A DNA stretch of 64,000 bases, from NCBI RefSeq assembly GCF_021869535.1, contig NW_026262648.1, forward strand, positions 2,666,001 through 2,730,000. Direction: 5' to 3'. Numbering within the stretch: the stretch's first letter is position 1; each line of letters opens with the position of its first letter. The notes beneath the pieces were generated by a model, which saw nothing but the letters and a program-made list of their open reading frames with translations, was not told the origin of the DNA and searched no databases. Origin of the DNA: Mytilus californianus (lineage: Eukaryota). This document shows positions 1 through 64,000 of this stretch, piece by piece. The translations under genes were made by a program, and so were the position numbers.

Positions 1-329
1 TATTTGAACTTGTTTGTCTTTGCGTCGTCTATCGTTTTTTTGCCATAGCGATGATAGTATCATTCGAGTTATGAGTTTGAATGTCCCCTTTGCATCTTCC
101 GTCTCTTGTTTTGTCCGTTGTTGTTCACATATTGATTGTTGTATATGCTGAATACGTTTGGAATATTTTTCCCCTGTACATTAAGTAAACAACTATTAAT
201 CAATTGACCAGTAATGTTGTATTACCCCCTTTATATTCTACTTACCTTTCTATCCATTTACATGTTTTGCTATGATACTCAAACACATGTTAAGGACCCA
301 GTGTATGGTGTGTATTTTTGATCATAGAT

Positions 330-770
330 CACAGTTTTCCTATTGAGACTTTTAGATGGCAAAATATTGCAAGAGAAAATAAGAAATGCTTACTTTGTTA
401 CTCTGGAGACATCGGAGATGAATTTCATTATATTTTTAAATGTTCTGTATTTAATGATGGTCGTAAACAGTTATTGAGAAAAAGATACTAGTATACAAAT
501 CAACCAAAATCATTGAAATTTAATGAACTGATGAATAGAAGAAATCTTTCTGATCTTAACAACTTGTGTAAGTTTATAAGATGTAGGCTCTCCTGGGTAG
601 CTCATGTACTTGGTACCATTTAGTTTTATATGTATACTGTAAGATATTTGCCTCTGTCTTGCTTTCGCATAACATGTGTATGTCTGTACATATACATTAT
701 GTAATATTTATTGTGTGTATCTCTATACCAATGTAATTTGGTTTGTTGAGAAATAAAGATATATATCTGA
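330..770 (+). mobile_element. 3' end of a non-LTR retrotransposon (CCHC knuckle)
   Basis: Translates as HSFPIETFRW...CLLC...GDEFHYIFKC...RK, with a stop; followed by an AATAAA-containing tail. Confidence 0.7.
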
Positions 771-2699
771 GGTCATAGAAATACACAACTGTTATGCGTT
801 TTTGTAATCATTAATAAATGTTGGTATATACTTAAATGGTTACACGTCTCTAAAATACAGAGATTATGCCATAATTAACACGATATGATACCTTTTATTT
901 TACTCTCTTTACAAAACACATATCCATTCTGTTCAAATATTTGTAAAATTGCCAGTTTTTATTTCACTGAGAAATCACAGTAGTTCATTGCAACCAATAC
1001 AATAAGTCAAAATATTTACATTGTTCTTACATTCGACCGATTTATCTATTTATCATTCACAAATATACATGAATATGATTATTATGCGACTTTGTGAATC
1101 ATTATCATCATTTATCAAACAGTTTGTGTCATTGTATGTCTTACGATGTAATGAATATTTGTCGGTTATAAAACAAAGGCAGCTAAGTAATAGAGCGAAA
1201 ACTGACATAAAGAGATCTCTAAACACAATTATATAGTTCTAATTTATTGAACTTTCGTTAGTTGAAGCCATATTAAATATGTGCATCAACAAACTAAATT
1301 ATATCAAATGAAAAGTAGGTTATGCCAAAAAAGCATTATCAACAGCCCCTGGTGATGATTCTAAAAAACATATTACTATGACGTAGACGTTTTGGTGATA
1401 GTGACCTGGGTCAATAATGAACACGATTCTTTCGGGGATTTTTAAGAACGTGTAATTTAGTGAACAGGGGCTACAATAGACTTGCCATAATAAGTATATT
1501 CCACTAAGAATAGCTAACCCAGCACAATTCATTCCAAGCATTTGTGTTTGTGAGTGTACAAAATGTCTCGGATAAAGCATAAATAATTTGGTATTATATA
1601 TGTTTGAGATGATAATTGTTCATGTTATAGGTTTATTTTAGTACGACAATAATTCTATTGTACTATTTATTAATCAATGCAATCAAATTTTGTTAAAATT
1701 GTTATATTATAGTAAGTGTTTTGAAACGATTATGACAATAAAAATCATTCCGAATTAATCACAGATAAAGTAAACATTTTTTTACATGACATAGAATATG
1801 TAAAATAGGCGATTTAAAGTTAATACCAATGAGAAAGAAATCCAAATCTAAAAAAGAAAAGGGATAACGCTAGTTTTTCTCCCACGTTTATCATGCAATT
1901 TGTATACCGTGTCTGGATAAATGTTCGTGAAATCCCTTTAGTTTTCAAAAATGATCCCTCATGTTATTGTACACTAAATGGAATTTTCACTTTTCAGGTG
2001 TTGGCCTATATTTCTTAATTGAAATATTCATCGGACAATTGCTTATGAGGAACTTGACAATATTTCAAGCTATATTAAATGTATTTCTTACAAAATTTTA
2101 GAATAAAGTTAAAGTCTTGATGAAGGTAATGTGTGTCAGTGTGCTGCTTGCTTGAGTTTATTGACGATTAATGGCATACATCTCCCTGTATTCAGATTAA
2201 TATCTTTCTAAATCCGTTTAAACAGGCATCGAATAATTTGTTTACACATGACAGTATATCAAAAATAATGGCATTATATATAGAACAGGTTTGCAAACGA
2301 CACTGGTTGATAGGTGTGTGTTTTCTTAAATTCCATGAAGTCATTTTGTTGTTGCAATTAAGAAGCATGTCAGTATATTTGAATTTACGACCTCAAAAAG
2401 TATACCGTAAAAACAAATTATAAGTTTCATAAAATAATAGTTTCTCTTAAACAAGTATTATAACCCATATGTGTCGACCCTACATATAAAAAAAATACAC
2501 TAGAACACACGCAAAATCGCGGGCATTTAGAACGTGGTTGAAAGTATGTAAACTGTTGTAGGATGATTTTTGTAAAAGATTTTATGACTGGAGAATTTCA
2601 GGAAAGGTATCAAAAGTCATAGGTACTTGGGGACACTATGGTATTTTTTTAGCCTTCCCCCTTTTTTCCAAAGTCCGTTATTTTATTTTCTGTTAATTT

Positions 2700-2949
2700 C
2701 AATTATTTTCGCGTTTTTCTGTATACTATGAACATACACACACATACTATAAATAAAGTGTATTTGCTATTTACTATCAATTCCAAGTTTACTATCCACG
2801 GCGGTCACTGATATATTATATATAGACTCTCTATATAATATATCAGTGACCGCCGTGGATAGTAAATTGGAATTGATAGTAAATAGCAAATACACTTTAT
2901 TTATATAATATGTGTAATCATAGTATACAGAAAAACGCGAAAATAATTG
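2700..2949. repeat. About 250-bp near-perfect inverted repeat
   Basis: caattattttcgcgtttttctgtatactatga...tcatagtatacagaaaaacgcgaaaataattg; centre near 2827. Confidence 0.9.
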
Positions 2950-5805
2950 TCCTGTCCTCAAGAACTTATGCAAATTATGTGTAATTTTAAAACAGTCCTA
3001 AATAACCCAAACTGAATAATCATAAGCGAGGATGACGAATGCGACTATGCATGGTACCTACAGGACACATAGGTATGGTGATTTATTTATTGTGGAAGGA
3101 AGAAGTCTTCTCATTTAATAGTATAGATAATAAAAACGGGTTGTTCTGTCTTTATATATTTTAGTATTTTAATTCAATTTTAATTGCTTTCTTTTAAGTT
3201 TGTTGTTTCCTTTATACATTCTATTCTTCATTATTTCAAGATATCTATATATTCAGCAAATATTATGTTTAAACATATAAGGTGTTGAAATATCTGGTAT
3301 ATATGATTTGCGTAACCAAAATGCTTTTAACTGCCTCTTTGGTCTTGTGGTAGCATTCCGAAGTCGTGGAGTCGATCCCTTGAAAAACTTTAACAAAAAA
3401 TAGAAAAAAAACGGTGTAAGACAGCAAATGAGTAACCAAGTTATAAGTTTTAAAAAAACAGATCACACCATGTCCAAAAGAAATCAAACGAAAAATACCG
3501 TATACTGATATTCTTTTGTAAAATTAGGTTAAACTATAGGCGAGGTCAAGGATGTTAAGTAAAACTACATAGTAAGATATCTTATCAAACACTGGTTAAT
3601 CGTTTAAGAACATATTCCCACAGTCAAATGCCAATACATATCAATCAAATAATTCTTAATCAAATATGAAAATGATATCTCATGTTTACGTGTAAGTGTT
3701 TATACTAGACATGTGCATTAGCTTGCAAGATCATACCAACAGAAGGTATAGAATGACACTGATGATATAATTGGTTTGAAATATCGATGTTTATGTCAAC
3801 GGTTACAATGATAGCATGTTCATATTTAAAAGCTGCTTTACTTCGTACAAATTAAGAAAACATAAAATCTTCTTTTGAAAATGGATTCCATAAGGCATTA
3901 AAAAGGAAATAAGACTCATGATTCAATATTCTGCGTCATACTTTCAGCATTAAACATGTGGTTTAAGAAAATTAATGACAGTAAAGCATGATACCGAAAA
4001 TTCACATGGTTTGGTTAGGAAACTTATTGTTCCGAATTTGTCATGATTTAGATAGAAATTAAAACATAAGTTTCACATAAATATTGATAATGGGTTATCG
4101 CTATTACTTGCCGTTTTGAATTTTCCTTGGTATTTTTGTTATTTTACTTTTTGTGGTAAATTATTTGGCATACATGACCATCTCTTGATAACATCAATAT
4201 AACTTTAAGCCCACGCGATTGTATAAATTATTTCTTGAACAAAGGAATTTAATCATGCTACGGTATATAAATGTTTACATGGACACTTTCATCAGAAACA
4301 AATCTACCAATGAACATCTTATTTTCTGTACGGCTAAATCCTTAAGTTTAAAATCCTTTCTACAATGTCCAAATTGTACGATAAGTAAATTTATCTTATA
4401 CTTTTAATTGGTTAAGTATAGGCTAGATAATACTTGGTTATGATTTATGAATATTTAAAGCCCAAGGCATAGTCGAGGGTTTTAAATGTTCATAAAACAT
4501 GACCAAGTAATCTGACCAATTTAGAACATATTCACACCTTTTGGTGACATATAAAATTAGCCTGTCCCTGTAATAATCAAACCTTAATATAAGCTCACTT
4601 TAAGTGTTATCATGGATAGTAAAAGGGATATGAATTATACTTAAAGGTCATTTCAACAGATGAAATGAAATAGCAATGAGATAGTTTTGTCATAACAAAA
4701 AGGATAAATTATTCAAAAATGGAGATTTCTTTTGCGTCGGGTACAATTTAATACTTCTATATCTAAAATTCCTTCATTTTTAAAAGCACACAATGTTATA
4801 TAAATCAGCTTTTCTTAAATTGCATAAGTTTTGATAACGACAAAACTTCATCAATAATTTTTAAAATTACAATCGTTTCATCATCTGATTCTTACTTTTT
4901 TTCATTGATGAATGTATTGTTTTATTCAAAACCTCCTTTGATTTTTTTATCAACAGTCATTGTTTCTTTTAAATAAAACATTGATTTTAAGGTCTCGTAT
5001 AAAAATTAGATTAAATATTTTTTACCACACCTTTGCCCTCTTTTCAATTCTTTTTTGTTTGTTCTATATATGTACCATTGTATAGCGTTTACAATGTTGA
5101 AATCTCAACTTAAAATGCTTTTATAGTTCTATTCTGAGTCTCCTGTTTTCATTTATAATAATTAGACAAACAACAGTACTCATGATTTTTCTTGTTTTCT
5201 CTTTTCCTATGGAAATTGCAACGGGGGATTGTATATATACTTCGTTATTGCAGATTTTAAGAGTTCACTTTCATAATTAATCTACAATGAAAAGTCATTC
5301 ATGTATAGCATTTTATAGTGCATGGAAAGCCATGTACTATGAAAAATAAAAGGGAAAATACTGATTTACCATTGGATGAGAATGAGTGAGTATGTTATAA
5401 TCAATGTAAGTATAAAAGTATTTTATTCATGAATTATTTTTTTCCTGCTTTAACATCAATGTGACCTTGAGGTGATTAATAAACCACTGTTCGTTTGCTT
5501 TGCGTTTTGTCAAGAGCGTGTAGATAGATATCTTGTGTAATGAATTTACTCACAAGATCCCTTCTTTTGAACTGCGTCATGTATGAACTATTTTTTTATG
5601 ATTTAAACCCATTATAACAAATTAAATGAAAAAGTGAATTACAACATTTATCGAGGCATGCATATGTTTGAAATACATTTACAATAATAAAGACAGAATA
5701 ATAATTCTTATTTGTTTTAAAATTTTTTGGTAAGAAAATATAATGTTCAGTGTTCATGAAATATCATTGAGATTCAGTTCACTTTTAACATTCCGTACGT
5801 ATATG

Positions 5806-6172
5806 TTAACAGTCCGTAGGTATATGATCATAATGTTCAAGATTATCTGATATTCTGAGTTTACTAGAAGCTGTATGATACATTGATATCACATGTTCAC
5901 CATTGACAGTATCATATGTATTTTGTAATTGCTTGCTATATGTATTTCTTCCATGTGCAAGTCTGTCATACTCTGTGTATGGTGTTGTATACAACCCATC
6001 TATATTCCTGTTACTTGTATCTATATGTACTTTTGCACTTTTGTTGACCACAGCATATTCATCACTGGTAATTATACCACGGACGTGTGATATTTCCGGT
6101 TCAGAAGTAAATTGAATATTGCTTGTATTACAATCTGCTGTATGTGAGCTGATTATTACTGGATTACACTTC
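5806..6172 (-). CDS. Gene 1 last exon: 121-aa cytoplasmic tail with 8 tyrosines
   Basis: cttttcag|G acceptor in phase 2 matches the TM exon; open to TAA at 5806; YAVV, YTTP, YDRL, YDTV and YDHI motifs. Confidence 0.9.
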
Positions 6173-6488
6173 CTGAAAAGAAAAATATGTCATGTTAATA
6201 GTTCTTATTTATTCTTTTTGCATGGCAAACGAAAACTCTATTGCTTATATAATATAAATTATAACAAAATATCATACTTTTTAAATTATTTCAAAGACGT
6301 AATTTGTACTTTACTTTCAAGAATATTAAGATTTTCAAATCATATAGTGAACACATGAAAGCACTGAAAGCGATATCATTTAGTATACTTTGATATTTTT
6401 TTGTAATATCGAACGCGATATCGTATTCTTCAAATCCGATAACAAAACTATATTCATTTTAATTTATATATATGGACTATGTATTAGG

Positions 6489-7272
6489 GCTTTCGAAACG
6501 CAACGGCCATACTTCGACGTCATCCATAGGATGTGTCGGCCATACCGCCATATCGTCCTTAGGACGTATCGTCCATACCTTGTAAAGACGTATCGTCCAT
6601 ACTTTAAGTATTTATTCTACCGGGGTTATAACATAAAATATAATAATACATCAAGTTCATAGTTATAACATAAATATGATTTTGTAGTATTTATTATGTA
6701 CAAGTTTGCCGGTTTGAAAAAGTCAGTATAGATGTCAACTATATATCTATTTTTACTTCTGTACATCTGCTGTTCAACAAGATAAGTCGCCTAATAGAAG
6801 ACTGGTTTCAAGTTAATGCTATTGATAATTTATCTATGACTTTGAAAATTGATTGACAACTTTTTAACAGAGAGTAGAAACTAAACAGCATATTACATCT
6901 GTGCAGTGCCGGGTACCATATTCTATTCTCGTAAGAGTTATCTTTGCTTGATCATCAACACTTGTTATATAAATATAAATATAAATATATAAGATATAAA
7001 TATTTTATTCGATAAAGCACATTTATATATGATAATTATATATTGCGTATTCCAAGTGTATAACATATAAAAACATGACAAATAATGTAAATACAGCATA
7101 ATACATTTACAAGTTATAATAACCATCTACCTTTATACATCACAATACGTTATCAATGAAATTCATTTCCGAAAAAAACATGGACGACGAGCCTTCACAA
7201 AGTATGGACGATGTTGTCCTATGGCCAAGGTCTATGGACGACGTGGCAGTATGGACGTCGCGTCCTGCATCG
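6489..7272. mobile_element. Possible old hAT-like element
   Basis: 8-bp direct repeat GTATTAGG at 6481 and 7273; subterminal CGTCCATAC arrays in opposite orientation at the two ends. Confidence 0.45.
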
Positions 7273-7416
7273 GTATTAGGTACATGATAATCTGTTATTT
7301 GTAATTTTTACATGCAATATCCGGTAAAAAGGAGACATTTGTAGTAAAGACAATTGATTGACAGCTATATATAATTACGGAAATTCAATTTTAAATATTT
7401 GCTAAAACTATTTTAC

Positions 7417-7495
7417 CATTTTCTTTTCAAAATGACGAAAACAGCTACAAAAATGGTGATAATGAAAATTCCTAATGCAATCCCCACAGCTAAGC
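7417..7495 (-). CDS. Gene 1 exon 9: transmembrane helix GLAVGIALGIFIITIFVAVFVIL plus stop-transfer KRK
   Basis: tttgcag|GC acceptor, TG|gtaaaa donor, phase 1-2; about 23 hydrophobic residues followed by basic residues. Confidence 0.9.
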
Positions 7496-8860
7496 CTGCA
7501 AAAATCGCAAAACATATAGCATGTCATCTTTTAAAAAGGTTTAATGAAACAACATATTAGTTCTAACAGCTATATAATAAATTAAAAGTGACTGGATGTA
7601 AGCATGTTATCTCATACAATACGTACAACTGTTTACTATATCCCTTAAACATTAAACACACATTGTACTATTATGCTGTCATGAAATATAAGTTCATCAT
7701 AATATAAGTTCTAAATGGGAAATATAATGAAATATTATATCCACTGGAACAAATATTACTGTATGTGTTTCTAACGGAATAAAGGTTATATATTTGTTAC
7801 ATCAGATATTAATGCATTGTTATAACCAAGTTTCCATTGGAACTTCTGTTTGGTGGAACAAATATACGTTGACAATACCACTACAGAATCAAAAATAAAA
7901 AGGAATATCACTAGTACATTTTGCTATTCCCTATTATTGACAAATTTTAAAACACACTGAACCAATGTGTTTTAAAATTTTCCTAAGTACCTACCATCGA
8001 ATCTTAGTGTGATAATAGAATAGAAGCCTATCTAAAATGTTAAATTAAGTACATTCTGATTTGATATTGGTTTTCTACGATGCTAAATTCTATTTCAAAT
8101 ATTTTAAAGATGTTGACAAAAGTCCTATTGTTTTAGAGTTGACAATAATGATTGAAAGAAATTTAGAAAATAATTTTTTTCTTTACATTTATTCTTCAAA
8201 AATATTATCTTAAAGTAGAGCTGTACAATTTCATACAGAATAACTTTCAGTATGACCTTAGTATATTCATATATGTTGGAGATATAACATCTGAATGGTC
8301 TTCTTTTTTCTTTGAATATATTCATTTGGTCTAATATTGCATTTGCTGCAGACTTATAATTTGAATAGCTACTTCGAATACTGATTTAAATACATCAAAC
8401 AAGTGTATAATGTTGACCAACGGGCTGGATCAAATACATATATGTCTAGTTTTATTGCAACTTAACCGTATATGTTGCGTTTTTATCTAAGTGTGTGTAA
8501 AAAGAGGTCAAATGATTTATTTTATAGTAATAACTGCTTACTTAAGAAATTTATAAACTGACCTGGAACAATAAACTCAACATTATCATACATATTTCGA
8601 AAAACAGATATTAATATAAAAATAAGATGTGGCATAATTGCCAATGAGACAATTATTCACTAGAGTAAAAATGAAGTGGTAGTAAATAAATATAGGCCAA
8701 CGTACGGCATTCAACATTGAGAAAATCACATCCCTTAAAGTTGTCGATAAAAGCCCCCGACATGAAAAAATCTGAAACAATTCTAACGAGAAAACCAACA
8801 GCCTAATTTATAACAAAACAATTTACGAAAAACAAATATGACAGACATGAACAAGCGACA

Positions 8861-8964
8861 ACAACTGTACTACAGACTCCTGACTTGGGATAGGCACATA
8901 AAGAATGTGGCGGAATTAAACATGTCTGTGAGCGCTTAACCCTCCCCTTACCTAGGACAGTGGT
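8861..8964 (-). ncRNA. Putative type-P5 twister ribozyme, family 1, lightly mutated
   Basis: ACCACUG...GGGGAGGG...UAAUUCCGCC-ACAU/AUGU-G-CCUAUCCCAAGUCAGG; A.C mismatch in P4. Confidence 0.6.
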
Positions 8965-9256
8965 GTAACAATTAGTTGTTTTCAATTTCTTGTTAATATA
9001 AAAAGCAATAAAAGAAACACACAAGTATGAGAAAGGGTTAAACTAAGGCATTTATACACACGGGAATGAATGAAATGATTCAGTTGTCAAATCCCGCCGA
9101 AAAAATTACTGATTTACACTAAGAAGTTTCTATACACCGAAATGAATGAAATGATTTCACTGGTCAAATTTCGAAGAAAGAAATTATTGATTGTTTTTTT
9201 GTAAATCACGCACATGTTATTTCATTGTTTAAATCAAATTAACTATAGGTACCTAC

Positions 9257-9319
9257 CTGTAGCTTCAGAGACTTTACTTTTAGAATTCGTCAATACGTCT
9301 TTCGTCATAGGGGACCTGC
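9257..9319 (-). CDS. Gene 1 candidate exon 8: Ser/Thr-rich stalk (RSPMTKDVLTNSKSKVSEATG)
   Basis: 63 nt open, phase 1-1, strong donor G|gtaggt; the acceptor (ttaattaaag) is weak. Confidence 0.55.
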
Positions 9320-9684
9320 CTTTAATTAACATAATGCATATCATATTATCATAAGGGTTTTAGAGAATTCATTTGTAAAGGAAAATATATACAAAAGTGA
9401 CGTATCCTTTTAATCCAGGTCTGATATGCATAAAACCACTTAAGTTAAGATATCCAATCGTAGTACTAATTTATCGTAGGACATGTAGAAAAATCCGTCC
9501 GTTCGGAACAAATCTTAACTTAAGTAGCTTTATGCTCTCTTTAATTTAAAGAAGAAACGTAATTGTAGTCAAAACAAGGTTTTATTTATAAATGATGAAA
9601 GCATGGTATTATATAAACGTATCCAGTATGCTATTCTTGAATAGAAATTTCTACACACCGGAATGAATGTAATTATACGCTTAC

Positions 9685-9814
9685 AATAAACATATGGTAC
9701 AAGTTACATATTAAGAAGCCTTTATCCCGAAAGAGAAATCCCCATAACAACTAACATTATACTTTTCTGAGGTAATATCAAGCATAGTTTTTGTATAATC
9801 ACATAATTCAAAAA
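9685..9814 (-). pseudogene. Decayed exon resembling a CTL C-half (FELCDYTKTMLD...VSCYGDFSF, then stop)
   Basis: tttcag acceptor in phase 1; CxYxKxxxD and C-x3-(F/L)(S/T)F match exon 7; in-frame TAA at 9711-9713. Confidence 0.4.
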
Positions 9815-10174
9815 CTGAAATTTACAATCAAAATGTATCATTTAACTTTAAATATTTTACATTTGCCTATAGAGAAAAAGAAATGCTGCGGCTTTTTAAC
9901 TGTGGCAGTCATGCCTTCAGGTCATGTACATCATTATGAATATTGCAGCTAATATTAGAAGGTTGTAGAAAAAAAATGAAAATTTTGTAAATTACAAAAG
10001 ACAGAGATTTATAGTATGGAAACTATGTATTTAGTTCAAGACTGAACCACAAAATGCTCAAATTGAGGATATTTTGAATTAAAAAATAAATAACAGAAAC
10101 GTAACTTCAGGAGTTTGAAAAACAAGAAGGGTAAAATCGTCGGAAAACATATATATGTCAATACTGCTATATAC

Positions 10175-10814
10175 GTAACGTGACGGTACCCAAATTGCAC
10201 CTATTTTGGCAGTTTTTTCACCTACGTTTATTTATTATCCAGACAAAAGTTTCCATTCTGTGTTTATTTTGCAGATGTGTCCTTTTTTTCTATATAGTCA
10301 CACCAATTTAATTTTGAATCCATATTGAATCAAAGAAAAATGGGTTTGAACCGACCTCCAAACGATCCATGATTCTGTAATGAGGAGTACCCAAATTGCA
10401 TCCATGCTTAAATTCACATCCTTATAAATCGAATAAAACAGATGTTTTGTTCTATTTCTTCAAATATTTAGAACAATTTGACATTGGTCCATGCTTAGTA
10501 TTCATTTTTTGAGAAATTGATGCTTGTAACATATTTTATTTGCTCATTTTTAAAAGATGACTTTTTGTGGACGTCGCATGGCGACGTTTCCGCAGATTTT
10601 ACTTTTGCCAGTGAATACTTCATCTGTTAATATGTACTGTGAACGTTTTGTGTATATTTAAATATATTTACCTATGTTGAAAAACGTGAATAATGTCAAA
10701 TCATAAAAATACGAATTGCTTAGTCTCAAAGAAAACTTGTAAGATTTCCGCTGCTATTTTTGCTGAATAGGTGCAATTTGGGTACTCGTTGCAATTTGGG
10801 TACTGTGACGTTAC
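10175..10814. mobile_element. Non-autonomous TIR DNA transposon
   Basis: GTAACGTGACGGTACCCAAATTGCA versus its reverse complement at 10790-10814; CCCAAATTGCA also repeated internally. Confidence 0.75.
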
Positions 10815-11197
10815 ACATAAAAAACGACCCTTAAAGTCATATGAAACGAGTTTCTTGTAATTTTAATGTTATGTATAACTAAGTCATGTGTGCACGTTTT
10901 TTCTTTTATATATTTATTATGAATCTATAACGTATTATCGACAAATAATATTTCATTCATTGAATGTTGATCGCAAGCTAATAAACTTTTGAGTTTGTTG
11001 CCGAAGTTTACCGGATCGTCATATTGTTAAACAATCAATTGACACAGAGCATGTGGAGCATGTGACAAATAAGTGAATTGAAAGAGCCATATGATTTTTT
11101 TTATATTGTCCATGCGTTCCCATTTGTTAATCAAACTTTTCCTTAAATGTTGTTAAATTATTTTTTGTATTAATGTTGTTTTTTTAGAGTCAGTTAT

Positions 11198-11490
11198 TTA
11201 AGGAATGACTGTAATATTTTTCTGTCTATGAAGAAATAACATCAAAAATGTGGTGCACACTGAATAACCCGCTACGCGAGTTACTTAAAAGTGTGCACCT
11301 TATTTTTTGGGGTTATTTTGAATAAACAGAAAAAATATTACACTCAGTCATTCCTTATAATTTAGTTCTAAATTTCATTTTTAAGGAGTAAGTCATGAAA
11401 ACACTTTTATGACGTCACGGTAACATGACAAAATTATGTCTATGAGATGATAGACCAAAAACTTTCAGCCAATCAGAAGACATGATACAT
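11198..11490 (+). mobile_element. Palindrome-capped element (about 160-bp inverted repeat plus TGACGTCA and CCAATC tail); second copy at about 45897-46180
   Basis: AAGGAATGACTGTAATATT...AATATTACA..GTCATTCCTT; centre GCTACGC at 11271. Confidence 0.75.
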
Positions 11491-12019
11491 CAAAATCTAA
11501 TTATTACCATTTACATTCCATTGCACGTTTGTTTTCATTCTTTCATCACGGTTGTTCCCTCGCACTTGCGTACGGGAAAATGTCAAAGAATTAGTGTACG
11601 GGAAAACAATAATTCCATGGCAGTACGTTTATAAAGATTTTGATACTATAAAGGATTTTCTTTTACAAGATCGTACACTTGATTTAGAGTAGAACTTACC
11701 CATTCAAGTATATAACTTTTTTTTTTTAATTTGAAGTTTCATATGACTTTAAACAAAATCCATAAAGCGAAACGATCTTCCTAATTCTGTCACAGGACAT
11801 AATTTTTAAAACATATAGGTACATTTACACGACTCCACGAGTTAATAAGAGTAGCAGAACACTAAGAAAAATCACGTTCTCCAGCGTTGTATCTGATTTC
11901 AAAAAGAATATTGGCAGTTAAACAATGAAAATAAATTCCGTATCATTTTACAATGAGTCTACTGCTTATTCAACACATGATTTTCTAGCAAACAAAATGA
12001 GTTCTCTGGAGAAACTCAC

Positions 12020-12269
12020 CTGATCAATCACGCATAATTTGATATCTGATAAGGAATCGGATATACGAAGATTTTGTATCTTCGTCGTTTAAGATATAAA
12101 TTATATAAATGAAAAAACCTTCAAGCGTTTAAAAACAGAACCAGCATCGGATACTTCTGTGTATTTCAGTTACTTCAACAGACGCTGGGAAGTCATTTTT
12201 CTCTCGGCAATTTGGGTAAGAGTTATTTATTGTACAACCATAAGTCATGAAGACAATGATGCAGGGTTT
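12020..12269 (-). pseudogene. Decayed exon resembling a third CTL N-half (W..NNSYPNCREKNDFPASV...CW/SVFKR)
   Basis: Retains a tatttag acceptor and a gtgagt donor; the motif is recovered only by assuming frameshifts, and stops are present. Confidence 0.4.
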
Positions 12270-12873
12270 CTAAATAATACGGATTGTGTTGAAAGTGATT
12301 TGTTTTGTATTTTTAATGTCATTATTTGTAAAATGTTACAATAATCGATGTCCTTAGTACATTTTACTGTAGTTTAATTTTGCAAAACTCAGTATTTAAA
12401 TAATTATTCATACGGACTTTGTCTTCATGCACATGTAACACCTGCCTCATATTATCCTCATCCAACAAATATGATAAACAACAGCCTTAACCAAAACATG
12501 AGTTATAGCAAAAGATGCTAGTTACACAATTGCTGATGTAAATAAAATATCTTTTGGGATGAGGCTATTGTTCATGCGAAATATAACAAAAAGCTATATA
12601 CGTATTTAATAACGTGTTAAAAAGTAAAGATACATTCAAACGACTTATCTCTCACTGCATTAAAATCGAGCTCCAAACTATGCACAATCGTTTATCTAGA
12701 AATGCGCACAGGATGCAGCGAAACCTGTTTGTTTATTTTTATCCATCCCATTCAGATCTTGTATTCTATTTTTACAGGGAATCACAAAGAAGATTTGAAT
12801 GTGAAGAATACATACTATATAATTATATACATCACGTTACATTAAACAAAAATTTAATATATTTATTACATAC

Positions 12874-12996
12874 CTGAATGTTCACATGCAAATGTCAAAA
12901 TTTCATTACAATCTCTGTAAATTTCTCCACTTTCACGCGAGTCATGGTTAAACTTTCTATATTTACAGGAAACAGGACTTGTACGTAGCTGGTGAT
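12874..12996 (-). CDS. Gene 1 exon 7: C-half of the second CTL-like domain (SPVSCKYRK...YRDCNEILTFACEHSG)
   Basis: tatcag|AT acceptor, G|gtatgt donor, 123 nt, phase 1-1; C...C-x7-C spacing with F-A-C end. Confidence 0.85.
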
Positions 12997-14150
12997 CTGA
13001 TAAGGAAAGGTCAAATCTATTCATAATGAAGTTGGTTTTTCGACATTACATAGTTAAATCTAATAAGCTTAATCTTATAAAAACGGAGTAGGGACAATAA
13101 GGCTCATGTTTGGCCCAAAATTTATGGATATTTTAAAAAGTTACAATACATAATCTTTAATTTTCCAAAACATGACTTAGGTAAAAGTGATTCAGAAATT
13201 TTTTTAAAAAGACACATCAAACAGCTTACCATTGCAATAATCAATAACTTACTTTACCTTGTAATATGTGAACATATTATGATGTAATTTTGACGTCGTA
13301 ACATTGTAAATCTTATCTAATATAAATTTGCGTGCATAAAAGACGATGCAATGAAAAAAAATATACCTACATGCCATGCTTTCGAGATTTTTCAGTTTGA
13401 TTTTGGTATGTGTTTGGGAAAATATCACATTTCAATACTTTCCCAAAAATAAATACCATAATTTCAAACGGAAACATGTTTTACACCACTTTATATTTAT
13501 AAAAAAATGTTGGGAAAAAAATGCAACTTGATTTTTTTCTTTTACGTAATGTCTTATTATAACGTTCAGTTGCATTTCACATCCTATTCAGTCTGTCAAG
13601 ATCTTAACAAGTTGCCCACAACTTTCGGTCTCACATAAACATTATCATTATACATTCTTAACCATAATTAAGTTTTAAGAATTGCCCTATATAGTGTCTT
13701 CCTTTTCTGCTAATGTCCAACGTTACTGTATGAAATCTTCTCCGAAGTACAAACACCGATACTACAGCGAAGGACGGCATGATTTCATATTAATATATCA
13801 GCAGGTTTAGTATTTTGAGCTTACTTTTAATATCTGTAATTATTTGGTATTTTCGTTATTGTTTTACTTGTACATATGATATGCTATCTATTATTGGCGC
13901 TTTTTTTGTTTAATTTTCTTTTATGTGCACTTTTTTATTCCACAAATTAAGATCAAAAAGAGAGTTGAGATTATAAAAAAAGCTTTAATTTGTTTCAGTT
14001 GTTTGTTGCTGTCTTATTGGCGCATAATCCGCATAGCCTTTTGTCGATATTGAACCCTGCCAAATCATTAGACACAATTTGTCTTTTTCATCCCCTAAAT
14101 TCCAGTTTTAAACATTTTCAAAGTCGTCATCCTCTTTTAATACAAATAAA

Positions 14151-14448
14151 AACAAGAATGTGTCCATAGTACACGGATGCCCCACTCGCACTATCATTTT
14201 CTATGTTCAGACCGTGAAATTGGGGCCAAACTCTAATTTGGCATTAAAATTAGAAAGATCATATCATCGGAAACATGTGTACTAGGTTTCAAGTTGATTG
14301 GAAGTTCAACTTCATCAAAAACTACCTTGACCAAAAACTTTAACCTGAAGCGGGACAGACGGACGGACGGACGAACGGCCGGACAAACGAACGGACGCGC
14401 AGACCCGAAAACATAATGCCCCTACTACTATCGTAGGTGGGACATACA
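14151..14448 (+). mobile_element. Pearl/HINE-type (Helentron-associated) non-autonomous element
   Basis: AACAAG start, one core unit, (GACG/GAAC)n microsatellite, 3' hairpin atgccccta...gtgggacat. Confidence 0.8.
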
Positions 14449-14677
14449 AAAATTCGAATGTTTATGTTATGTTTAATAACTTTTCTTGTATAACTTTTCA
14501 AAAGATCTTATCTCACCCTGTCACATCTTAAAAACGTATTTTTCCTTGCTGTAACTTTTGTTCTGATCATTTTCCGGAATTTTTGGTTCTAACCCTGTAT
14601 GTCATTTCCGGATCACTAAATGTATCGAAATTCTGTAGCTTATTCATTACTTACTTTCAAAATTGGTATAAAAGTAC

Positions 14678-14875
14678 CTTTTTTATAGAATTGTTTGGAA
14701 TATTCTCTCCTAAAAATTGATGACCACATTGGTGCTGTTTTCCACCCTCTGTCAGTTGCTCGACCTATTGCACTGCATGCACTGTCACTGACGCCAGGTA
14801 AATAACTCATATTCCCAATACAATTCTTTGAGGCATTCTTTTGTGATATTTTGTTTCCAAAATAATTTGCATTTA
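14678..14875 (-). CDS. Gene 1 exon 6: N-half of a second CTL-like domain (NASKNC...SYLPG...AC...PMWSSIFRR)
   Basis: tttag|TA acceptor, G|gtactt donor, 198 nt, phase 1-1; lies inside track ORF 14640..14945. Confidence 0.8.
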
Positions 14876-15007
14876 CTAAAAAATTAAAATAACACTTCGT
14901 AAATTGACTGCGTCCGAAGCGTTCTTTTTTTTTATTTACCTTCATCTGGAACGTTTAAAGCCAAATATTTGAAAGTCAGGGATAAATAAGTACCAGAACA
15001 AGAACAG

Positions 15008-15420
15008 AGCTATATGACCAAAAGGGACCTAAAAATAATAGCCGAATCCATCTAAGGTCCACTTTACCTGTGGGAGTTGGAACCCTAGTTTCTTAATAAT
15101 TTCTACATTTATAAACAGCTATATGACCAAAAGGGACCTAAATATAATAGCCAAATCCATCTAAGGTCCACTTTACCTGTGGGAGTTGGAACCCTAGTTG
15201 CTTAATAATTTCTACATTTATAAACAGCTATATGACCAAAAGGGACCTAAATATAATAGCCAAATCCATCTAAGGTCCACTTTACCTGTGGGAGTTGGAA
15301 CCCAAGTTGCTTAATAATTTCTACATTTATAAACAGCTATATGACCAAAGGGACCCTTAATATAATAACCAAATCCATCAAATGTCAACTTTGTCTGAGG
15401 CAGTTGGAACCTTAGTTTCT
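15008..15420. repeat. 109-bp tandem repeat, about 3.8 copies, inside a third-family hammerhead element
   Basis: Unit starts at 15008, 15117, 15226 and 15335. Confidence 0.95.
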
Positions 15421-15479
15421 TAATAATTAAAAATATACAAAAAAATCAGGGGTTGCGACCAAAGAGACGATTTTTTGTT

Positions 15480-16432
15480 TTAACATAAATCACTTCAAAC
15501 TTTTACTAAAAACCTTCATAGGTACAACGATTTGTTTTTGAAGTTTGGCTGTACCTACAGATTTAGTACGGGATATCAAATCCTTAATTTTACGGTAGTG
15601 ATGTTTATAAAGCACGTAATTCAAAAATGGTACATGTCAACTTATCGATCCTCTGAATGAACTAATTAATACAGGGTATCATTTTAACACCGTAGTTAGA
15701 TCTTTGAATTTGTTTTATCGGTACTGACATTGGTGTTGTTTTTGATAATTTCAAACATAACTAAATATCATGTATTGCTTTACATTTATGAAAACTTATG
15801 GTAATACATACTGTAAATATTATGAACTTATATTTTGGCATTCTGTTCTCACACTGTTTATGACGTTTGTACACTGAAGTCGTTGGATGTGTACTAATTG
15901 ATACTTAAAGAGTATGATTTATATATCAGTTGGCATTGGCTTTGCATTAGCTTTTATTAACTGTGATTACTATTAGATCCGTACGTTGTGTCTTCTGTCT
16001 TTAAGTTGGTTGCGTTTTTTTTGTACTTCGTGCCGAATAAAAACATGTCCAACTAATTTTACAGTTTTACCATTGTCACAGGTTGGGAAAGGGTGAAGCG
16101 CTCACAAACATATTTTACCCCCGTCACAATCTGTATGTGCCTGTCCCAAGTCAGGGGCTGACATGTAATTTCGTGGTTGTCGTTGGTTGATGTCAGTTTT
16201 TTTCTGTTTTTCGTTTGTTTATTGTTGGTTTTTTTTCTTGAATCAGACCGTTGTTTTTTGTGTTTTTTGTTTGTTTCAATATTTTCACATTTTAAAATGT
16301 CGGGCTTTTATGGCTGACTATATGTTTTGGTGTTTGCTTATTGTTGAAAATTGTTAATTTCTTAAATCAACATTATTTGGACTATCTTGGATTGTTGTCT
16401 CATTTGCAATAATTCCACATCTTATTGTATAT
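15480..16432 (+). mobile_element. Second Penelope-like 3' fragment with a decayed twister-like motif (about 16070-16180)
   Basis: Homologous to 49400-50395 by eye. Confidence 0.65.
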
Positions 16433-16731
16433 AGATGGACGACTTCAAAATATGCTCCGAGACAAACGTAATGAATTCAATTTCACCATTGCCAACAGTC
16501 CATAATAAATCCATCATATGATGTTTACATATCTGTATTGTTATGTTATGGATGTGCATATTCACATTATCCAGGCTTCCTTTTTTGTGTGTTCTAACAC
16601 AAAAGTCCTCCAGCATGGCTATGACGATGGACGATCAGATTTTAAGACGTGACTCGTTTGAGAGAATACGAATTGTAGTTCACACAGGCGACGTTAAATA
16701 ATATGATGCATATATTTCAAGTTCTACTTAC

Positions 16732-16866
16732 CACACACATTGTTAATATCGTAGTTTCCATCGCAAGAAACTGAAATAAGCGGACCTCTTTTATAGTGTG
16801 ATCCATTATTAGAACACATTGTTTTCACGCAGTTCCCTTTATTTTCATCAAATATGTTTACCAATG
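16732..16866 (-). CDS. Gene 1 exon 5: CTL-like C-terminal half (ENKGNCVKTMC...ISVSCDGNYDINNVC)
   Basis: ttttag|CA acceptor, G|gtaagt donor, 135 nt open, phase 1-1; NCV...C...C pattern. Confidence 0.85.
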
Positions 16867-18830
16867 CTAAAACAAAATCGATAACATTAATCTTTATTAT
16901 TTAAAACAAATCATTATTACATTGAAAAAGTATTATATAATGTACAACTATCCTACTGTTACAATACTATTTAAACAACACTGCACAAAACACATTCATA
17001 CAGAGTGTATACAAAGAACAGCGTTATAAAAAAAAATATCGTTTAAATGTCATACATGTAGTACATTAAAAATTTATATTGCGTTCTTACCATTTAATAG
17101 TAATACCGTTGGAAATACAGTTTTCTTTAATTTTCATGTTTTACACATGTTGCGTCTATACATTTGGACTTATAAGTATTTAGGCAAAATTATATAAATC
17201 TAAAATCTCATTGCGAAAACTTGTACTTTACAGCAGTACCAAAGTTAAGTTTTCAACTGGGGTTATTCTTCCATTTAGGTTCGAAGTTTGGGATACTTAA
17301 AATAAAGATTTATAAGACGGGCGTTCTACGTTTGCGCCAAGTTATCGTTCATTTGCTGCAATGTTTCGTCTACCCTCATTTTTCAAGGTTATATATGCTA
17401 CATGTCAAATGAACAAAAAAAAATTATTTGTGCCAATCTAAAAAGATATCGGAGTAACAATAGTATTCTGCATGATAAAAAAATGTCTTCATCTTTCTCT
17501 ATCTTGGGACGCGCTGGTAGAGTAAAATTGAAAACCATGCGTAGAATGTAAAACAGTGAAAAGCATGCAAAGTAGATAAGTTACTTTACCAATGGTTTAA
17601 ATTTCTATGGTTAAACTCGGTATTACAACACATAAGGCATTTCTCCTATTTTTCAGTACACTTTCACTGTGCATCGCCACGTTATTTCGCCACTTTCCTA
17701 CTAGACTCACTTTCCGTCATAAATAGGTACAATAATAGTGCAACTTTCCTTTGTTTGAGTCTGTTTTTAATCGGAACTTCCATCTGGACCTCTTAACGTT
17801 GCGCAACACATGAGGCATCTCTCCAATTTTTTCTGTTCACTTTCACGGTTCGAAATTAAAAGTTTGGTCTTACTGATATCCTTAGATGTGTTGCCGTATC
17901 CGGTTTGACTATTTCTTTTTTGTATACAAGATAATTTTTTTACAATATTTTTTATGATGAGCGATTTAGTCGAGTGTTGACTTCGTATGTTTTATTGTAT
18001 TATGTTTATTGGTGGTTTGAGGATGGTTAACGTTCTGTTAGTATGACTTGTAACGACCTGGATGTGGAAGTGGGTAGGCAAACGGTGGGCAAACGCTTAC
18101 ATTAATCTTTGTCGATATTTTTCTGGACTTCCTTCTTTACGCCATATCTCAAAATGGTGCTCCTAATAAAGTATATTTATACTGAGCATACATGACATTG
18201 TGGTATAGTAACTGTTTATTGCGTGCAAAAAAACACTCTTGGGAAGTGTTGTCGAGCTGGAGAAGTCTTGTAAAGCCTTATCTGGATTAAACTGAATCTA
18301 TATACCACCAAGAAATTGATATTCGGATTCGTACTCATTGGTCCCGTTTTTATTGCAGATTCATTCCTTTACTGTTGTTTGTCAAATTTTTATAGCAAAA
18401 CTTGTATTACCCGACGACACAACACTTAAAAGGGGGGATTGCAATATCTGCATACATTTGTACGATATATTCTGTGCAAACAAACTATGAAATCTTCTTA
18501 TTTTCATATAGATTTTTTTTATAATTTTATTATGCAAATGAAATTTCTCGGGTTAAAAAAATTTGGTTTTTTTTAAGTGAACAGTTTGGTGTTTATGAAT
18601 CTTTCATATACTTATATCTTGATGTTTCGTTTGGACACTTATATATTGTTGAATATGCTGTGTTTACATCTAGATGTCTTTATTACGTTATGTGTTATTT
18701 TGGGTTGCTATCTTATAGGCGTAAACCCTACATCTTGTTTTATTTATAACATCTAAAAGTTCAAAATGTTGAGATCGAAAACAGACCATACAATCCATTG
18801 GGTTTTTTCCTTCATAAAGGAAAGTGGGGT

Positions 18831-19025
18831 TAAACTTACCCTACAAGAAAAGTGTTTCACAGTGAAACTTACGCTACAAGGAAAGTGTTTCACAGTGAAA
18901 CTTGCGCTACAAGTCTTAGAAAAGTGTTTCTCAGTGAAACTTACGCTACAAGAAAAAAATGTTTCACAGTGAAACTTACGCTACAAGAAAAGTTTTTCAC
19001 AGTGAAACTTACGCTACAAGGAAAA
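18831..19025. repeat. 33-bp minisatellite, about 6 copies, each with the hairpin GTTTCAC-A-GTGAAAC
   Basis: agtgaaac at 18861, 18894, 18933, 18968 and 19001. Confidence 0.9.
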
Positions 19026-19576
19026 CGGGGTGCGTTGACAAGAGGCCGGAGACATTGGTAAGTATACCAGACTTAAAAGTCATATTTGTTTTTCGTAAAT
19101 TTTTTTGTAATTAACTAGGCCGTTAGTTTTCTCAATTGAATTGTTTCATATTTTTCATGTCGACTATACGGTATGGGTTTTTCTCATTTTTGAAGGCCGT
19201 ACGATAGCCTATAATTATTTACATCGACTTCATTTGAACTTCGGTGGATAGTTGTCTCATTGGCAATCATACCGCATCTCCTTATTTTGATATATTTTTT
19301 TAAAGTACTAGTATATAAATCATTATATGCATAAATAAACTATCCGTCTGTTACACTTGTACTTGATTTAGTCCCCTCTTTTTTCAACTTAACTCCTTGA
19401 TAGGATGTTCGTACATCATGTCTAACTTATCTGAGGGCAAATTGGCAGTTTATTTCCCATCGAGCAGAGTAATGCGACACGAAGAATCAATTATTATAGA
19501 GTAGCTCTATGTTATTCATTTTCCTTTTGTGAACAACCAAGCTGTACTTTTCAAAAGGTACACATTTACGACTTAC

Positions 19577-19667
19577 TTAAAGTTTGAAATACAACACTGC
19601 CGCATATATCTGGACCTTTTCTGTATGGCGGGTTTGTAAATCCTGGTAGACATTTACATTCTGTTTT
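19577..19667 (-). CDS. Gene 1 exon 4: second half of the WSC-like module (KTECKCLPGFTNPPYRKGPDICGSVVFQTL)
   Basis: tttag acceptor, A|gtaagt donor, 91 nt, phase 0-1, which exactly bridges exons 3 and 5; CxC...CG motif. Confidence 0.85.
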
Positions 19668-20399
19668 CTAAACACAAAGGAAATATTTAAAAAATAATGT
19701 TTGTTAAATAATTTGTTGAAATGCTCTTACTTAAAACTTACCTGTTCATTTTACTAAAGTGTCAACATACATGAAAACCTAATTCGGTGGTAACTAATTT
19801 TCTTGCAAGAAGTCAATGTTAATATGTTGATTTCATGAACAACGTCTTGGTTTTTTTTTCATAACTCAACTTACTTTGTTTAAAAAATACCCGGTGTTTT
19901 CATGTTTTCCAACACTATAACTTAAGGTTATTTTTAAATCTGAACTAAATTATACCTTTCATCAATTAAATATATAAAAAAAAATACAGGTTTGTATATC
20001 ATTTTAATTAAACCAACTTAGATGGTAATGTTGAATAGTTTTACAGTCTTGTAATGACTCATCAAAGATACCAGGCTTATAATTGTGTGTATGCCAGACG
20101 AGCGTTTTGTCTACAAAAGACTCATAAAAAATAATAAAAAATGATCAAAATTGGTAAAGCGCCCTATATAAAAAATAAAAATTACTCTAAGGCGCTGTAC
20201 ATGCAGCAGGGTAATTAAAACAAATCAAAGAGAAAAACACAAAACATACAATATATCAGATACAAATACTGAAATAAAAATACAACAAAAATGCTTACCA
20301 TAGAAATAAGGTCAATACGGAAATACATATTAAAATTAAATAATAAAAATTTAACAATCTTGTCTAAAAATCATGCCAAACAGGCAGAAACCCTAAACA

Positions 20400-22790
20400 G
20401 GAATACAAAATATTGCATTAAAAGTAGATACAAAACAAGTAAAAACCCGTTCAAAAAAATGCCCAATCAAATTGTCTTTCACCGTACGTCTCCGTCCGCA
20501 CTTTTGGAACGGTAAGTAGCTGTGTAGAGCTTGAACGGAGAGATCGATGTGGCACGTATATGTTGACTAGTTCCCGATTGTAAGCAGGGCCGATGCCATT
20601 CAAAGCACAGTACACATAAATAAGTATTTTGTATTGTGGTCTGTATTGGACGGGTAACCAATGCAAATAGGCAAGTATCGGCGTAATATGTTCATGTTTC
20701 CTTGTCCTGGTGATAAGACGGGCTGCTGTACTTTGTACTTTTTGTAGTCTGTTCATTGTAGTCTTGTTGATACCGTACAGCAGAATATTCCCGTTATCAA
20801 TATAAAATAAAAAGATGTGGTATGATTGCCAATGAGACAACTCTCCACAAGAGACCAAATGACACAGAAATTAACAACTATAGGTCACCGTACGGCCTTC
20901 AACAATGAATAAAACCCATACCGCATAGTCAGCTATAAAAGGCCCCGAAATGAAAAATATAAAACAATTCAAACGAGAAAACTAACGAGATTTATGTACA
21001 AAATAATGAACGAAGCACAAATATGATATGCATCAACAAACGACAACCACTGAATTACAGGCTTCTGACTTGGGACAGGCACATACATAATGTGGGAGGG
21101 GTTAAACTAGTTTGAAGGCGCGCCAACCCTCACCCTAACCTGGGACAGTGGTGTAACAGTACAACATAAGAACAAACTATAAAAATCAGTTGAAAAGGGC
21201 TTAACTCGTCAGATCTATACAAAGCAGAAATACATCTAACAAAAACACAGAGTGGACGTGGCAGGGTACTTATACATCCCCACAACAAAAAAACACTTAA
21301 TACAGATCTGAGAGTACTCGCAGTTACTGACAGCTAGTTCAAAGCCAATAACAACAAATAATAAAAACCATGCATCTAAGACTAAAATATGTCTTATCTA
21401 AAGTCTGGATGTTACTAGACAGTTCACTAGACAGTTTACTAGTGTCTTGCATGCGGCTGTTGTTGTAAAGCTGCGAGTGCGTCCAATATTACTGAAACAG
21501 ATGCGAAAATGACAAGATTTTACTATGGCAGATACTTATCGTTCCATCGTAAGATGTTTATCAAAATATACTCCTAGGTTTTTCACGCATGATATGCTAC
21601 TTATCACAGTATTGCCGACTTTGAGTTGAAATTTGGTACACTTGCTTCAGATGTTTCGGTGTGAATAAAAATTATGATAAATAAGTTCGGTTTTATTTTG
21701 ATTAAGTTTTAACATATTTTTTGACATCCGTGAACTAATATCGGAACGACACAGTTCGAGTTTTGAAAAGTAATTCTCCCAATTGTCTAGCGGCTTGAGG
21801 ATACTTGTGTATCGTCCGCATAGCAGTGATATGTCATACCATGACGATGGCATATTTCACCAATTGGCTTCGAGAAATAGCTTCGACAGTATAATTTCGG
21901 GCCGAGCATGGAACCTTGTGGAACACCGAATGTAAGATGACATTTCTTAGATGTAGTTGTTCCAATCGCTACACGCTGATGTCTATCCGTTAAATACGAT
22001 TTAATCCACTCAAGAGCGCAACCAGTTATGCCATACGCAAATGACAGACGTTCCAGAAGAAATCTGTGATCTATGACATCGAATGCAGCGGAAGGGTCCA
22101 AGAGCACCAATACCGCTGACGACTGTTTATCTTAAGCCGCATTATCGTGATGTACTCTAGCTAATGCAGTTTCAGTTGAATGACGTGGTCTGTATGCGGA
22201 CTGAAGTGGATCACACAATGAGTTAGTCTAAGAGTCCAAATGAACATCTAGTCTCTTATCAACTACCTTTTCGAGAAGTTTTGAAATAAAAAGTAAATTA
22301 GACACTGGTCTGTAGTTTTTAAAAAATTCTGAATTAAGTCCGTATTTTTTAAAAGGAGGTCTCACAAGAGCCTGTTTGAAGTTTAACGGCACGATTTTCT
22401 CATCAAAGGATGCATTGACGATATCTGAAATTAGTAGCACTACAGCATCGGAACACTGTTTCAATAGGTTCGACGGAACGGGATCAAGCTCGCAGGACTT
22501 GCTCGGTGCCTTTTGAATGGTAGTTCGTATCTCATTATTGGTTGTGTGTTTGAATGACAACAAAGGTGTGCCAGTGAATTCAAGATCAGCATGTAGAAAT
22601 GCGATATTGTCACAATTCACCTCGTTTTGGTCTCTTAGTCCATCTCTTATTGTTACAACTTTATTGACGAAAAAATCAGCAAATGAGTTTGACAGTTCAA
22701 CATCCGAGTATGAACTTGGCAGAGGGTTTTGTTGTTGTTTACCCATATGATGTTTTGTTAGTTTAAATAACTGTTTGTTCATCAGTGACG
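20400..22790 (-). mobile_element. Decayed L2/CR1-group LINE, reverse transcriptase and C-terminal region
   Basis: KNYRPVSNL..SKLLEKVV, LLD.SAAFD, GVPQGS.LGP, YADDTQ, LKLN..KTE, RLQKVQ..AAR..T, LHWLP; frameshifted; interrupted by a repeat at about 20800-21395. Confidence 0.92.
21046..21152 (-). ncRNA. Putative type-P5 twister ribozyme, family 1, mutated (in a repeat nested inside a LINE)
   Basis: ACCACUG/CAGUGGU closing stem and UGUCCCAAGUCAG loop are intact; GCC is replaced by UCCC and CAGG by CAGA. Confidence 0.55.
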
Positions 22791-23403
22791 CTCCAATCAA
22801 AAAAGTTTTAAAAGAGGCCAAACCCTTCGTATTTCGAACAATAAACCAGATAATAACCGTATAACCTGGGATTTTCTTTTAAAACTTACGACAGCAACCG
22901 TATTACAAAGAAACAATAACATTTAAAAAACTTGATATCTTAAGACTTTATCTGGTTTAACCCCAACACATTGTGTGACTGTACCAAGACAAGCTATCTT
23001 AACCATATGTTGTTCGTTGTTGCGTTAATTTGTACATCTATTTTCTTATATTTTTTTGTAGGAATCGGATATTTTTTATATTCCTGTTATCCTGTTTATG
23101 TATAATTATCAGCATATTTATATCTATAGACCTATATCCACTCACACACACTCAAAATTAACAGATCATCTATCATAGAAGAGATTGTTTTTCCTTTCCT
23201 CAAACTGATAACAAATGTCGAATAATTATACTGTATCAATTTCAATCAACAATCTATTTTTCTACACCGGAATATTAATTGTCTACGGAAAACATCGAAA
23301 TATTAAGTTACAGTTTTGTAAGGATGTTTCATTCATCTCCGTACTAAATATACATTTGTTCTTATTCATAGAAATACAGAATGAAAAAGTATAATGCTTT
23401 TAC

Positions 23404-23513
23404 CTTGTATGAAAAAAACGATATTTCTTTACTTTGACAAAGATGATGACAGTCTCCTAATGTTTCTTTATAATAAACTGGTTTTTGTGAATATGGAGTC
23501 ATCTCATGGCAAC
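23404..23513 (-). CDS. Gene 1 exon 3: first half of a WSC-like module (GCHEMTPY...GDCHHLCQSKEISFFSYK)
   Basis: aag|GT TGC acceptor, AAG|gtaaaa donor, 110 nt, phase 1-0; GC...C-x3-C...FF pattern. Confidence 0.8.
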
Positions 23514-25256
23514 CTTTAGGTAAAGATTAAGAATTAAATAAATGCTAAAATAATAGTATACAGATATATAGAAAAGAACTATTTGATAAATACATAAATT
23601 TTATCCTGTAATCGGCCACTATTGTACAAATAACAGGTACACAAATAATATTTTGCTTAACTTGTTTTTCGTTCATTGGTTTTTTTTTAAATTTTTTGTC
23701 ATAAATTAGGCCGTTAGTTATACATTTGTCATTTCGGGGTCTTTTATAGCTGACTATGCGGTATGGGTTTTGCTCATTGTTGAATGCCGTACAGTGACCT
23801 ATAGTTGTTAACTTCTATGTTAGTTGGTCTCTGGTGAAGAGTTGTCTCATTGTCAATTATACCACATCTTCTTATTTTTATATTGTACAAATAAAGTATC
23901 CTGTTATTCTGCTTCCATGTTGAGCAAGCGGTAATGTGAATATTTCTTATTGCGTAACAGCTCATTCTGAGGTCCTCTTCGCGGTCCGCGTTTAAACTAT
24001 GTCAATATCTGTGAAAAATCAGAGACAACTATTTGGATTTAAACAACTAAAGCTACAAGTGTCAGATTAAATTGCAGGACAAAAACAATATAATTTATGT
24101 ACATTATCGGAAATATAAAATTTATTTGTACTCGCTACGAAATAGGAGAAAAGCTCGGCGAGCATCGCTTTTCGTCCTGCTTCTACAGCTCATACAAATA
24201 AATCTTTGGAATAAAAATGTAGATACATGACATCAACATTAAATTTCTTCAACAAAGTTGTATTATTGTAAAACACATCATATTGTAATAGGACTAAAGT
24301 ATATGCGATACATAAAATATTTTGACCTTATCTTTATATAAGAATACGAACCCAGTAGAATATCTGGTAAACAATTCAGCACAACATAAATTCTTGCAAT
24401 CTTACAATAGGACTAGGTAATTGGAAAAGCCAAAATACAGCTGCATGTGCTAATCAAATATTGGGTTTCAAAGGAATTTATTAACGCGTTACTGAAAATA
24501 GGACAATTGAATTACAAAATTTGGTTGCGTACATGTATTTTAAACAAAAATGTTCAGCTATTACCGAAATGTAAAAGAATGTCCACATTATCTCTCAACA
24601 TGAGTAAATATAAACAGCCGCCTCATCTTAATTTATAACGAATTGAATATTTTTGGTGAAATTGAAAACATTTTTATATGAATAAATAAGATTTAAGATT
24701 AACGCCAATATTGCAGCAACGGAACAATACAAGTTCATCAAAATGGACAAGAGGTCGTTTTAACGATGATATGGGATATCAATCCAAGACACAAAATCAG
24801 TACATGCACTGCAAATAACACAAAAAGTAAAGGAACTGCACACATTATCACTACGAGTTAAAAAAAACTGTATGCAAAATCAACAGATATGATTTGATAG
24901 ATAGCCGACACCAATATAATCAAATAATACATAAAGTGGATATTATATTAACATGAGGAAAATCTGACATCGTGTTGATAGTACTATACGGCGTACTATC
25001 CCTCTTTTATTTCACTGGTTGAACAAAAACAAAATTACAATTATAGTTGAGCAATAAAGATGAAAAAATGCACTTAATCAACTATAGGTAACACACAATA
25101 CTGAATGATAACTAAATACACTAGTAAGGTATTATTATATCTATATTATGATATAGACTGCACATGCCATTTTAGAATGTTACATATATATATATATATA
25201 TATATACATAAATTATACATATAAATTTGCATATATATCTGCTAAAATTATGGTAC

Positions 25257-25436
25257 CTAGATTTTCTATCCAAGAAGTCTTAAAAGTTGCCTCCGGAAGC
25301 CAAAATTCCATGCTGTTACTTGATATATAGTGCTGCTTTAAGATTGTAACATTACTTTCTATGACTGATAGTTGCATTTTACATGTTTCCATTGCTTGTT
25401 TCCACGTTCCGAGCTGAAATTCAAATCCAAGCGTGC
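25257..25436 (-). CDS. Gene 1 exon 2: N-terminal half of a C-type-lectin-like domain (TWKQAMETC...FWLP...SWIENLG)
   Basis: ttttag|GC acceptor, G|gtacca donor, 180 nt open, phase 1-1; has the W-x2-A-x3-C and downstream FW/WI motifs typical of CTL N-halves. Confidence 0.85.
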
Positions 25437-25688
25437 CTAAAAAATAATTATAATGTATAATTTCTAAATTATCTACAGGAGTGTTGAGTAATTATGCAAA
25501 ATGTAATGAATGACAGACCAATAAAGAGGTCAAACTATAAATTAACATAATTGGATGCGAGATTGGGACCATTCTTAGGTTATAAGCTAGTAAACTATAT
25601 CTAATATGAAATAGCACTACATTATCTTGTCAATGGTCATGTGTCATTTATTTTACTTAACATATATATATTCGAATCAAATGCTCAC

Positions 25689-25743
25689 CATAGTTATAGA
25701 TAGTAACACTTAGTAAAACAATGGTCCAGTCTAATGGCAACAT
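25689..25743 (-). CDS. Gene 1 (CTL/WSC-like receptor) coding exon 1: signal peptide MLPLDWTIVLLSVTIYNY(G)
   Basis: ATG at 25743 lies 7 nt after a ttttacag acceptor; hydrophobic N-terminus; donor G|gtgagc, phase 1, which matches the next exon. Confidence 0.8.
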
Positions 25744-26243
25744 TTTCCCCCTGTAAAATTAATGATAATGCTGTTAACGTATTTCATTTCTACATGTATC
25801 TATGAACACATATATAGAGTCGTGGCAAGACAATGCAGCATCTACAATGCCATAAAAATTATTACTTCTTAAATTCAAAATCAAAATAAAAATTGAAGTT
25901 TTTTGTTAAAGAATAATAAAACCTTGTTCTGTCACAATTGTAACTTGATTGTCAACCTATTCGAAATCACCACCGAACCAATAGGGACATCCACTTTTGT
26001 GGAAATATCATAGGTTTGTCATGATGACCAATTTGAACAAGTTTTGATGAAATGTATCAACATGATTTCGGTTGAATTTTACATTCAAACCTTATTTCCT
26101 TTAATAAAGATGCAGTATCGAATATAGTAATGTATATAAGCTTTTTGTGAAAATACAATCAAGACGTTCTCCTCTGACACTTCAATGCAGGCATGCTAAG
26201 ATAATACAATGGGTAACAGTGTAGCATTTTGAATGAGACTTAC

Positions 26244-26282
26244 AATGCATTTTTAAGGGATGGTGTTGCATTTTTCCATACA
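26244..26282 (-). other. Possible upstream (5' UTR or N-terminal) exon of gene 1
   Basis: ttattacag acceptor and gtaagt donor flank 39 nt; the ATG exon downstream begins with an acceptor, so an upstream exon is required. Confidence 0.3.
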
Positions 26283-27888
26283 CTGTAATAAAAGTGTCTA
26301 TTAGAAATTTACAATTAAAACTACTTACAGTAACTGAAATCAAATGAAAGAGGTTTCTAATATTGAAACAGTGACTTCATACTGCAGACCTATATATTTG
26401 TTAGAATAACATCATATTATAAAATGGACATGAAAATGGAATGGCAAAACTTGTTCAACTGTTTACCATTATATTGTGACATATTGAATATTATAATCAA
26501 AGTAGTAAAATCAAAAATTCAGTCAATAATAGTTTGACAATTAAGAAAATACGTATGACTTAATATATACAAAATGTAGAATACACCAATACTTTCAAGC
26601 TATTAAATACCGAGGCAAAAAAAAACAATAATTATTATCAATTTACATTGCAAGATTCAATGCAAATAACTATAATAATTTTAGTATACTTATAATCGAA
26701 CGAATGGTGTACTCACTTGTATATGTCTATTTAGTCATTTAAATGAAAACTGGTTTTCAATTTTCTGATAAGATAAAATCAAATTTCAGTATCTAAAATT
26801 ATCCAAACATTGTTAATTTGCATAGTTTCAATGTTATGTCTGTTTTGAAGGTAATTTTCCCATTTCTGTAATGAACTAGGAAGTTTTAATACGATAAATT
26901 ACACACAAAAAAAAACACAACTTGCGGATTCGTTCGAGTAAAAAATCAAACGACATCTTCTGGTTACCATTCAACCTTTATCAATAGACACTATATCTAT
27001 TAAAATAGTCAGCCCATTAGATCAGTTCTTTTGAACTGGAAAAAAGTGCGGATGCTGTTTTTATCCAGAAATTTGAAGTGACATAATTTTTTTAGTTTGA
27101 AATTCAGGAATGTATCTTCCTCATACATAACATTGATTACCTGTCAGGGCTTGGCTGAACATTTTCGGTTATATCAGATCATAAGTAACAGAAATTATCA
27201 AAGATCATCCAGAGATACCAGATCTCCTAAATGACTAAAAATAATTTAGATAAAAAAAAACCACTGACGAGGATCCAGATATAGGACGGCTCAATACTTA
27301 TATGTGGAGGGGTTAAACTAGTTTTTTCTATCTACTTTGTTATGAATAAGAATGTTTTTAATTTTCTTCTGGTGTTTGTTTTAAACTAATTAAACAGTGT
27401 AGATTTGGAGTAAACGACAATTGAACAGAAACTGATCATGACAGGTAAATAAATATAGAAATTAAGAGGTCGCCATACAGCCTTCAAAAAAGAAATAAGC
27501 GGTTTTTGATAATCATATTTCACATTATTGTACTCGTATTTACAATATTTCGTAATCAAATTTCACATTATATATAATCACACGCATGTACGATATTTCA
27601 AAAGAAGACGAGAGTATATTTACAAATACAATCTCTTTTGAAAAATCAACTTTCAACAATTGATTATGTACATGTGATGTAACTTTTTACTATTATTTTG
27701 TAAAAATGTTATAATTTTTTTTGTCAGTTTTATTTATACATGTAGTTTTTTAATTAAAAATATTCCAGCTGTGTATTTTTTTAATCAGTATTTTTTATGG
27801 GGTAGGTGTGTATATTTCAATTGTGAGAAGAATTGTGAAAAAAACAAATCTGAAAACCTAATAATATTTAGGAAACTAATACCCTGGG

Positions 27889-28093
27889 ATTGATTGCTGT
27901 TTAACGCCACTTTCAGCACTATTGTGTTATTTCATGGCGGTCAGTTTTTATTGGTGGAGGGAGCCGGAGTGCCCGGAGAGAACCACAGACCTTCGGTAGG
28001 AAAACTGACAATCGTAGTAAAATAAGATTGGAGTCGAGCGCACCTGCCACATGCGGGTTCCCTAAGACTAATTAGACCACTCGGCCACCGAGG
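27889..28093 (-). mobile_element. tRNA-derived SINE (MetaSINE-like central domain)
   Basis: Head CCTCGGTGGCCGAGTGGTCTAA (A box); central GGTTCTCTCCGGGCACTCCGGCTCC..CCACCAATAAAAACTGACCGCC; internal deletion. Confidence 0.75.
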
Positions 28094-28712
28094 TATCGGG
28101 GCTTTCATTTGATACAATACTTGAATATGTACTGAACTCTTGCATATCGGTAGAGAACATCAAGTTAATGGTGTTGTATCCCCAGTACCTTGTGTCGGCC
28201 ATATTTAATTTGGCGACCACATTGGATTTATTTTACTTGGTTCCATATCAAGAAACTTATTAGAAGCATAACTTTCACTTTGCAAAGTTTCATGCTTTTA
28301 CCATAAAGTGATCAATTATTCTAATATATTGGACATAGCCGCTGGACTAAGAATGGTATACCAACTTCTTCTTGTGTTGTTTTTATTGCAAAGCAGTTGA
28401 ATGTAGATATTAAAAATATCAATGTTAAAGAGATTAACGGTGTTTTAATTTAAAGGTAATTTAAATGGTATTTTAGAAAAAATGATCTTTTACAGAATGC
28501 TACGGTAAAAAAAGGGTAAATTACGAACTTATTTCAAATTCAAGGATAGTTTCAAAAAGGGGACTTAAGCATTTCGTACTAAAAAATATGCTATTGAGCA
28601 GGGTCGTTATAAAAAGAGTGCCAAAAATAAAAAAAGACTTTTTGAATTCAATTGAAGATGCAATTCATTTTCTTATCGAATTTCCAACGACATGTTATAT
28701 TAGATTCTGCTT

Positions 28713-29850
28713 TAAAAGAGGGGCGAAAGATACCAGAGGGACATTCAAACTCATAAATCTAAAATAAACCGACAACGTCATGGCTAGAAAAGAAAAAGAC
28801 AAACAGACAAACAATAGTACACAAAACACAACATAGAAAACTAAAGACTAAGCAACACGAATCTCACCAAAAACTGGGGGTGATCTCATTTGCTCCGGAA
28901 GGGTAAGCAGATCCTGCTCCACATGTGGCACCCGTCGTATTGCTCATGTTAGTACAAACCCGGTAAATAGTCTAATTCGGTAGGTCACATTCGTGAAAAG
29001 GGAACGGGATTGTAGTTACGACATTAGGAACATATCCGCTATCATCTGTGAAACGGATATTCCATAACGGTCAACCAACTTGTGATGGCGTCCGTAAAAT
29101 TTACGAAGGGATGACTTCACTTTGGAACTCTTGGTTTAATAGCTTCCTTGTGAGCAGCAACCCTCTATCAAGGAAATCATGATAGGAAATACAAGCCCGG
29201 GAATATCGTATCAATTGGGAAATATACATTCCGTATGCAGGCGCTGCAGGAATGTTGCTACATAGAAATGAAAAGTTCACAATTGGGAAGCTGAAACATC
29301 TCTTTTGTCGTAAAGTTTTGTATTCAACTGACCTTCATTGTCAATTTCTAGACGTAAGTCAGGATATGAGACAGACTTAACTGTATCTGTTGTATCCTTT
29401 ATCTCTAGTTCGATTAGATAGATGCGTTCAACATAGTTACCAAATTTTGATTTTTTTAGTGAGAGAACATCATCTATATAGCGGAAAGTAAAGTTAAAGG
29501 ATACTGCTAACGTCTTTTCTTTCTTCCTAAGAAGTTCCTGTATGAAGTCAGCCTCATAAGAATAAAGCAACAAGTCGGCAAGAAGTGGGGCACAGTTGGT
29601 TCCCCCGTTTGTAGAAAAACACGTCCTCCAAACGTAACAAATATGTTGTCAATCAAGAAATCAATCATCTTGATAATGTCAGTTTCAGAGAATTTTTTGT
29701 TTGAATCAGAGTGATTTTTTACAAATTAGGATTTATCCCTCCCTAAGACAAGATACTTGTATCTACGTTGGCCATTCTTTTTCTGATTCACGCCACCTCT
29801 AGAATAGGCAGTTTCACAATAACTTTGAAGCCCGGCTTTGATTTCTGATA
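28713..29850 (-). mobile_element. Penelope-like element, RT fragment and 3' end
   Basis: ADLLLYSYE, FRYIDDVLSL, TKLYDKRD, NIPAAPAYG.YISQLIRYSRAC motifs of PLE-type RT; frameshifted. Confidence 0.8.
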
Positions 29851-30119
29851 AAATTGATGTTAATAATTTAGAAAGAGGTTTCGTGGAGCATTTGAAACAT
29901 GTATATAAATGTTTTACAATAAATAAGAAAACAACTGTTATAGTCAACTTCAAGCATCCACTTCGTTTCAACTTTGGAGGATATTTGTCTCATTGGCAAT
30001 CATACCACATCTCCTTATTTTTATTTTCATATCATTATTAGCATTATCATTATTGTTTCTCTACTTATGTCTATTCATAATCATTATGTAACATTCCCTT
30101 TATGGGTCGTTGATTGGAC

Positions 30120-32350
30120 AAATAAAGTATTCGTATTGCTCGCTAAAAATAGCAGACGTACTCATAATATTAGCATGTAAAACCAAAGCTGCATTAGTAT
30201 CTGTGCAAGAAACATGGCTAGACGATTCTGTGACGGATGCAGAAAATATGGATTGACAGTTTTAGCATTGTGAGACATCCAGAAACAACGGGGTGGTCTG
30301 AAATTATTTAGATAGAAATTGTAATACCAAAAAATCCAAACCTATAATGAAAGGTACTTGTTATATGTCTCCAAAGCAAAATAATTTTTGGAACATACTC
30401 ACCCCTTCCCGGTCAAAGGAAAATCAGTCTATTCCTGTCTATTTTTCCTAGTACAGCGTTTTCAATACACTAAAAAAAATGCTCTACATGAATGACTTTT
30501 CATTGTAAATTAATTATACTGAACTCTTAAAAACTGCACTAAAGAAGTTGTTATATCACCTTTAAATTGTAGCCAACAAAAGACACAAATCAAAAATAAA
30601 ATTTAACAAGATTTATTATTCAATTTTACAAGAAATATTATACAAATAGAAATGTCAACTTAACTGTTAAAATATAAGTCCGATCCTTTGTCTTTTCTTT
30701 ATCCGGAATTCTTCTCTTAACTGTAACTGAATCCAATGGAATATATATATCCAAATAAGTTCACAATCTAGTATGATGTTCGTAAATAAAGTGTCAATCC
30801 AACAACTCCAGAGATCTTCTGAGAGTACAAGTATATTAATGTCTGTCTGTCTAATTTGAAATTCGCTGTCTGTATATATAGTTGTCACGGAAACTTCCAG
30901 AACACTGTAGAAGAGAAACTTCTAGAATATCATAGAACTTTATATTACAAGACCTTAGAGTCAACGTTGAAATATTTTTGTAAGAAACAATGACTGTTGA
31001 TATATAAAGCAAAGGCAATTCAATTTTTAAAAATATCAATAGAAAAGTAAGTATCTGATGTTGGAACGATCACATCTTTTATATTTATTGATTAAGCTGT
31101 CTCATTATTAAAAAAAATATACAATTTTTGAAAAGCTTATTTATCATTGTGTGTTTTTTTTTAATGAAGACATTTGATCAATATAAATATTGAATTTGAA
31201 GAAGACAAAAAAACTCCATATTTATACGTTTAATTCATTTTATTAACCATGATAACACTTTAAAGTAAACTCATTGTTATGTTTGATTAACAACAATAGG
31301 AATGGATAAATTTGTAATGTCATTTGAGGGTGCGAATATGTTCCTAAATGGTCAGACAATACTTGATCATATGTCATGAACATTCAAAACCTTCGGCTAC
31401 GCAGCGGGCTTTAAATGTTCAGAAAATTTGAACAAGTGTTGTCTAACCTATAACAAGAACTATTTGATTGTACGCTCAATAAAATAAGAATCAACTGCAT
31501 AATTGTAATTCTTGGCGATTTCAATATTTGCACTAAAAATCTAAATTCGGCATTGTATAAAAAATGCACAAATATCCTCAATATGTGTTCCCCAGTACAG
31601 TTTATAACCAAACTAACGAGGATAGCAGTGTCTTCTTGTTCAACAGTATAACATATTCTATGTAATACGTGTGATGAAATTAGCCAATCAGGGGTCGTTA
31701 AAGTTATTATAAGTGACCATTTAATAACCAATCATACTAGAAAAACAATTAAATCACACAAAGTACAGTTCGCGAAAAATCATTAAAGCACTTTTCAAAA
31801 AAAGATTTCGGAAAAAAAAATCGAACAAGTTGACTGATCAGAACTCTGTTTATGCAGAAATGTGAACCAAGCATAAGAATTTTTAAGAAAGCTATTTAAT
31901 TCAACACTAATATCTTTAGCCCCGTATAAAGAAACAAGAATATAACATAATTCGAAAACGTGGATGACATCAGAAATTTTAGATCATATAATAAAATGAG
32001 ACACTTTTTCTCTGTTATGGTAAAAGTCAGTTAGAAACATTTATTTTCGGACTATTGCAAATTGCGAAATTTTAATTGTAAATTGGACAAAAGATGGATG
32101 TATATCTTACAAAATTGAAAGCAAAATGAACCGAAAAACATCTACCGGAACAACTAAAAACTATCGGTAAGTCCACTGCGTGTCTCATCCAAAATTTGAT
32201 AAAATAGCAGTATACAAACATCTAGAATCCTGTCTTACATTGTCTTATTATGAACAATCTGTTGTGTGAAATTCTATCTAGATTAAGAAGAGCTCATTCC
32301 ACCGAAACAGGCCTTATTCACCTCTTCAATTATATAAAATCCCAAACATT
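30120..32350 (+). mobile_element. Highly decayed CR1/L2-type LINE, apurinic-endonuclease region, interrupted
   Basis: Scattered VQETWLDDSV.DAE, KPI..GTCY, ILGDFNI and ISDH fragments. Confidence 0.55.
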
Positions 32351-32926
32351 TAAAGGTCTGTAAATCAATTGTATTAGACATGTATTAAAAACCGCATAGT
32401 ATAAATATGTAGGCATTGATATAGACCAAAATGTATCACGTAAAAATAACAGTCAACACTATCACCAAACTGTTTCACTACTGAAACACGGAAAATTTTG
32501 AGTATAATAATAATAATATGTTTTTGTCTAAAGCGGTAACTAATCTTACTTGAGGTCATCATAAAGTAAGTACAACATGATAAAGTACATACAAATAAAC
32601 AATATAACAAACAAGCAGTATATATATATACTTTTTCACTTTTTTGGTCTTTTGGAAAATGTTGTTTGTGCTGTATTTAGACCCCTTTAACAAGAAATTT
32701 GTTTTGCATGCACACGTATACAAATTGCGGTTTTTATCCAACGCAATCATAGGTTTGAACGTTGTATTCAATTTAGACTTGTTTATATTTTTTCGTTTGG
32801 GCTTGTATTATATTTGCCTTCGGGTTTATATGATCCGTTCATCCTATTTTGACTCCTCAAAATTCAAGAGTCTATCCTTAATTGAGATAAATTGTATGGC
32901 TTTCCAAATACCGTTTCGATTCCTAA

Positions 32927-32968
32927 CATCACTGAAGAAACATTAATTGTCGAAATCCGGATATGGTG
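32927..32968 (+). ncRNA. Type I minimal hammerhead ribozyme, copy 1 (G10.1 to A change)
   Basis: CATCA-CTGAAGA-AACATTAATTGTC-GAA-ATCCGGAT-A-TGGTG; the first stem II pair is A.C instead of G-C. Confidence 0.7.
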
Positions 32969-33465
32969 TACAAAAACCTTTGCAGCTTTTGTTTGCGGTA
33001 TATTAACTTTTCCGCAAGTTTATTGTTTTCTATTTAGTATCAAATTTATAATTAAGATCCATTTATTACATCGGTGATCCGTTTATTTGGCAATCGCCAA
33101 TGGCAGTCAGCAGGGTTTAAGAACATTTGTTGTTCGACCTGTTAGTCAAATGCGTTTTGTTAAAATATACTTTTTCACTTTTTTGGTCTTTTGGAAAATG
33201 TTGTTTGTGCTGTATTTAGACCCCTTTAACAAGAAATTTGTTTTGCATGCACACGTATAAAAATTGCGGTTTTTATCCAACGCAATCAAAGGTTTGAACG
33301 TTGTATTCAATTTAGACTTGTTTATATTTTTTCGTTTGGGCTTGTATTATATTTGCCTTCGGATTTATATGATCCGTTCATCCTATTTTGACTCCTCAAA
33401 ATTCAAGAGTTTATCCTAAATTGAGATAAATTGTATGGCTTTCCAAATACCGTTTCGATTCCTAA

Positions 33466-33507
33466 CATCACTGAAGAGACATTAATTGTCGAAATCCGGA
33501 TATGGTG
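33466..33507 (+). ncRNA. Type I minimal hammerhead ribozyme, intact
   Basis: Stem I CATCA/TGGTG, core CTGAAGA, stem II GACA/TGTC, GAAA, palindromic stem III ATCCGGAT, predicted cut after A33502. Confidence 0.85.
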
Positions 33508-34250
33508 TACAAAAACCTTTGCACCTTTTGTTTGGGGTATATCATCTTTTCCGCAAGTTTATTGTTTTCTGTTTAGTATTAAATTTATAATTAAGATCCA
33601 TTTATTACATCGGTGATCAGTTTATTTGGTAATCGACAATGGCAGTCAGCAGGGTTTAAGAACATTTGTTGTTCGACCTGTTAGTCAAATGCGTTTTGTT
33701 AAATATACTTTTTTACTTTTTTGGTCTTTTGGAAAATGTTGTTTGTGCTGTATTTAGACCTCTCTAACAAGAAATTTGTTTTGCATGCACACGTATGAAA
33801 ATTGCGGTTTTTATCCAACGCAATCATAGGTTTGAACGTTGTGTTCAATTTAGACTTGTGTATATATATATATATATATATATTGAAATCCGGATATGGT
33901 GTACAAAAACCTTTGCACCTTTTGTTTGGGGTATATCATCTTTTCCGCAAGTTTATAGTTTTCTGTTTAGTTTTAAATTTATAATTAAGATCTATTTATT
34001 ACATCGGTGATCCGTTTATTTGGCAATCGCTTATGGCAGTCAGCAGGGTTTAAGAACATTTGTTGTTCGACCTGTTAGTCAAATGCGTTTTGTTTAATAT
34101 ATTTTTTCACTTTTTTGGTCTTTTGGAAAATGTTGTTTGTTCTGTATTTAGACCTCTCTAACAAGAAATTTGTTTTGCATGCACACGTATAAAAATTGCG
34201 GTTTTTATCCAACGCAATCATAGGTTTGAACGTTGTATTCAATTTAGACT

Positions 34251-34285
<35 letters not shown>

Positions 34286-34796
34286 AAATCCGGATATGGT
34301 GTACAAAAACCTTTGCACCTTTTGTTTGGGGTATATCATCTTTTCCGCAAGTTTATTGTTTTCTGTTTAGTATTAAATTTATAATTAAGATCTATTTATT
34401 ACATCGGTGATCCGTTTATTTGGCAATCGCCAATGGCAGTCAGCAGGGTTTAAGAACATTTGTTGTTCGACCTGTTAGGCAAATGCGTTTTGTTAAATAT
34501 ACTTTTTCACTTTTTTGGTCTTTTGGAAAATGTTGTTTGTGCTGTATTAAGATTTCTCTAACAAGAAATTTGTTTTGCATGCACACGTATACAAATTGCG
34601 GTTTTTATCCAACGCAATCATAGGTTTGAACGTTGTTTTCAATTTAGACTTGATTATACTTTTTCGTTTGGGCTTGTATTATATTTGCCTTCGGATTCAT
34701 ATGATCCGTTCATCCTATTTTGACTCCTCAAAATTCAAGAGTCTATCCTAAATTGAGGTAAATTGTATGGCTTTCAAATACCGTTTCGATTCCTTA

Positions 34797-34838
34797 CATC
34801 ACTGAAGAGACATTAATTGTCGAAATCCGGATATGGTG
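34797..34838 (+). ncRNA. Type I minimal hammerhead ribozyme, intact
   Basis: Identical to 33466-33507; predicted cut after A34833. Confidence 0.85.
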
Positions 34839-35186
34839 TACAAAAACCTTTGCACCTTTTGTTTGGGGTATATCATCTTTTCCGCAAGTTTATTGTTTCT
34901 GTTTAGTATTAAACTTATAATTAAGATCCATTTATTACATCGGTGATCCGTTTATTTGGCAATCGCCAATGGCAGTCAGCAGGGTTTAAGAACATTTGTT
35001 GTTCGACCTGTTAGTCAAATGCGTTTTGTTAAATATACTTTTTCACTTTTTTGGTCTTTTGGAAAATGTTGTTTGTGCTGTATTTAGACCTCTCCAACAA
35101 GAAATTTGTTTTGCATGCACACGTATAAAAATTGCGGTTTTTATCCAACGCAATCATAGGTTTGAACGTTGTTTTCAATTTAGACT

Positions 35187-35188
<2 letters not shown>

Positions 35189-35266
<78 letters not shown>
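35189..35266. repeat. Compound (TA)n(GA)n microsatellite
   Basis: Directly visible; joins the end of the hammerhead array to a SINE head. Confidence 0.98.
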
Positions 35267-35269
<3 letters not shown>

Positions 35270-35438
35270 TAGGTGGTGGAGTGGTCCAGCGCGTCGGGCA
35301 TAGTGCAAGGCGATTTGGTGCCACGATATCTCAGTATCATGAGTTTGAATCCCAGCCAGAGAAGAACAAAAAATTTGCTTCCGCAAATTTACAGATCTTA
35401 CATTGTTGGGCTGTTGTTTAGACGAATTATATATACAT
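35265..35438 (+). mobile_element. tRNA-derived SINE
   Basis: A-box-like TGGTGGAGTGG, B-box-like GAGTTTGAATCCC, TA-rich tail. Confidence 0.65.
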
Positions 35439-36039
35439 AAGATCACTATCATGCACATTATTCATGGTAACTAACAATCGATCTCGGCGTGGCTTGACGG
35501 ATATATTTGAAGCATTTAGATTTAATAAACATAAAGATGTTGATGTTTTCATGTTGGAAAACTATTCAAAGGAATTGCAGAATGTAAACAAAGGATTTGT
35601 TCATTATATTCGTGTTTGGTCGAACATTTAGTTTTTTGAGACAGATCTTTAATTTCTGTCATTATTTCAAAGCCTTGAACGCACAACGTTTTCAGATAAT
35701 AAGGAGTTTTTATACACTTCAATTATATGACGATATGGAGTTATTTCCTTTCAGATCGATAGGTCATTCTTTAAAGAAGCAACCCGGACGATTCCGAGTT
35801 TCAATGAAAAGTGATACAAGGCATAAAACAATGACACGTGTAAGGGAATTAATTACCCTCGACATATTAAATAATTATAAGGAATTTGCCAGGCAAAAGA
35901 GAGAAAACCATTATTCTAAATAATTCCCGTTTTTGACGGTATATAAGTCAGATCATGGTCCCCATGGTCGGTCATTATTTGAAAAATCCTGACACCCCTC
36001 GGTGTGTTATACGACAAGGAAAACCTTAAAATATGCATT

Positions 36040-36430
36040 ATAGTTTTAATAGTTTGTTCATATGTTGAGCTGTTACACCACTGTCCCAGGTTAGGTGAGG
36101 GTGTGGCGCCCATAAACATGTTAAACTCCGCTACATTATATATGTGCCTGCCCTCAGTCATGAGCCTGTAATTCAGTGGTTGTCGTTTGTTGCTGTATAT
36201 CATATTTTTTTTTTGTTCATTGTTTTGTACATAGATTTGGCCGTCATTTTTCTCGTTTGAATTGTTTTATATTTGTCATTTTGGGGCCTTTTATAGCTGA
36301 CTATGCGGTATGGGTTTTGCTCATTGTTGAAAGCCTTACGGTGACCTATAGTTGTTAACTTCTATGTCATTTGGTCTCTAGTGGAGTGTTGTCTCACTGG
36401 CAATTATACCACATCTTCTTATTTTTATAT
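36040..36430 (+). mobile_element. Abundant dispersed repeat (5'-truncated PLE 3' region). Other copies: about 8616-8970(-), 19080-19292(+), 20800-21395(-), 23660-23885(+), 38470-38740(+), 47170-47510(-), 62060-62740(-)
   Basis: Shared end ...gttgtctcattggcaatcataccacatcttcttattttta and shared internal blocks. Confidence 0.85.
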
Positions 36431-37850
36431 TATCTATAACTTAATTTATAATATGAAATTCTGTCTCGAAAACTAAACCAATGTAATATGTCAAATGTTC
36501 TCTCGATGGCGTATAGAAATGGGCATCTAAAATTATTCTTGATGCTCTATTTTGCTGTTTTATTAATCACTGGGAGTATTTTTCACTACAACTACCCCCG
36601 ACTGTGCAACGGTATGGGATAATTGTAATGAATGAACCTTATAATTTGTTAGTTGGACTATTCCTGTTCCTCCTTGTATGCCTGTATGTCTCAACCTATT
36701 AAATAATTATAAGGAATGCACGGATTGGATATCAATTTGATTTAAATTTTGCTTCGCATGTGACATGATTCTCAAATATTCAGGAAATTTTTATCGTTTC
36801 AGTCTTTTATGTGACTTCATGATTCAAATTTTGTTTTGTTAGATATCAAGGTACGGGGCTTTTTTCTGCAAAACATATTACGACTTAAAATAACAGTAGA
36901 TTACTCTCGAATACTAGTAACGTAAGAATATTATTTGTCGAAAGATTTTTATGAATTCAAGGAAAAGTTAGTTTTTTTACAAAGAAAAAATATATATTCA
37001 TATGATGATATTACTTCTGAATATTTATCATTATTTAAAATATATGTATTATAATTGTGTATAGGGATTTTGTACATCCCTACTGACTGATGCCTTTACA
37101 TACGGTAATTGCGAATGTTTGTTCTTTTTTCCAACAAAATTACTTTTTCTTCTTTTTTTTTTAAATATTCAAACAATGTTCAACATTGTAAAAAAAAAAT
37201 AATTCAAAATTGCTTTTCTTAGCAATATTCAGGCATCGTTAATTTTGTCACACGTTTAGAAATACGCAATAATGCTCTAAGAAGTTCAAAGTAAAAATAT
37301 GAATCTGTTATATTGTGAATTTCAGAAAAAGTATAAAGAGTTTTTTTTTTAGAAAGTGGCTGTGCAGTGTCCTATAGATGTAAGTTAACATCCCCGTCTT
37401 TAGATCTCTAGTGGATAGTTGTTTCATTGGCAATCATACCACAGCTTCTTATTTTTACATAAGTGAGGAATGAAATAAGGGGAACTCGACCCTATATACG
37501 TATATATCTCTTTTAACGAGATCCAAAGAAAACTTAATAAATAACGCTAATCAACATTTACAGTAACATTAATGAAATGGACCAAAGATAACATATATAC
37601 ATGTACCCTTGTATTCAATTCGTTTCTTTGTCTTATTTACTTGGTTTTTTGGGGGGTTTTTTCCTTCTTTTTGGAGAACAAACTGAAGCGGGAGTAAACC
37701 AAGCCTATTGTTTTATATAAAAGATGTCGATCAATCATCTCAATAGTATCAGAGACATCAATACTCTAAACAAAACAGTATAACAATTATAAGGGAATAA
37801 ATCCAAGTCACAATAGCTATTCATATGTCACTTCATCAATGCTACGACAG

Positions 37851-37972
37851 TTATGAACAATATGTTGCTTTGTCAGCACAGCAGTCACTTTGTCCAGTGC
37901 AGGCTGAATCACATTGGCAGTTGTGACTAGAGCTGTAAGATGAACATCGACCGTAGCAGGAGTTCTTATTGC
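37851..37972 (-). CDS. Gene 2 last exon: somatomedin-B domain (SCYGRC...CQCDSAC...DCCADKATYC), then stop
   Basis: tatttcag|GC acceptor in phase 1; 8-Cys SMB signature; TAA at 37851-37853. The frame shown in the ORF track is the wrong one. Confidence 0.92.
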
Positions 37973-38917
37973 CTGAAATAACACATATAAGGAGGCTACA
38001 TTGTATACATTTTGCAACTTGTATTAGCTTTTCTAAAATAAAATAAAATTTTGTGAAAGCTAGTTGTAAAATTCATAAAATTGTCTGTTTTTCATGTAAT
38101 CAAATAATAGAAATTAATTAATAATGTCAATGCGATTGTTGTTTTTCATGCTCTTGATTTCTTGTCTAAATATTCATTACATATGGATACAAGGAGACAC
38201 AAATACACCGACACAAAAACCAAGAAACACACAACCGATCTTCAACAAGAAAGAATAGAAGCCATGCCGAAAATCCCCAGAGTCTAGAAAAGTTCCGAAT
38301 AAATTTACATATATGTTCTTATTTGAAATTAAAGTAAATATATTCCCCGAAGTATTTTTTGTAAGACATATAGATTTAAAGACAAAATGTACCAGAAATG
38401 CAGCAAAGCTACGACTTATTGTTGATTTGAATTAAAACCATGTACTTTGTTCTGTGTTTGATGTGCACGAACCTGTTGTTCAGTGGTTGTCGTTTGTTGG
38501 TGTGGTTCATAGGTGTTTCTCGTTTCTCGTTTTTTATATAGATTAGACCGTTGGTTTTCCTGTTTCAATTGTTCTACACTTGTCATTTTGGGGCCCTTTA
38601 TAGCTTGCTGTTCGGTGTGAGCCAAGGCTCCGTGTTGAAGGCCGTACTTTGACCTATAATTGTTAACCTTTTATACATTGTGAATTGGATGGAGAGTTGT
38701 CTCATTGGCACTCATACCACATCTTCTTATTTATATTGTTTTATTAAACACGTAGATGTATGTGTAGTTAAAATAGACCTAAACAAAGTAGTCAAAGCCA
38801 TTTACGATTAAGATGAATTTGGCCTGAAGGAAACGATGAATTCAAATAAGGCGAAAAAAATATAGTCGTTTACTATACGTAATACAACATAGAAACTTGA
38901 TAACACCGACCAAGTTA

Positions 38918-39194
38918 GGGAGCGACCATTTAACTTCAAGAGGGGGGGGGGGGGGGGGGGTTATGGTTTTTCCCTAAAAAAAATATTCTGATCCCCAATT
39001 TGATGAAAAATATATTGTGGTCAAGCAGATGACAAAAAAAACATTCTGTATCCAGATTTTCCCCATATCTTATAGTGCTAAATTTTGAATAAACAATTTG
39101 ATTGATAGCGTCGAAAAACTAAAACAAGCGCGATTTTTTTTCTGACAGACAAAAAACCATAACCCCCGCCCCTTAAAGTTAAATGGTTGCTCCC
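38918..39194. mobile_element. PIF/Harbinger-type MITE
   Basis: TIRs GGGAGCGACCATTTAACTT / AAGTTAAATGGTTGCTCCC flanked by TTA on both sides; internal G-run. Confidence 0.8.
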
Positions 39195-39286
39195 TTATAG
39201 GAACATTTAAAATGAATAATGTAAAAATATCAAACAAACATATAACGGTTGATAGTTGCATTAAAGGGCGATAAAATAAAACATAC

Positions 39287-39397
39287 TTTGGCAAGTAGTA
39301 CCAGTAAAACTCGAGGTGCATGCACAATTAAAAGAGGTGGCTCCAGTTCCAGTGCATATCCCTCCATTGTTACAAGGATTTGGAGAGCAAGGGTTTG
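39287..39397 (-). CDS. Gene 2 exon 7: EGF (NPCSPNPCNNGGICTGTGATSFNCACTSSFTGTTCQ)
   Basis: ttttag acceptor, gtatgt donor, 111 nt, phase 1-1; missed by the ORF track. Confidence 0.92.
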
Positions 39398-40284
39398 CTA
39401 AAATAGAACCAATGACAAAAGACATTCTATAGAAATATGCATGAGTGTAAGATCGAAAAAAATGAAATTGAAAAATGTGGAAAATAATTGTTCAGCTATA
39501 ATTCATACTTAAATAGAATTCACCATTACATGTCAATGATTCTGGAAACATATTCAAATTTGATGATGCAGCAATGACAAAACGGTCTTAAATATTGGAA
39601 AGAATAATCTAATATCACTCCGGTATCTGGCATTAAAAAGATTAAGGCAGCATTTCATTAACAATTCAAAAACTATGCATGAAAATGTGCAGATTAAAAA
39701 AGACAAGAAAGTTCGTTATTTCTAACAAGTGATTTATGACTGGAATTGTTTCTTATGTTGTATCGAAGCTGTAGAACGTATGCATGTGTTTGGGGTAAAT
39801 TTTGCCTATTACATGCCAGCAGGAATGATTGCTTATAAAACATTTTTCTCTTGGTTGTATACATCTTCATTATATCTCATTTTGGAAAGGTTGTAGATTA
39901 AAATCCTTTTGTGCAATCCATCCGTTTTAAACGCTAAATTAAATATTGACGTGTGTTTTCCTGGACGAACTGTCCTGCATACTACTTGTTACTCGCACCA
40001 TGTTTGCTGTTAATTGTTTTGACAATAAAAAGTCTTTTGTTTTGGTATTAGAGAACGGAACTTGCTAGTTTTATATACCTTTCATTATATACTCTTATCT
40101 GTTTCTTGATTAACACATGTAACGGTTAGTACCCCTTATATGTCAACATATTGGCTATCAGGTGTAAGCTTTTCAGTTCGCCGCCTTGGTGCACCTATCA
40201 AGATCAGGACCGATTTTTATATGGTTTAAAATCATATTACTCTGTTGTGTACCCGATGGCTTAATCTTAAACTGAAATACTCAC

Positions 40285-40395
40285 AGTTACAAGTTGATCC
40301 ATACCATCCAGATGAACAATCGCAGCTGTAACTCGATCCGCCAGAAGATGTACAAATACCGCCATTGAGACATGGATTTGGTGAGCATGCGTGTG
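40285..40395 (-). CDS. Gene 2 exon 6: EGF, near-identical duplicate of exon 5
   Basis: tttgtag acceptor, gtgagt donor; differs from 42377-42487 at one base (ACT versus TCT). Confidence 0.88.
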
Positions 40396-42376
40396 CTACA
40401 AACAGAATACAATAAAAAGTATAATCTATAAAGCTAAGATCACACTGAACTTTAGATTACGAACCTACGAAATCTTGAAAGGCAGCTTAATATATTGATC
40501 TTTTCCTCAATATTGACACATATTAACTTCTTTAAACTATAATATATATGACAAACGTGATGATTTCAACTTTCCATTGTCAAATTCCCATTTCTCAGCA
40601 ATAAATACCCTCCACTCCACCGTTTTAAATTTCAATAAGCGTAATCTATATATAACTGGCTAATTATTAAGTCCGGGATTTCGTTAACACAAATTACTTA
40701 AAACCGTTACTAAATTATTCCATAGATACAAAGATTTGGTGCGCAAGTTTGGCTGTACCTGTTGAAAACTTATTTGAAACGAAAAAGCACATTATAATTA
40801 TTACGGGAGTGTTGTTTACTTAGCCCGGAAATTTAGATACGATCCGGGTAAACTTTTCAATCCTTTGAATAAACTTATTCTAAAAGGTTACCAATTCAAC
40901 ACTGTAATAAGATCTTTGAATATTGTTTTTATTGGTATAAATATTGATTTTGCTAAGTTATCAGTAAATTAAAGGGGCATTAGCTGTCAAATTCATTTTC
41001 ACTGATTTGACTCAAATTCTCCTTTTTGATTTAAAACATACTAAAACGTACATCCAAATTATAAAAAATCTGAAATAAACAATTTACGATGCATGGATTC
41101 GATAATATGTATCATCATTTCGTGTGTATTTTAATATAGAGACGCTATCTAATTGAGGTTATATGACCTCCGAAGACTGCCGACGGTCATATAACCCGAT
41201 ATAAACATAAACATAAATATAGATATAAATAAATAAATAGCGAACACGTGCAATTGGATTTTTCTATGTCTATTTGATTTCATATCATGGGTTAAAAAAT
41301 ACGTTAATCGTCGTTTTTACCTGTATAAGAAGGAGTTTTTGTGGATCGAATCTGTCAACCAAATGGTTTACCCATGCTTCACTTTCATATTGACATTCTT
41401 TTCCTTTTAATAGCTGAACACGTCTAGTTTATGCGTAACTCATATCTAGCTAAAGTGTTAAATTTGATGTCACATGAATACGTCTAATCTTTAATTTTAC
41501 CGTTGTGTCCTATTACAAATTGTGACAAATTGAATGAGCGTGGAATCGCATGGCGGGTGATGCCTGCAACTGCCTTGATTTTCGATCGAGTAAATTGAAA
41601 TTGGAATTGTTTGCAGAAGAAAACCTTTCATATATCGTTCCCGCAAAGTATCGTTCAAATTGGCCAGATAGCGTCATAGGAAATTGTGAAAAAATGGGTT
41701 TCAATAGGAACTATACGCAACCAATGCCACCATTAAGATCAGTGAATGGATGCAGAGAGTGTAATATGTCTTTATAAATACCTTAATGTTATACTTTTAT
41801 ATTTTCATTGCATACCTACCATCTTTTCAAAGTCTCCATAGGGGATTTTAATTGCAAGAGGTCCTAATGCCCCTCTTATATTGTCATAAATGTTCTTAAT
41901 CTACAATTATATTGTTTGAATGAGTATGTATGTGCTTAAAAAACCTTTTAACTCATTCGAATGCCTGTTTTGAGGTCTTCAGTTTATAAAATTAAGAATT
42001 TCAAATTCAGGTCAACACCTCTCATGGGGATATCCCTCATAAATCGGTAAAGTTGACAGGTCTGTCATTGCAATGGTTTAAATTCTTATATTTGATACCA
42101 ATATTTCTACAAATTTTCCATTAGGTGAAATAATGCAAGTAAAATGTGGGTTAACTTTAAACTTTCAATTTCCTATTGAAAATTGCAAGATTTTATATAC
42201 AAAATAAAAAGGAATAATAACTGATCATTCCGGGGCCTTAACATAGTCTCTAATTATCGTTTATTAGCTGAATGTTGACAATACTAGGTCATGTAACGAA
42301 TGTCATCATATTACTCTGTTGTGTCCCCGATGTCACGTACAGTTGTTTCGGCTTAATCTAAAACTGAAATACTCAC

Positions 42377-42487
42377 AGTTACAAGTTGATCCATACCATC
42401 CAGATGAACAATCGCAGCTGTAACTCGATCCGCCAGTAGATGTACAAATACCGCCATTGAGACATGGATTTGGTGAGCATGCGTGTG
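42377..42487 (-). CDS. Gene 2 exon 5: EGF (HACSPNPCLNGGICTSTGGSSYSCDCSSGWYGSTCN)
   Basis: ttgtag acceptor, gtgagt donor, 111 nt, phase 1-1. Confidence 0.88.
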
Positions 42488-43598
42488 CTACAACCGAATA
42501 CATTAAATATATAAGAAGATATAAGTACTGTTGTTACATGTAAAACATAAGCAACTATTTGATTATTGTCATTTTAATCAAATAATATACAACAAATGTC
42601 AATTGCATTAGATAATGTGTCATCAACGAGTAAACATATAGGGATAAAAAATATCTCAACAAATATTGAAGAAAAAGTTAAATATGGTATCATTGTTTAA
42701 TGAAGAGAGTATGCTAGTCCGACAAAACATAAGTACACATGATTTTGTCTACTTTGACTTGCTCATTAGAAATTATAGCATAGAATGACGAAATTATGAA
42801 AATCACTCGAAAAATTGGATTGTAGTGGTATTTTGTTGTTCACAATTGGCCATAAATGCGTATGTTAATTTTTTTCTGAGAGCATCTAAATCAACATTGC
42901 CAATATCCATTTATTCATTTTGAATTGTGGTCGTATATCATTTAGTTATATCGATGTACACTGATTAGAATTGTTAGATAGGTATCTATAGACGTGTCAA
43001 TATAGTGTAAAATTCAAGACGGTGGGTCTTTGAGATGCCTCACCCTTGAGTAAATGCATTAACAAGATATGATGAGGACAGTGTTATCAATGTTACCGCT
43101 GTGCATGTTCATGAGTGGAAATAGATGTCGTAAACTTAAGCTCTTAAAACTAAGGTCATACATGTGTGTAACACATCACTACATTTTTAAACTTTATGAA
43201 AGCCTCCACTTTAAAAAATTCTGCACCCTCTCTGTTCCTGTTAAGCGTAAACATTATTAATGGATTGTTCACAAGAATGACAACACTGGTTTTATACGTA
43301 TAATTCATATATATACGTCAGTTAATACATTGTAACTATAATGTACAGCATCCAAGTTACTTAAAATATACAAACGTACCATCTGTACTGTGCATCTCCG
43401 CAGTCGAAGTCTTATTCATAGATTTATAGTGAGCCATAGCAATGTTAAGACGTACATTATCTAAAATTTTAGTTTCTATTTTGTAGACAGATATTATTGA
43501 GCTGTCAATAAATATATCAAGCATTTGATTTGGTTGCTCAGAAATGGGAACGCTCTATGCAGCACATACTTTTACGTATAACGTTTGTGTTAACTTAC

Positions 43599-43706
43599 AC
43601 TGGCATTGTGTACCGTAATATTCGTGTGTGCATGTACAAGAATACGTTGTTCCAGAGAAACTGCATGTTCCTGAATTTAAACATGGATCCGACGAACATG
43701 GTGTTG
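43599..43706 (-). CDS. Gene 2 exon 4: EGF (TPCSSDPCLNSGTCSFSGTTYSCTCTHEYYGTQCQ)
   Basis: tttcag acceptor, gtaagt donor, 108 nt, phase 1-1. Confidence 0.92.
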
Positions 43707-43964
43707 CTGAAATATATAAGTATATCATATTCTCGTACAACAAGGAGTTATTTTAAACTCCTTTTCGCTTAGATATGATATTTAAAGGAGATTTCAAGGA
43801 AATTATGGTTACATAAAAACTAAATAAGTATTTACATATAACAACTGTTTTTGGAAATGCGTGTAGTAAAGATATAATTATTTTTTGAAGTTTATTTTTT
43901 GCTTTAACATTTTTAAATGTTATCAAACGAAAAACAAGACACAAATAAAAGAATGTTATAGTAC

Positions 43965-44072
43965 TTTCACAGTAAGTTCCAGATGTTCCAACTGTACACT
44001 GACACACAAAAGAAGAAAGTCCGTTTTTACACGTGCCACCATGTTGGCACACAATTCCTGTGCAAGGTTGTA
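43965..44072 (-). CDS. Gene 2 exon 3: EGF (QPCTGIVCQHGGTCKNGLSSFVCQCTVGTSGTYCE)
   Basis: ctttacag acceptor, 6-Cys EGF spacing, 108 nt, phase 1-1; the donor gtacta is weak. Confidence 0.85.
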
Positions 44073-44099
44073 CTGTAAAGAAAGAAGTAAATGCTTACA

Positions 44100-44195
44100 G
44101 ATATGATATTTCCACTAACAGTTCATGATGTTCAATCTTTACACTGGCAATACAGATTTTGTACGCGCTATCCTGTTGGCACACTGTATACCTGT
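44100..44195 (-). pseudogene. Decayed tandem copy of gene 2 exon 3
   Basis: Manual alignment: CACAGG..GTGTGCCAACA..AAAA..CAGTGT..GAACATC..GAACT..GAAA shared with 43965-44072, with indels and lost splice signals. Confidence 0.6.
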
Positions 44196-44237
44196 GTATA
44201 GAATAAACAATTGAAAACAACACTTTCTAAATTTCAT

Positions 44238-44279
44238 GTGTCCGAAGCGCTTTTCTGGATTTACCTTAATCAGGAACGC
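44238..44279 (-). ncRNA. Atypical hammerhead-like motif, third family, core mutated
   Basis: GCGTTC-CTGATTA-AGGTAAATCCA-GAA-AAGCGCTT-C-GGACAC; more decayed copy at about 14910-14955. Confidence 0.5.
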
Positions 44280-45616
44280 TCAAAGCCGAATATTTGAAAG
44301 CCAAGGATGTATAAGAACCGAAACAGTTGAAGAGCTAAAGCTACAGACAATAGTAACAACAGAAAGTTCCCCTTCGTCAAACGTGTCAAAGTCATTTAAT
44401 TATTGGTTGTAAAATACCACCATTATTGCCCAGAGTGAGGGGGAATAATATTTATATACATTCCGAGTCAAAGAGAGGAATTTGAATAACGATAAACAGA
44501 ATACAAAATCTCATTTGTTAGTGTAACACATTATCGCCGCCTCAAAAACTAAAACGGCAAGGGCCATGTAGATACTAAATGTTGTGTAAAATGGAATGAA
44601 TAGTTGGTGAGTATGTCGTTTTACAAATCTGAGTATTGAACAATCATTTGACTTCTGGGACGGGTTGGTTTGGGTCATCGATACAACATAGTATCATTAT
44701 TCATTAACCATTAAGCAGGAGCAGATAATGAGAAATAGATAACACACTATGATATAATTATACTATCTAGGAAAGCAAATAAAGAAACAGAATGTTACAC
44801 ACGTTTTGGTTTTTTTTTTTTTTTTTTTTTTGCTATTCTTATTGTTAATATGTAGAAATGTAGTTTTATATGATGACATTGTTTTATTTCATTGCGATTT
44901 AATTATTATTAGTTCCAAGTGATTAGAAATTGTAAGAACTTGAAGAAAACGAACAATGCGAAAAAATACTGTTGACTAATTAATCCAGAAGTCGACACTT
45001 CTGTGTTGACATGAATTATCATTGATATGGTCATATTTATAAAATAACTGATTACAAAACTTCAAAAAAGTAAGGATTTTTTAGCTCAGGTATAGATTAC
45101 CTTATCTGATTTTGGCAAAACCTTTCAGATTTTTTTTACTTTTCATGCTCTTCAACTTCGTACTTTATTTGGCCTTTTTCTGTTTTTATTCGAACGTCAC
45201 TGATAAGCCTTTGTAGACGAAACGCGAATCAGGTGTACAAAGTTATACGCCTGTTATCTTTGATGCGTTTTGTTTTAGGTAAGCGGAGCTAATGATTCTA
45301 TAATATTTGGTTGCTTTCAAATGACCAGGGTTGCTTTTATACGGCATTGGTTGTTTTCATACGAAAGGAAAGCAGATGAAGCAATTAAATGACTCTTCTT
45401 TAGGTCAATATATCATCATTTGTATGAATTGAACAACTACACTAAATATTGCGCAAATCATATTTGATACTACTACTATGGGGTGTTTAACGACCTTGAC
45501 TACCCATGAGGATCGGTATTTGAATGCGAAGTGGTTTAACAGCATTCTAAATTTGATCTTCGGATTTATAAAAAAAAAGATACAAACGGAACTTCTGTTT
45601 GTAAACATTTACTCAC

Positions 45617-45704
45617 GTAAAGACTGACAATAGAATCCACCACTAACTGATAGCATACAGTTAGACTCCTCTGTACACGGGTTAGGATTGCATGGATTAA
45701 TATC
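45617..45704 (-). CDS. Gene 2 exon 2: 4-Cys EGF-like module DINPCNPNPCTEESNCMLSVSGGFYCQSL
   Basis: atatag acceptor, C|gtgagt donor, 88 nt, phase 0-1, which bridges exon 1 to the EGF exons. Confidence 0.85.
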
Positions 45705-46531
45705 CTATATTAAGAAAAACAAACACGTTTTACTATATCACTTTCAATAATGTTTCACTCACCTTATTTCAGGTTTAGCTCATTGAATTGATGAGTCAAA
45801 CACTAGATGATCATTTTAACAATATCTGTCAGCAATATCAATTCAATATTAAGACAATGACAGGTTTCATCTTTTGTAATAAAGTATTAGAATATATTTA
45901 AGGAATGACTGTAATATTTTTTTCTGTCTATGAAGAAATAGCATCAAAAATGTGGTGTGGGTTATTCAAAAGTGTGCACCACATTTTTAAGGTTTTTTCG
46001 AATAGACAGAAAAAAATATTACAGTCATTCCTTATAAATTAATTCTAAATTCTATTTTTAAGGAGTGTTTCATGAAAAAACGTTGGTGACGTCACGATTT
46101 CGTGACAAAATTACGTATATGAGCTGATAGACTAAAAACTGTCAGTCAATCAGAACATGTGTTTCATCCAAAATTAAATTATGTACAAATGAAGTAAAGT
46201 TCTTATGACCGATAAAAATTGTAGGATTTCATGTTTTTGAATTTTTATGATCTATGTTAACACTGGGTCGATGCCTCTGCTGGTGGATAGTCCCCGAGGG
46301 CATCACCAGCCCAGTATCCAGTACTTTGGTACTGGCATGGAAATAAGGATTTTATGTTATTAAAATTTGCTGTTACAAAATTTTGGAAATTATTTAAAAT
46401 AAAGGAATTTATCTCCCTCATGCAAAGCTCTGATTCCTTTCCCGGCTTTGGCTATACTTTTTGGTCCTTTTCTTGTTTATAGCTCTTCATATTTTTAATA
46501 AGCTTTGGATTTTCAAACATTTTGGCCTCGA

Positions 46532-46575
46532 GCATCACTGAAGAGACATTGATTGTCGAAATGCGCATCTGGTGC
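46532..46575 (+). ncRNA. Solo type I minimal hammerhead ribozyme, intact, near the 3' end of a dispersed repeat (about 46205-46600)
   Basis: GCATCA-CTGAAGA-GACATTGATTGTC-GAA-ATGCGCAT-C-TGGTGC. Confidence 0.85.
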
Positions 46576-48331
46576 AGAAAAATTGGTACTGTTTATGTTA
46601 TTAATAAATATGAGCTAAAAGTTGGTTCATGGTGAGTAATATACGAAGAGTGTCGCCTGTGTCTTTCGTGTAGTGTACGGAAGTTCTACATCACTTGAAA
46701 TTACATCTAAAGTATAGTAGGAACCATCGAGAAACACTTTCATTATGTTATAAATATCGATTAACGTTAATCAAACAAAAATTAATCCTTCATATACAAC
46801 TAGAGATTTCAATCTAGGGTTTTCATCAAGTTATTGGAACTTTTATACAATTACAATTAGGCCAACACTTTATTTCGTAGTCTTTTTCACTTGATAAAAA
46901 AATAAAATTGCACATGACATTTGTTTCAAAACCTGAAGTTATAAAAACAAATATGAGTCGTATGGGGATTAATTAAACCATTCGTCTTGCAAAAACGTTA
47001 GAATTATAGAATTCAAAATCTATAAAAGCATTATTGTCAGTGAATGTAATGTTACAAATATGAACGTCACAAGATAGTTAACAATTGACATGATTATATG
47101 AACTTATGATCTCTGCTGTTTATCTCCCTAGATGATTAGTTAACCAATTCAAACGTAAAAACCAAAGGCATTATTTATAATAAAATAATAAACGAAAAGC
47201 AAATATGACGAACAGCAACTAACGACATCCTGGAATAATAAGCTCCTGGCTTAGGATAGGCACATAAAAACGTGGCCGGATAAAACATTATTGTGAGTGC
47301 TCAAATCCTTTACATTGCACATTGATGTAAAAGCACAACATAAGAATTCAAAAGCTGTCAAAATCAGTTGAAAATTGATTGACTCCATATAACGACACGC
47401 AGCACCAAAACAAATAACATAAAGGCAAAAAACACCAAACACCGATTTAAGAGTACTCTAAGTTACTGTAAGCTAGTTCAAAGCCAATAACATCAAATAA
47501 ATAAAGCATGTTCTCCGTATCAATATTCCACCAGCACTTGCGTATAGAGTTTATACCTCTCAATTAATCATTATACGGGAGCAGTTACAGAGTCTTTTTG
47601 GACAGGACCGAATTGTGGGTTTATTATCTCGCAATTAATGTCATCCCGTCGTAGGTTCTATGGTCGTCATCAAGAACTGATTAACTGTTAAGTTGTCTTT
47701 GTCCCGAAAGACATCATACCTTGTTTTTTTGCTGTTGGTACATTTCCCCAGTTCCCAAACATGATCTTCACGAGAAAGACGTCGAGATGGAACTTCTTAC
47801 CCTGTCGGATCACTTGTGTTGATCCGTGTTTTCACATATAGCTTTTGTTATTCTAAGAAAAATGGCCCTTGTTTTCTTGTCCCTGGATTTGTATTTGATT
47901 CTTTATTTTCAATTTTGTTGATCTGCGCTTCGGTTTTCGACTCAAATGCAGTTTTACTATGCGTCACTATGGTCTTTTTTATTTCACATTTGACCAAACA
48001 TACGGGTTTGTTATCTCACAATTATTGTCATCCCTTCGTAGGTTCTATGGTCGTCATCAAGAACTGATTGATCGTTAAGTTGTCTTTGTCCAGAATGACA
48101 TCAGACCTTGTCCCTTTGTTGTTGATACATTTTCCCCGTTCCCAAACATGATCTTCAGGGGGAAGACATCGAGTGTCTTGCAGGAAGATGGAACTTCTTA
48201 ACCTGTCGGAGTACTTGCGTTGATCCGTGTTTTCTTCTTAATTTTCTCTTTTGTTAATCTACGCTTCGGTTTTCGACTCTAATGTATTTTTTTTTAAAAG
48301 TGCCTCCCTGAGTCTTTCTCATTTCACCTCT

Positions 48332-48426
48332 GACCAAACAAAGCGGGAGGTTTTGGATCCAATTAAATAAGTAATAACCCCGCCGCATATCTTATGTGCC
48401 TGTCCGAAGCCCGGAATTTGTTGGTC
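48332..48426 (+). ncRNA. Putative type-P5 twister ribozyme, third family
   Basis: GACCAAACAAA...GGGAGG...UAACCCCGCC...GCCUGUCCGAAGCCCGG...UUUGUUGGUC; a different P5 sequence that still pairs. Confidence 0.55.
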
Positions 48427-49299
48427 AATGGTACGTTCTTTTCTCGGTAGAATGTTTAGTTTCCAATATTATGATGTGGCCTTTGATTTGATTTGTTTTA
48501 CTTTTTTTCGTATTTGTTTATAGTTCCCTGACAGCATTGAAGGTCACGCGGGTACTCTGAATGTCTGTTTTATATGTTGTATTGTCTGATTTTATCTGAA
48601 TTTGTGCCTCGTCTAAAATATCCGTTCTTTTCCTCATTATTGTCAAAGATCATTTTGTGCTATCGGAACGAAAAAAATATATATCCAAAATATAAAATAG
48701 GAGATGCGAAACATGTAATTGTTCTGTAAAGTGTGTCACTGAATATAAAAGTAAGTTGAACATCCAATTGGTGAATCAAAACACTATGAAGTATAGAGCC
48801 CATTATGGACTCATCAGAGGCCAAAAATAGCAGATTCAAACTCATAAGTCGAAAATAAACTGACAACGCCATGGCTAAAAGAGAAAAATACCAACAGACA
48901 AACAATAGTACACAAAACACAACATAGAAAACTAAAGACTGAGCAACACGAACCCAACCAAAAACTGGGGTGATCTCGGGTGCTCCGGAAGGGTACGCAG
49001 ATCCTGCTCTACATGTGGAACCCGTCGTGTTGCTCATGTGAGTACAAATTCGGTAATAAGTCTAATTCGGTAGGTAATTCTAATTAAACTTTACCTTTCA
49101 ATTAAATAGTCGTTTAAAAAATCTGACATATACTCATTTAAAGCCTTCTTTTCAAATGAAAAGGGTAAACATGCTTGATATACTTATTGGAGGTTGTCAT
49201 TTCCTAAATTTAGATATTTCAGTTTTACACGGGAACTTGTGTAAAAATATTTACGACAAAAAGGACGTTTTTTCGTTCCCTTTTGTTATTTTTTTCTTC

Positions 49300-50395
49300 T
49301 GTGGGCGTTAATGTTCCTTTCACACCTTCTTACGGTGTTTATATATCCAAACTCATTCGCTATGCCCGTTTCTGTAAAGACGTTTTCGTTTTTAGTGAAC
49401 GCAATTAATGTATAACTGTTAAATTATTGGGTAAAGGATTTCTTTACCACAAATTACTTAAAATTTTTACTTAATTCCTCATAGATACAAAGATTTGGTT
49501 TGGAAGTTGGCTGTACCTGTAGAAAATTATTACAAACGGAATAGCAAATCCTAATTTTTACGGTGATGTGTTTACCGAGCCCGTAAATTTAGATACGATC
49601 CGTTTAAACTTATCGATCCTTTGAATAAACTTGTTCTAAAAGGTTACCAATCAACACTGTAGTGAATATTGTTTTTATGGGTATAAATATTGATTTTGTT
49701 ATCAATTAATTAAAACTCAACTAAATATTATTGTTATACACATATGTACCTTTACAGTCTTACAATATGTCGATACCTATATGTTTGCATTGCTCAAGGT
49801 TATGATTTCTCAGACTGTTAATGACGTATATACACTTAATCCATTGGATGTATTCTGATTGATATTTTAGTCTTAATGCATAATTTTTAAATTAGTTGTT
49901 TTTGTCTTTGAACTAGCTTTCAGTAACTGCGAGTAATCTCAGATCTGTAATGTGTGTCTTTTGTGTATTAGTTTTGTGTCGATGTGAAGAGTTAAGCCTT
50001 TTTAATCTGATTTTTATAGTTTGTTCTTATGTTGTACTGTTACACCACTGTTCAAGATTAGGGGGAGGGTTTGCCGCCTGTAAGCATTTTTAACCCCGAC
50101 ACATTCTGTATGTGCCTGTCGTAAGTCAGTAGTTTTGAATTTAGTCGTTGTTTGTTGCTGTTTATCATATTTGTTTTTCGTTTATTATATTGTACATAAA
50201 TCAGGCCGTAAGTTTTCTCGTTTGATCTGTTTAATCTCTGTCATTTCGGGGCCTTTTACAGCTTATTACGTGGTTTAGGTATTGCTCATTGTTGAAGGCC
50301 CTACGGTTACCTATTGTTAACTTCTACGTCATTTGGTCTCTGGTGGAGAGCTGTGTCATTAGCAATCATACCACATCGTCTTATTTTTACACTGA
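49300..50395 (+). mobile_element. Penelope-like 3' fragment: RT C-terminus continuing into a twister-bearing 3' region
   Basis: PSYGVYIS.LIRYARFC...HRYKDLV..GCTC, then the common repeat with a decayed twister at about 50044-50150. Same layout at about 15480-16432; ORF part alone at about 40540-40960. Confidence 0.7.
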
Positions 50396-50422
50396 ACATA
50401 AATAAAACACTCAGAAACTTAC

Positions 50423-50701
50423 CATAGACCAGCTCGTAATATCTGAGCTATAGAAGTTACCGGCTCTTGTCATACTAGTTCCGCCGGCCTTCAGAAGCTC
50501 ACAAACAAGAGTTTCGGGGTTAAAGTTGATACTAACACAAGATTCCTGTTTTTTGCAGTAACGTCCACACATTTTTAGACCTGTTTTGTCATAAATAATT
50601 ATAACGTAGGCATCTCTGTATGTATTACTTGTTAACGAGCCTACTTCTATGTTTGCTGTACAAATAGAAATTAAAATTATTAAAAAAATAGTCCTAATCA
50701 T
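50423..50701 (-). CDS. Gene 2 (secreted PAN-EGF-SMB protein) exon 1: signal peptide plus PAN/apple-like domain
   Basis: MIRTIFLIILISICTA leader; C-x3-C-x5-C-x-S-x-N-F...C-E-L PAN pattern; ATG|gtaagt donor, phase 0. Confidence 0.9.
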
Positions 50702-51414
50702 CTTAAGTTTGTGTATCCCGTTTACAGAACAAAAAAATGTTATATTTGATCTGCTCTACAGAAATAAAAGTAGTTATGGCAATCATGTATTAAGTGTTAA
50801 TTGACGCAAATTGAAAGAGAATTGGGTTCGAAGTCATTTGCGTTGATTCGAAGTAATGGAACTTGCATTTTAAAAGGAAATATACATTAGTTATCCTACA
50901 ATAAATAATTATTAGCCTTTACATTCTACTATTTCTAAAGAAACTCATAAGTGGTAAATTAAATATTAAAAATTAATATGGTTCAAATAAACCAATAAGG
51001 GAAAATAATTACTACCAATTTACTTTCCTAATGGATTTTTCGATTCGATGACTTGAACTTGTTTTTATATGCACGTAAAAAATAGATAAATTATAGCTTA
51101 TAGTTATTTGAAACAGATACATGCACAGCATCTGAATTTAAGTAAAAAACAACAAAATTGGGTTTTCCAGATATTTCCATCAATTGTTCAAATCAACAGC
51201 TTTTGTTGGTATTTTCTATCTTAAGTTTGGGGTTAAAATGAAACGTCTATTCCAAGCACTACCATTGAATGTGTTAAATTGCTAGTAATGAAATATAACC
51301 ATTTGATTTACTTATCATGAAGTTAATACTGTTTAAATGTTTCAAATAAATGGAAAACTGTATAAATGATATTTTGTCGAAAACGGATTATAGCTGTATT
51401 CTATATTCTATATA

Positions 51415-51900
51415 TAATAAAATTGAGAATGGAAATGGGGAATGTGGCAAAGAGACAACAACCCGACCATAGAACAGACAACAGCAGAAGGTCACCAACA
51501 GGTCTTCAATGCAGCGAGAAATTCCCGCACCCGGAGGCGTCCTTCAGCTGGCCCCTAAACAAATATATATACTAGTTCAGTGATAATGAACGCCATACTA
51601 AACTCCAAATTGTACACAAGAAACTAAAATTAAAAATAATACAAGACTGACAAAGGCTAGAGGCTCCTGACTTGGGACAGGCGCAAAAATGCGGCGGGGT
51701 TAAACATGTTTATGAGATCTCAACCCTCCCCCTATACCTCTAGCCAATGTAGAAAAGTAAACGCATAACAATACGCACATTAAAATTCAGTTCAAGAGAA
51801 GTCCGAGTCTGATGTCAGAAGATGTAACCAAAGAAAATAAACAAAATGACAATAATACATAAATAACAACAGACTACTAGCAGTTAACTGACATAAACTT
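51415..51900 (-). mobile_element. Related repeat family 2 carrying the intact twister motif
   Basis: End (catttccattctcaattttatt-like) differs from family 1, but the ribozyme core is shared; very few apparent lesions. Confidence 0.7.
51655..51745 (-). ncRNA. Putative type-P5 twister ribozyme, apparently intact
   Basis: GGCUAGAGG-UAUA-GGGG-GAGGG...UU-UAA-CCCC-GCC-GCA/UGC-G-CCUG-UCCCAAGU-CAGG-AG-CCUCUAGCC; P2, P3, P4, P5 and the CCC/GGG pseudoknot can all form; predicted cut between 51702 and 51701. Confidence 0.75.
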
Positions 51901-53356
51901 ATCATAGATACCAGAATTAACATTTTGTATCCCAGTCGCACGTTTCGTCTACCATAGACTCACCAGTGACGCTCAAATCGAAAAAGTCAAAGAGGCCAAA
52001 TAAAGTACGAAGCTGAAGAGCATTGAAGACCCAAAATTCCGAAAGGTTTTGCCAAATACAGCTTGTATATTGTTGATGTCATAATGTCAGTTGATTGTTA
52101 GTTTTTGTTAACGCTTATTATTTTCATGACCAATTTCATTTCACGTTTTTTTTAAACAAACTCTACTCACTGTAATTGAACATAATTGTTAGAAAGGCAG
52201 TGCAATTTACTCTCGGTTTATTTCAACATTATGTTCATCTCTGCATGTATTAACCTCTCTTTCTCTCTTTTTTTTCTTTGGTGCACGTGGTTAGATTATT
52301 ATGATGTTAAGGAGAAACAATAGCATGCAATTATTAATCATATCGAATTTATTGTCAATTTGTTTTCATCCTGAATACGTATAAAATATTTGACATTCGA
52401 AGAAAAAAAGATAAGTTATTCATTAATCTCTGTTTTTCTGTGGATTGCTTTATGTATTCAATAATGTATTTCAGAAGATAAGATTTCCAAGGAAAACAAA
52501 CAACTGTCCAATTTCATGTAAAAATTGAACTGCATGTTTAGGGACAAATAACAAATCAAGAGCGGGAACCATGCTCAATCTGATCAGACAACTTGACTTT
52601 GAGACACGTGTCAAGCTGTTTATACGAGAGAAAAAACCTTACAACAAATTTCTTAATAGGTGTCCTGTTGTTTGTGCGTGATGTTTGAACACGCAGTTTG
52701 TTAGGTCAAAATAGATTTAAGATATACGTAAGAAGGTATTATCGCTCTGTTCGTTAAAGAACTCAATTAAGGGGAAATTTATGCCATGTTTCAAAGATTT
52801 AATGAGATAATTTTATCGCTTAATCTTAAATATGGACACTTTGTTTTACGCCCTATTTCATTAGTACAACTGAAGAGCTCTGTACATTGATTTTTCCTTT
52901 TGACACTTATTTGTCTGTTGGTTTTTTTCTATCACTTTTTCTCAAGTATTCGAATGTATTCACCATTGCATTTCAGATTTTTGAGTTTTAGCTTTCCTAA
53001 CGAAGATAAATCAATAAATGCGCTTCGGAGAAACCAACTTTATTAAGTGTTATTTGTATTTGGTTGGAATGCTCCCGTGGAGTATTTTTGCCGGTAATCA
53101 TCACATGCATGATGTTGATCGTGTTTAGATGTAAGTATTTTATTGTAGTAACTCTGCTTCAGACAAACATTATGAGACGTTATTCCAGAATTTAATTAGA
53201 AAAGTCTCGTTTTGACAAAAATATTATTATGAGTTTTAAAATTCATAGAATATTCAATACACTTCAAGAAACTGGGATTTACCTTCTTCAAGAACGCTCA
53301 AACGTAAATATACTGACGTACTCGGTAGTAAATAGTTACCAGGCTTATAATTTAAT

Positions 53357-53400
53357 ACGCCAGACGCGCTTTCGTCTACATTAGACTCATCAGTGACGCT
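53357..53400 (-). ncRNA. Hammerhead motif, second family (CTGATGA-GTCT/AGAC-GAAA)
   Basis: GCGTCA-CTGATGA-GTCTAATGTAGAC-GAA-AGCGCGT-C-TGGCGT; the stem III palindrome is one base short. Decayed relatives at about 51930-51972 (-), 45196-45235 (+) and 20092-20126 (-). Confidence 0.7.
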
Positions 53401-53830
53401 CAGATCAAAATAGTAATAAAGCCAAACAAGTATAAAGTTGAAGAGCATTGAGGACTCAAAATTCCAAAACGTTGTGCCAAATATGGCTAAGGTAATCCAG
53501 GCCTGGGATAAGAAAATCCTTTGTATTTCGAATAATTCATACTTTTGCAAACAGTTAGTTTATAAGAAATGACCATATAATTGATATTCATGTCAACACC
53601 GAAGTGTTTAAAACTATTTAAAACAAAACACGTAAAAACATGATTTATTGACGACACAGATATCTACTTGACAAATGAATCCATTCAGTACATATAGAAA
53701 TTTAGGATAATATATAACAGAAGATAAAGTATGCATGCCAATGAACAGAGGGTTTCTTATTGATGCAGATTTACTCAGTACCAGTCAGGGGAAATCGACT
53801 CTTGGCTCCCTGTGTTGTTTGAGTATCAAT

Positions 53831-54025
53831 TTATTTCCTTATTGATGTAACATTGTTATGTGCAACTCCATTATTTTCCACGGAACGGGGTTTTGGGTGG
53901 ACCCGTTCTCGCTTTCGCCGATTAGCTGCCGCTCCACACAAACACCACCAACAACAAGCTGTTGCCCCGGCTAGTGCTGCCGCTCCACAAATGGAGGCAA
54001 CCACCAATGGCCATATCTCTGAATT
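53831..54025 (-). CDS. Gene 3 last exon: TM helix (WPLVVASICGAAALAGATACCWWCLCG) plus basic short tail
   Basis: tttttttcag acceptor; locally GC-rich, open for 64 codons; hydrophobic stretch, then NRRKRER; TAA at 53831. Confidence 0.8.
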   Translation of the reverse strand, partial: NSEIWPLVVASICGAAALAGATACCWWCLCGAAANRRKRERVHPKPRSVENNGVAHNNVTSIRK

Positions 54026-54596
54026 CTGAAAAAAATACTAGTTAATCAAGTTTTTGAATTATATTAAATATCGATTTCTGAAAATATAAGTTGAAGAAAT
54101 CGTTTTGTTTGTCCGTTGCCTTCAGAGCTTCTATAAGTTTATAACTGATTTACTGAGTATGCTTCCTTATATTCACCAACTATACAAGACTTAAATAGAA
54201 ATGAGTTGATGACACAAGTGATATTGAAATTCTTCAAAAGTATCAGGCTTATAAATACGTTCTACAGCTGGGCGTTTGATGTGACTTATCAGAGGCACTG
54301 GAATCAAAAAGTAAAACAACAAAAATATTCAAAACGGAAAGTCCCTTTACAATTGGCAAAATCAAAAGCTCAAAAACATCAAACGAATGGAAAACAACTG
54401 TCGTATTCCTGACTTGTTGATTGTTGAAAAGTCAAATCATTCACGAAGTTCAGATGAAGAACACTTAGAACCAAAAATTCCAAAAGTTGTGCAAATAATT
54501 TCTCTTGTCATGCCTAGGATAAGAAAAATATTTTTTTAAATAATTTTGCCATCTTATACGCAGTAAATTAACAGAAAATGACTGCATTAGTATTAC

Positions 54597-54715
54597 ATTT
54601 ATGTCTGAAACAACGAGTTGACTATTCATTCGGCTGGTGACATTCTTAGAGGTGGCGAAACGTCTACCAGCAGTTGTAACCATCCAGGGGTTGTAAAAAG
54701 TCATCAACGAATAAC
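54597..54715 (-). CDS. Gene 3 candidate stalk exon (YSLMTFYNPW...NVTSRMNSQLVVSDIN)
   Basis: aatag acceptor, gtaata donor, 119 nt open, phase 1-0, which fits the first acceptor of the TM exon; direct splicing to an alternative AG at 54018 also keeps frame. Confidence 0.45.
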
Positions 54716-56706
54716 CTATTACAGAAATTATGCAAATCTTCAATTTACTAATATAAAACGTAGCAACGTGCAATATATCATCCAGTCCAAATAAACAAGA
54801 TGAAAAGTGTAATTCTAGTTCCGTATATTTGCAAAGTATCTTTTTTCTTGCACAATAAAAACAAATCTGCTTCCGGTTTGTTATGCATACTAGTCTGTAT
54901 ATTTCGACTTGCTTTGTTATTTATTTAATTGTCTTTCATTATATTCCAGAGGACCGTAAACAGTAGGAAACAAATAAACAATAAAGTAAGGAACATCTGC
55001 AAAAATGATAGATTTGTTGTTTTACTTTATTTACGTTTCATGAAGTTTTTACGCTGTTCTTTGCATGCATCGTTTAAAATTGCTGTTTAAGAACAACGTT
55101 ATAATTTTGTGCAAGAAGCGGACCCAGACCATAATTGCAAAAAGCTGTGATGCCGACTCTTGTAACCTTGCAAGATATTGTTAATTTACATTGATGGCTT
55201 TCAAGACATATGTTTTTGAGTAAGTGTTGAATGATTAGTTCAAGAAACACTTGCCGTGCGCGCTGAAATCCGGGTCGAACATTTATTTTTCTACATCTGA
55301 GTTAGTACGCTAAAGATGGACAGTATGTCCCAATGATACCATCATTCCAGTTGTCAGAGGATTGATGCTGACATATGAAAAACTATACATTTGGAATTTT
55401 ATGCGACTTTCATACAAATGAGAGGTTAATCTAGCTATAAAACCAGGTTTAATCCACCATTTTCTACAAAAAGGAAATGCCTGTACCAAGTCATGAATAT
55501 GACAGTTGTTTTCCATTCGTTTGATGTGTGTTTGAGCTTTTGAATTTGCCATTGTTAAGGACTTTCCGTTTGGAATTTTCCTTTGAGTTCGATATTTTTA
55601 TAATTTTACTTTTTCATATTAAATTTCCAGTTGACACATTATGTAATTGTACTAAAACAATATTGAACCTCTCTAACCAATTTGATATAATCTGATTGTG
55701 AATACTCTTTGTATGCCTTTATTGGTTATAATGCTCTCACATGACCGTTAGGATATTGCCAATAGGACTTCGAACAGTGCTCCGACAAATGTAACGCATA
55801 CAGTTTTTTTTTCATTTTTAGCTTCCCATTTCTAAGAAGTAACATACCATCTGCACCATCTTATGGCAGTTACATCTCAATTGATAGGCAATTCAGGCAT
55901 GCTCCTATTGAATGGGTGAGCTGGTGCTAACAGCAGGGTTGTGAGGAAAAACGATTGAAATCGACATTACAAAAGTTTTTTTCCGTCATCATCTCTAATC
56001 GGTGAGCGATACGACGTGTCCGTGTCTATACTCACGGAGGACATGTTTCGCGGTCAAAATATTAAGATACAAGAAGAAACAAATATGATCGGTAAACCAA
56101 CCGAGTGTCCATTCCCCTATCGTGATATTTTGACTGAGGTTGGATTTGTTTATCGGGTGATGCATGCATAGCAAGGGCCGCTTACTGTGTTTCGTTCCGT
56201 TTTGCGTTCATACGATCTCAGTTTTAATATCTTGGTCGTATATATCTAAAACGGATTTATGATTTTTATCTTCGGTAAACCACTGTTGCCTCTTTATATG
56301 TATATATATATAGGCTTTTCAAACCATATTATGGTACGAGTTAACTGATGACTAGAATCAAGAATCGCATTGAAAATACATATGTATCTCTTATTATCGA
56401 GTAAACCATACAAACAATAAAAGTAATTCATTAAATAGTATGAGCAACATTTAGGAAGAGTATATAATTCATGCTTTAGTTCATTGGATCATTATTGTTG
56501 TGATTTCCTCGGACCTCAGAATTTGTACTTACAAAGAGCAACATGACGAATGTCACTAGTGGTTTAATATTCTATATAGTTATAAGCGTACTTGTTTATT
56601 GTTTCGTCGTCTTTCTTTTTTTTTTTGCCATGACGTTGTTAGATTTCCTACGACTAGTGCATTTTGAATGTCCCTTGGTATCTTGCGCCTTTTTTGTAAT
56701 ATTATA

Positions 56707-57070
56707 TAAATAACACATAGCTGAGAAGGTGATAGAGCAGATTGTTACCCCGAGAAAACATTGTCAACTGAGGCGAAGCCAAGGTTGACAATGTTTTTTC
56801 GAGGGGTAACAATCTGCTCTATCACCTTCTCAGATATGTATTATTTAATATATTATACTGAATGTTCTGTTATTACTGTCGATTAAATTTCAAATTCAAA
56901 GTAATAAACTATGACGTCTTGTACATAACAACCATCCGTATTTAATGAAGCGCACACTTGATCAAGCGTCTCCGTGAAGGGTAATAGAGTATTTACCATA
57001 GAATAGAGTAAATTAACACCCTCGTATAAGCCAATCAAAATATTGCATTTTTACGTGAAGTATAATAAAT
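56707..57070 (+). mobile_element. Palindrome-capped element (141-bp inverted repeat centred on GCGAAGC)
   Basis: Arms 56707-56770 and 56783-56847 are nearly perfect; tail has tgacgtc and gccaatc. Confidence 0.75.
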
Positions 57071-57655
57071 GAGTTTGTGTTCATGTAACATGAAGAGGGC
57101 ACTTGCTTTAGAAATGAGCTATACAGGGTAGCGTATCATCCAGTGTTTAACCTCAGCAAACAGTTATAACTTTTTGCAATAAAGGTGAGGGTTATATTTT
57201 AATTTAATAATCATGCAAAAAATCAAAAACTTTAAATTGGATGACTACAATAATATGCACATACCTTTTGTTTTTGTTGTGGGTCTGAAATGAAAAAAAT
57301 ATATATATTACGTATTTTAAGTTTCCTCTCAAGAAGCTCCTTTCTCCTTAAGCACAGTCGGGTATTTTATTTCTGAATTCTTATCCTTTTTCAATAACTG
57401 TTTTAAACATTGTCGACATACATACACCAGTAATTTGTTGTAAGTGCATTAAGAATATAATAGTTGGTGTTCAAATGATGTTAACTATTACAGGAAAAGC
57501 CCTTACTTTTAAAATTGTTAGTACCTATTTTATCAAACTAGACAAACAAGAAATTAATGACCATAGATAATTGCTTTAAATGATTGCCTAGAAATTGAGT
57601 TTTAAGAAGAAAATCAATAAAATCGCCCCGTCCAATTTCCACTTTTCCTTCTTAC

Positions 57656-57796
57656 CCCAATTGCAGTATCTTCCGGTATAATTTTGGAGACAGGAACAAG
57701 AAAATTTGTTGATATCGTTAACACATCTCCCGCCGTTTTTACATGGGTTTGATGAGCATTCATCTATTTCTGTCTCACAGTCGACACCAGTATAAC
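57656..57796 (-). CDS. Gene 3: end of the previous EGF plus a calcium-binding EGF (YTGVDCETEIDECSSNPCKNGGRCVNDINKFSCSCLQNYTGRYCNW)
   Basis: cttaag acceptor, G|gtaaga donor, 141 nt, phase 1-1; IDEC plus the C-x-N-x4-F-x-C-x-C Asn-hydroxylation consensus. Confidence 0.92.
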
Positions 57797-59429
57797 CTTA
57801 AGTATCAATAAGAACATTATGTTGTGACAGGCAAATCTTAGCTGCAAAATAATACGTTCCTTTTTAACTAAACGATAATTTTGGCAAGATTTATAAATTT
57901 GCACTATTAGCACAAAAATATATAGAACGTATTGTATATATAGCTTATAATATATCAAAGGTTTCTTTGTTTCTTTGTTATTTAGAATTGTCAATAGATC
58001 GAAAACATCTTTAAAAAAAATAATGGCATGATCATATTTTTGTGTACTGATACACGTTGTTGTTTTCATTTACATGAAAATGTTTTACAAAAGAATTCTA
58101 AAAATAAAATACAATGTACATGCTTGCAATGCAATTACTAAACGAGATGTTGATGTACGTATTACATGAAGTCTTATGTTTTGTTCACTTATGTTGGAAT
58201 TTAATCAATTTAACAAAGCGTCTTATGTAAAAAGGATCAACGACGTGAAGTCTGGAAGATATGACTTGAAGCAGATGTAAAATACGCTAGCATCATTACA
58301 TTCATGATATAAAAAAGAAAATACCATACAAAGGGTGTCAACAAAAAATCAGAAGTATAAGAACAACAGTCCATGGCAAATAGAAAACGACGAAAAGTGA
58401 AAAAAAACAGTCCACATCACACTTAACAGAAAACTAAATATCGATCAAAACGAGCCCCGCAAAAAACTGGCGTATAATCAGATAATCCTCATTCCGACAG
58501 TGGCATTAATATTTTATTTTATGAAATAAGGAGTAATGGGATATATGTCAATAAGACAGCCTGCAAACAATTTCAGGACCAAAAGGAACATCATAAGGTC
58601 AACAGAAAGTTTTTATCAAAAATGTTAAATGTAAAGCTCTAAATCGTCCAGACAAAATGTAAAATAATTAAACAGCGAAAAACAACGATCTCTCATTAAC
58701 AACACAAACAAATAAACAAACACAAACATTGAAGAATTTTCTTAAATGGGACAGACACATTTGTGATGTAACAATAATTTCCAGAATGCTCAACCTTTCT
58801 TCTTTTATTTCTCATCAATTATATTACCAAAGGTGTAAGTATAAATTCGTCATAAAATGCAGTGCACAAGAGGCGCTTATTTCAACAATACCAACAAACA
58901 CAACGATAAGTGGATAATACTAAATGATAATCTATTAGATTGATTGGTTGTTGTTTTCTAAACGTCAATTAAGATACTAGAAAATGATTTAAGGTACCGA
59001 GAGCTGGCTAAATGTACTTAAAATGTCTTTTTATGAAGTAACGCCTATCCATTGTGCCCTTTATTTGAACAATTGCTGTGACGTCTTTTTATAATTATTT
59101 TCTTAATTATGCCCTTTTATCGATAAGCTTCGATAACCACGCAATTCTCTTAAACTATGCACTGACAAAAACAAGCAATAAGACGATTGAAATCATGATA
59201 AAAATATAAAAAACAAAATCCTACGCACTTGAACGAACAATTAGTTTCCTGACTTGAATTTCGGTTGAATTATTATAATTAGAAATTTAAATGTATTTTA
59301 CAAAATATATATATATGTAAATTTACATTCATTAGATACAAATATGTATTTGGAAGTATACTGTTTAGAAACTGTTGAAATTCCGATTACAAATTCGAAA
59401 GTGTAATAATACCTTTAAAAATATGTGAA

Positions 59430-61075
59430 ATAGCCAAAACAATCACAGAAAACTTTCTGTTCTATGACCAAGATCTATGTGCATTTTCAATAATGGCCGC
59501 TCTTCAACATTAAAGACTAAGATATAATTCATGACTTAAATCTATGTTTTGTAAATCTTGTTTTGCTGCTAATTTTTCTGTCCTTTTCTGTCCATCATCC
59601 ATAGTTCTTGACCAAAATAAAACAAATGAGTAAAAATAGTCATTCAAGGGCAATAACTTTTACAAGAAGTAGGCTTTCAGCTGTATTGACCAATTTGTGG
59701 ATCTTGTCTTACTGATCATGTTTGCTTTCACAGTTTGTCTTTATCTACTATAGTTTTTTGCATAACATATAAAAAAGGTAAAATTCATCATTTCTTTTTA
59801 AATCTATTTAAGTTTTTGTATAATATGCAAAAACTGGATAAAAAAAAGATAATTAAAGGGCAATAACTCCTACACAATATTGACTGATAATTTTGGTCAT
59901 CTTAACAAATGTGTAGAAATTATCCTGTTTTTTTTGTAGGCTGGTAATAGTTTTTCTTTATCTACTGTATGTTTGGCCAAATATACAAAAAAAAATTAAA
60001 AAACGGTGTTTACTTGTCATTTAGAGGCAACAAGTTCAATAAGAATCAACCTACGATTTCGGCAATGTAAACAAATTGAAAGATCTTGTCCTGTTAAATT
60101 TAATTTAAGTTTCTCTAATTTTTTAACTATTTTCACATTTCACAACCGATTGTGAAAACATTGTTCTCCTGACCTCACTAGTGAAATATTTGTTCTCGGC
60201 AAATGATTGGTCGAAATTTAATTATGACGTCAAATTTTCTTGGTTTCTTCTGAATTTAATATTGTGACGTCATGAAAAAAGGCGACCATGCCTGAAGACG
60301 TCACAAATAAAATACTCAACTTTGCAAAGTAAGGATAAAGTCATTAGAGAAGTAGATTCAACCACTATAACTCGTGTATTACGATATTTCTCCACTCTCA
60401 ACAGTTAAACTTTAATTATTTAAAAAGATCGGCAAGCATCGCACTTAAAGTTGAAAAATATCGTAACACATTTTTTACAGTGGTGGAATCTATATTTCTC
60501 TTTATCTGTTATAGTTTCCAAGATAAAAAAAATAAAAAACGCATAAAATTGGTAAAAATCGTCAATTAGGGGCAATAACTTCTAAAAAAAAAGCCGACTC
60601 ACGATTTCAACAATGTTTTGATTTTTCTTATATCATGCGTTGATGAAAGGTTTTACAATCTAGAGCTTCTCTTTATCTATAAAAGTTTTCAAAATAATAT
60701 TCAAAAATACAAAAAAGGGCGATAACTCCTATAAAGAGTCGGCTGACAGTTTTGGTGTAAATGATCAGTAGGTAAATCACCAGATTTATGCCTCTTTAGG
60801 TTATTCTTTAAATAGTGGTTTTTCAAAATTATAAACAAAAGTTTCATTTTCTCCTATATTCTTTTTTTAGCCATGTCGGCAATGTTGGTTAAAATGCAGG
60901 AACATTGGGCACTAGATACCCAATGATGATTGTGGCCACTTTTGGTTCCAATTGCTCCAGTAATTTAAGAGGAGAATATTTTTGTAAACGTTAGCGGAGG
61001 ACAACCACGGCGGACGACAGACACCAAGTGATTAAAATAACGCAGTTTGACCCTTTAGTCAGCTAATTATATAAG
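59430..61075 (+). mobile_element. Old HINE-type element with several decayed core repeats, interrupted at about 60135-60460
   Basis: Recurring AGGGCAATAACT at about 59647, 59857, 60568 and 60716; ends cggacgacagacaccaagtga. Confidence 0.6.
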
Positions 61076-63051
61076 CTGAAAAAGTGAAACGGAAAATCGA
61101 ACTTACGTTTATTAATTTTAAACCTAACATTAACTCTTAAATTCGTCTTAACCTCGTGACTTCAAACTTAAATCTTAGATTTGATTTTTTTATAAGGTAT
61201 CGGCTTTTCTTTTGCTCTTTTTTGTTTTATTAACCCTTCAACGTTTGTATTACGTTTTGGATTTTCAAAAATTATGATGGCTTCGATCTTCACTGAAGAG
61301 ACATTAATTATGGAAATTTGCATCTCGTGCAGTAACATTGGTACTTTTCGTGTTATTAAAGAAAACGAAAGTATCTTTTACATATAAATTTTGCTCATCT
61401 TTCTCAATTCTGTATTCATTTCCGTTGACAATAATCTTGGATGACGAGGTCAACAAGAATGCATGCTTATTATATTGTATAAAATATAAATTGGTAGCCA
61501 AAAGGTTTAATTGATGTGTTTGATTCATTATAGAAAGAGAGTTTGATTCCCGACGGAAAATAAAATTGTTTTAGTCAAAAGTATGTATTTCAGCTTTTTC
61601 CCTTGTGAATTGAAATCAGCAAGTTAGCCAATTCAGAATTAATAAATTTGTGCACAAGGATGACTATTTTGCCTACGTAGTTCTGTATGCATGTGTATGG
61701 AAATATATACCACCTCTCATCTTTCGATTGCTGTAGTTTTTTTAGTGATACATCTTCTGATATTTCAAAATTAGAATATAGTTGCCCCAGCAGAAACTTT
61801 TCTTAAGTTAAAAGAAAAAAATAATTCAATTTTATATCAGTGGAAAAATACTCTTCATTGGTATGTTTGCTCCTTTTGCACTGGGATTATTGATATTTGA
61901 TATGTCTTATCTAACTATAAAAAGTTGACGGAATAAACGTTCCAGAAATATATCTCTCTTGTTTGTGACAAGTATAATGTCATAAAGTTAAACAAACAGT
62001 CTGACACTTAGTTTTGGCTTATTGACTATGTTGCCGCAGGTAAAACGCATGAATATAAAAATAAGGAGACCATGAATATGCGGTACCATTGCCAATGAGA
62101 CAACTATCCACCAAAGTTCAAAAGAAGTGGATGTAAGCCATTAGACAATAGTACGACCTTCAACAATGAGAAAATAAACCATACCGTATAGTCGGCTATA
62201 AAAGAACCCGACATGAAAAAATATGAAACAATTCAATTGAGAACAAAACAATTTACAAAAATCAAATATGACAGACATGCACAAACGAAAACCACTGAAA
62301 TACATGGTCCTAACTTTATACAGGCACATGAAGAAAGGCGGGTTAAAAATGTTTGCTGGCACCATACCCTCCCCTAATCTTGGACAGTGGTGTTACAGTA
62401 CAACATAAGCACAAACTGTAAAATTCAGTTGAAATGGGCTGAACACATCAGATCAATACACAGCAGAAAAACATTAAACAAAAACACAGACCGGACGTGG
62501 CAGGGAATTTATCCCTCACAACAAAAGACACAAAGAACAGATCTGAGAGTACTCGCATTTATTGAAATCTTGTTAAAAACCAATAACAACTTATAAAGAA
62601 AGCATGTATATAAGTTCAAAATATCTATCAGTACACATCCAACAACCAATGGATTTATTGTATAGACGTCATTTACAGTCAGAGAAAAACATAACCAGTT
62701 GGTGCCAAAATAAAAGTATCGACAGATTGTAGAACCGTGAATGTTCATATGTGTATAATATATATATCTAGTATGGTTTTATACATTCCCCATTTCCATT
62801 CTCAATTTTATTTTAATTTACTGATAACGAAATTAATATTTATACCAATAAACAGTGCTGAATTGGTAAGTATGTTCTTCAATTGCATTTACTCTACTTC
62901 TCGTTCAACTCGGACAGATTTAACGTTAAAGATTAGAATTCAGAGAAAATTGGCTTTGTGTAAATCTCATTTAATGTTATATGTATTAATGCAAATATTG
63001 TAAGGTATAAAAATGAATATATTTTCAGATTTTGGAATTTAATTTGTTCAC

Positions 63052-63135
63052 CTGACATGCAAGCACAAATAAATGCCTTTCCAGTATCTACACATGTACC
63101 ATTGTTCTTGCATGGAAAATCTGCACATGTCACTC
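63052..63135 (-). CDS. Gene 3 (EGF-TM protein, 5' end outside the window): EGF exon VTCADFPCKNNGTCVDTGKAFICACMS(G)
   Basis: tatgcag acceptor, G|gtgaac donor, phase 1-1; five of six Cys, completed by the next exon. Confidence 0.85.
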
Positions 63136-63498
63136 CTGCATAATATAGTTCATTCGAATTAAAATCAAATCTTTTCATATAAAGTATTCTTAATTTGAAA
63201 AATAAAAGTCTTACTAAAATCAAAGATCTGAAATAAATGTAAGTTTATTGATATTTTTCAAGACGAGGAAAGTGAAACAAAAATTGTTTTTTGTATTTTT
63301 TTTTTACCAGAAACAACATACTTATCTGCGACAGAAATGAAATGTATTTAACATAACCCTTTGTTTATATTGGGGCTCAGTGTTCTTATTATTTAGTTTC
63401 CTATGTTGTTTTTTTTTTTGGTTGACTGTTTTGCCTTTTCGTGGTTTTTCTTTTAGTCATTAAGTTGTCTGTTTTCTTTAGACAAATTGTTTTAGATT

Positions 63499-63889
63499 GA
63501 CATTGGTATCTTCCCCCTGTTTTACAGTGATAAGTAAAAAAGGATACTTACCATCTGTACAGTCTTTTGGTTTAAAGACATGTTGACATTGTTTTTTTAT
63601 CGACATTGGTATCTTCCCCCTGTTTTACAGTGATAAGAAAAAGATACTTACTATCTGTACAGTCTTTTGGTTTATACCCATGTTGACATTGTATTTTTAT
63701 CGACACTGGTATGTTCCCCCTGTTTTACAGTGATTAGAAAAGGATGCTTACTATCTGTACAGTCTTATGGTTTATACCCATGTTGACATTGTTTTTTTTT
63801 TATCGCCGTTGGTATCTTCCCCCTGTTTCACAGTGATAAGAAAAGGGTACTTACTATTTGTACAGACTTTTGGTTTATACCCATGTTGA
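63499..63889. repeat. About 100-bp tandem repeat, about 4 copies
   Basis: Unit starts at 63499, 63602, 63702 and 63805. Confidence 0.95.
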
Positions 63890-64000
63890 AAAGAGGGACG
63901 AAAGATAACAGAGGGACAGTCAAACTCATAGATCGAAAACAAACTGACAACGCCATGGCCAAAAATAAAAAGGCAAACATACAAATAATAGTACAGATGA

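Follow-up and report, generated by a model that had tools for sequence, protein, structure and literature searches.

The window, i.e. the whole 64-kb stretch of DNA that was analysed, contains copies of a twister-like RNA fold from three lineages (families 1 to 3); the strand given for each copy is that of the twister. The family 2 fold at 51655-51745 (-) is the sole window copy with an intact core, showing 0 differences at 31 conserved core positions (2-10 in the other copies) and 92.5 bits with our own covariance model (MFE -37.8, z -3.8). It lies in an element fragment at 51407-51894 (-), which is what 5' truncation has left of the 3'-UTR tail of a selenocysteine-coding Naiad; the fragment begins past the SECIS region and stops in A/T-rich DNA. 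Loose read ends mark the boundaries of this fragment at 51416-51418, with divergent AT-rich flanks, and at 51894, where the family consensus goes on upstream.

The family 3 fold at 48332-48426 (+) is decayed (3 core differences, 64 bits with our own model). Its P5 contains one bulge, its palindrome 1 is UUGGAUCCAA, and its core changes are GUCCGAAG, one P2 mismatch and a shortened GAGG. The upstream part (47495-48331, +) comprises decayed C-terminal ORF remnants and 3' UTR; about 387 nt are duplicated in tandem (47600-47999 and 47990-48340), with a GACCRAA microhomology between ORF and P5 5' arm at the duplication junction.

The longest family 1 fragment (49156-50392, +) runs from a decayed RT C-terminal ORF (49156 to about 49660) through the 3' UTR, a twister remnant (50044-50148, +; 3 core differences, 75 bits with our own model) and a 250-nt tail to the shared terminus; it matched the homologous loci L027 and L028 at 67% and 66%, respectively, spanning ORF and tail. 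Further family 1 tail fragments were located at 20795-21390 (-; twister remnant 21046-21152, 2 core differences, 72.9 bits with our own model, palindromes GGCGCGCC and AAACUAGUUU), 36044-36431 (+; remnant 36077-36180, 8 core differences), 8609-8970 (-; remnant 8861-8964, 4 core differences), 16050-16436 (+; remnant 16069-16178, 4 core differences, upstream ORF remnants at about 15200-15700) and 62052-62781 (-; remnant 62291-62391, 6 core differences). Self-BLAST of the window revealed an extra family 1 tail fragment (47142-47510, -) with a ninth clear copy at 47225-47328 (-; 10 core differences, 55.7 bits with our own model). A tenth, strongly decayed copy at 55417-55496 (+) was seen by the covariance model only (28.9 bits, E about 2e-6, outside the training set), and faint remnants are present at 27274-27337 (-) and 22945-22992 (+). 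Tail-only fragments cut off downstream of the twister, such as 38466-38739 (+) and those at 19127-19294, 23717-23884, 29950-30026 and 37384-37460, share the 3' terminus ...CCACATCTTCTTATTTTTAT. Another element of this type has left a decayed RT C-terminal ORF remnant at 40400-41000 (+) that breaks off before the twister.

An earlier note, made from the sequence alone, had proposed eight of these sites, i.e. all but the ninth and tenth copies and the faint remnants. All eight were confirmed in position and stems, including P5 of family 1 (CAGG/CCUG plus ACCACUG/CAGUGGU), family 2 (GGCUAGAGG/CCUCUAGCC) and family 3 (GACCAAACAAA/UUUGUUGGUC) and P3 as ACAU/AUGU versus GCA/UGC. The claimed recurrence of UAACCCCGCC also held (26 matches with <=2 mismatches vs 11.6 +/- 3.3 in shuffles; 0/100 shuffles reached 26), and GUCCCAAG, likewise named as recurring, was by itself not enriched in the window.

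Parent retroelement of the twister-like copies

The anatomy of the fold and its place in the element are shown by the copies described here. As a whole explanation, the window sites are likely 3'-UTR stretches of Naiad-type Penelope-like elements (PLEs) from three lineages carrying a type-P5 twister fold; these elements would be represented by 5'-truncated and for the most part dead copies, self-cleavage being inferred. Family 1 copies have a common 3' terminus and variable 5' ends, which is the signature of 5' truncation, and their homology extends into decayed RT C-terminal ORF remnants. The twister lies about 320-390 nt past the ORF stop in families 1 and 2 and about 255 nt past it in family 3; about 240-250 nt separate it from the element 3' end in families 1 and 2. 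The 'three repeat families' of the earlier note are thus redefined as 5'-truncated tails of three Naiad lineages and not as separate small repeats.

Near full-length relatives on metagenome contigs (L021, L014 and L002) contain ORF pieces of 424+480 aa and shorter N-terminal pieces. Four TGA codons, in frame and at the same positions in each relative, separate the pieces, and TAA is the terminator. The relatives have GIY-YIG in the N-terminal part, a CxC motif in the form SCNCS, and DKA followed eight residues later by a TGA, and the TGA positions match those of clam selenocysteine-coding Naiads (Craig et al. 2021). The C-terminal piece matched the PADLOC RT model (E 1.3e-4), and a SECIS-like hairpin 58 nt past the stop matched SECIS_1 (30.9 bits, E 4e-4); in these relatives the twister fold comes about 320 nt past the stop. 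Sequence searches against Pfam, NCBIfam and PDB returned no significant match; the GIY-YIG and CxC calls are motif readings. The family 2 copy of the window is 92% identical to L021 3674-4124. In L021, positions 1-125 belong to the end of the tail of a preceding copy, pointing to a tandem or pseudo-LTR arrangement.

Naiads are reported to number in the tens of thousands in bivalves (Craig 2021, PMC8557442). The expectation of very many copies genome-wide is plausible from this number, from the 10-12 traces per 64 kb and from a read depth in the hundreds; the genome total was not counted.

Anatomy and covariation of the fold

In each of the three lineages the fold is a circularly permuted (type-P5) twister of 90-105 nt, with an open P5, P2, GAGGG, two short palindromes in the place of P1, the U/AAC cleavage site, P3 and P4 with its loop. 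The intact copy at 51655-51745 has a P5 of 10 bp, P2 GGGG/CCCC, GAGGG, palindrome 1 UGAGAUCUCA, palindrome 2 AAACAUGUUU, UAAC, P3 GCA/UGC and P4 CCUG/CAGG with the loop UCCCAAGU; cleavage is predicted between 51702 and 51701. Complementarity for both pseudoknots is present. No cis P1 can form, the P1 hairpin of the Rfam model being replaced by the two palindromes.

Rfam searches of short stretches identified Twister-P5 (RF02684) at 51666-51732 (-) with 23.1 bits (E 0.003) and in L013, an intact family 1 relative, with 23.4 bits (E 0.0025). It was the sole meaningful Rfam match, and all conserved consensus bases were matched. These scores of about 23 bits compare with a gathering score of 37.6; Rfam at gathering score and whole-window E-value scans called no window copy, and the family 3 copy gave no Rfam match.

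Covariation was analysed by pair counts on the window copies and 16 homologous metagenome copies, and came out positive. In this set 84.8% of cells pair, compared with 27-50% after a shift of the partners by 1-3 columns; the covariation score was 0.225 (0.03-0.08 in slid registers; 0/500 shuffles as high) and 44 cells showed two-sided changes (8-13 in slid registers). P3 pairs switch between AU/GC, CG/UA and UA/AU, palindrome 1 switches GC/AU, GC/UA and AU/CG, palindrome 2 switches AU/CG/UA, and the T2 pair is GU or GC. P5 is represented by six unrelated arm pairs, each pairing best with its own partner (1/720 permutations as good), with own duplex energies of -10.5 to -23.4 kcal/mol vs a mean of -8.8 across families. 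P3, P5 and both palindromes therefore covary. The stems vary in sequence but stay paired, which supports the main inference of the earlier note, selection on a twister-type RNA fold.

All twister core bases are conserved in the intact copies. The metagenome loci were picked by a core-fixing pattern, so that core conservation, P2 and P4 were not independently tested in those loci; P2 and P4 were unable to covary in the set because the pattern fixed their 5' strands. Since the sequences come from few lineages, there are fewer events than the cell counts suggest. The window itself holds only three lineages and thus few independent events, with one intact copy.

Transcripts, putative cleavage and rival explanations

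RNA reads from four runs, whose source organism was not established, revealed transcription of the tail with a depth in the hundreds. In these runs, starts and ends of reads did not accumulate at 51702|51701, where the cut is predicted; there was only a dip of about 25% in the bin just 5' of it, in one orientation. Transcription is seen but without a pile-up of read ends at the predicted site, so catalysis remains unproven. In the part of the variants that was examined, common ones within the twister are confined to P5 positions that tolerate wobble pairing, the P3 loop and the inter-palindrome linker. Six reads of one run (X21) join 51759 back to 51421, giving a 339-nt head-to-tail unit that includes the twister. 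As isolated segments, the palindromes favour two-RNA duplexes (ddG -7 to -17 kcal/mol). The inserted genomic copies hold twister and 250-nt tail unbroken, hence their reverse-transcribed RNAs were uncut there.

In the absence of cleavage data, we infer that RNA of a master copy would self-cleave at U/A, probably only when two copies are paired via their palindromes, e.g. the pair of pseudo-LTRs within one tandem transcript. By analogy with a proposal for the dimeric mini-hammerheads in other PLE clades, cleavage would cut tandem or read-through transcripts down to unit length.

An unlikely alternative is a non-cleaving structured 3'-UTR element, twister-derived or a twister mimic, that the Naiad RT/RNP would use as a signal for recognition, dimerisation or packaging; the palindromes would then link the dimers, like the dimer initiation sites of retroviruses. 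The missing cis P1, the sub-threshold Rfam scores, the absence of an end pile-up at the predicted cut in the four RNA runs, the inserted copies with uncut twister and tail and the strong preference of the palindromes for intermolecular duplexes would all fit this reading. However, at least three lineages with fully diverged stems keep the catalytic-core bases UAA, GCC, GAGGG and GUCCCAAG exactly in their intact copies, although a mere scaffold would have no need of them, and P1 is reported to be dispensable for twister cleavage (PMC6154101).

Independent non-autonomous short twister elements, SINE-like or retrozyme-like and spread by cleaved or circular RNAs, have even less support. They would account for the numerous tail-only copies and the 51759->51421 joint, and the mussel genome is known to have hammerhead retrozymes of 350-390 nt (PMC7229834). 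Against them, the homology of longer copies passes unbroken into RT C-terminal ORF remnants, the same tail stands behind intact ORFs in L021, L014 and L002, and the copies combine variable 5' ends with a common 3' end, tandem and 5'-truncated inserts being typical of PLEs (Craig 2021, PMC8557442). Chance twister likeness in an ordinary interspersed repeat without RNA-structure constraint can practically be dismissed: Rfam was empty at gathering score and in whole-window E-value scans and GUCCCAAG alone is not enriched, but Twister-P5 is the top match in two lineages (E about 0.003), covariation is well over slid and shuffled controls, and each of six unrelated P5 helices pairs with its own partner.

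Comparison with known ribozymes and retroelements

The Naiad fold shares with the type-P5 twister (RF02684, clan CL00120; Roth et al. 2014 via PMC6154101) the element order, the conserved core bases (P2, GAGGG, UAA site, GC(C), P4 loop GUCCCAAG), the T1/T2 complementarity, the optional P3 and the opening at P5. It differs in that two covarying palindromes of 6-10 nt stand in place of the P1 hairpin, the T2 pair is frequently G-U and not G-C, the fold sits in a retroelement tail, its score is sub-threshold and its cleavage activity is only predicted. Twister-class ribozymes of a LINE-like element are likewise tied to a retrotransposon life cycle; they are placed at the 5' end, obtain P1 from the target-site duplication and have been demonstrated to cleave, whereas the Naiad fold lies in a PLE 3' UTR without cis P1, its cleavage being a prediction.

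In the minimal hammerheads of PLE pseudo-LTRs helix III is palindromic, and dimers may be the active form (Cervera and de la Pena 2014, PMC4209133). Similarly, the Naiad tail carries a small self-cleaving-ribozyme motif in the terminal repeat/3' region of a PLE, its reduced, palindromic helix beside the cleavage site suggests dimer action in tandem transcripts, and its sequence varies greatly with compensatory changes. Here, however, the motif is of the twister class and belongs to another clade, with an N-terminal endonuclease. Animal non-LTR retrozymes (PMC7229834; bioRxiv 10.64898/2026.07.22.740005) are also short tandem ribozyme-carrying units from PLE terminal sequences, a likeness suggested for the Naiad tail by the one read joint of 339 nt; retrozymes carry hammerheads and are known as abundant circular RNAs, whereas no circular form of the Naiad tail has been demonstrated.

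We found no paper linking twister to Penelope-like elements in the literature searched. Naiads were described without canonical hammerheads, and twister was not mentioned (Craig et al. 2021, PMC8557442), so that the fold in their tails provides a ribozyme motif, without demonstrated cleavage, in a group published as hammerhead-free. The elements analysed here agree with the published clade, including its selenocysteine-coding clam families, in the N-terminal GIY-YIG, CxC and C-terminal RT, in UGA codons before GIY-YIG and 8 aa past DKA, in a SECIS behind the stop, and in a body of about 4 kb, tandem/5'-truncated copies, A/T-rich insertion sites and a very high copy number in bivalves. They differ from it in having the twister fold as a fixed part of their 3' UTR.

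Twister-like copies and core anatomy

Three repeat families of the window, interpreted as the 3' tails of three Naiad lineages (Penelope-like elements, PLEs), share a twister-type fold with a conserved core and covarying stems, which occupies a constant position in the 3' UTR of Naiads. The window is AT-rich (~32% G+C) and full of interspersed repeats. Direct reading of the sequence placed family 1 twister copies at 8861-8964 (-), 16069-16178 (+), 21046-21152 (-), 36077-36180 (+), 50044-50148 (+) and 62291-62391 (-), the only family 2 copy at 51655-51745 (-) and the only family 3 copy at 48332-48426 (+). The earlier note had named these eight sites and quoted P5 and P3 sequences; its coordinates held to the base at all eight, and the quoted sequences are correct in the window. 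A ninth copy, beyond its list, was detected by self-BLAST at 47225-47328 (-). A purpose-built covariance model, run on the whole window without filters, recovered all nine and revealed a tenth copy outside its training set at 55417-55496 (28.9 bits) and faint remnants at 27274-27337 and 22945-22992. Pattern matches at 6558-6628 and 17503 were considered as extra sites and found not to be copies. All 31 of 31 conserved core positions are intact only in the family 2 copy 51655-51745; the other window copies carry 2-10 substitutions.

The core bases, comprising the UAA of the cleavage site, GC(C), GAGGG and the L4 loop GUCCCAAG, are complete in 51655-51745 and in the homologous elements of metagenome loci L013, L017, L002 and L014. 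The order of the parts is that of the type-P5 permutation: the P5 5' arm, a short linker, the P2 3' strand (GGGG), GAGGG, 21 nt and U/AAC, followed by the P2 5' strand (CCCC), GCC, the P3 hairpin, P4 (CCUG...CAGG) with loop UCCCAAGU, and the P5 3' arm. Across 25 sequences, 86-87% of cells pair in stems P2 (GGGG/CCCC) and P4 (CCUG/CAGG). The twister double pseudoknot is formed by L4 pairing with L1 (T1) and with L2 (T2) (PMC6154101). Here CCC and GGG of T1 are complementary in 81% of cells, and GC pairs with G(U/C) of T2 in 92%, with GU/GC variation on one side. As complementarity in the sequence, the bases needed for the double pseudoknot are present; its formation in three dimensions is inferred.

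At the gathering score, Rfam searches revealed no twister match, and E-value scans of the 64-kb window or a 3.6-kb stretch were equally negative; only query stretches of ~120 nt passed the filters. When a 116-nt stretch was searched, Twister-P5 (RF02684) was the top match at 51666-51732 (-), with 23.1 bits and an E-value of 0.003. An intact relative of family 1, L013 on a metagenome contig, scored 23.4 bits against the same model. Neither reached the gathering threshold of 37.6 bits, and the Rfam search gave no Twister-P5 match for the family 3 copy. In the Rfam alignments of 51655-51745 and L013, GAGGG, UAA, GC, GUCCCAAG and stems P2 and P4 all match the consensus; the score is low because the P1 hairpin of the model remains unmatched and P3 is counted as an insertion.

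Palindromes in place of P1 and covariation of the stems

A P1 in cis is absent. No hairpin can form in the 21 nt that separate GAGGG from UAA, and a pairing of the segment after GAGGG with the segment before UAA was considered and does not exist. Instead, two perfect palindromes of 6-10 nt occupy the P1 site between GAGGG and the cleavage site in all lineages. Palindrome 1 begins 1-2 nt past GAGGG and occurs as UGAGAUCUCA, UGAGCGCUCA, UGGGAUCCCA, GGCGCGCC, GGCGCC and UUGGAUCCAA; palindrome 2 ends on the scissile U and occurs as AAACAUGUUU, AAACUAGUUU, AACCGGUU and AAUCGAUU. Their central dinucleotides remain self-complementary even when changed. Self-complementary centres would not be needed in a hairpin loop; they fit pairing between two RNA molecules. 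Cofolding of the isolated palindrome segment favoured the dimer over two monomers, with a ddG of -7 to -17 kcal/mol.

To quantify covariation, the core without P5 was aligned for nine copies from the window and 16 from metagenome contigs, and pairs were counted for the twister structure and the two palindromes. The share of paired cells was 84.8%, compared with 27-50% when partners were slid by 1-3 columns; the covariation score was 0.225 (0.03-0.08 with slid partners), and two-sided changes were found in 44 cells (8-13 with slid partners). None of 500 shuffles matched the observed covariation score, paired-cell share or number of two-sided changes. Measures counting pairs or pair types were not above the shuffles (248 and 271 of 500). 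Two-sided changes were found at three pairs of P3 (AU/GC, CG/UA and UA/AU), in palindrome 1 (GC/AU in 13 versus 11 sequences, GC/UA and a central AU/CG) and in palindrome 2 (a central AU/CG/UA). P2 and P4 showed no two-sided variation, which is of little weight since the search pattern had fixed their 5' strands.

The P5 arms could not be registered across lineages by MAFFT, and duplex energies were used instead. The six arm pairs are unrelated to each other; duplexes with the own partner reached -10.5 to -23.4 kcal/mol, compared with a cross-family mean of -8.8, and the true pairing is the only one of 720 partner permutations that attains the observed total duplex energy. The earlier note had claimed that stems change sequence and keep pairing. 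For the optional stems P3 and P5 this held and is supported by covariation, with the restriction that only a few lineages are represented, so that few events are counted many times.

The Naiad parent element

The family 1 copies have one common 3' terminus (...CCACATCTTCTTATTTTTAT) ~250 nt downstream of the twister and variable 5' ends, and at least five further fragments consist of the tail only, the pattern of 5'-truncated retroelement insertions. Homology upstream of 50044 extends into the decayed end of an ORF (49156 to ~49660), and the same ORF end is also found at 40400-41000, 15200-15700 and, in family 3, 47495-48080. A HMMER search with a C-terminal ORF piece from the window detected only fragments of ≤220 aa, and the one encoding contig is 1.1 kb long. 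These fragment-only protein matches are likely due to in-frame TGA codons, at which gene callers split the selenocysteine Naiad ORFs.

A search for exact matches to the core pattern revealed 28 loci on metagenome contigs; 22 are low in GC and carry homologous elements, and six are chance bacterial matches. A near full-length family 2 parent is present at three loci, as a near-intact selenocysteine-coding Naiad element at L021 519-3626 (marine metagenome contigs) and likewise at L014 and L002. Their ORFs consist of pieces of 424 and 480 aa and shorter N-terminal pieces, separated by four in-frame TGA codons whose positions are the same at all three loci, and end in a TAA stop. A GIY-YIG motif (..YVGETGRYLSKRTQEH) near the N-terminus was identified by motif reading only, and Pfam and NCBIfam gave no support for GIY-YIG in these ORFs; Pfam, NCBIfam and PDB sequence searches of the element ORFs likewise yielded no significant match. 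RT motifs lie in the last 480 aa before the TAA stop, and a PADLOC RT profile matched with an E-value of 1.3e-4. The Naiad order of an N-terminal GIY-YIG, a C-terminal RT and nothing after the RT is thus present, with GIY-YIG resting on its motif alone. L021 also has a CxC motif (..MSCNCSN..) in the linker that separates EN from RT, again by motif reading only.

The TGA codons include ..YLLT*NKPGC.. just before the GIY-YIG motif and DKAANNIIIV*, eight residues past DKA. Selenocysteine codons stand at these two positions in all four selenocysteine-coding Naiad families, two from clams and two from spiders (Craig et al. 2021). A SECIS-like hairpin 58 nt past the stop matches SECIS_1 with 30.9 bits and an E-value of 4e-4, short of the gathering score of 35. 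In the family 2 parent, P5 of the twister begins 317 nt past the ORF stop, and the element ends ~235 nt beyond P5; no hammerhead was found in the 3' UTR of L021. Positions 1-125 of L021 are the tail end of another copy directly ahead of the 5' end of the element, a tandem or pseudo-LTR layout.

The family 2 copy in the window matches L021 3674-4124 at 92% identity and is therefore a tail truncated after the SECIS. It adjoins ATATATAGAATATAG, and reads continue into AT-rich flanks, in keeping with the insertion bias of Naiads for A/T microsatellites. Family 1 is tied to the same ORF type through L027, L028 and L013; for family 1a, RT motifs are visible in L028. Of the ORFs of families 1 and 3, the window retains only C-terminal remnants, which are homologous to the corresponding end of the ORFs of L021, L027 and L028. 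Neither an EN nor a CxC part was seen for these two lineages, whose Naiad membership is tentative.

Other repeats were observed in the window. A tandem array at 32626-35332 has units of ~400 and 540 nt, with single copies at 46523-46613 and 61278-61368. Its unit size recalls the mussel hammerhead retrozymes of 350-390 nt (PMC7229834), and a conserved stretch contains a hammerhead-like core (..CUGAAGAG..helix..CGAAA..); Rfam detected no hammerhead in one unit of the array, nor in the whole window. A 125-aa ORF (..STCRAGSAYPSGAPE..) at 48660-49037 (-) lies inside another abundant interspersed repeat beside a family 1 element, with related stretches at 28745, 63920 and 3435. Two direct repeats of 144 nt (40258-40401 and 42350-42493), 99% identical and 2092 nt apart, flank a region just past a decayed Naiad ORF end and could represent a young insertion with terminal repeats. 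Short tandem arrays at 15008-15428 (109 nt x 3.9), 18832-19025 (33 nt x 5.6) and 63499-63889 (100 nt x 3.8) are unrelated to the twister repeats.

Transcripts, putative cleavage and relation to known systems

The family 2 tail occurs in near-identical form in runs of several coded organisms. Alignment of four raw-read RNA runs to 51380-51920 at 90% likeness showed a depth of hundreds of reads, with both orientations represented. At 51416-51418 many reads depart from the element and enter flanks that are AT-rich and divergent, which marks the 3' end of the element; upstream of 51894 reads proceed with a single consensus, which marks the truncated 5' end of the window copy. At the tool threshold, none of the four runs showed a pile-up of read ends anywhere on 51380-51920, including the predicted cut 51702|51701. 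This result is limited by libraries that are not end-specific and by the possibility that most transcribed copies are dead. A depth dip of ~25% in one orientation, in the bin just 5' of the predicted cut, recurs in all four runs and is weak evidence. Among the variants examined, the common ones inside the twister are confined to the wobble-keeping P5 positions 51658 and 51743, position 51689 in the P3 loop, and the inter-palindrome linker (51712 and an insertion at 51708).

Six reads of one organism (RNA-seq run X21) carry a joint from 51759 to 51421, which corresponds to 339-nt head-to-tail units with twister and tail and links the 3' end of the element to a position that lies 14 nt ahead of P5. 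Other runs showed joints to 51427/51428 from 51510 and 51588. At the metagenome loci L004, L012 and L019 and at 22945-22992 and 27274-27337 of the window, homology is lost just upstream of palindrome 2 or the cleavage site and is kept downstream. A pile-up of 5' truncations at this place would be in keeping with cleaved RNA being reverse-transcribed or with a strong stop of the RT; the cases are too few for a judgement.

We propose that transcripts of master copies cut themselves at the U/A of the twister, probably with two twisters paired; catalysis is inferred. By analogy with the role proposed for PLE hammerheads, cleavage would trim tandem or read-through transcripts to unit length. Since twister cleavage is reported not to need P1 (PMC6154101), a monomeric twister may also be active. 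The uncut twister and tail of inserted copies speak against an efficient monomeric ribozyme. The main rival explanation is that the fold serves as a non-catalytic structural or dimerisation element, and without an assay this is not excluded.

A further reading concerned the family 3 tandem at 47600-48340, a ~387-nt duplication of the ORF end and 3' UTR with a GACCRAA join between the ORF and the P5 5' arm. Its junction mimics a P5 hairpin, and it was considered either as a retrozyme-like unit bounded at the twister or as a core deletion between the P5 arms. Both were rejected because the start of the unit is homologous to the ORF and the join is the GACCRAA microhomology; the junctions contain no ribozyme core.

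The self-cleaving twister, if true, bears on the standing of Naiads among PLEs. Naiads are the most abundant PLEs of many invertebrates and thrive without the hammerhead of almost all other PLE clades; they were reported without canonical hammerheads and with no mention of a twister, most Chlamys PLEs also lack a hammerhead, and the success of Naiads has served as grounds for doubting that the ribozyme matters at all (Craig et al. 2021). With a conserved twister fold in the corresponding part of the element, Naiads would no longer be an exception. Two unrelated ribozyme classes would have been recruited to one job, with a stronger case that PLE replication needs RNA self-processing. As the Naiad motifs fall below Rfam thresholds, tens of thousands of bivalve copies would go unannotated. 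A bolder reading is also possible, though less likely than not: the Naiad ribozyme was not lost, and the PLE hammerhead was swapped for a P1-less twister that is active only in palindrome-paired copies, its cleavage coupled to tandem (pseudo-LTR) transcripts and perhaps yielding twister-based, retrozyme-like circular RNAs in bivalves.

Retrozymes are non-autonomous elements with tandem, ribozyme-bounded units and unit-length circular RNA; here one read joint implies tandem units of 339 nt, and a retrozyme-like nature of the tail is tentative. In the mini-hammerheads of other PLEs, helix III is palindromic, and action as dimers within tandem transcripts has been proposed (PMC4209133); if the Naiad palindromes act as proposed, this would be the first natural twister working as a dimer. 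The literature searched, with incomplete coverage, contained no report associating twister with Penelope-like elements, with molluscs or, apart from the known link to the 5' end of the Schistosoma element Perere-3, with retrotransposons. The Naiad twister would be the second documented link of this ribozyme to retrotransposition, after that of Perere-3.

Follow-up and report, generated by a model that had tools for sequence, protein, structure and literature searches.

A probable type-P5 twister motif in the 3' UTR of a Naiad-type Penelope-like lineage of bivalves

Self-cleaving RNAs of mobile elements and the mussel motif

Type-P5 twisters (RF02684, clan CL00120; Roth et al. 2014) run in the order P5-P2'-GAGGG-(P1 slot)-UAA-P2-GC-(P3)-P4/L4-P5', and the mussel motif described here shares with them this order, the GAGGG, UAA, GC, and UCCCAAG segments, both pseudoknot complementarities, and the optional P3 and P5. 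It differs from them in that two covarying palindromes stand in place of P1, in that L4 ends in U (G.U), in a score below the Rfam gathering threshold, and in its host, the 3' UTR of an animal retroelement. A twister-class ribozyme inside a retrotransposon, thought to process element RNA, is also found in Perere-3 (RTE) of Schistosoma mansoni (PMC8501958); the Perere-3 variants lie at the 5' end, use target-site sequence for P1, and act on cotranscripts and on translation, whereas the mussel motif has the P5 permutation and lies in the 3' UTR of an element of the Penelope-like class. Truncated twisters at RTE 5' ends are mentioned as unpublished in a review (PMC7761336).

The hammerheads in the pseudo-LTRs of Penelope-like elements (Cervera and de la Pena 2014; Lunse et al. 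2017; PMC6765202) resemble the mussel motif in being a small self-cleaving class near the 3' end or in the pseudo-LTR, in having a short palindromic feature (with a dimer shown or proposed for the hammerheads), and in occurring in partial tandems. Those with a palindromic stem III loop cleave as dimers (PMC6765202). The mussel motif differs from them in ribozyme class, being twister-like, and in its host clade, the Naiads, which were reported to be without canonical hammerheads (PMC8557442). The metazoan retrozymes of mussels (PMC7229834), tandem repeats of about 350 to 390 nt with a type I hammerhead, are likewise abundant ribozyme-bearing noncoding repeats in a bivalve genome; the twister copies, in contrast, are dispersed, variably 5'-truncated tails and do not form tandem units that each hold a type I hammerhead. 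A twister in a Penelope-like element was not found reported in the open-access literature on twisters, bivalves, retrotransposons, and Naiads. An earlier note on this DNA had remarked that hammerheads, and not twisters, are the described ribozymes of mussel repeats, which fits the literature searched; PMC11662667 lists bivalves, without detail, among new predicted twister hosts.

Sequence, model matches, and predicted fold of the motif

The motif occupies 91 nt of the minus strand of the window (the whole 64-kb stretch of Mytilus californianus DNA analyzed) and reads, from 51745 to 51655, GGCUAGAGG UAUA GGGG GAGGG UUGAGAUCUCAUAAACAUGUU UAA CCCC GCC GCAUUUUUGC G CCUG UCCCAAGU CAGG AG CCUCUAGCC. 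The resulting series, P5(9 bp)-UAUA-GGGG-GAGGG-(21 nt)-U^AA-CCCC-GCC-P3-CCUG-UCCCAAGU-CAGG-AG-P5', is the type-P5 twister order. These letters are identical to those given in the earlier note, and the 9-bp closing stem, P2, P3, P4, and the loop CCC/GAGGG complementarity that it had listed are all present; its P5 permutation is borne out by the 9-bp P5 that closes the ends of the motif and covaries in at least six versions, and its predicted site, U51702/A51701, is correctly numbered (index 44/45 of the 91-mer). Its description of the ribozyme as apparently intact holds for the core nucleotides and for P2, P3, P4, and P5; P1 is missing. The parts of the motif are as follows.

51655..51745, minus strand: whole type-P5 twister-like motif, 91 nt (Rfam Twister-P5, our own covariance model R1, descriptor)
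51737..51745, minus strand: P5 5' strand GGCUAGAGG, 9 perfect pairs with 51655-51663; differing P5 sequences in other copies still pair
51733-51736, minus strand: linker UAUA, directly before the P2 3' strand
51729..51732, minus strand: P2 3' strand GGGG, pairs with CCCC 51696-51699 (GUGG/CCAC in Pinctada copies)
51724..51728, minus strand: GAGGG, aligned to GAGgG of the Rfam Twister-P5 model
51724-51726, minus strand: GGG, putative pseudoknot partner of the loop CCC by complementarity
51703..51723, minus strand: P1 slot with palindromes 1 and 2 and no P1 helix (constrained fold)
51700..51702, minus strand: U-1 A1 A2 (UAA), aligned to UAA of the Rfam model, with the predicted scissile bond U51702/A51701
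51696..51699, minus strand: P2 5' strand CCCC (Rfam alignment, constrained fold, copy comparison)
51694..51695, minus strand: GC, 5' half of the putative 2-bp pseudoknot, partner GU 51670-51671 (G.U plus C-G)
51682..51693, minus strand: P3 hairpin CGCA-UUUU-UGCG by folding (GCA/UGC core, extendable to CGCA/UGCG)
51666..51681, minus strand: P4 CCUG/CAGG with loop L4 UCCCAAGU (L4 51670-51677), aligned to cCGGUCcCAAGCCCGg of the Rfam model
51664-51665, minus strand: linker AG, directly before the P5 3' strand
51655..51663, minus strand: P5 3' strand CCUCUAGCC, pairs with 51737-51745

All of the conserved core positions that could be assessed (U-1, A1, A2, GAGGG, GC, and UCCCAAG) are present. The conserved L1 nucleotides, N-1, the general acid A1, and A2 on one side and the general-base G followed by A and GGG on the other (roles as in PMC11662667 and PMC5408937), are found as UAA at 51702-51700 and GAGGG at 51728-51724. 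G51728 corresponds in position to the general-base guanine of twisters, and its catalytic role is predicted by homology (PMC11662667, PMC5408937). Both twister pseudoknots have their complementarity, L1 GGG with L4 CCC and L2 NC with L4 GN, the latter as GC/GU. The L4 consensus UCCCAAGC, closed by P4, is matched by UCCCAAGU within CCUG/CAGG at all but the last nucleotide. At that nucleotide the motif has U and not the conserved C, which counts against a twister.

In a scan of 121 nt, Rfam Twister-P5 (RF02684) matched 51666-51732 with 23.1 bits (E = 0.003), with GAGGG, UAA, GC, and GUCCCAAG on invariant model positions and with P2 and P4 paired; the P1 slot is 21 nt long in the motif and 20 nt in the model. 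The covariance check proposed in the earlier note thus gave a match at this scale, but one below the gathering threshold of 37.6 bits, and the wider scans returned no twister: there was no match to the whole window at the gathering threshold, and an E-value scan of 601 nt around the motif gave only a weak hammerhead-like match upstream. The misses of the wide scans are a filter effect and no proof of absence, because the 121-nt scan does match. Over the whole window and all families, the Twister-P5 E value would rise to about 1 to 2, and with a subthreshold score Rfam alone is therefore insufficient to make the case for a twister. The Rfam model leaves the two pseudoknots and the P5 stem unscored and penalizes the P3 insert. 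Our own covariance model, R1, gave 87.7 bits for 51655..51745. A strict descriptor (P2b-GAGGG-N-NAA-P2a-GC-N-P4-UCCCAAGY-P4') matched the window twice, at this copy and at 8879-8948, and found 1 match in 100 shuffled windows (0.01 per window).

The minimum free energy (MFE) of the 91-mer was -37.8 kcal/mol (z = -3.8), and 0 of 200 shuffled sequences were as stable. This unconstrained optimum pairs GGGUU with AACCC, tying up catalytic and pseudoknot nucleotides, and lies 7 kcal/mol below the twister secondary structure without pseudoknots (-30.7 kcal/mol), a comparison that leaves the energies of the pseudoknots uncounted. With the pseudoknot and catalytic nucleotides held unpaired, the predicted structure was exactly P5-P2-P3-P4 (-32.6 kcal/mol). 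The strand that follows GAGGG cannot pair with the one preceding U-1 to give a P1 helix, and 51723-51703 stay unpaired in the constrained fold. What the P1 slot carries is palindrome 1, UGAGAUCUCA (51713-51722), just after GAGGG-UU, and palindrome 2, AAACAUGUUU (51702-51711), which includes U-1 as its end. Across subfamilies and genera both stay self-complementary while their sequences vary: palindrome 1 is UGAGAUCUCA in this copy and GGCGCGCC, UUGGAUCCAA, UAGCUA, or GUGCGCAC elsewhere, and palindrome 2 is AAACAUGUUU here and AAACUAGUUU, AAACCAGGUUU, or AUCCAGGAU elsewhere. Such palindromes arose in 1 of 2,000 shuffles for this copy and in 0 of 2,000 for 21058-21141. They may form small hairpins or else dimer contacts, the latter by analogy with the stem III loop, also palindromic, of Penelope-like-element hammerheads (PMC6765202). 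In large-scale tests, which covered type P1 twisters only, P1 was dispensable and its imperfections were without effect, 94% of the natural twisters tested were active, G.U wobbles in pseudoknots were tolerated, and alterations of A1, A2, or the general-base G proved detrimental (PMC11662667).

The host element and copies of the module in mussel and pearl oyster

The motif lies within the following stretch.

51403..51891, minus strand: 5'-truncated retroelement tail (about 490 nt) carrying the motif, without ORF, its 3' end abutting a TA-rich run

At about 61% identity over 457 to 487 nt, this tail resembles those at 20785-21249 and 49920-50186, and the tails all finish with one shared terminal block, about 300 nt past the twister. 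The earlier note had placed the motif in a young repeat; this found no support, since no near-identical copy occurs in the window and the tail appears to be a diverged, 5'-truncated Penelope-like remnant. Directly upstream of the tail is a hammerhead-like repeat (51895-52058), with a match at 51937-51975 that scored 19.2 bits against 48.5 and has the core CUGGUGAG. A single unit of hammerhead and twister was considered and rejected: the repeat at 51895-52058 has twister-free copies elsewhere, and homology among the tails stops at about 51891.

Two sister copies, 50055 and 48337, follow ORF remnants on the same strand (49259-49579 and 47513-47682, respectively), and these remnants carry the RT YxDD region and a characteristic C terminus. 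A Pfam search of the ORF pieces in the window gave no match, and the element class was assigned through full-length relatives, found with the RT piece 29280-29648 as the query, which recovered a very large family. The full-length relatives (about 1,000 amino acids; P0152, P0167, and P0221) have GIY-YIG at about 130 to 224 and RT (RVT_1) at about 638 to 851, that is, an N-terminal GIY-YIG domain followed by a C-terminal RT, an order that can be read in the relatives and not in the truncated copy 51403-51891, which is without ORF. They further show a change of DKG to DKA (ITPADKASNN in P0026 and PADKAANN in lineage B of locus L001), and L001 has a cysteine-rich CKEKRCGMC before GIY-YIG, at most a candidate for the CxC linker motif of Naiads. 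Naiads were described by Craig et al. (2021; PMC8557442) as having a permuted architecture with N-terminal GIY-YIG and C-terminal RT, as being without canonical hammerheads, and as dominant in bivalve genomes; judged from sequence, the domain order and the DKA of the relatives are that architecture. Homology links the tail 51403-51891 to tails found behind ORF remnants of lineage B; the tail 51403-51891 itself follows no such remnant, and it ends at a TA run, the target type reported for Naiads. Of the two lineages, B is the closer match to the remnant 49259-49579, and the match takes in the longer C terminus of lineage B. Full-length elements carry the motif about 210 to 290 nt past the stop codon, with about 300 nt left to the 3' end. 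Even with filters off, no twister was found downstream of the other Naiad-like ORF remnants, 29125-29893 (-), a lineage-A copy, and 40532-40930 (+), and none was present in the intact Naiad of locus L006, which ends in a TA/CA microsatellite. As lineage-A copies and the L006 Naiad are without it, the motif is lineage specific and not general to Naiads.

BLAST and R1 together found about 10 copies of the module across the window.

51660-51738, minus strand (R1 span; motif 51655-51745): best-preserved copy; P2 4/4, P4 4/4, both pseudoknot complementarities, GAGGG, UAA
8873..8954, minus strand: sister copy with core nearly intact; P2 3/4 pairs, P4 with an A.C mismatch beside the loop
50055..50136, plus strand: sister copy with decayed core, downstream of ORF remnant 49259-49579 (+)
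48337..48420, plus strand: sister copy of another subfamily, downstream of ORF remnant 47513-47682 (+); P5 CCAA(A)CAAA/UUUGUUGG
21058..21141, minus strand: sister copy with decayed core; P5 CAGG/CCUG plus CCACUG/CAGUGG
36087..36168, plus strand: decayed sister copy (R1, copy comparison)
16079..16161, plus strand: sister copy with dead core, AAGGG and UUA (R1, copy comparison)
62303..62381, minus strand: decayed sister copy (R1, copy comparison)
47239..47320, minus strand: decayed sister copy (R1, copy comparison)
55413..55501, plus strand: distant, weaker copy; P5 UCAUA/UAUGA

Only 51655-51745 has an intact core among these copies; the other cores are damaged, with 8873-8954 close to intact, so most genomic copies are probably dead. 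In BLAST comparisons between distant subfamilies the alignment was confined to the twister block. Copies that begin at the cleavage site, as a trace of cleaved RNA that had been copied, were sought as well, and the candidates (22955-22991 and 27269-27333) were rejected, both retaining sequence upstream of the site.

Against this background the copy at 51655-51745 could be the descendant of a twister that is itself catalytically inert or never transcribed, a fossil and the lucky best of many decaying copies. The broken cores of at least eight sisters in the window are in keeping with such a history, as are the lack of P1, the competing MFE structure 7 kcal/mol lower, the 5' truncation of a copy without ORF or close relative in the window, and the poor cleavage of Penelope-like-element hammerheads on their own (PMC6765202, PMC11167929). 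Yet no position of known importance is damaged, large-scale tests showed tolerance of P1 defects and G.U wobbles (PMC11662667), and the MFE comparison omits the energies of the pseudoknots. We consider an inert fossil unlikely, though it is the alternative that deserves most weight, and regard the minus strand of 51655-51745 as probably a type-P5 twister-class self-cleaving RNA motif in the 3' UTR of one Naiad-clade Penelope-like lineage.

The loci of the relatives belong to Pinctada imbricata (assembly named in PMC12506671), where an R1 search gave 7 matches to the module. The best of them, L007:5237-5327, reads GUGG GAGGG ... UAA CCAC AC ... GCCG UCCUAAGU CGGC; its P3 has 6 bp and an unrelated sequence, its P5 consists of two parts, and its Rfam score was only 11.4 bits. 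The Pinctada copies keep GAGGG, UAA, and UCCUAAGU, while P2 (GUGG/CCAC) and P4 (GCCG/CGGC) have changed with pairing preserved and P3 and P5 have likewise changed and remain paired. The 2-bp pseudoknot complementarity changes from GC/GU in the mussel window to AC/GU in Pinctada (A-U plus C-G), which is compensatory. The Pinctada module follows a divergent Naiad lineage, B, that is 30 to 45% identical to P0152, at 208 nt (L007) and 276 nt (L001) from the end of the ORF; this ORF has GIY...YVGET and PADKAANN, and in L001 its alignment spans residues 90 to 986, with VIYVI...YVGET. L007, which has tandem units at 4643-6361, holds two twister-bearing units 868 nt apart. Downstream of P0152-like (lineage A) copies in Pinctada there was no twister. 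Between the 3' UTRs of the mussel window and Pinctada, alignment was limited to the twister block plus about 50 nt after it, and its standing as the sole aligning block points to selective constraint. Seen more widely, one Naiad lineage bears a P5 twister motif in its 3' UTR, and does so in no fewer than two bivalve orders; the twister reading is well supported in sequence, structure, covariation, and conservation.

In an alignment of 13 copies fitted to the structure model, a procedure that favors the structure, standard pairs filled 87% of cells, compared with 76% in shuffles and 33 to 52% with slid partners, and 8 of the 13 pairs had changes on both sides, compared with 3.9 in shuffles. The changes can nonetheless be read directly from the sequences: at the second P3 pair most copies have A-U, 48337-48420 has G.U, and 51655-51745 has G-C. 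P5 exists in at least six unrelated pairing versions across copies, among them GGCUAGAGG/CCUCUAGCC in the 51655-51745 copy, AUCGG/CCGGU plus CGAGACC/GGUCUCG, and AUUGG/CCGGU. Covariation, both from copy to copy and between two bivalve orders, accordingly supports P2, P3, P4, and P5.

The same conservation could be explained by RT binding if the module were a protein recognition or reverse transcription priming element of the 3' UTR that resembles a twister without being one. Its place in the 3' UTR, where templates for target-primed reverse transcription are recognized, would suit such an element, Rfam scores are below threshold for all copies (23.1, 14.2, and 11.4 bits), and the two palindromes are not twister features; the conserved unpaired nucleotides, however, are exactly the catalytic and pseudoknot nucleotides of twisters, both pseudoknot complementarities persist, in one case through a compensatory change between genera, and the elements are arranged exactly as in a known twister permutation. 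We judge such an element very improbable. Chance resemblance in AT-rich repeat DNA, which the insignificance of the Rfam E value once scaled to the window or genome might suggest, is next to negligible because of the covariation and conservation of the module in about 10 window copies and another bivalve order, and the single descriptor match per 100 shuffled windows and the exact flanking of the core by the 9-bp P5 also stand against it.

Proposed action and meaning for the family

As a type-P5 twister, the minus-strand RNA, if it is transcribed, would fold with pseudoknots between GGG 51726-51724 and CCC 51676-51674 and between GC 51695-51694 and GU 51671-51670, and we infer that self-cleavage would follow at the U51702/A51701 bond. 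This would leave a 2',3'-cyclic phosphate on the upstream fragment and a 5'-OH on the downstream one, which would be about 300 nt long and include the 3'-terminal region of the element. In master elements that form partial tandem arrays, cleavage of this kind would yield unit-length RNAs, which may be the role of cleavage in retrotransposition. Unit-length processing by the hammerheads of other Penelope-like elements has, to our knowledge, been proposed and never proven.

As a tentative proposal, which we think has somewhat less than an even chance of being right, one Naiad lineage recruited a P5-permuted twister, its P1 replaced by two self-complementary segments, at the site equivalent to that of the hammerhead, in its 3' region or pseudo-LTR; selection would have maintained the ribozyme from before the divergence of Mytilida-like bivalves and Pteriida, and the ribozyme may act as a dimer. 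Hammerheads occur in nearly all clades of Penelope-like elements, yet cleavage was dispensable for insertion in vitro (PMC11167929), and the great success of the Naiads, reported to be without canonical hammerheads, had suggested that the ribozymes might be passengers (PMC8557442). If the proposal is true, two unrelated ribozymes would occupy one niche, which would argue that self-cleavage is required in the life cycle of Penelope-like elements and is not a passenger. A conserved twister in a Naiad lineage would turn the role of the ribozymes into a testable question, since lineages that have it could be set against lineages that do not. The rare P5 permutation would also gain an abundant animal family, one with P1 naturally replaced, and annotators of mussel and pearl oyster genomes would have a name for one of the commonest conserved noncoding blocks.

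Naiad-type remnants with and without a twister module

Two further stretches of the window are remnants of Naiad-type reverse transcriptase ORFs:

29125-29893, minus strand, Naiad-type RT ORF remnant (54 to 60% identity to the Pinctada protein P0026)
40532-40930, plus strand, Naiad-type RT ORF remnant

The sequence downstream of these remnants yielded no twister module in either case; at least two Naiad lineages therefore occur together, one alone with the predicted ribozyme. In L006 (ENA assembly), an intact Naiad ORF of 999 aa is followed about 230 nt further on by a TA/CA microsatellite (5725-5870), which gave many spurious microRNA-family matches; no ribozyme is present at this locus. When 51400-52000 of the window was scanned against Rfam in E-value mode, a 23-bit twister match was lost with the 601-nt input and returned with 121 nt; for short ribozymes, an empty result from a longer input therefore does not count as a sign that the motif is missing.

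The P1 slot and an adjoining repeat

The place of P1 in the predicted twister (51702-51722, minus strand) is filled by two covarying palindromes, as it is in other copies and in the Pinctada imbricata loci L001 and L007. The second palindrome takes in the U preceding the predicted scissile bond, and the two may represent hairpins or dimer contacts.

A hammerhead-like motif was observed at 51937-51975 (minus strand), scoring 19.2 bits against the Rfam type III hammerhead (gathering score, 48.5); its core reads CUGGUGAG, with G at the conserved A6 position. The repeat that holds it (51895-52058) adjoins the twister-bearing tail yet is a distinct unit, about 165 nt long, with further copies in the window:

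53332-53483, hammerhead-like repeat copy
45111-45270, hammerhead-like repeat copy (core CUGAUAAG)
20057-20124, hammerhead-like repeat copy
22779-22822, hammerhead-like repeat copy

Tandem and clustered copies

At L007, positions 4643-6361 comprise two direct units (about 864 nt each, 82% identity), each with one twister copy, spaced 868 nt apart; this partial tandem could yield unit-length RNA if both predicted ribozymes cut. Within 4.5 kb of the window (47239-51745), four twister-bearing tails lie in mixed orientations (47239, minus; 48337, plus; 50055, plus; 51660, minus), the kind of cluster, with nested and inverted copies, that has been reported for Penelope-like elements.
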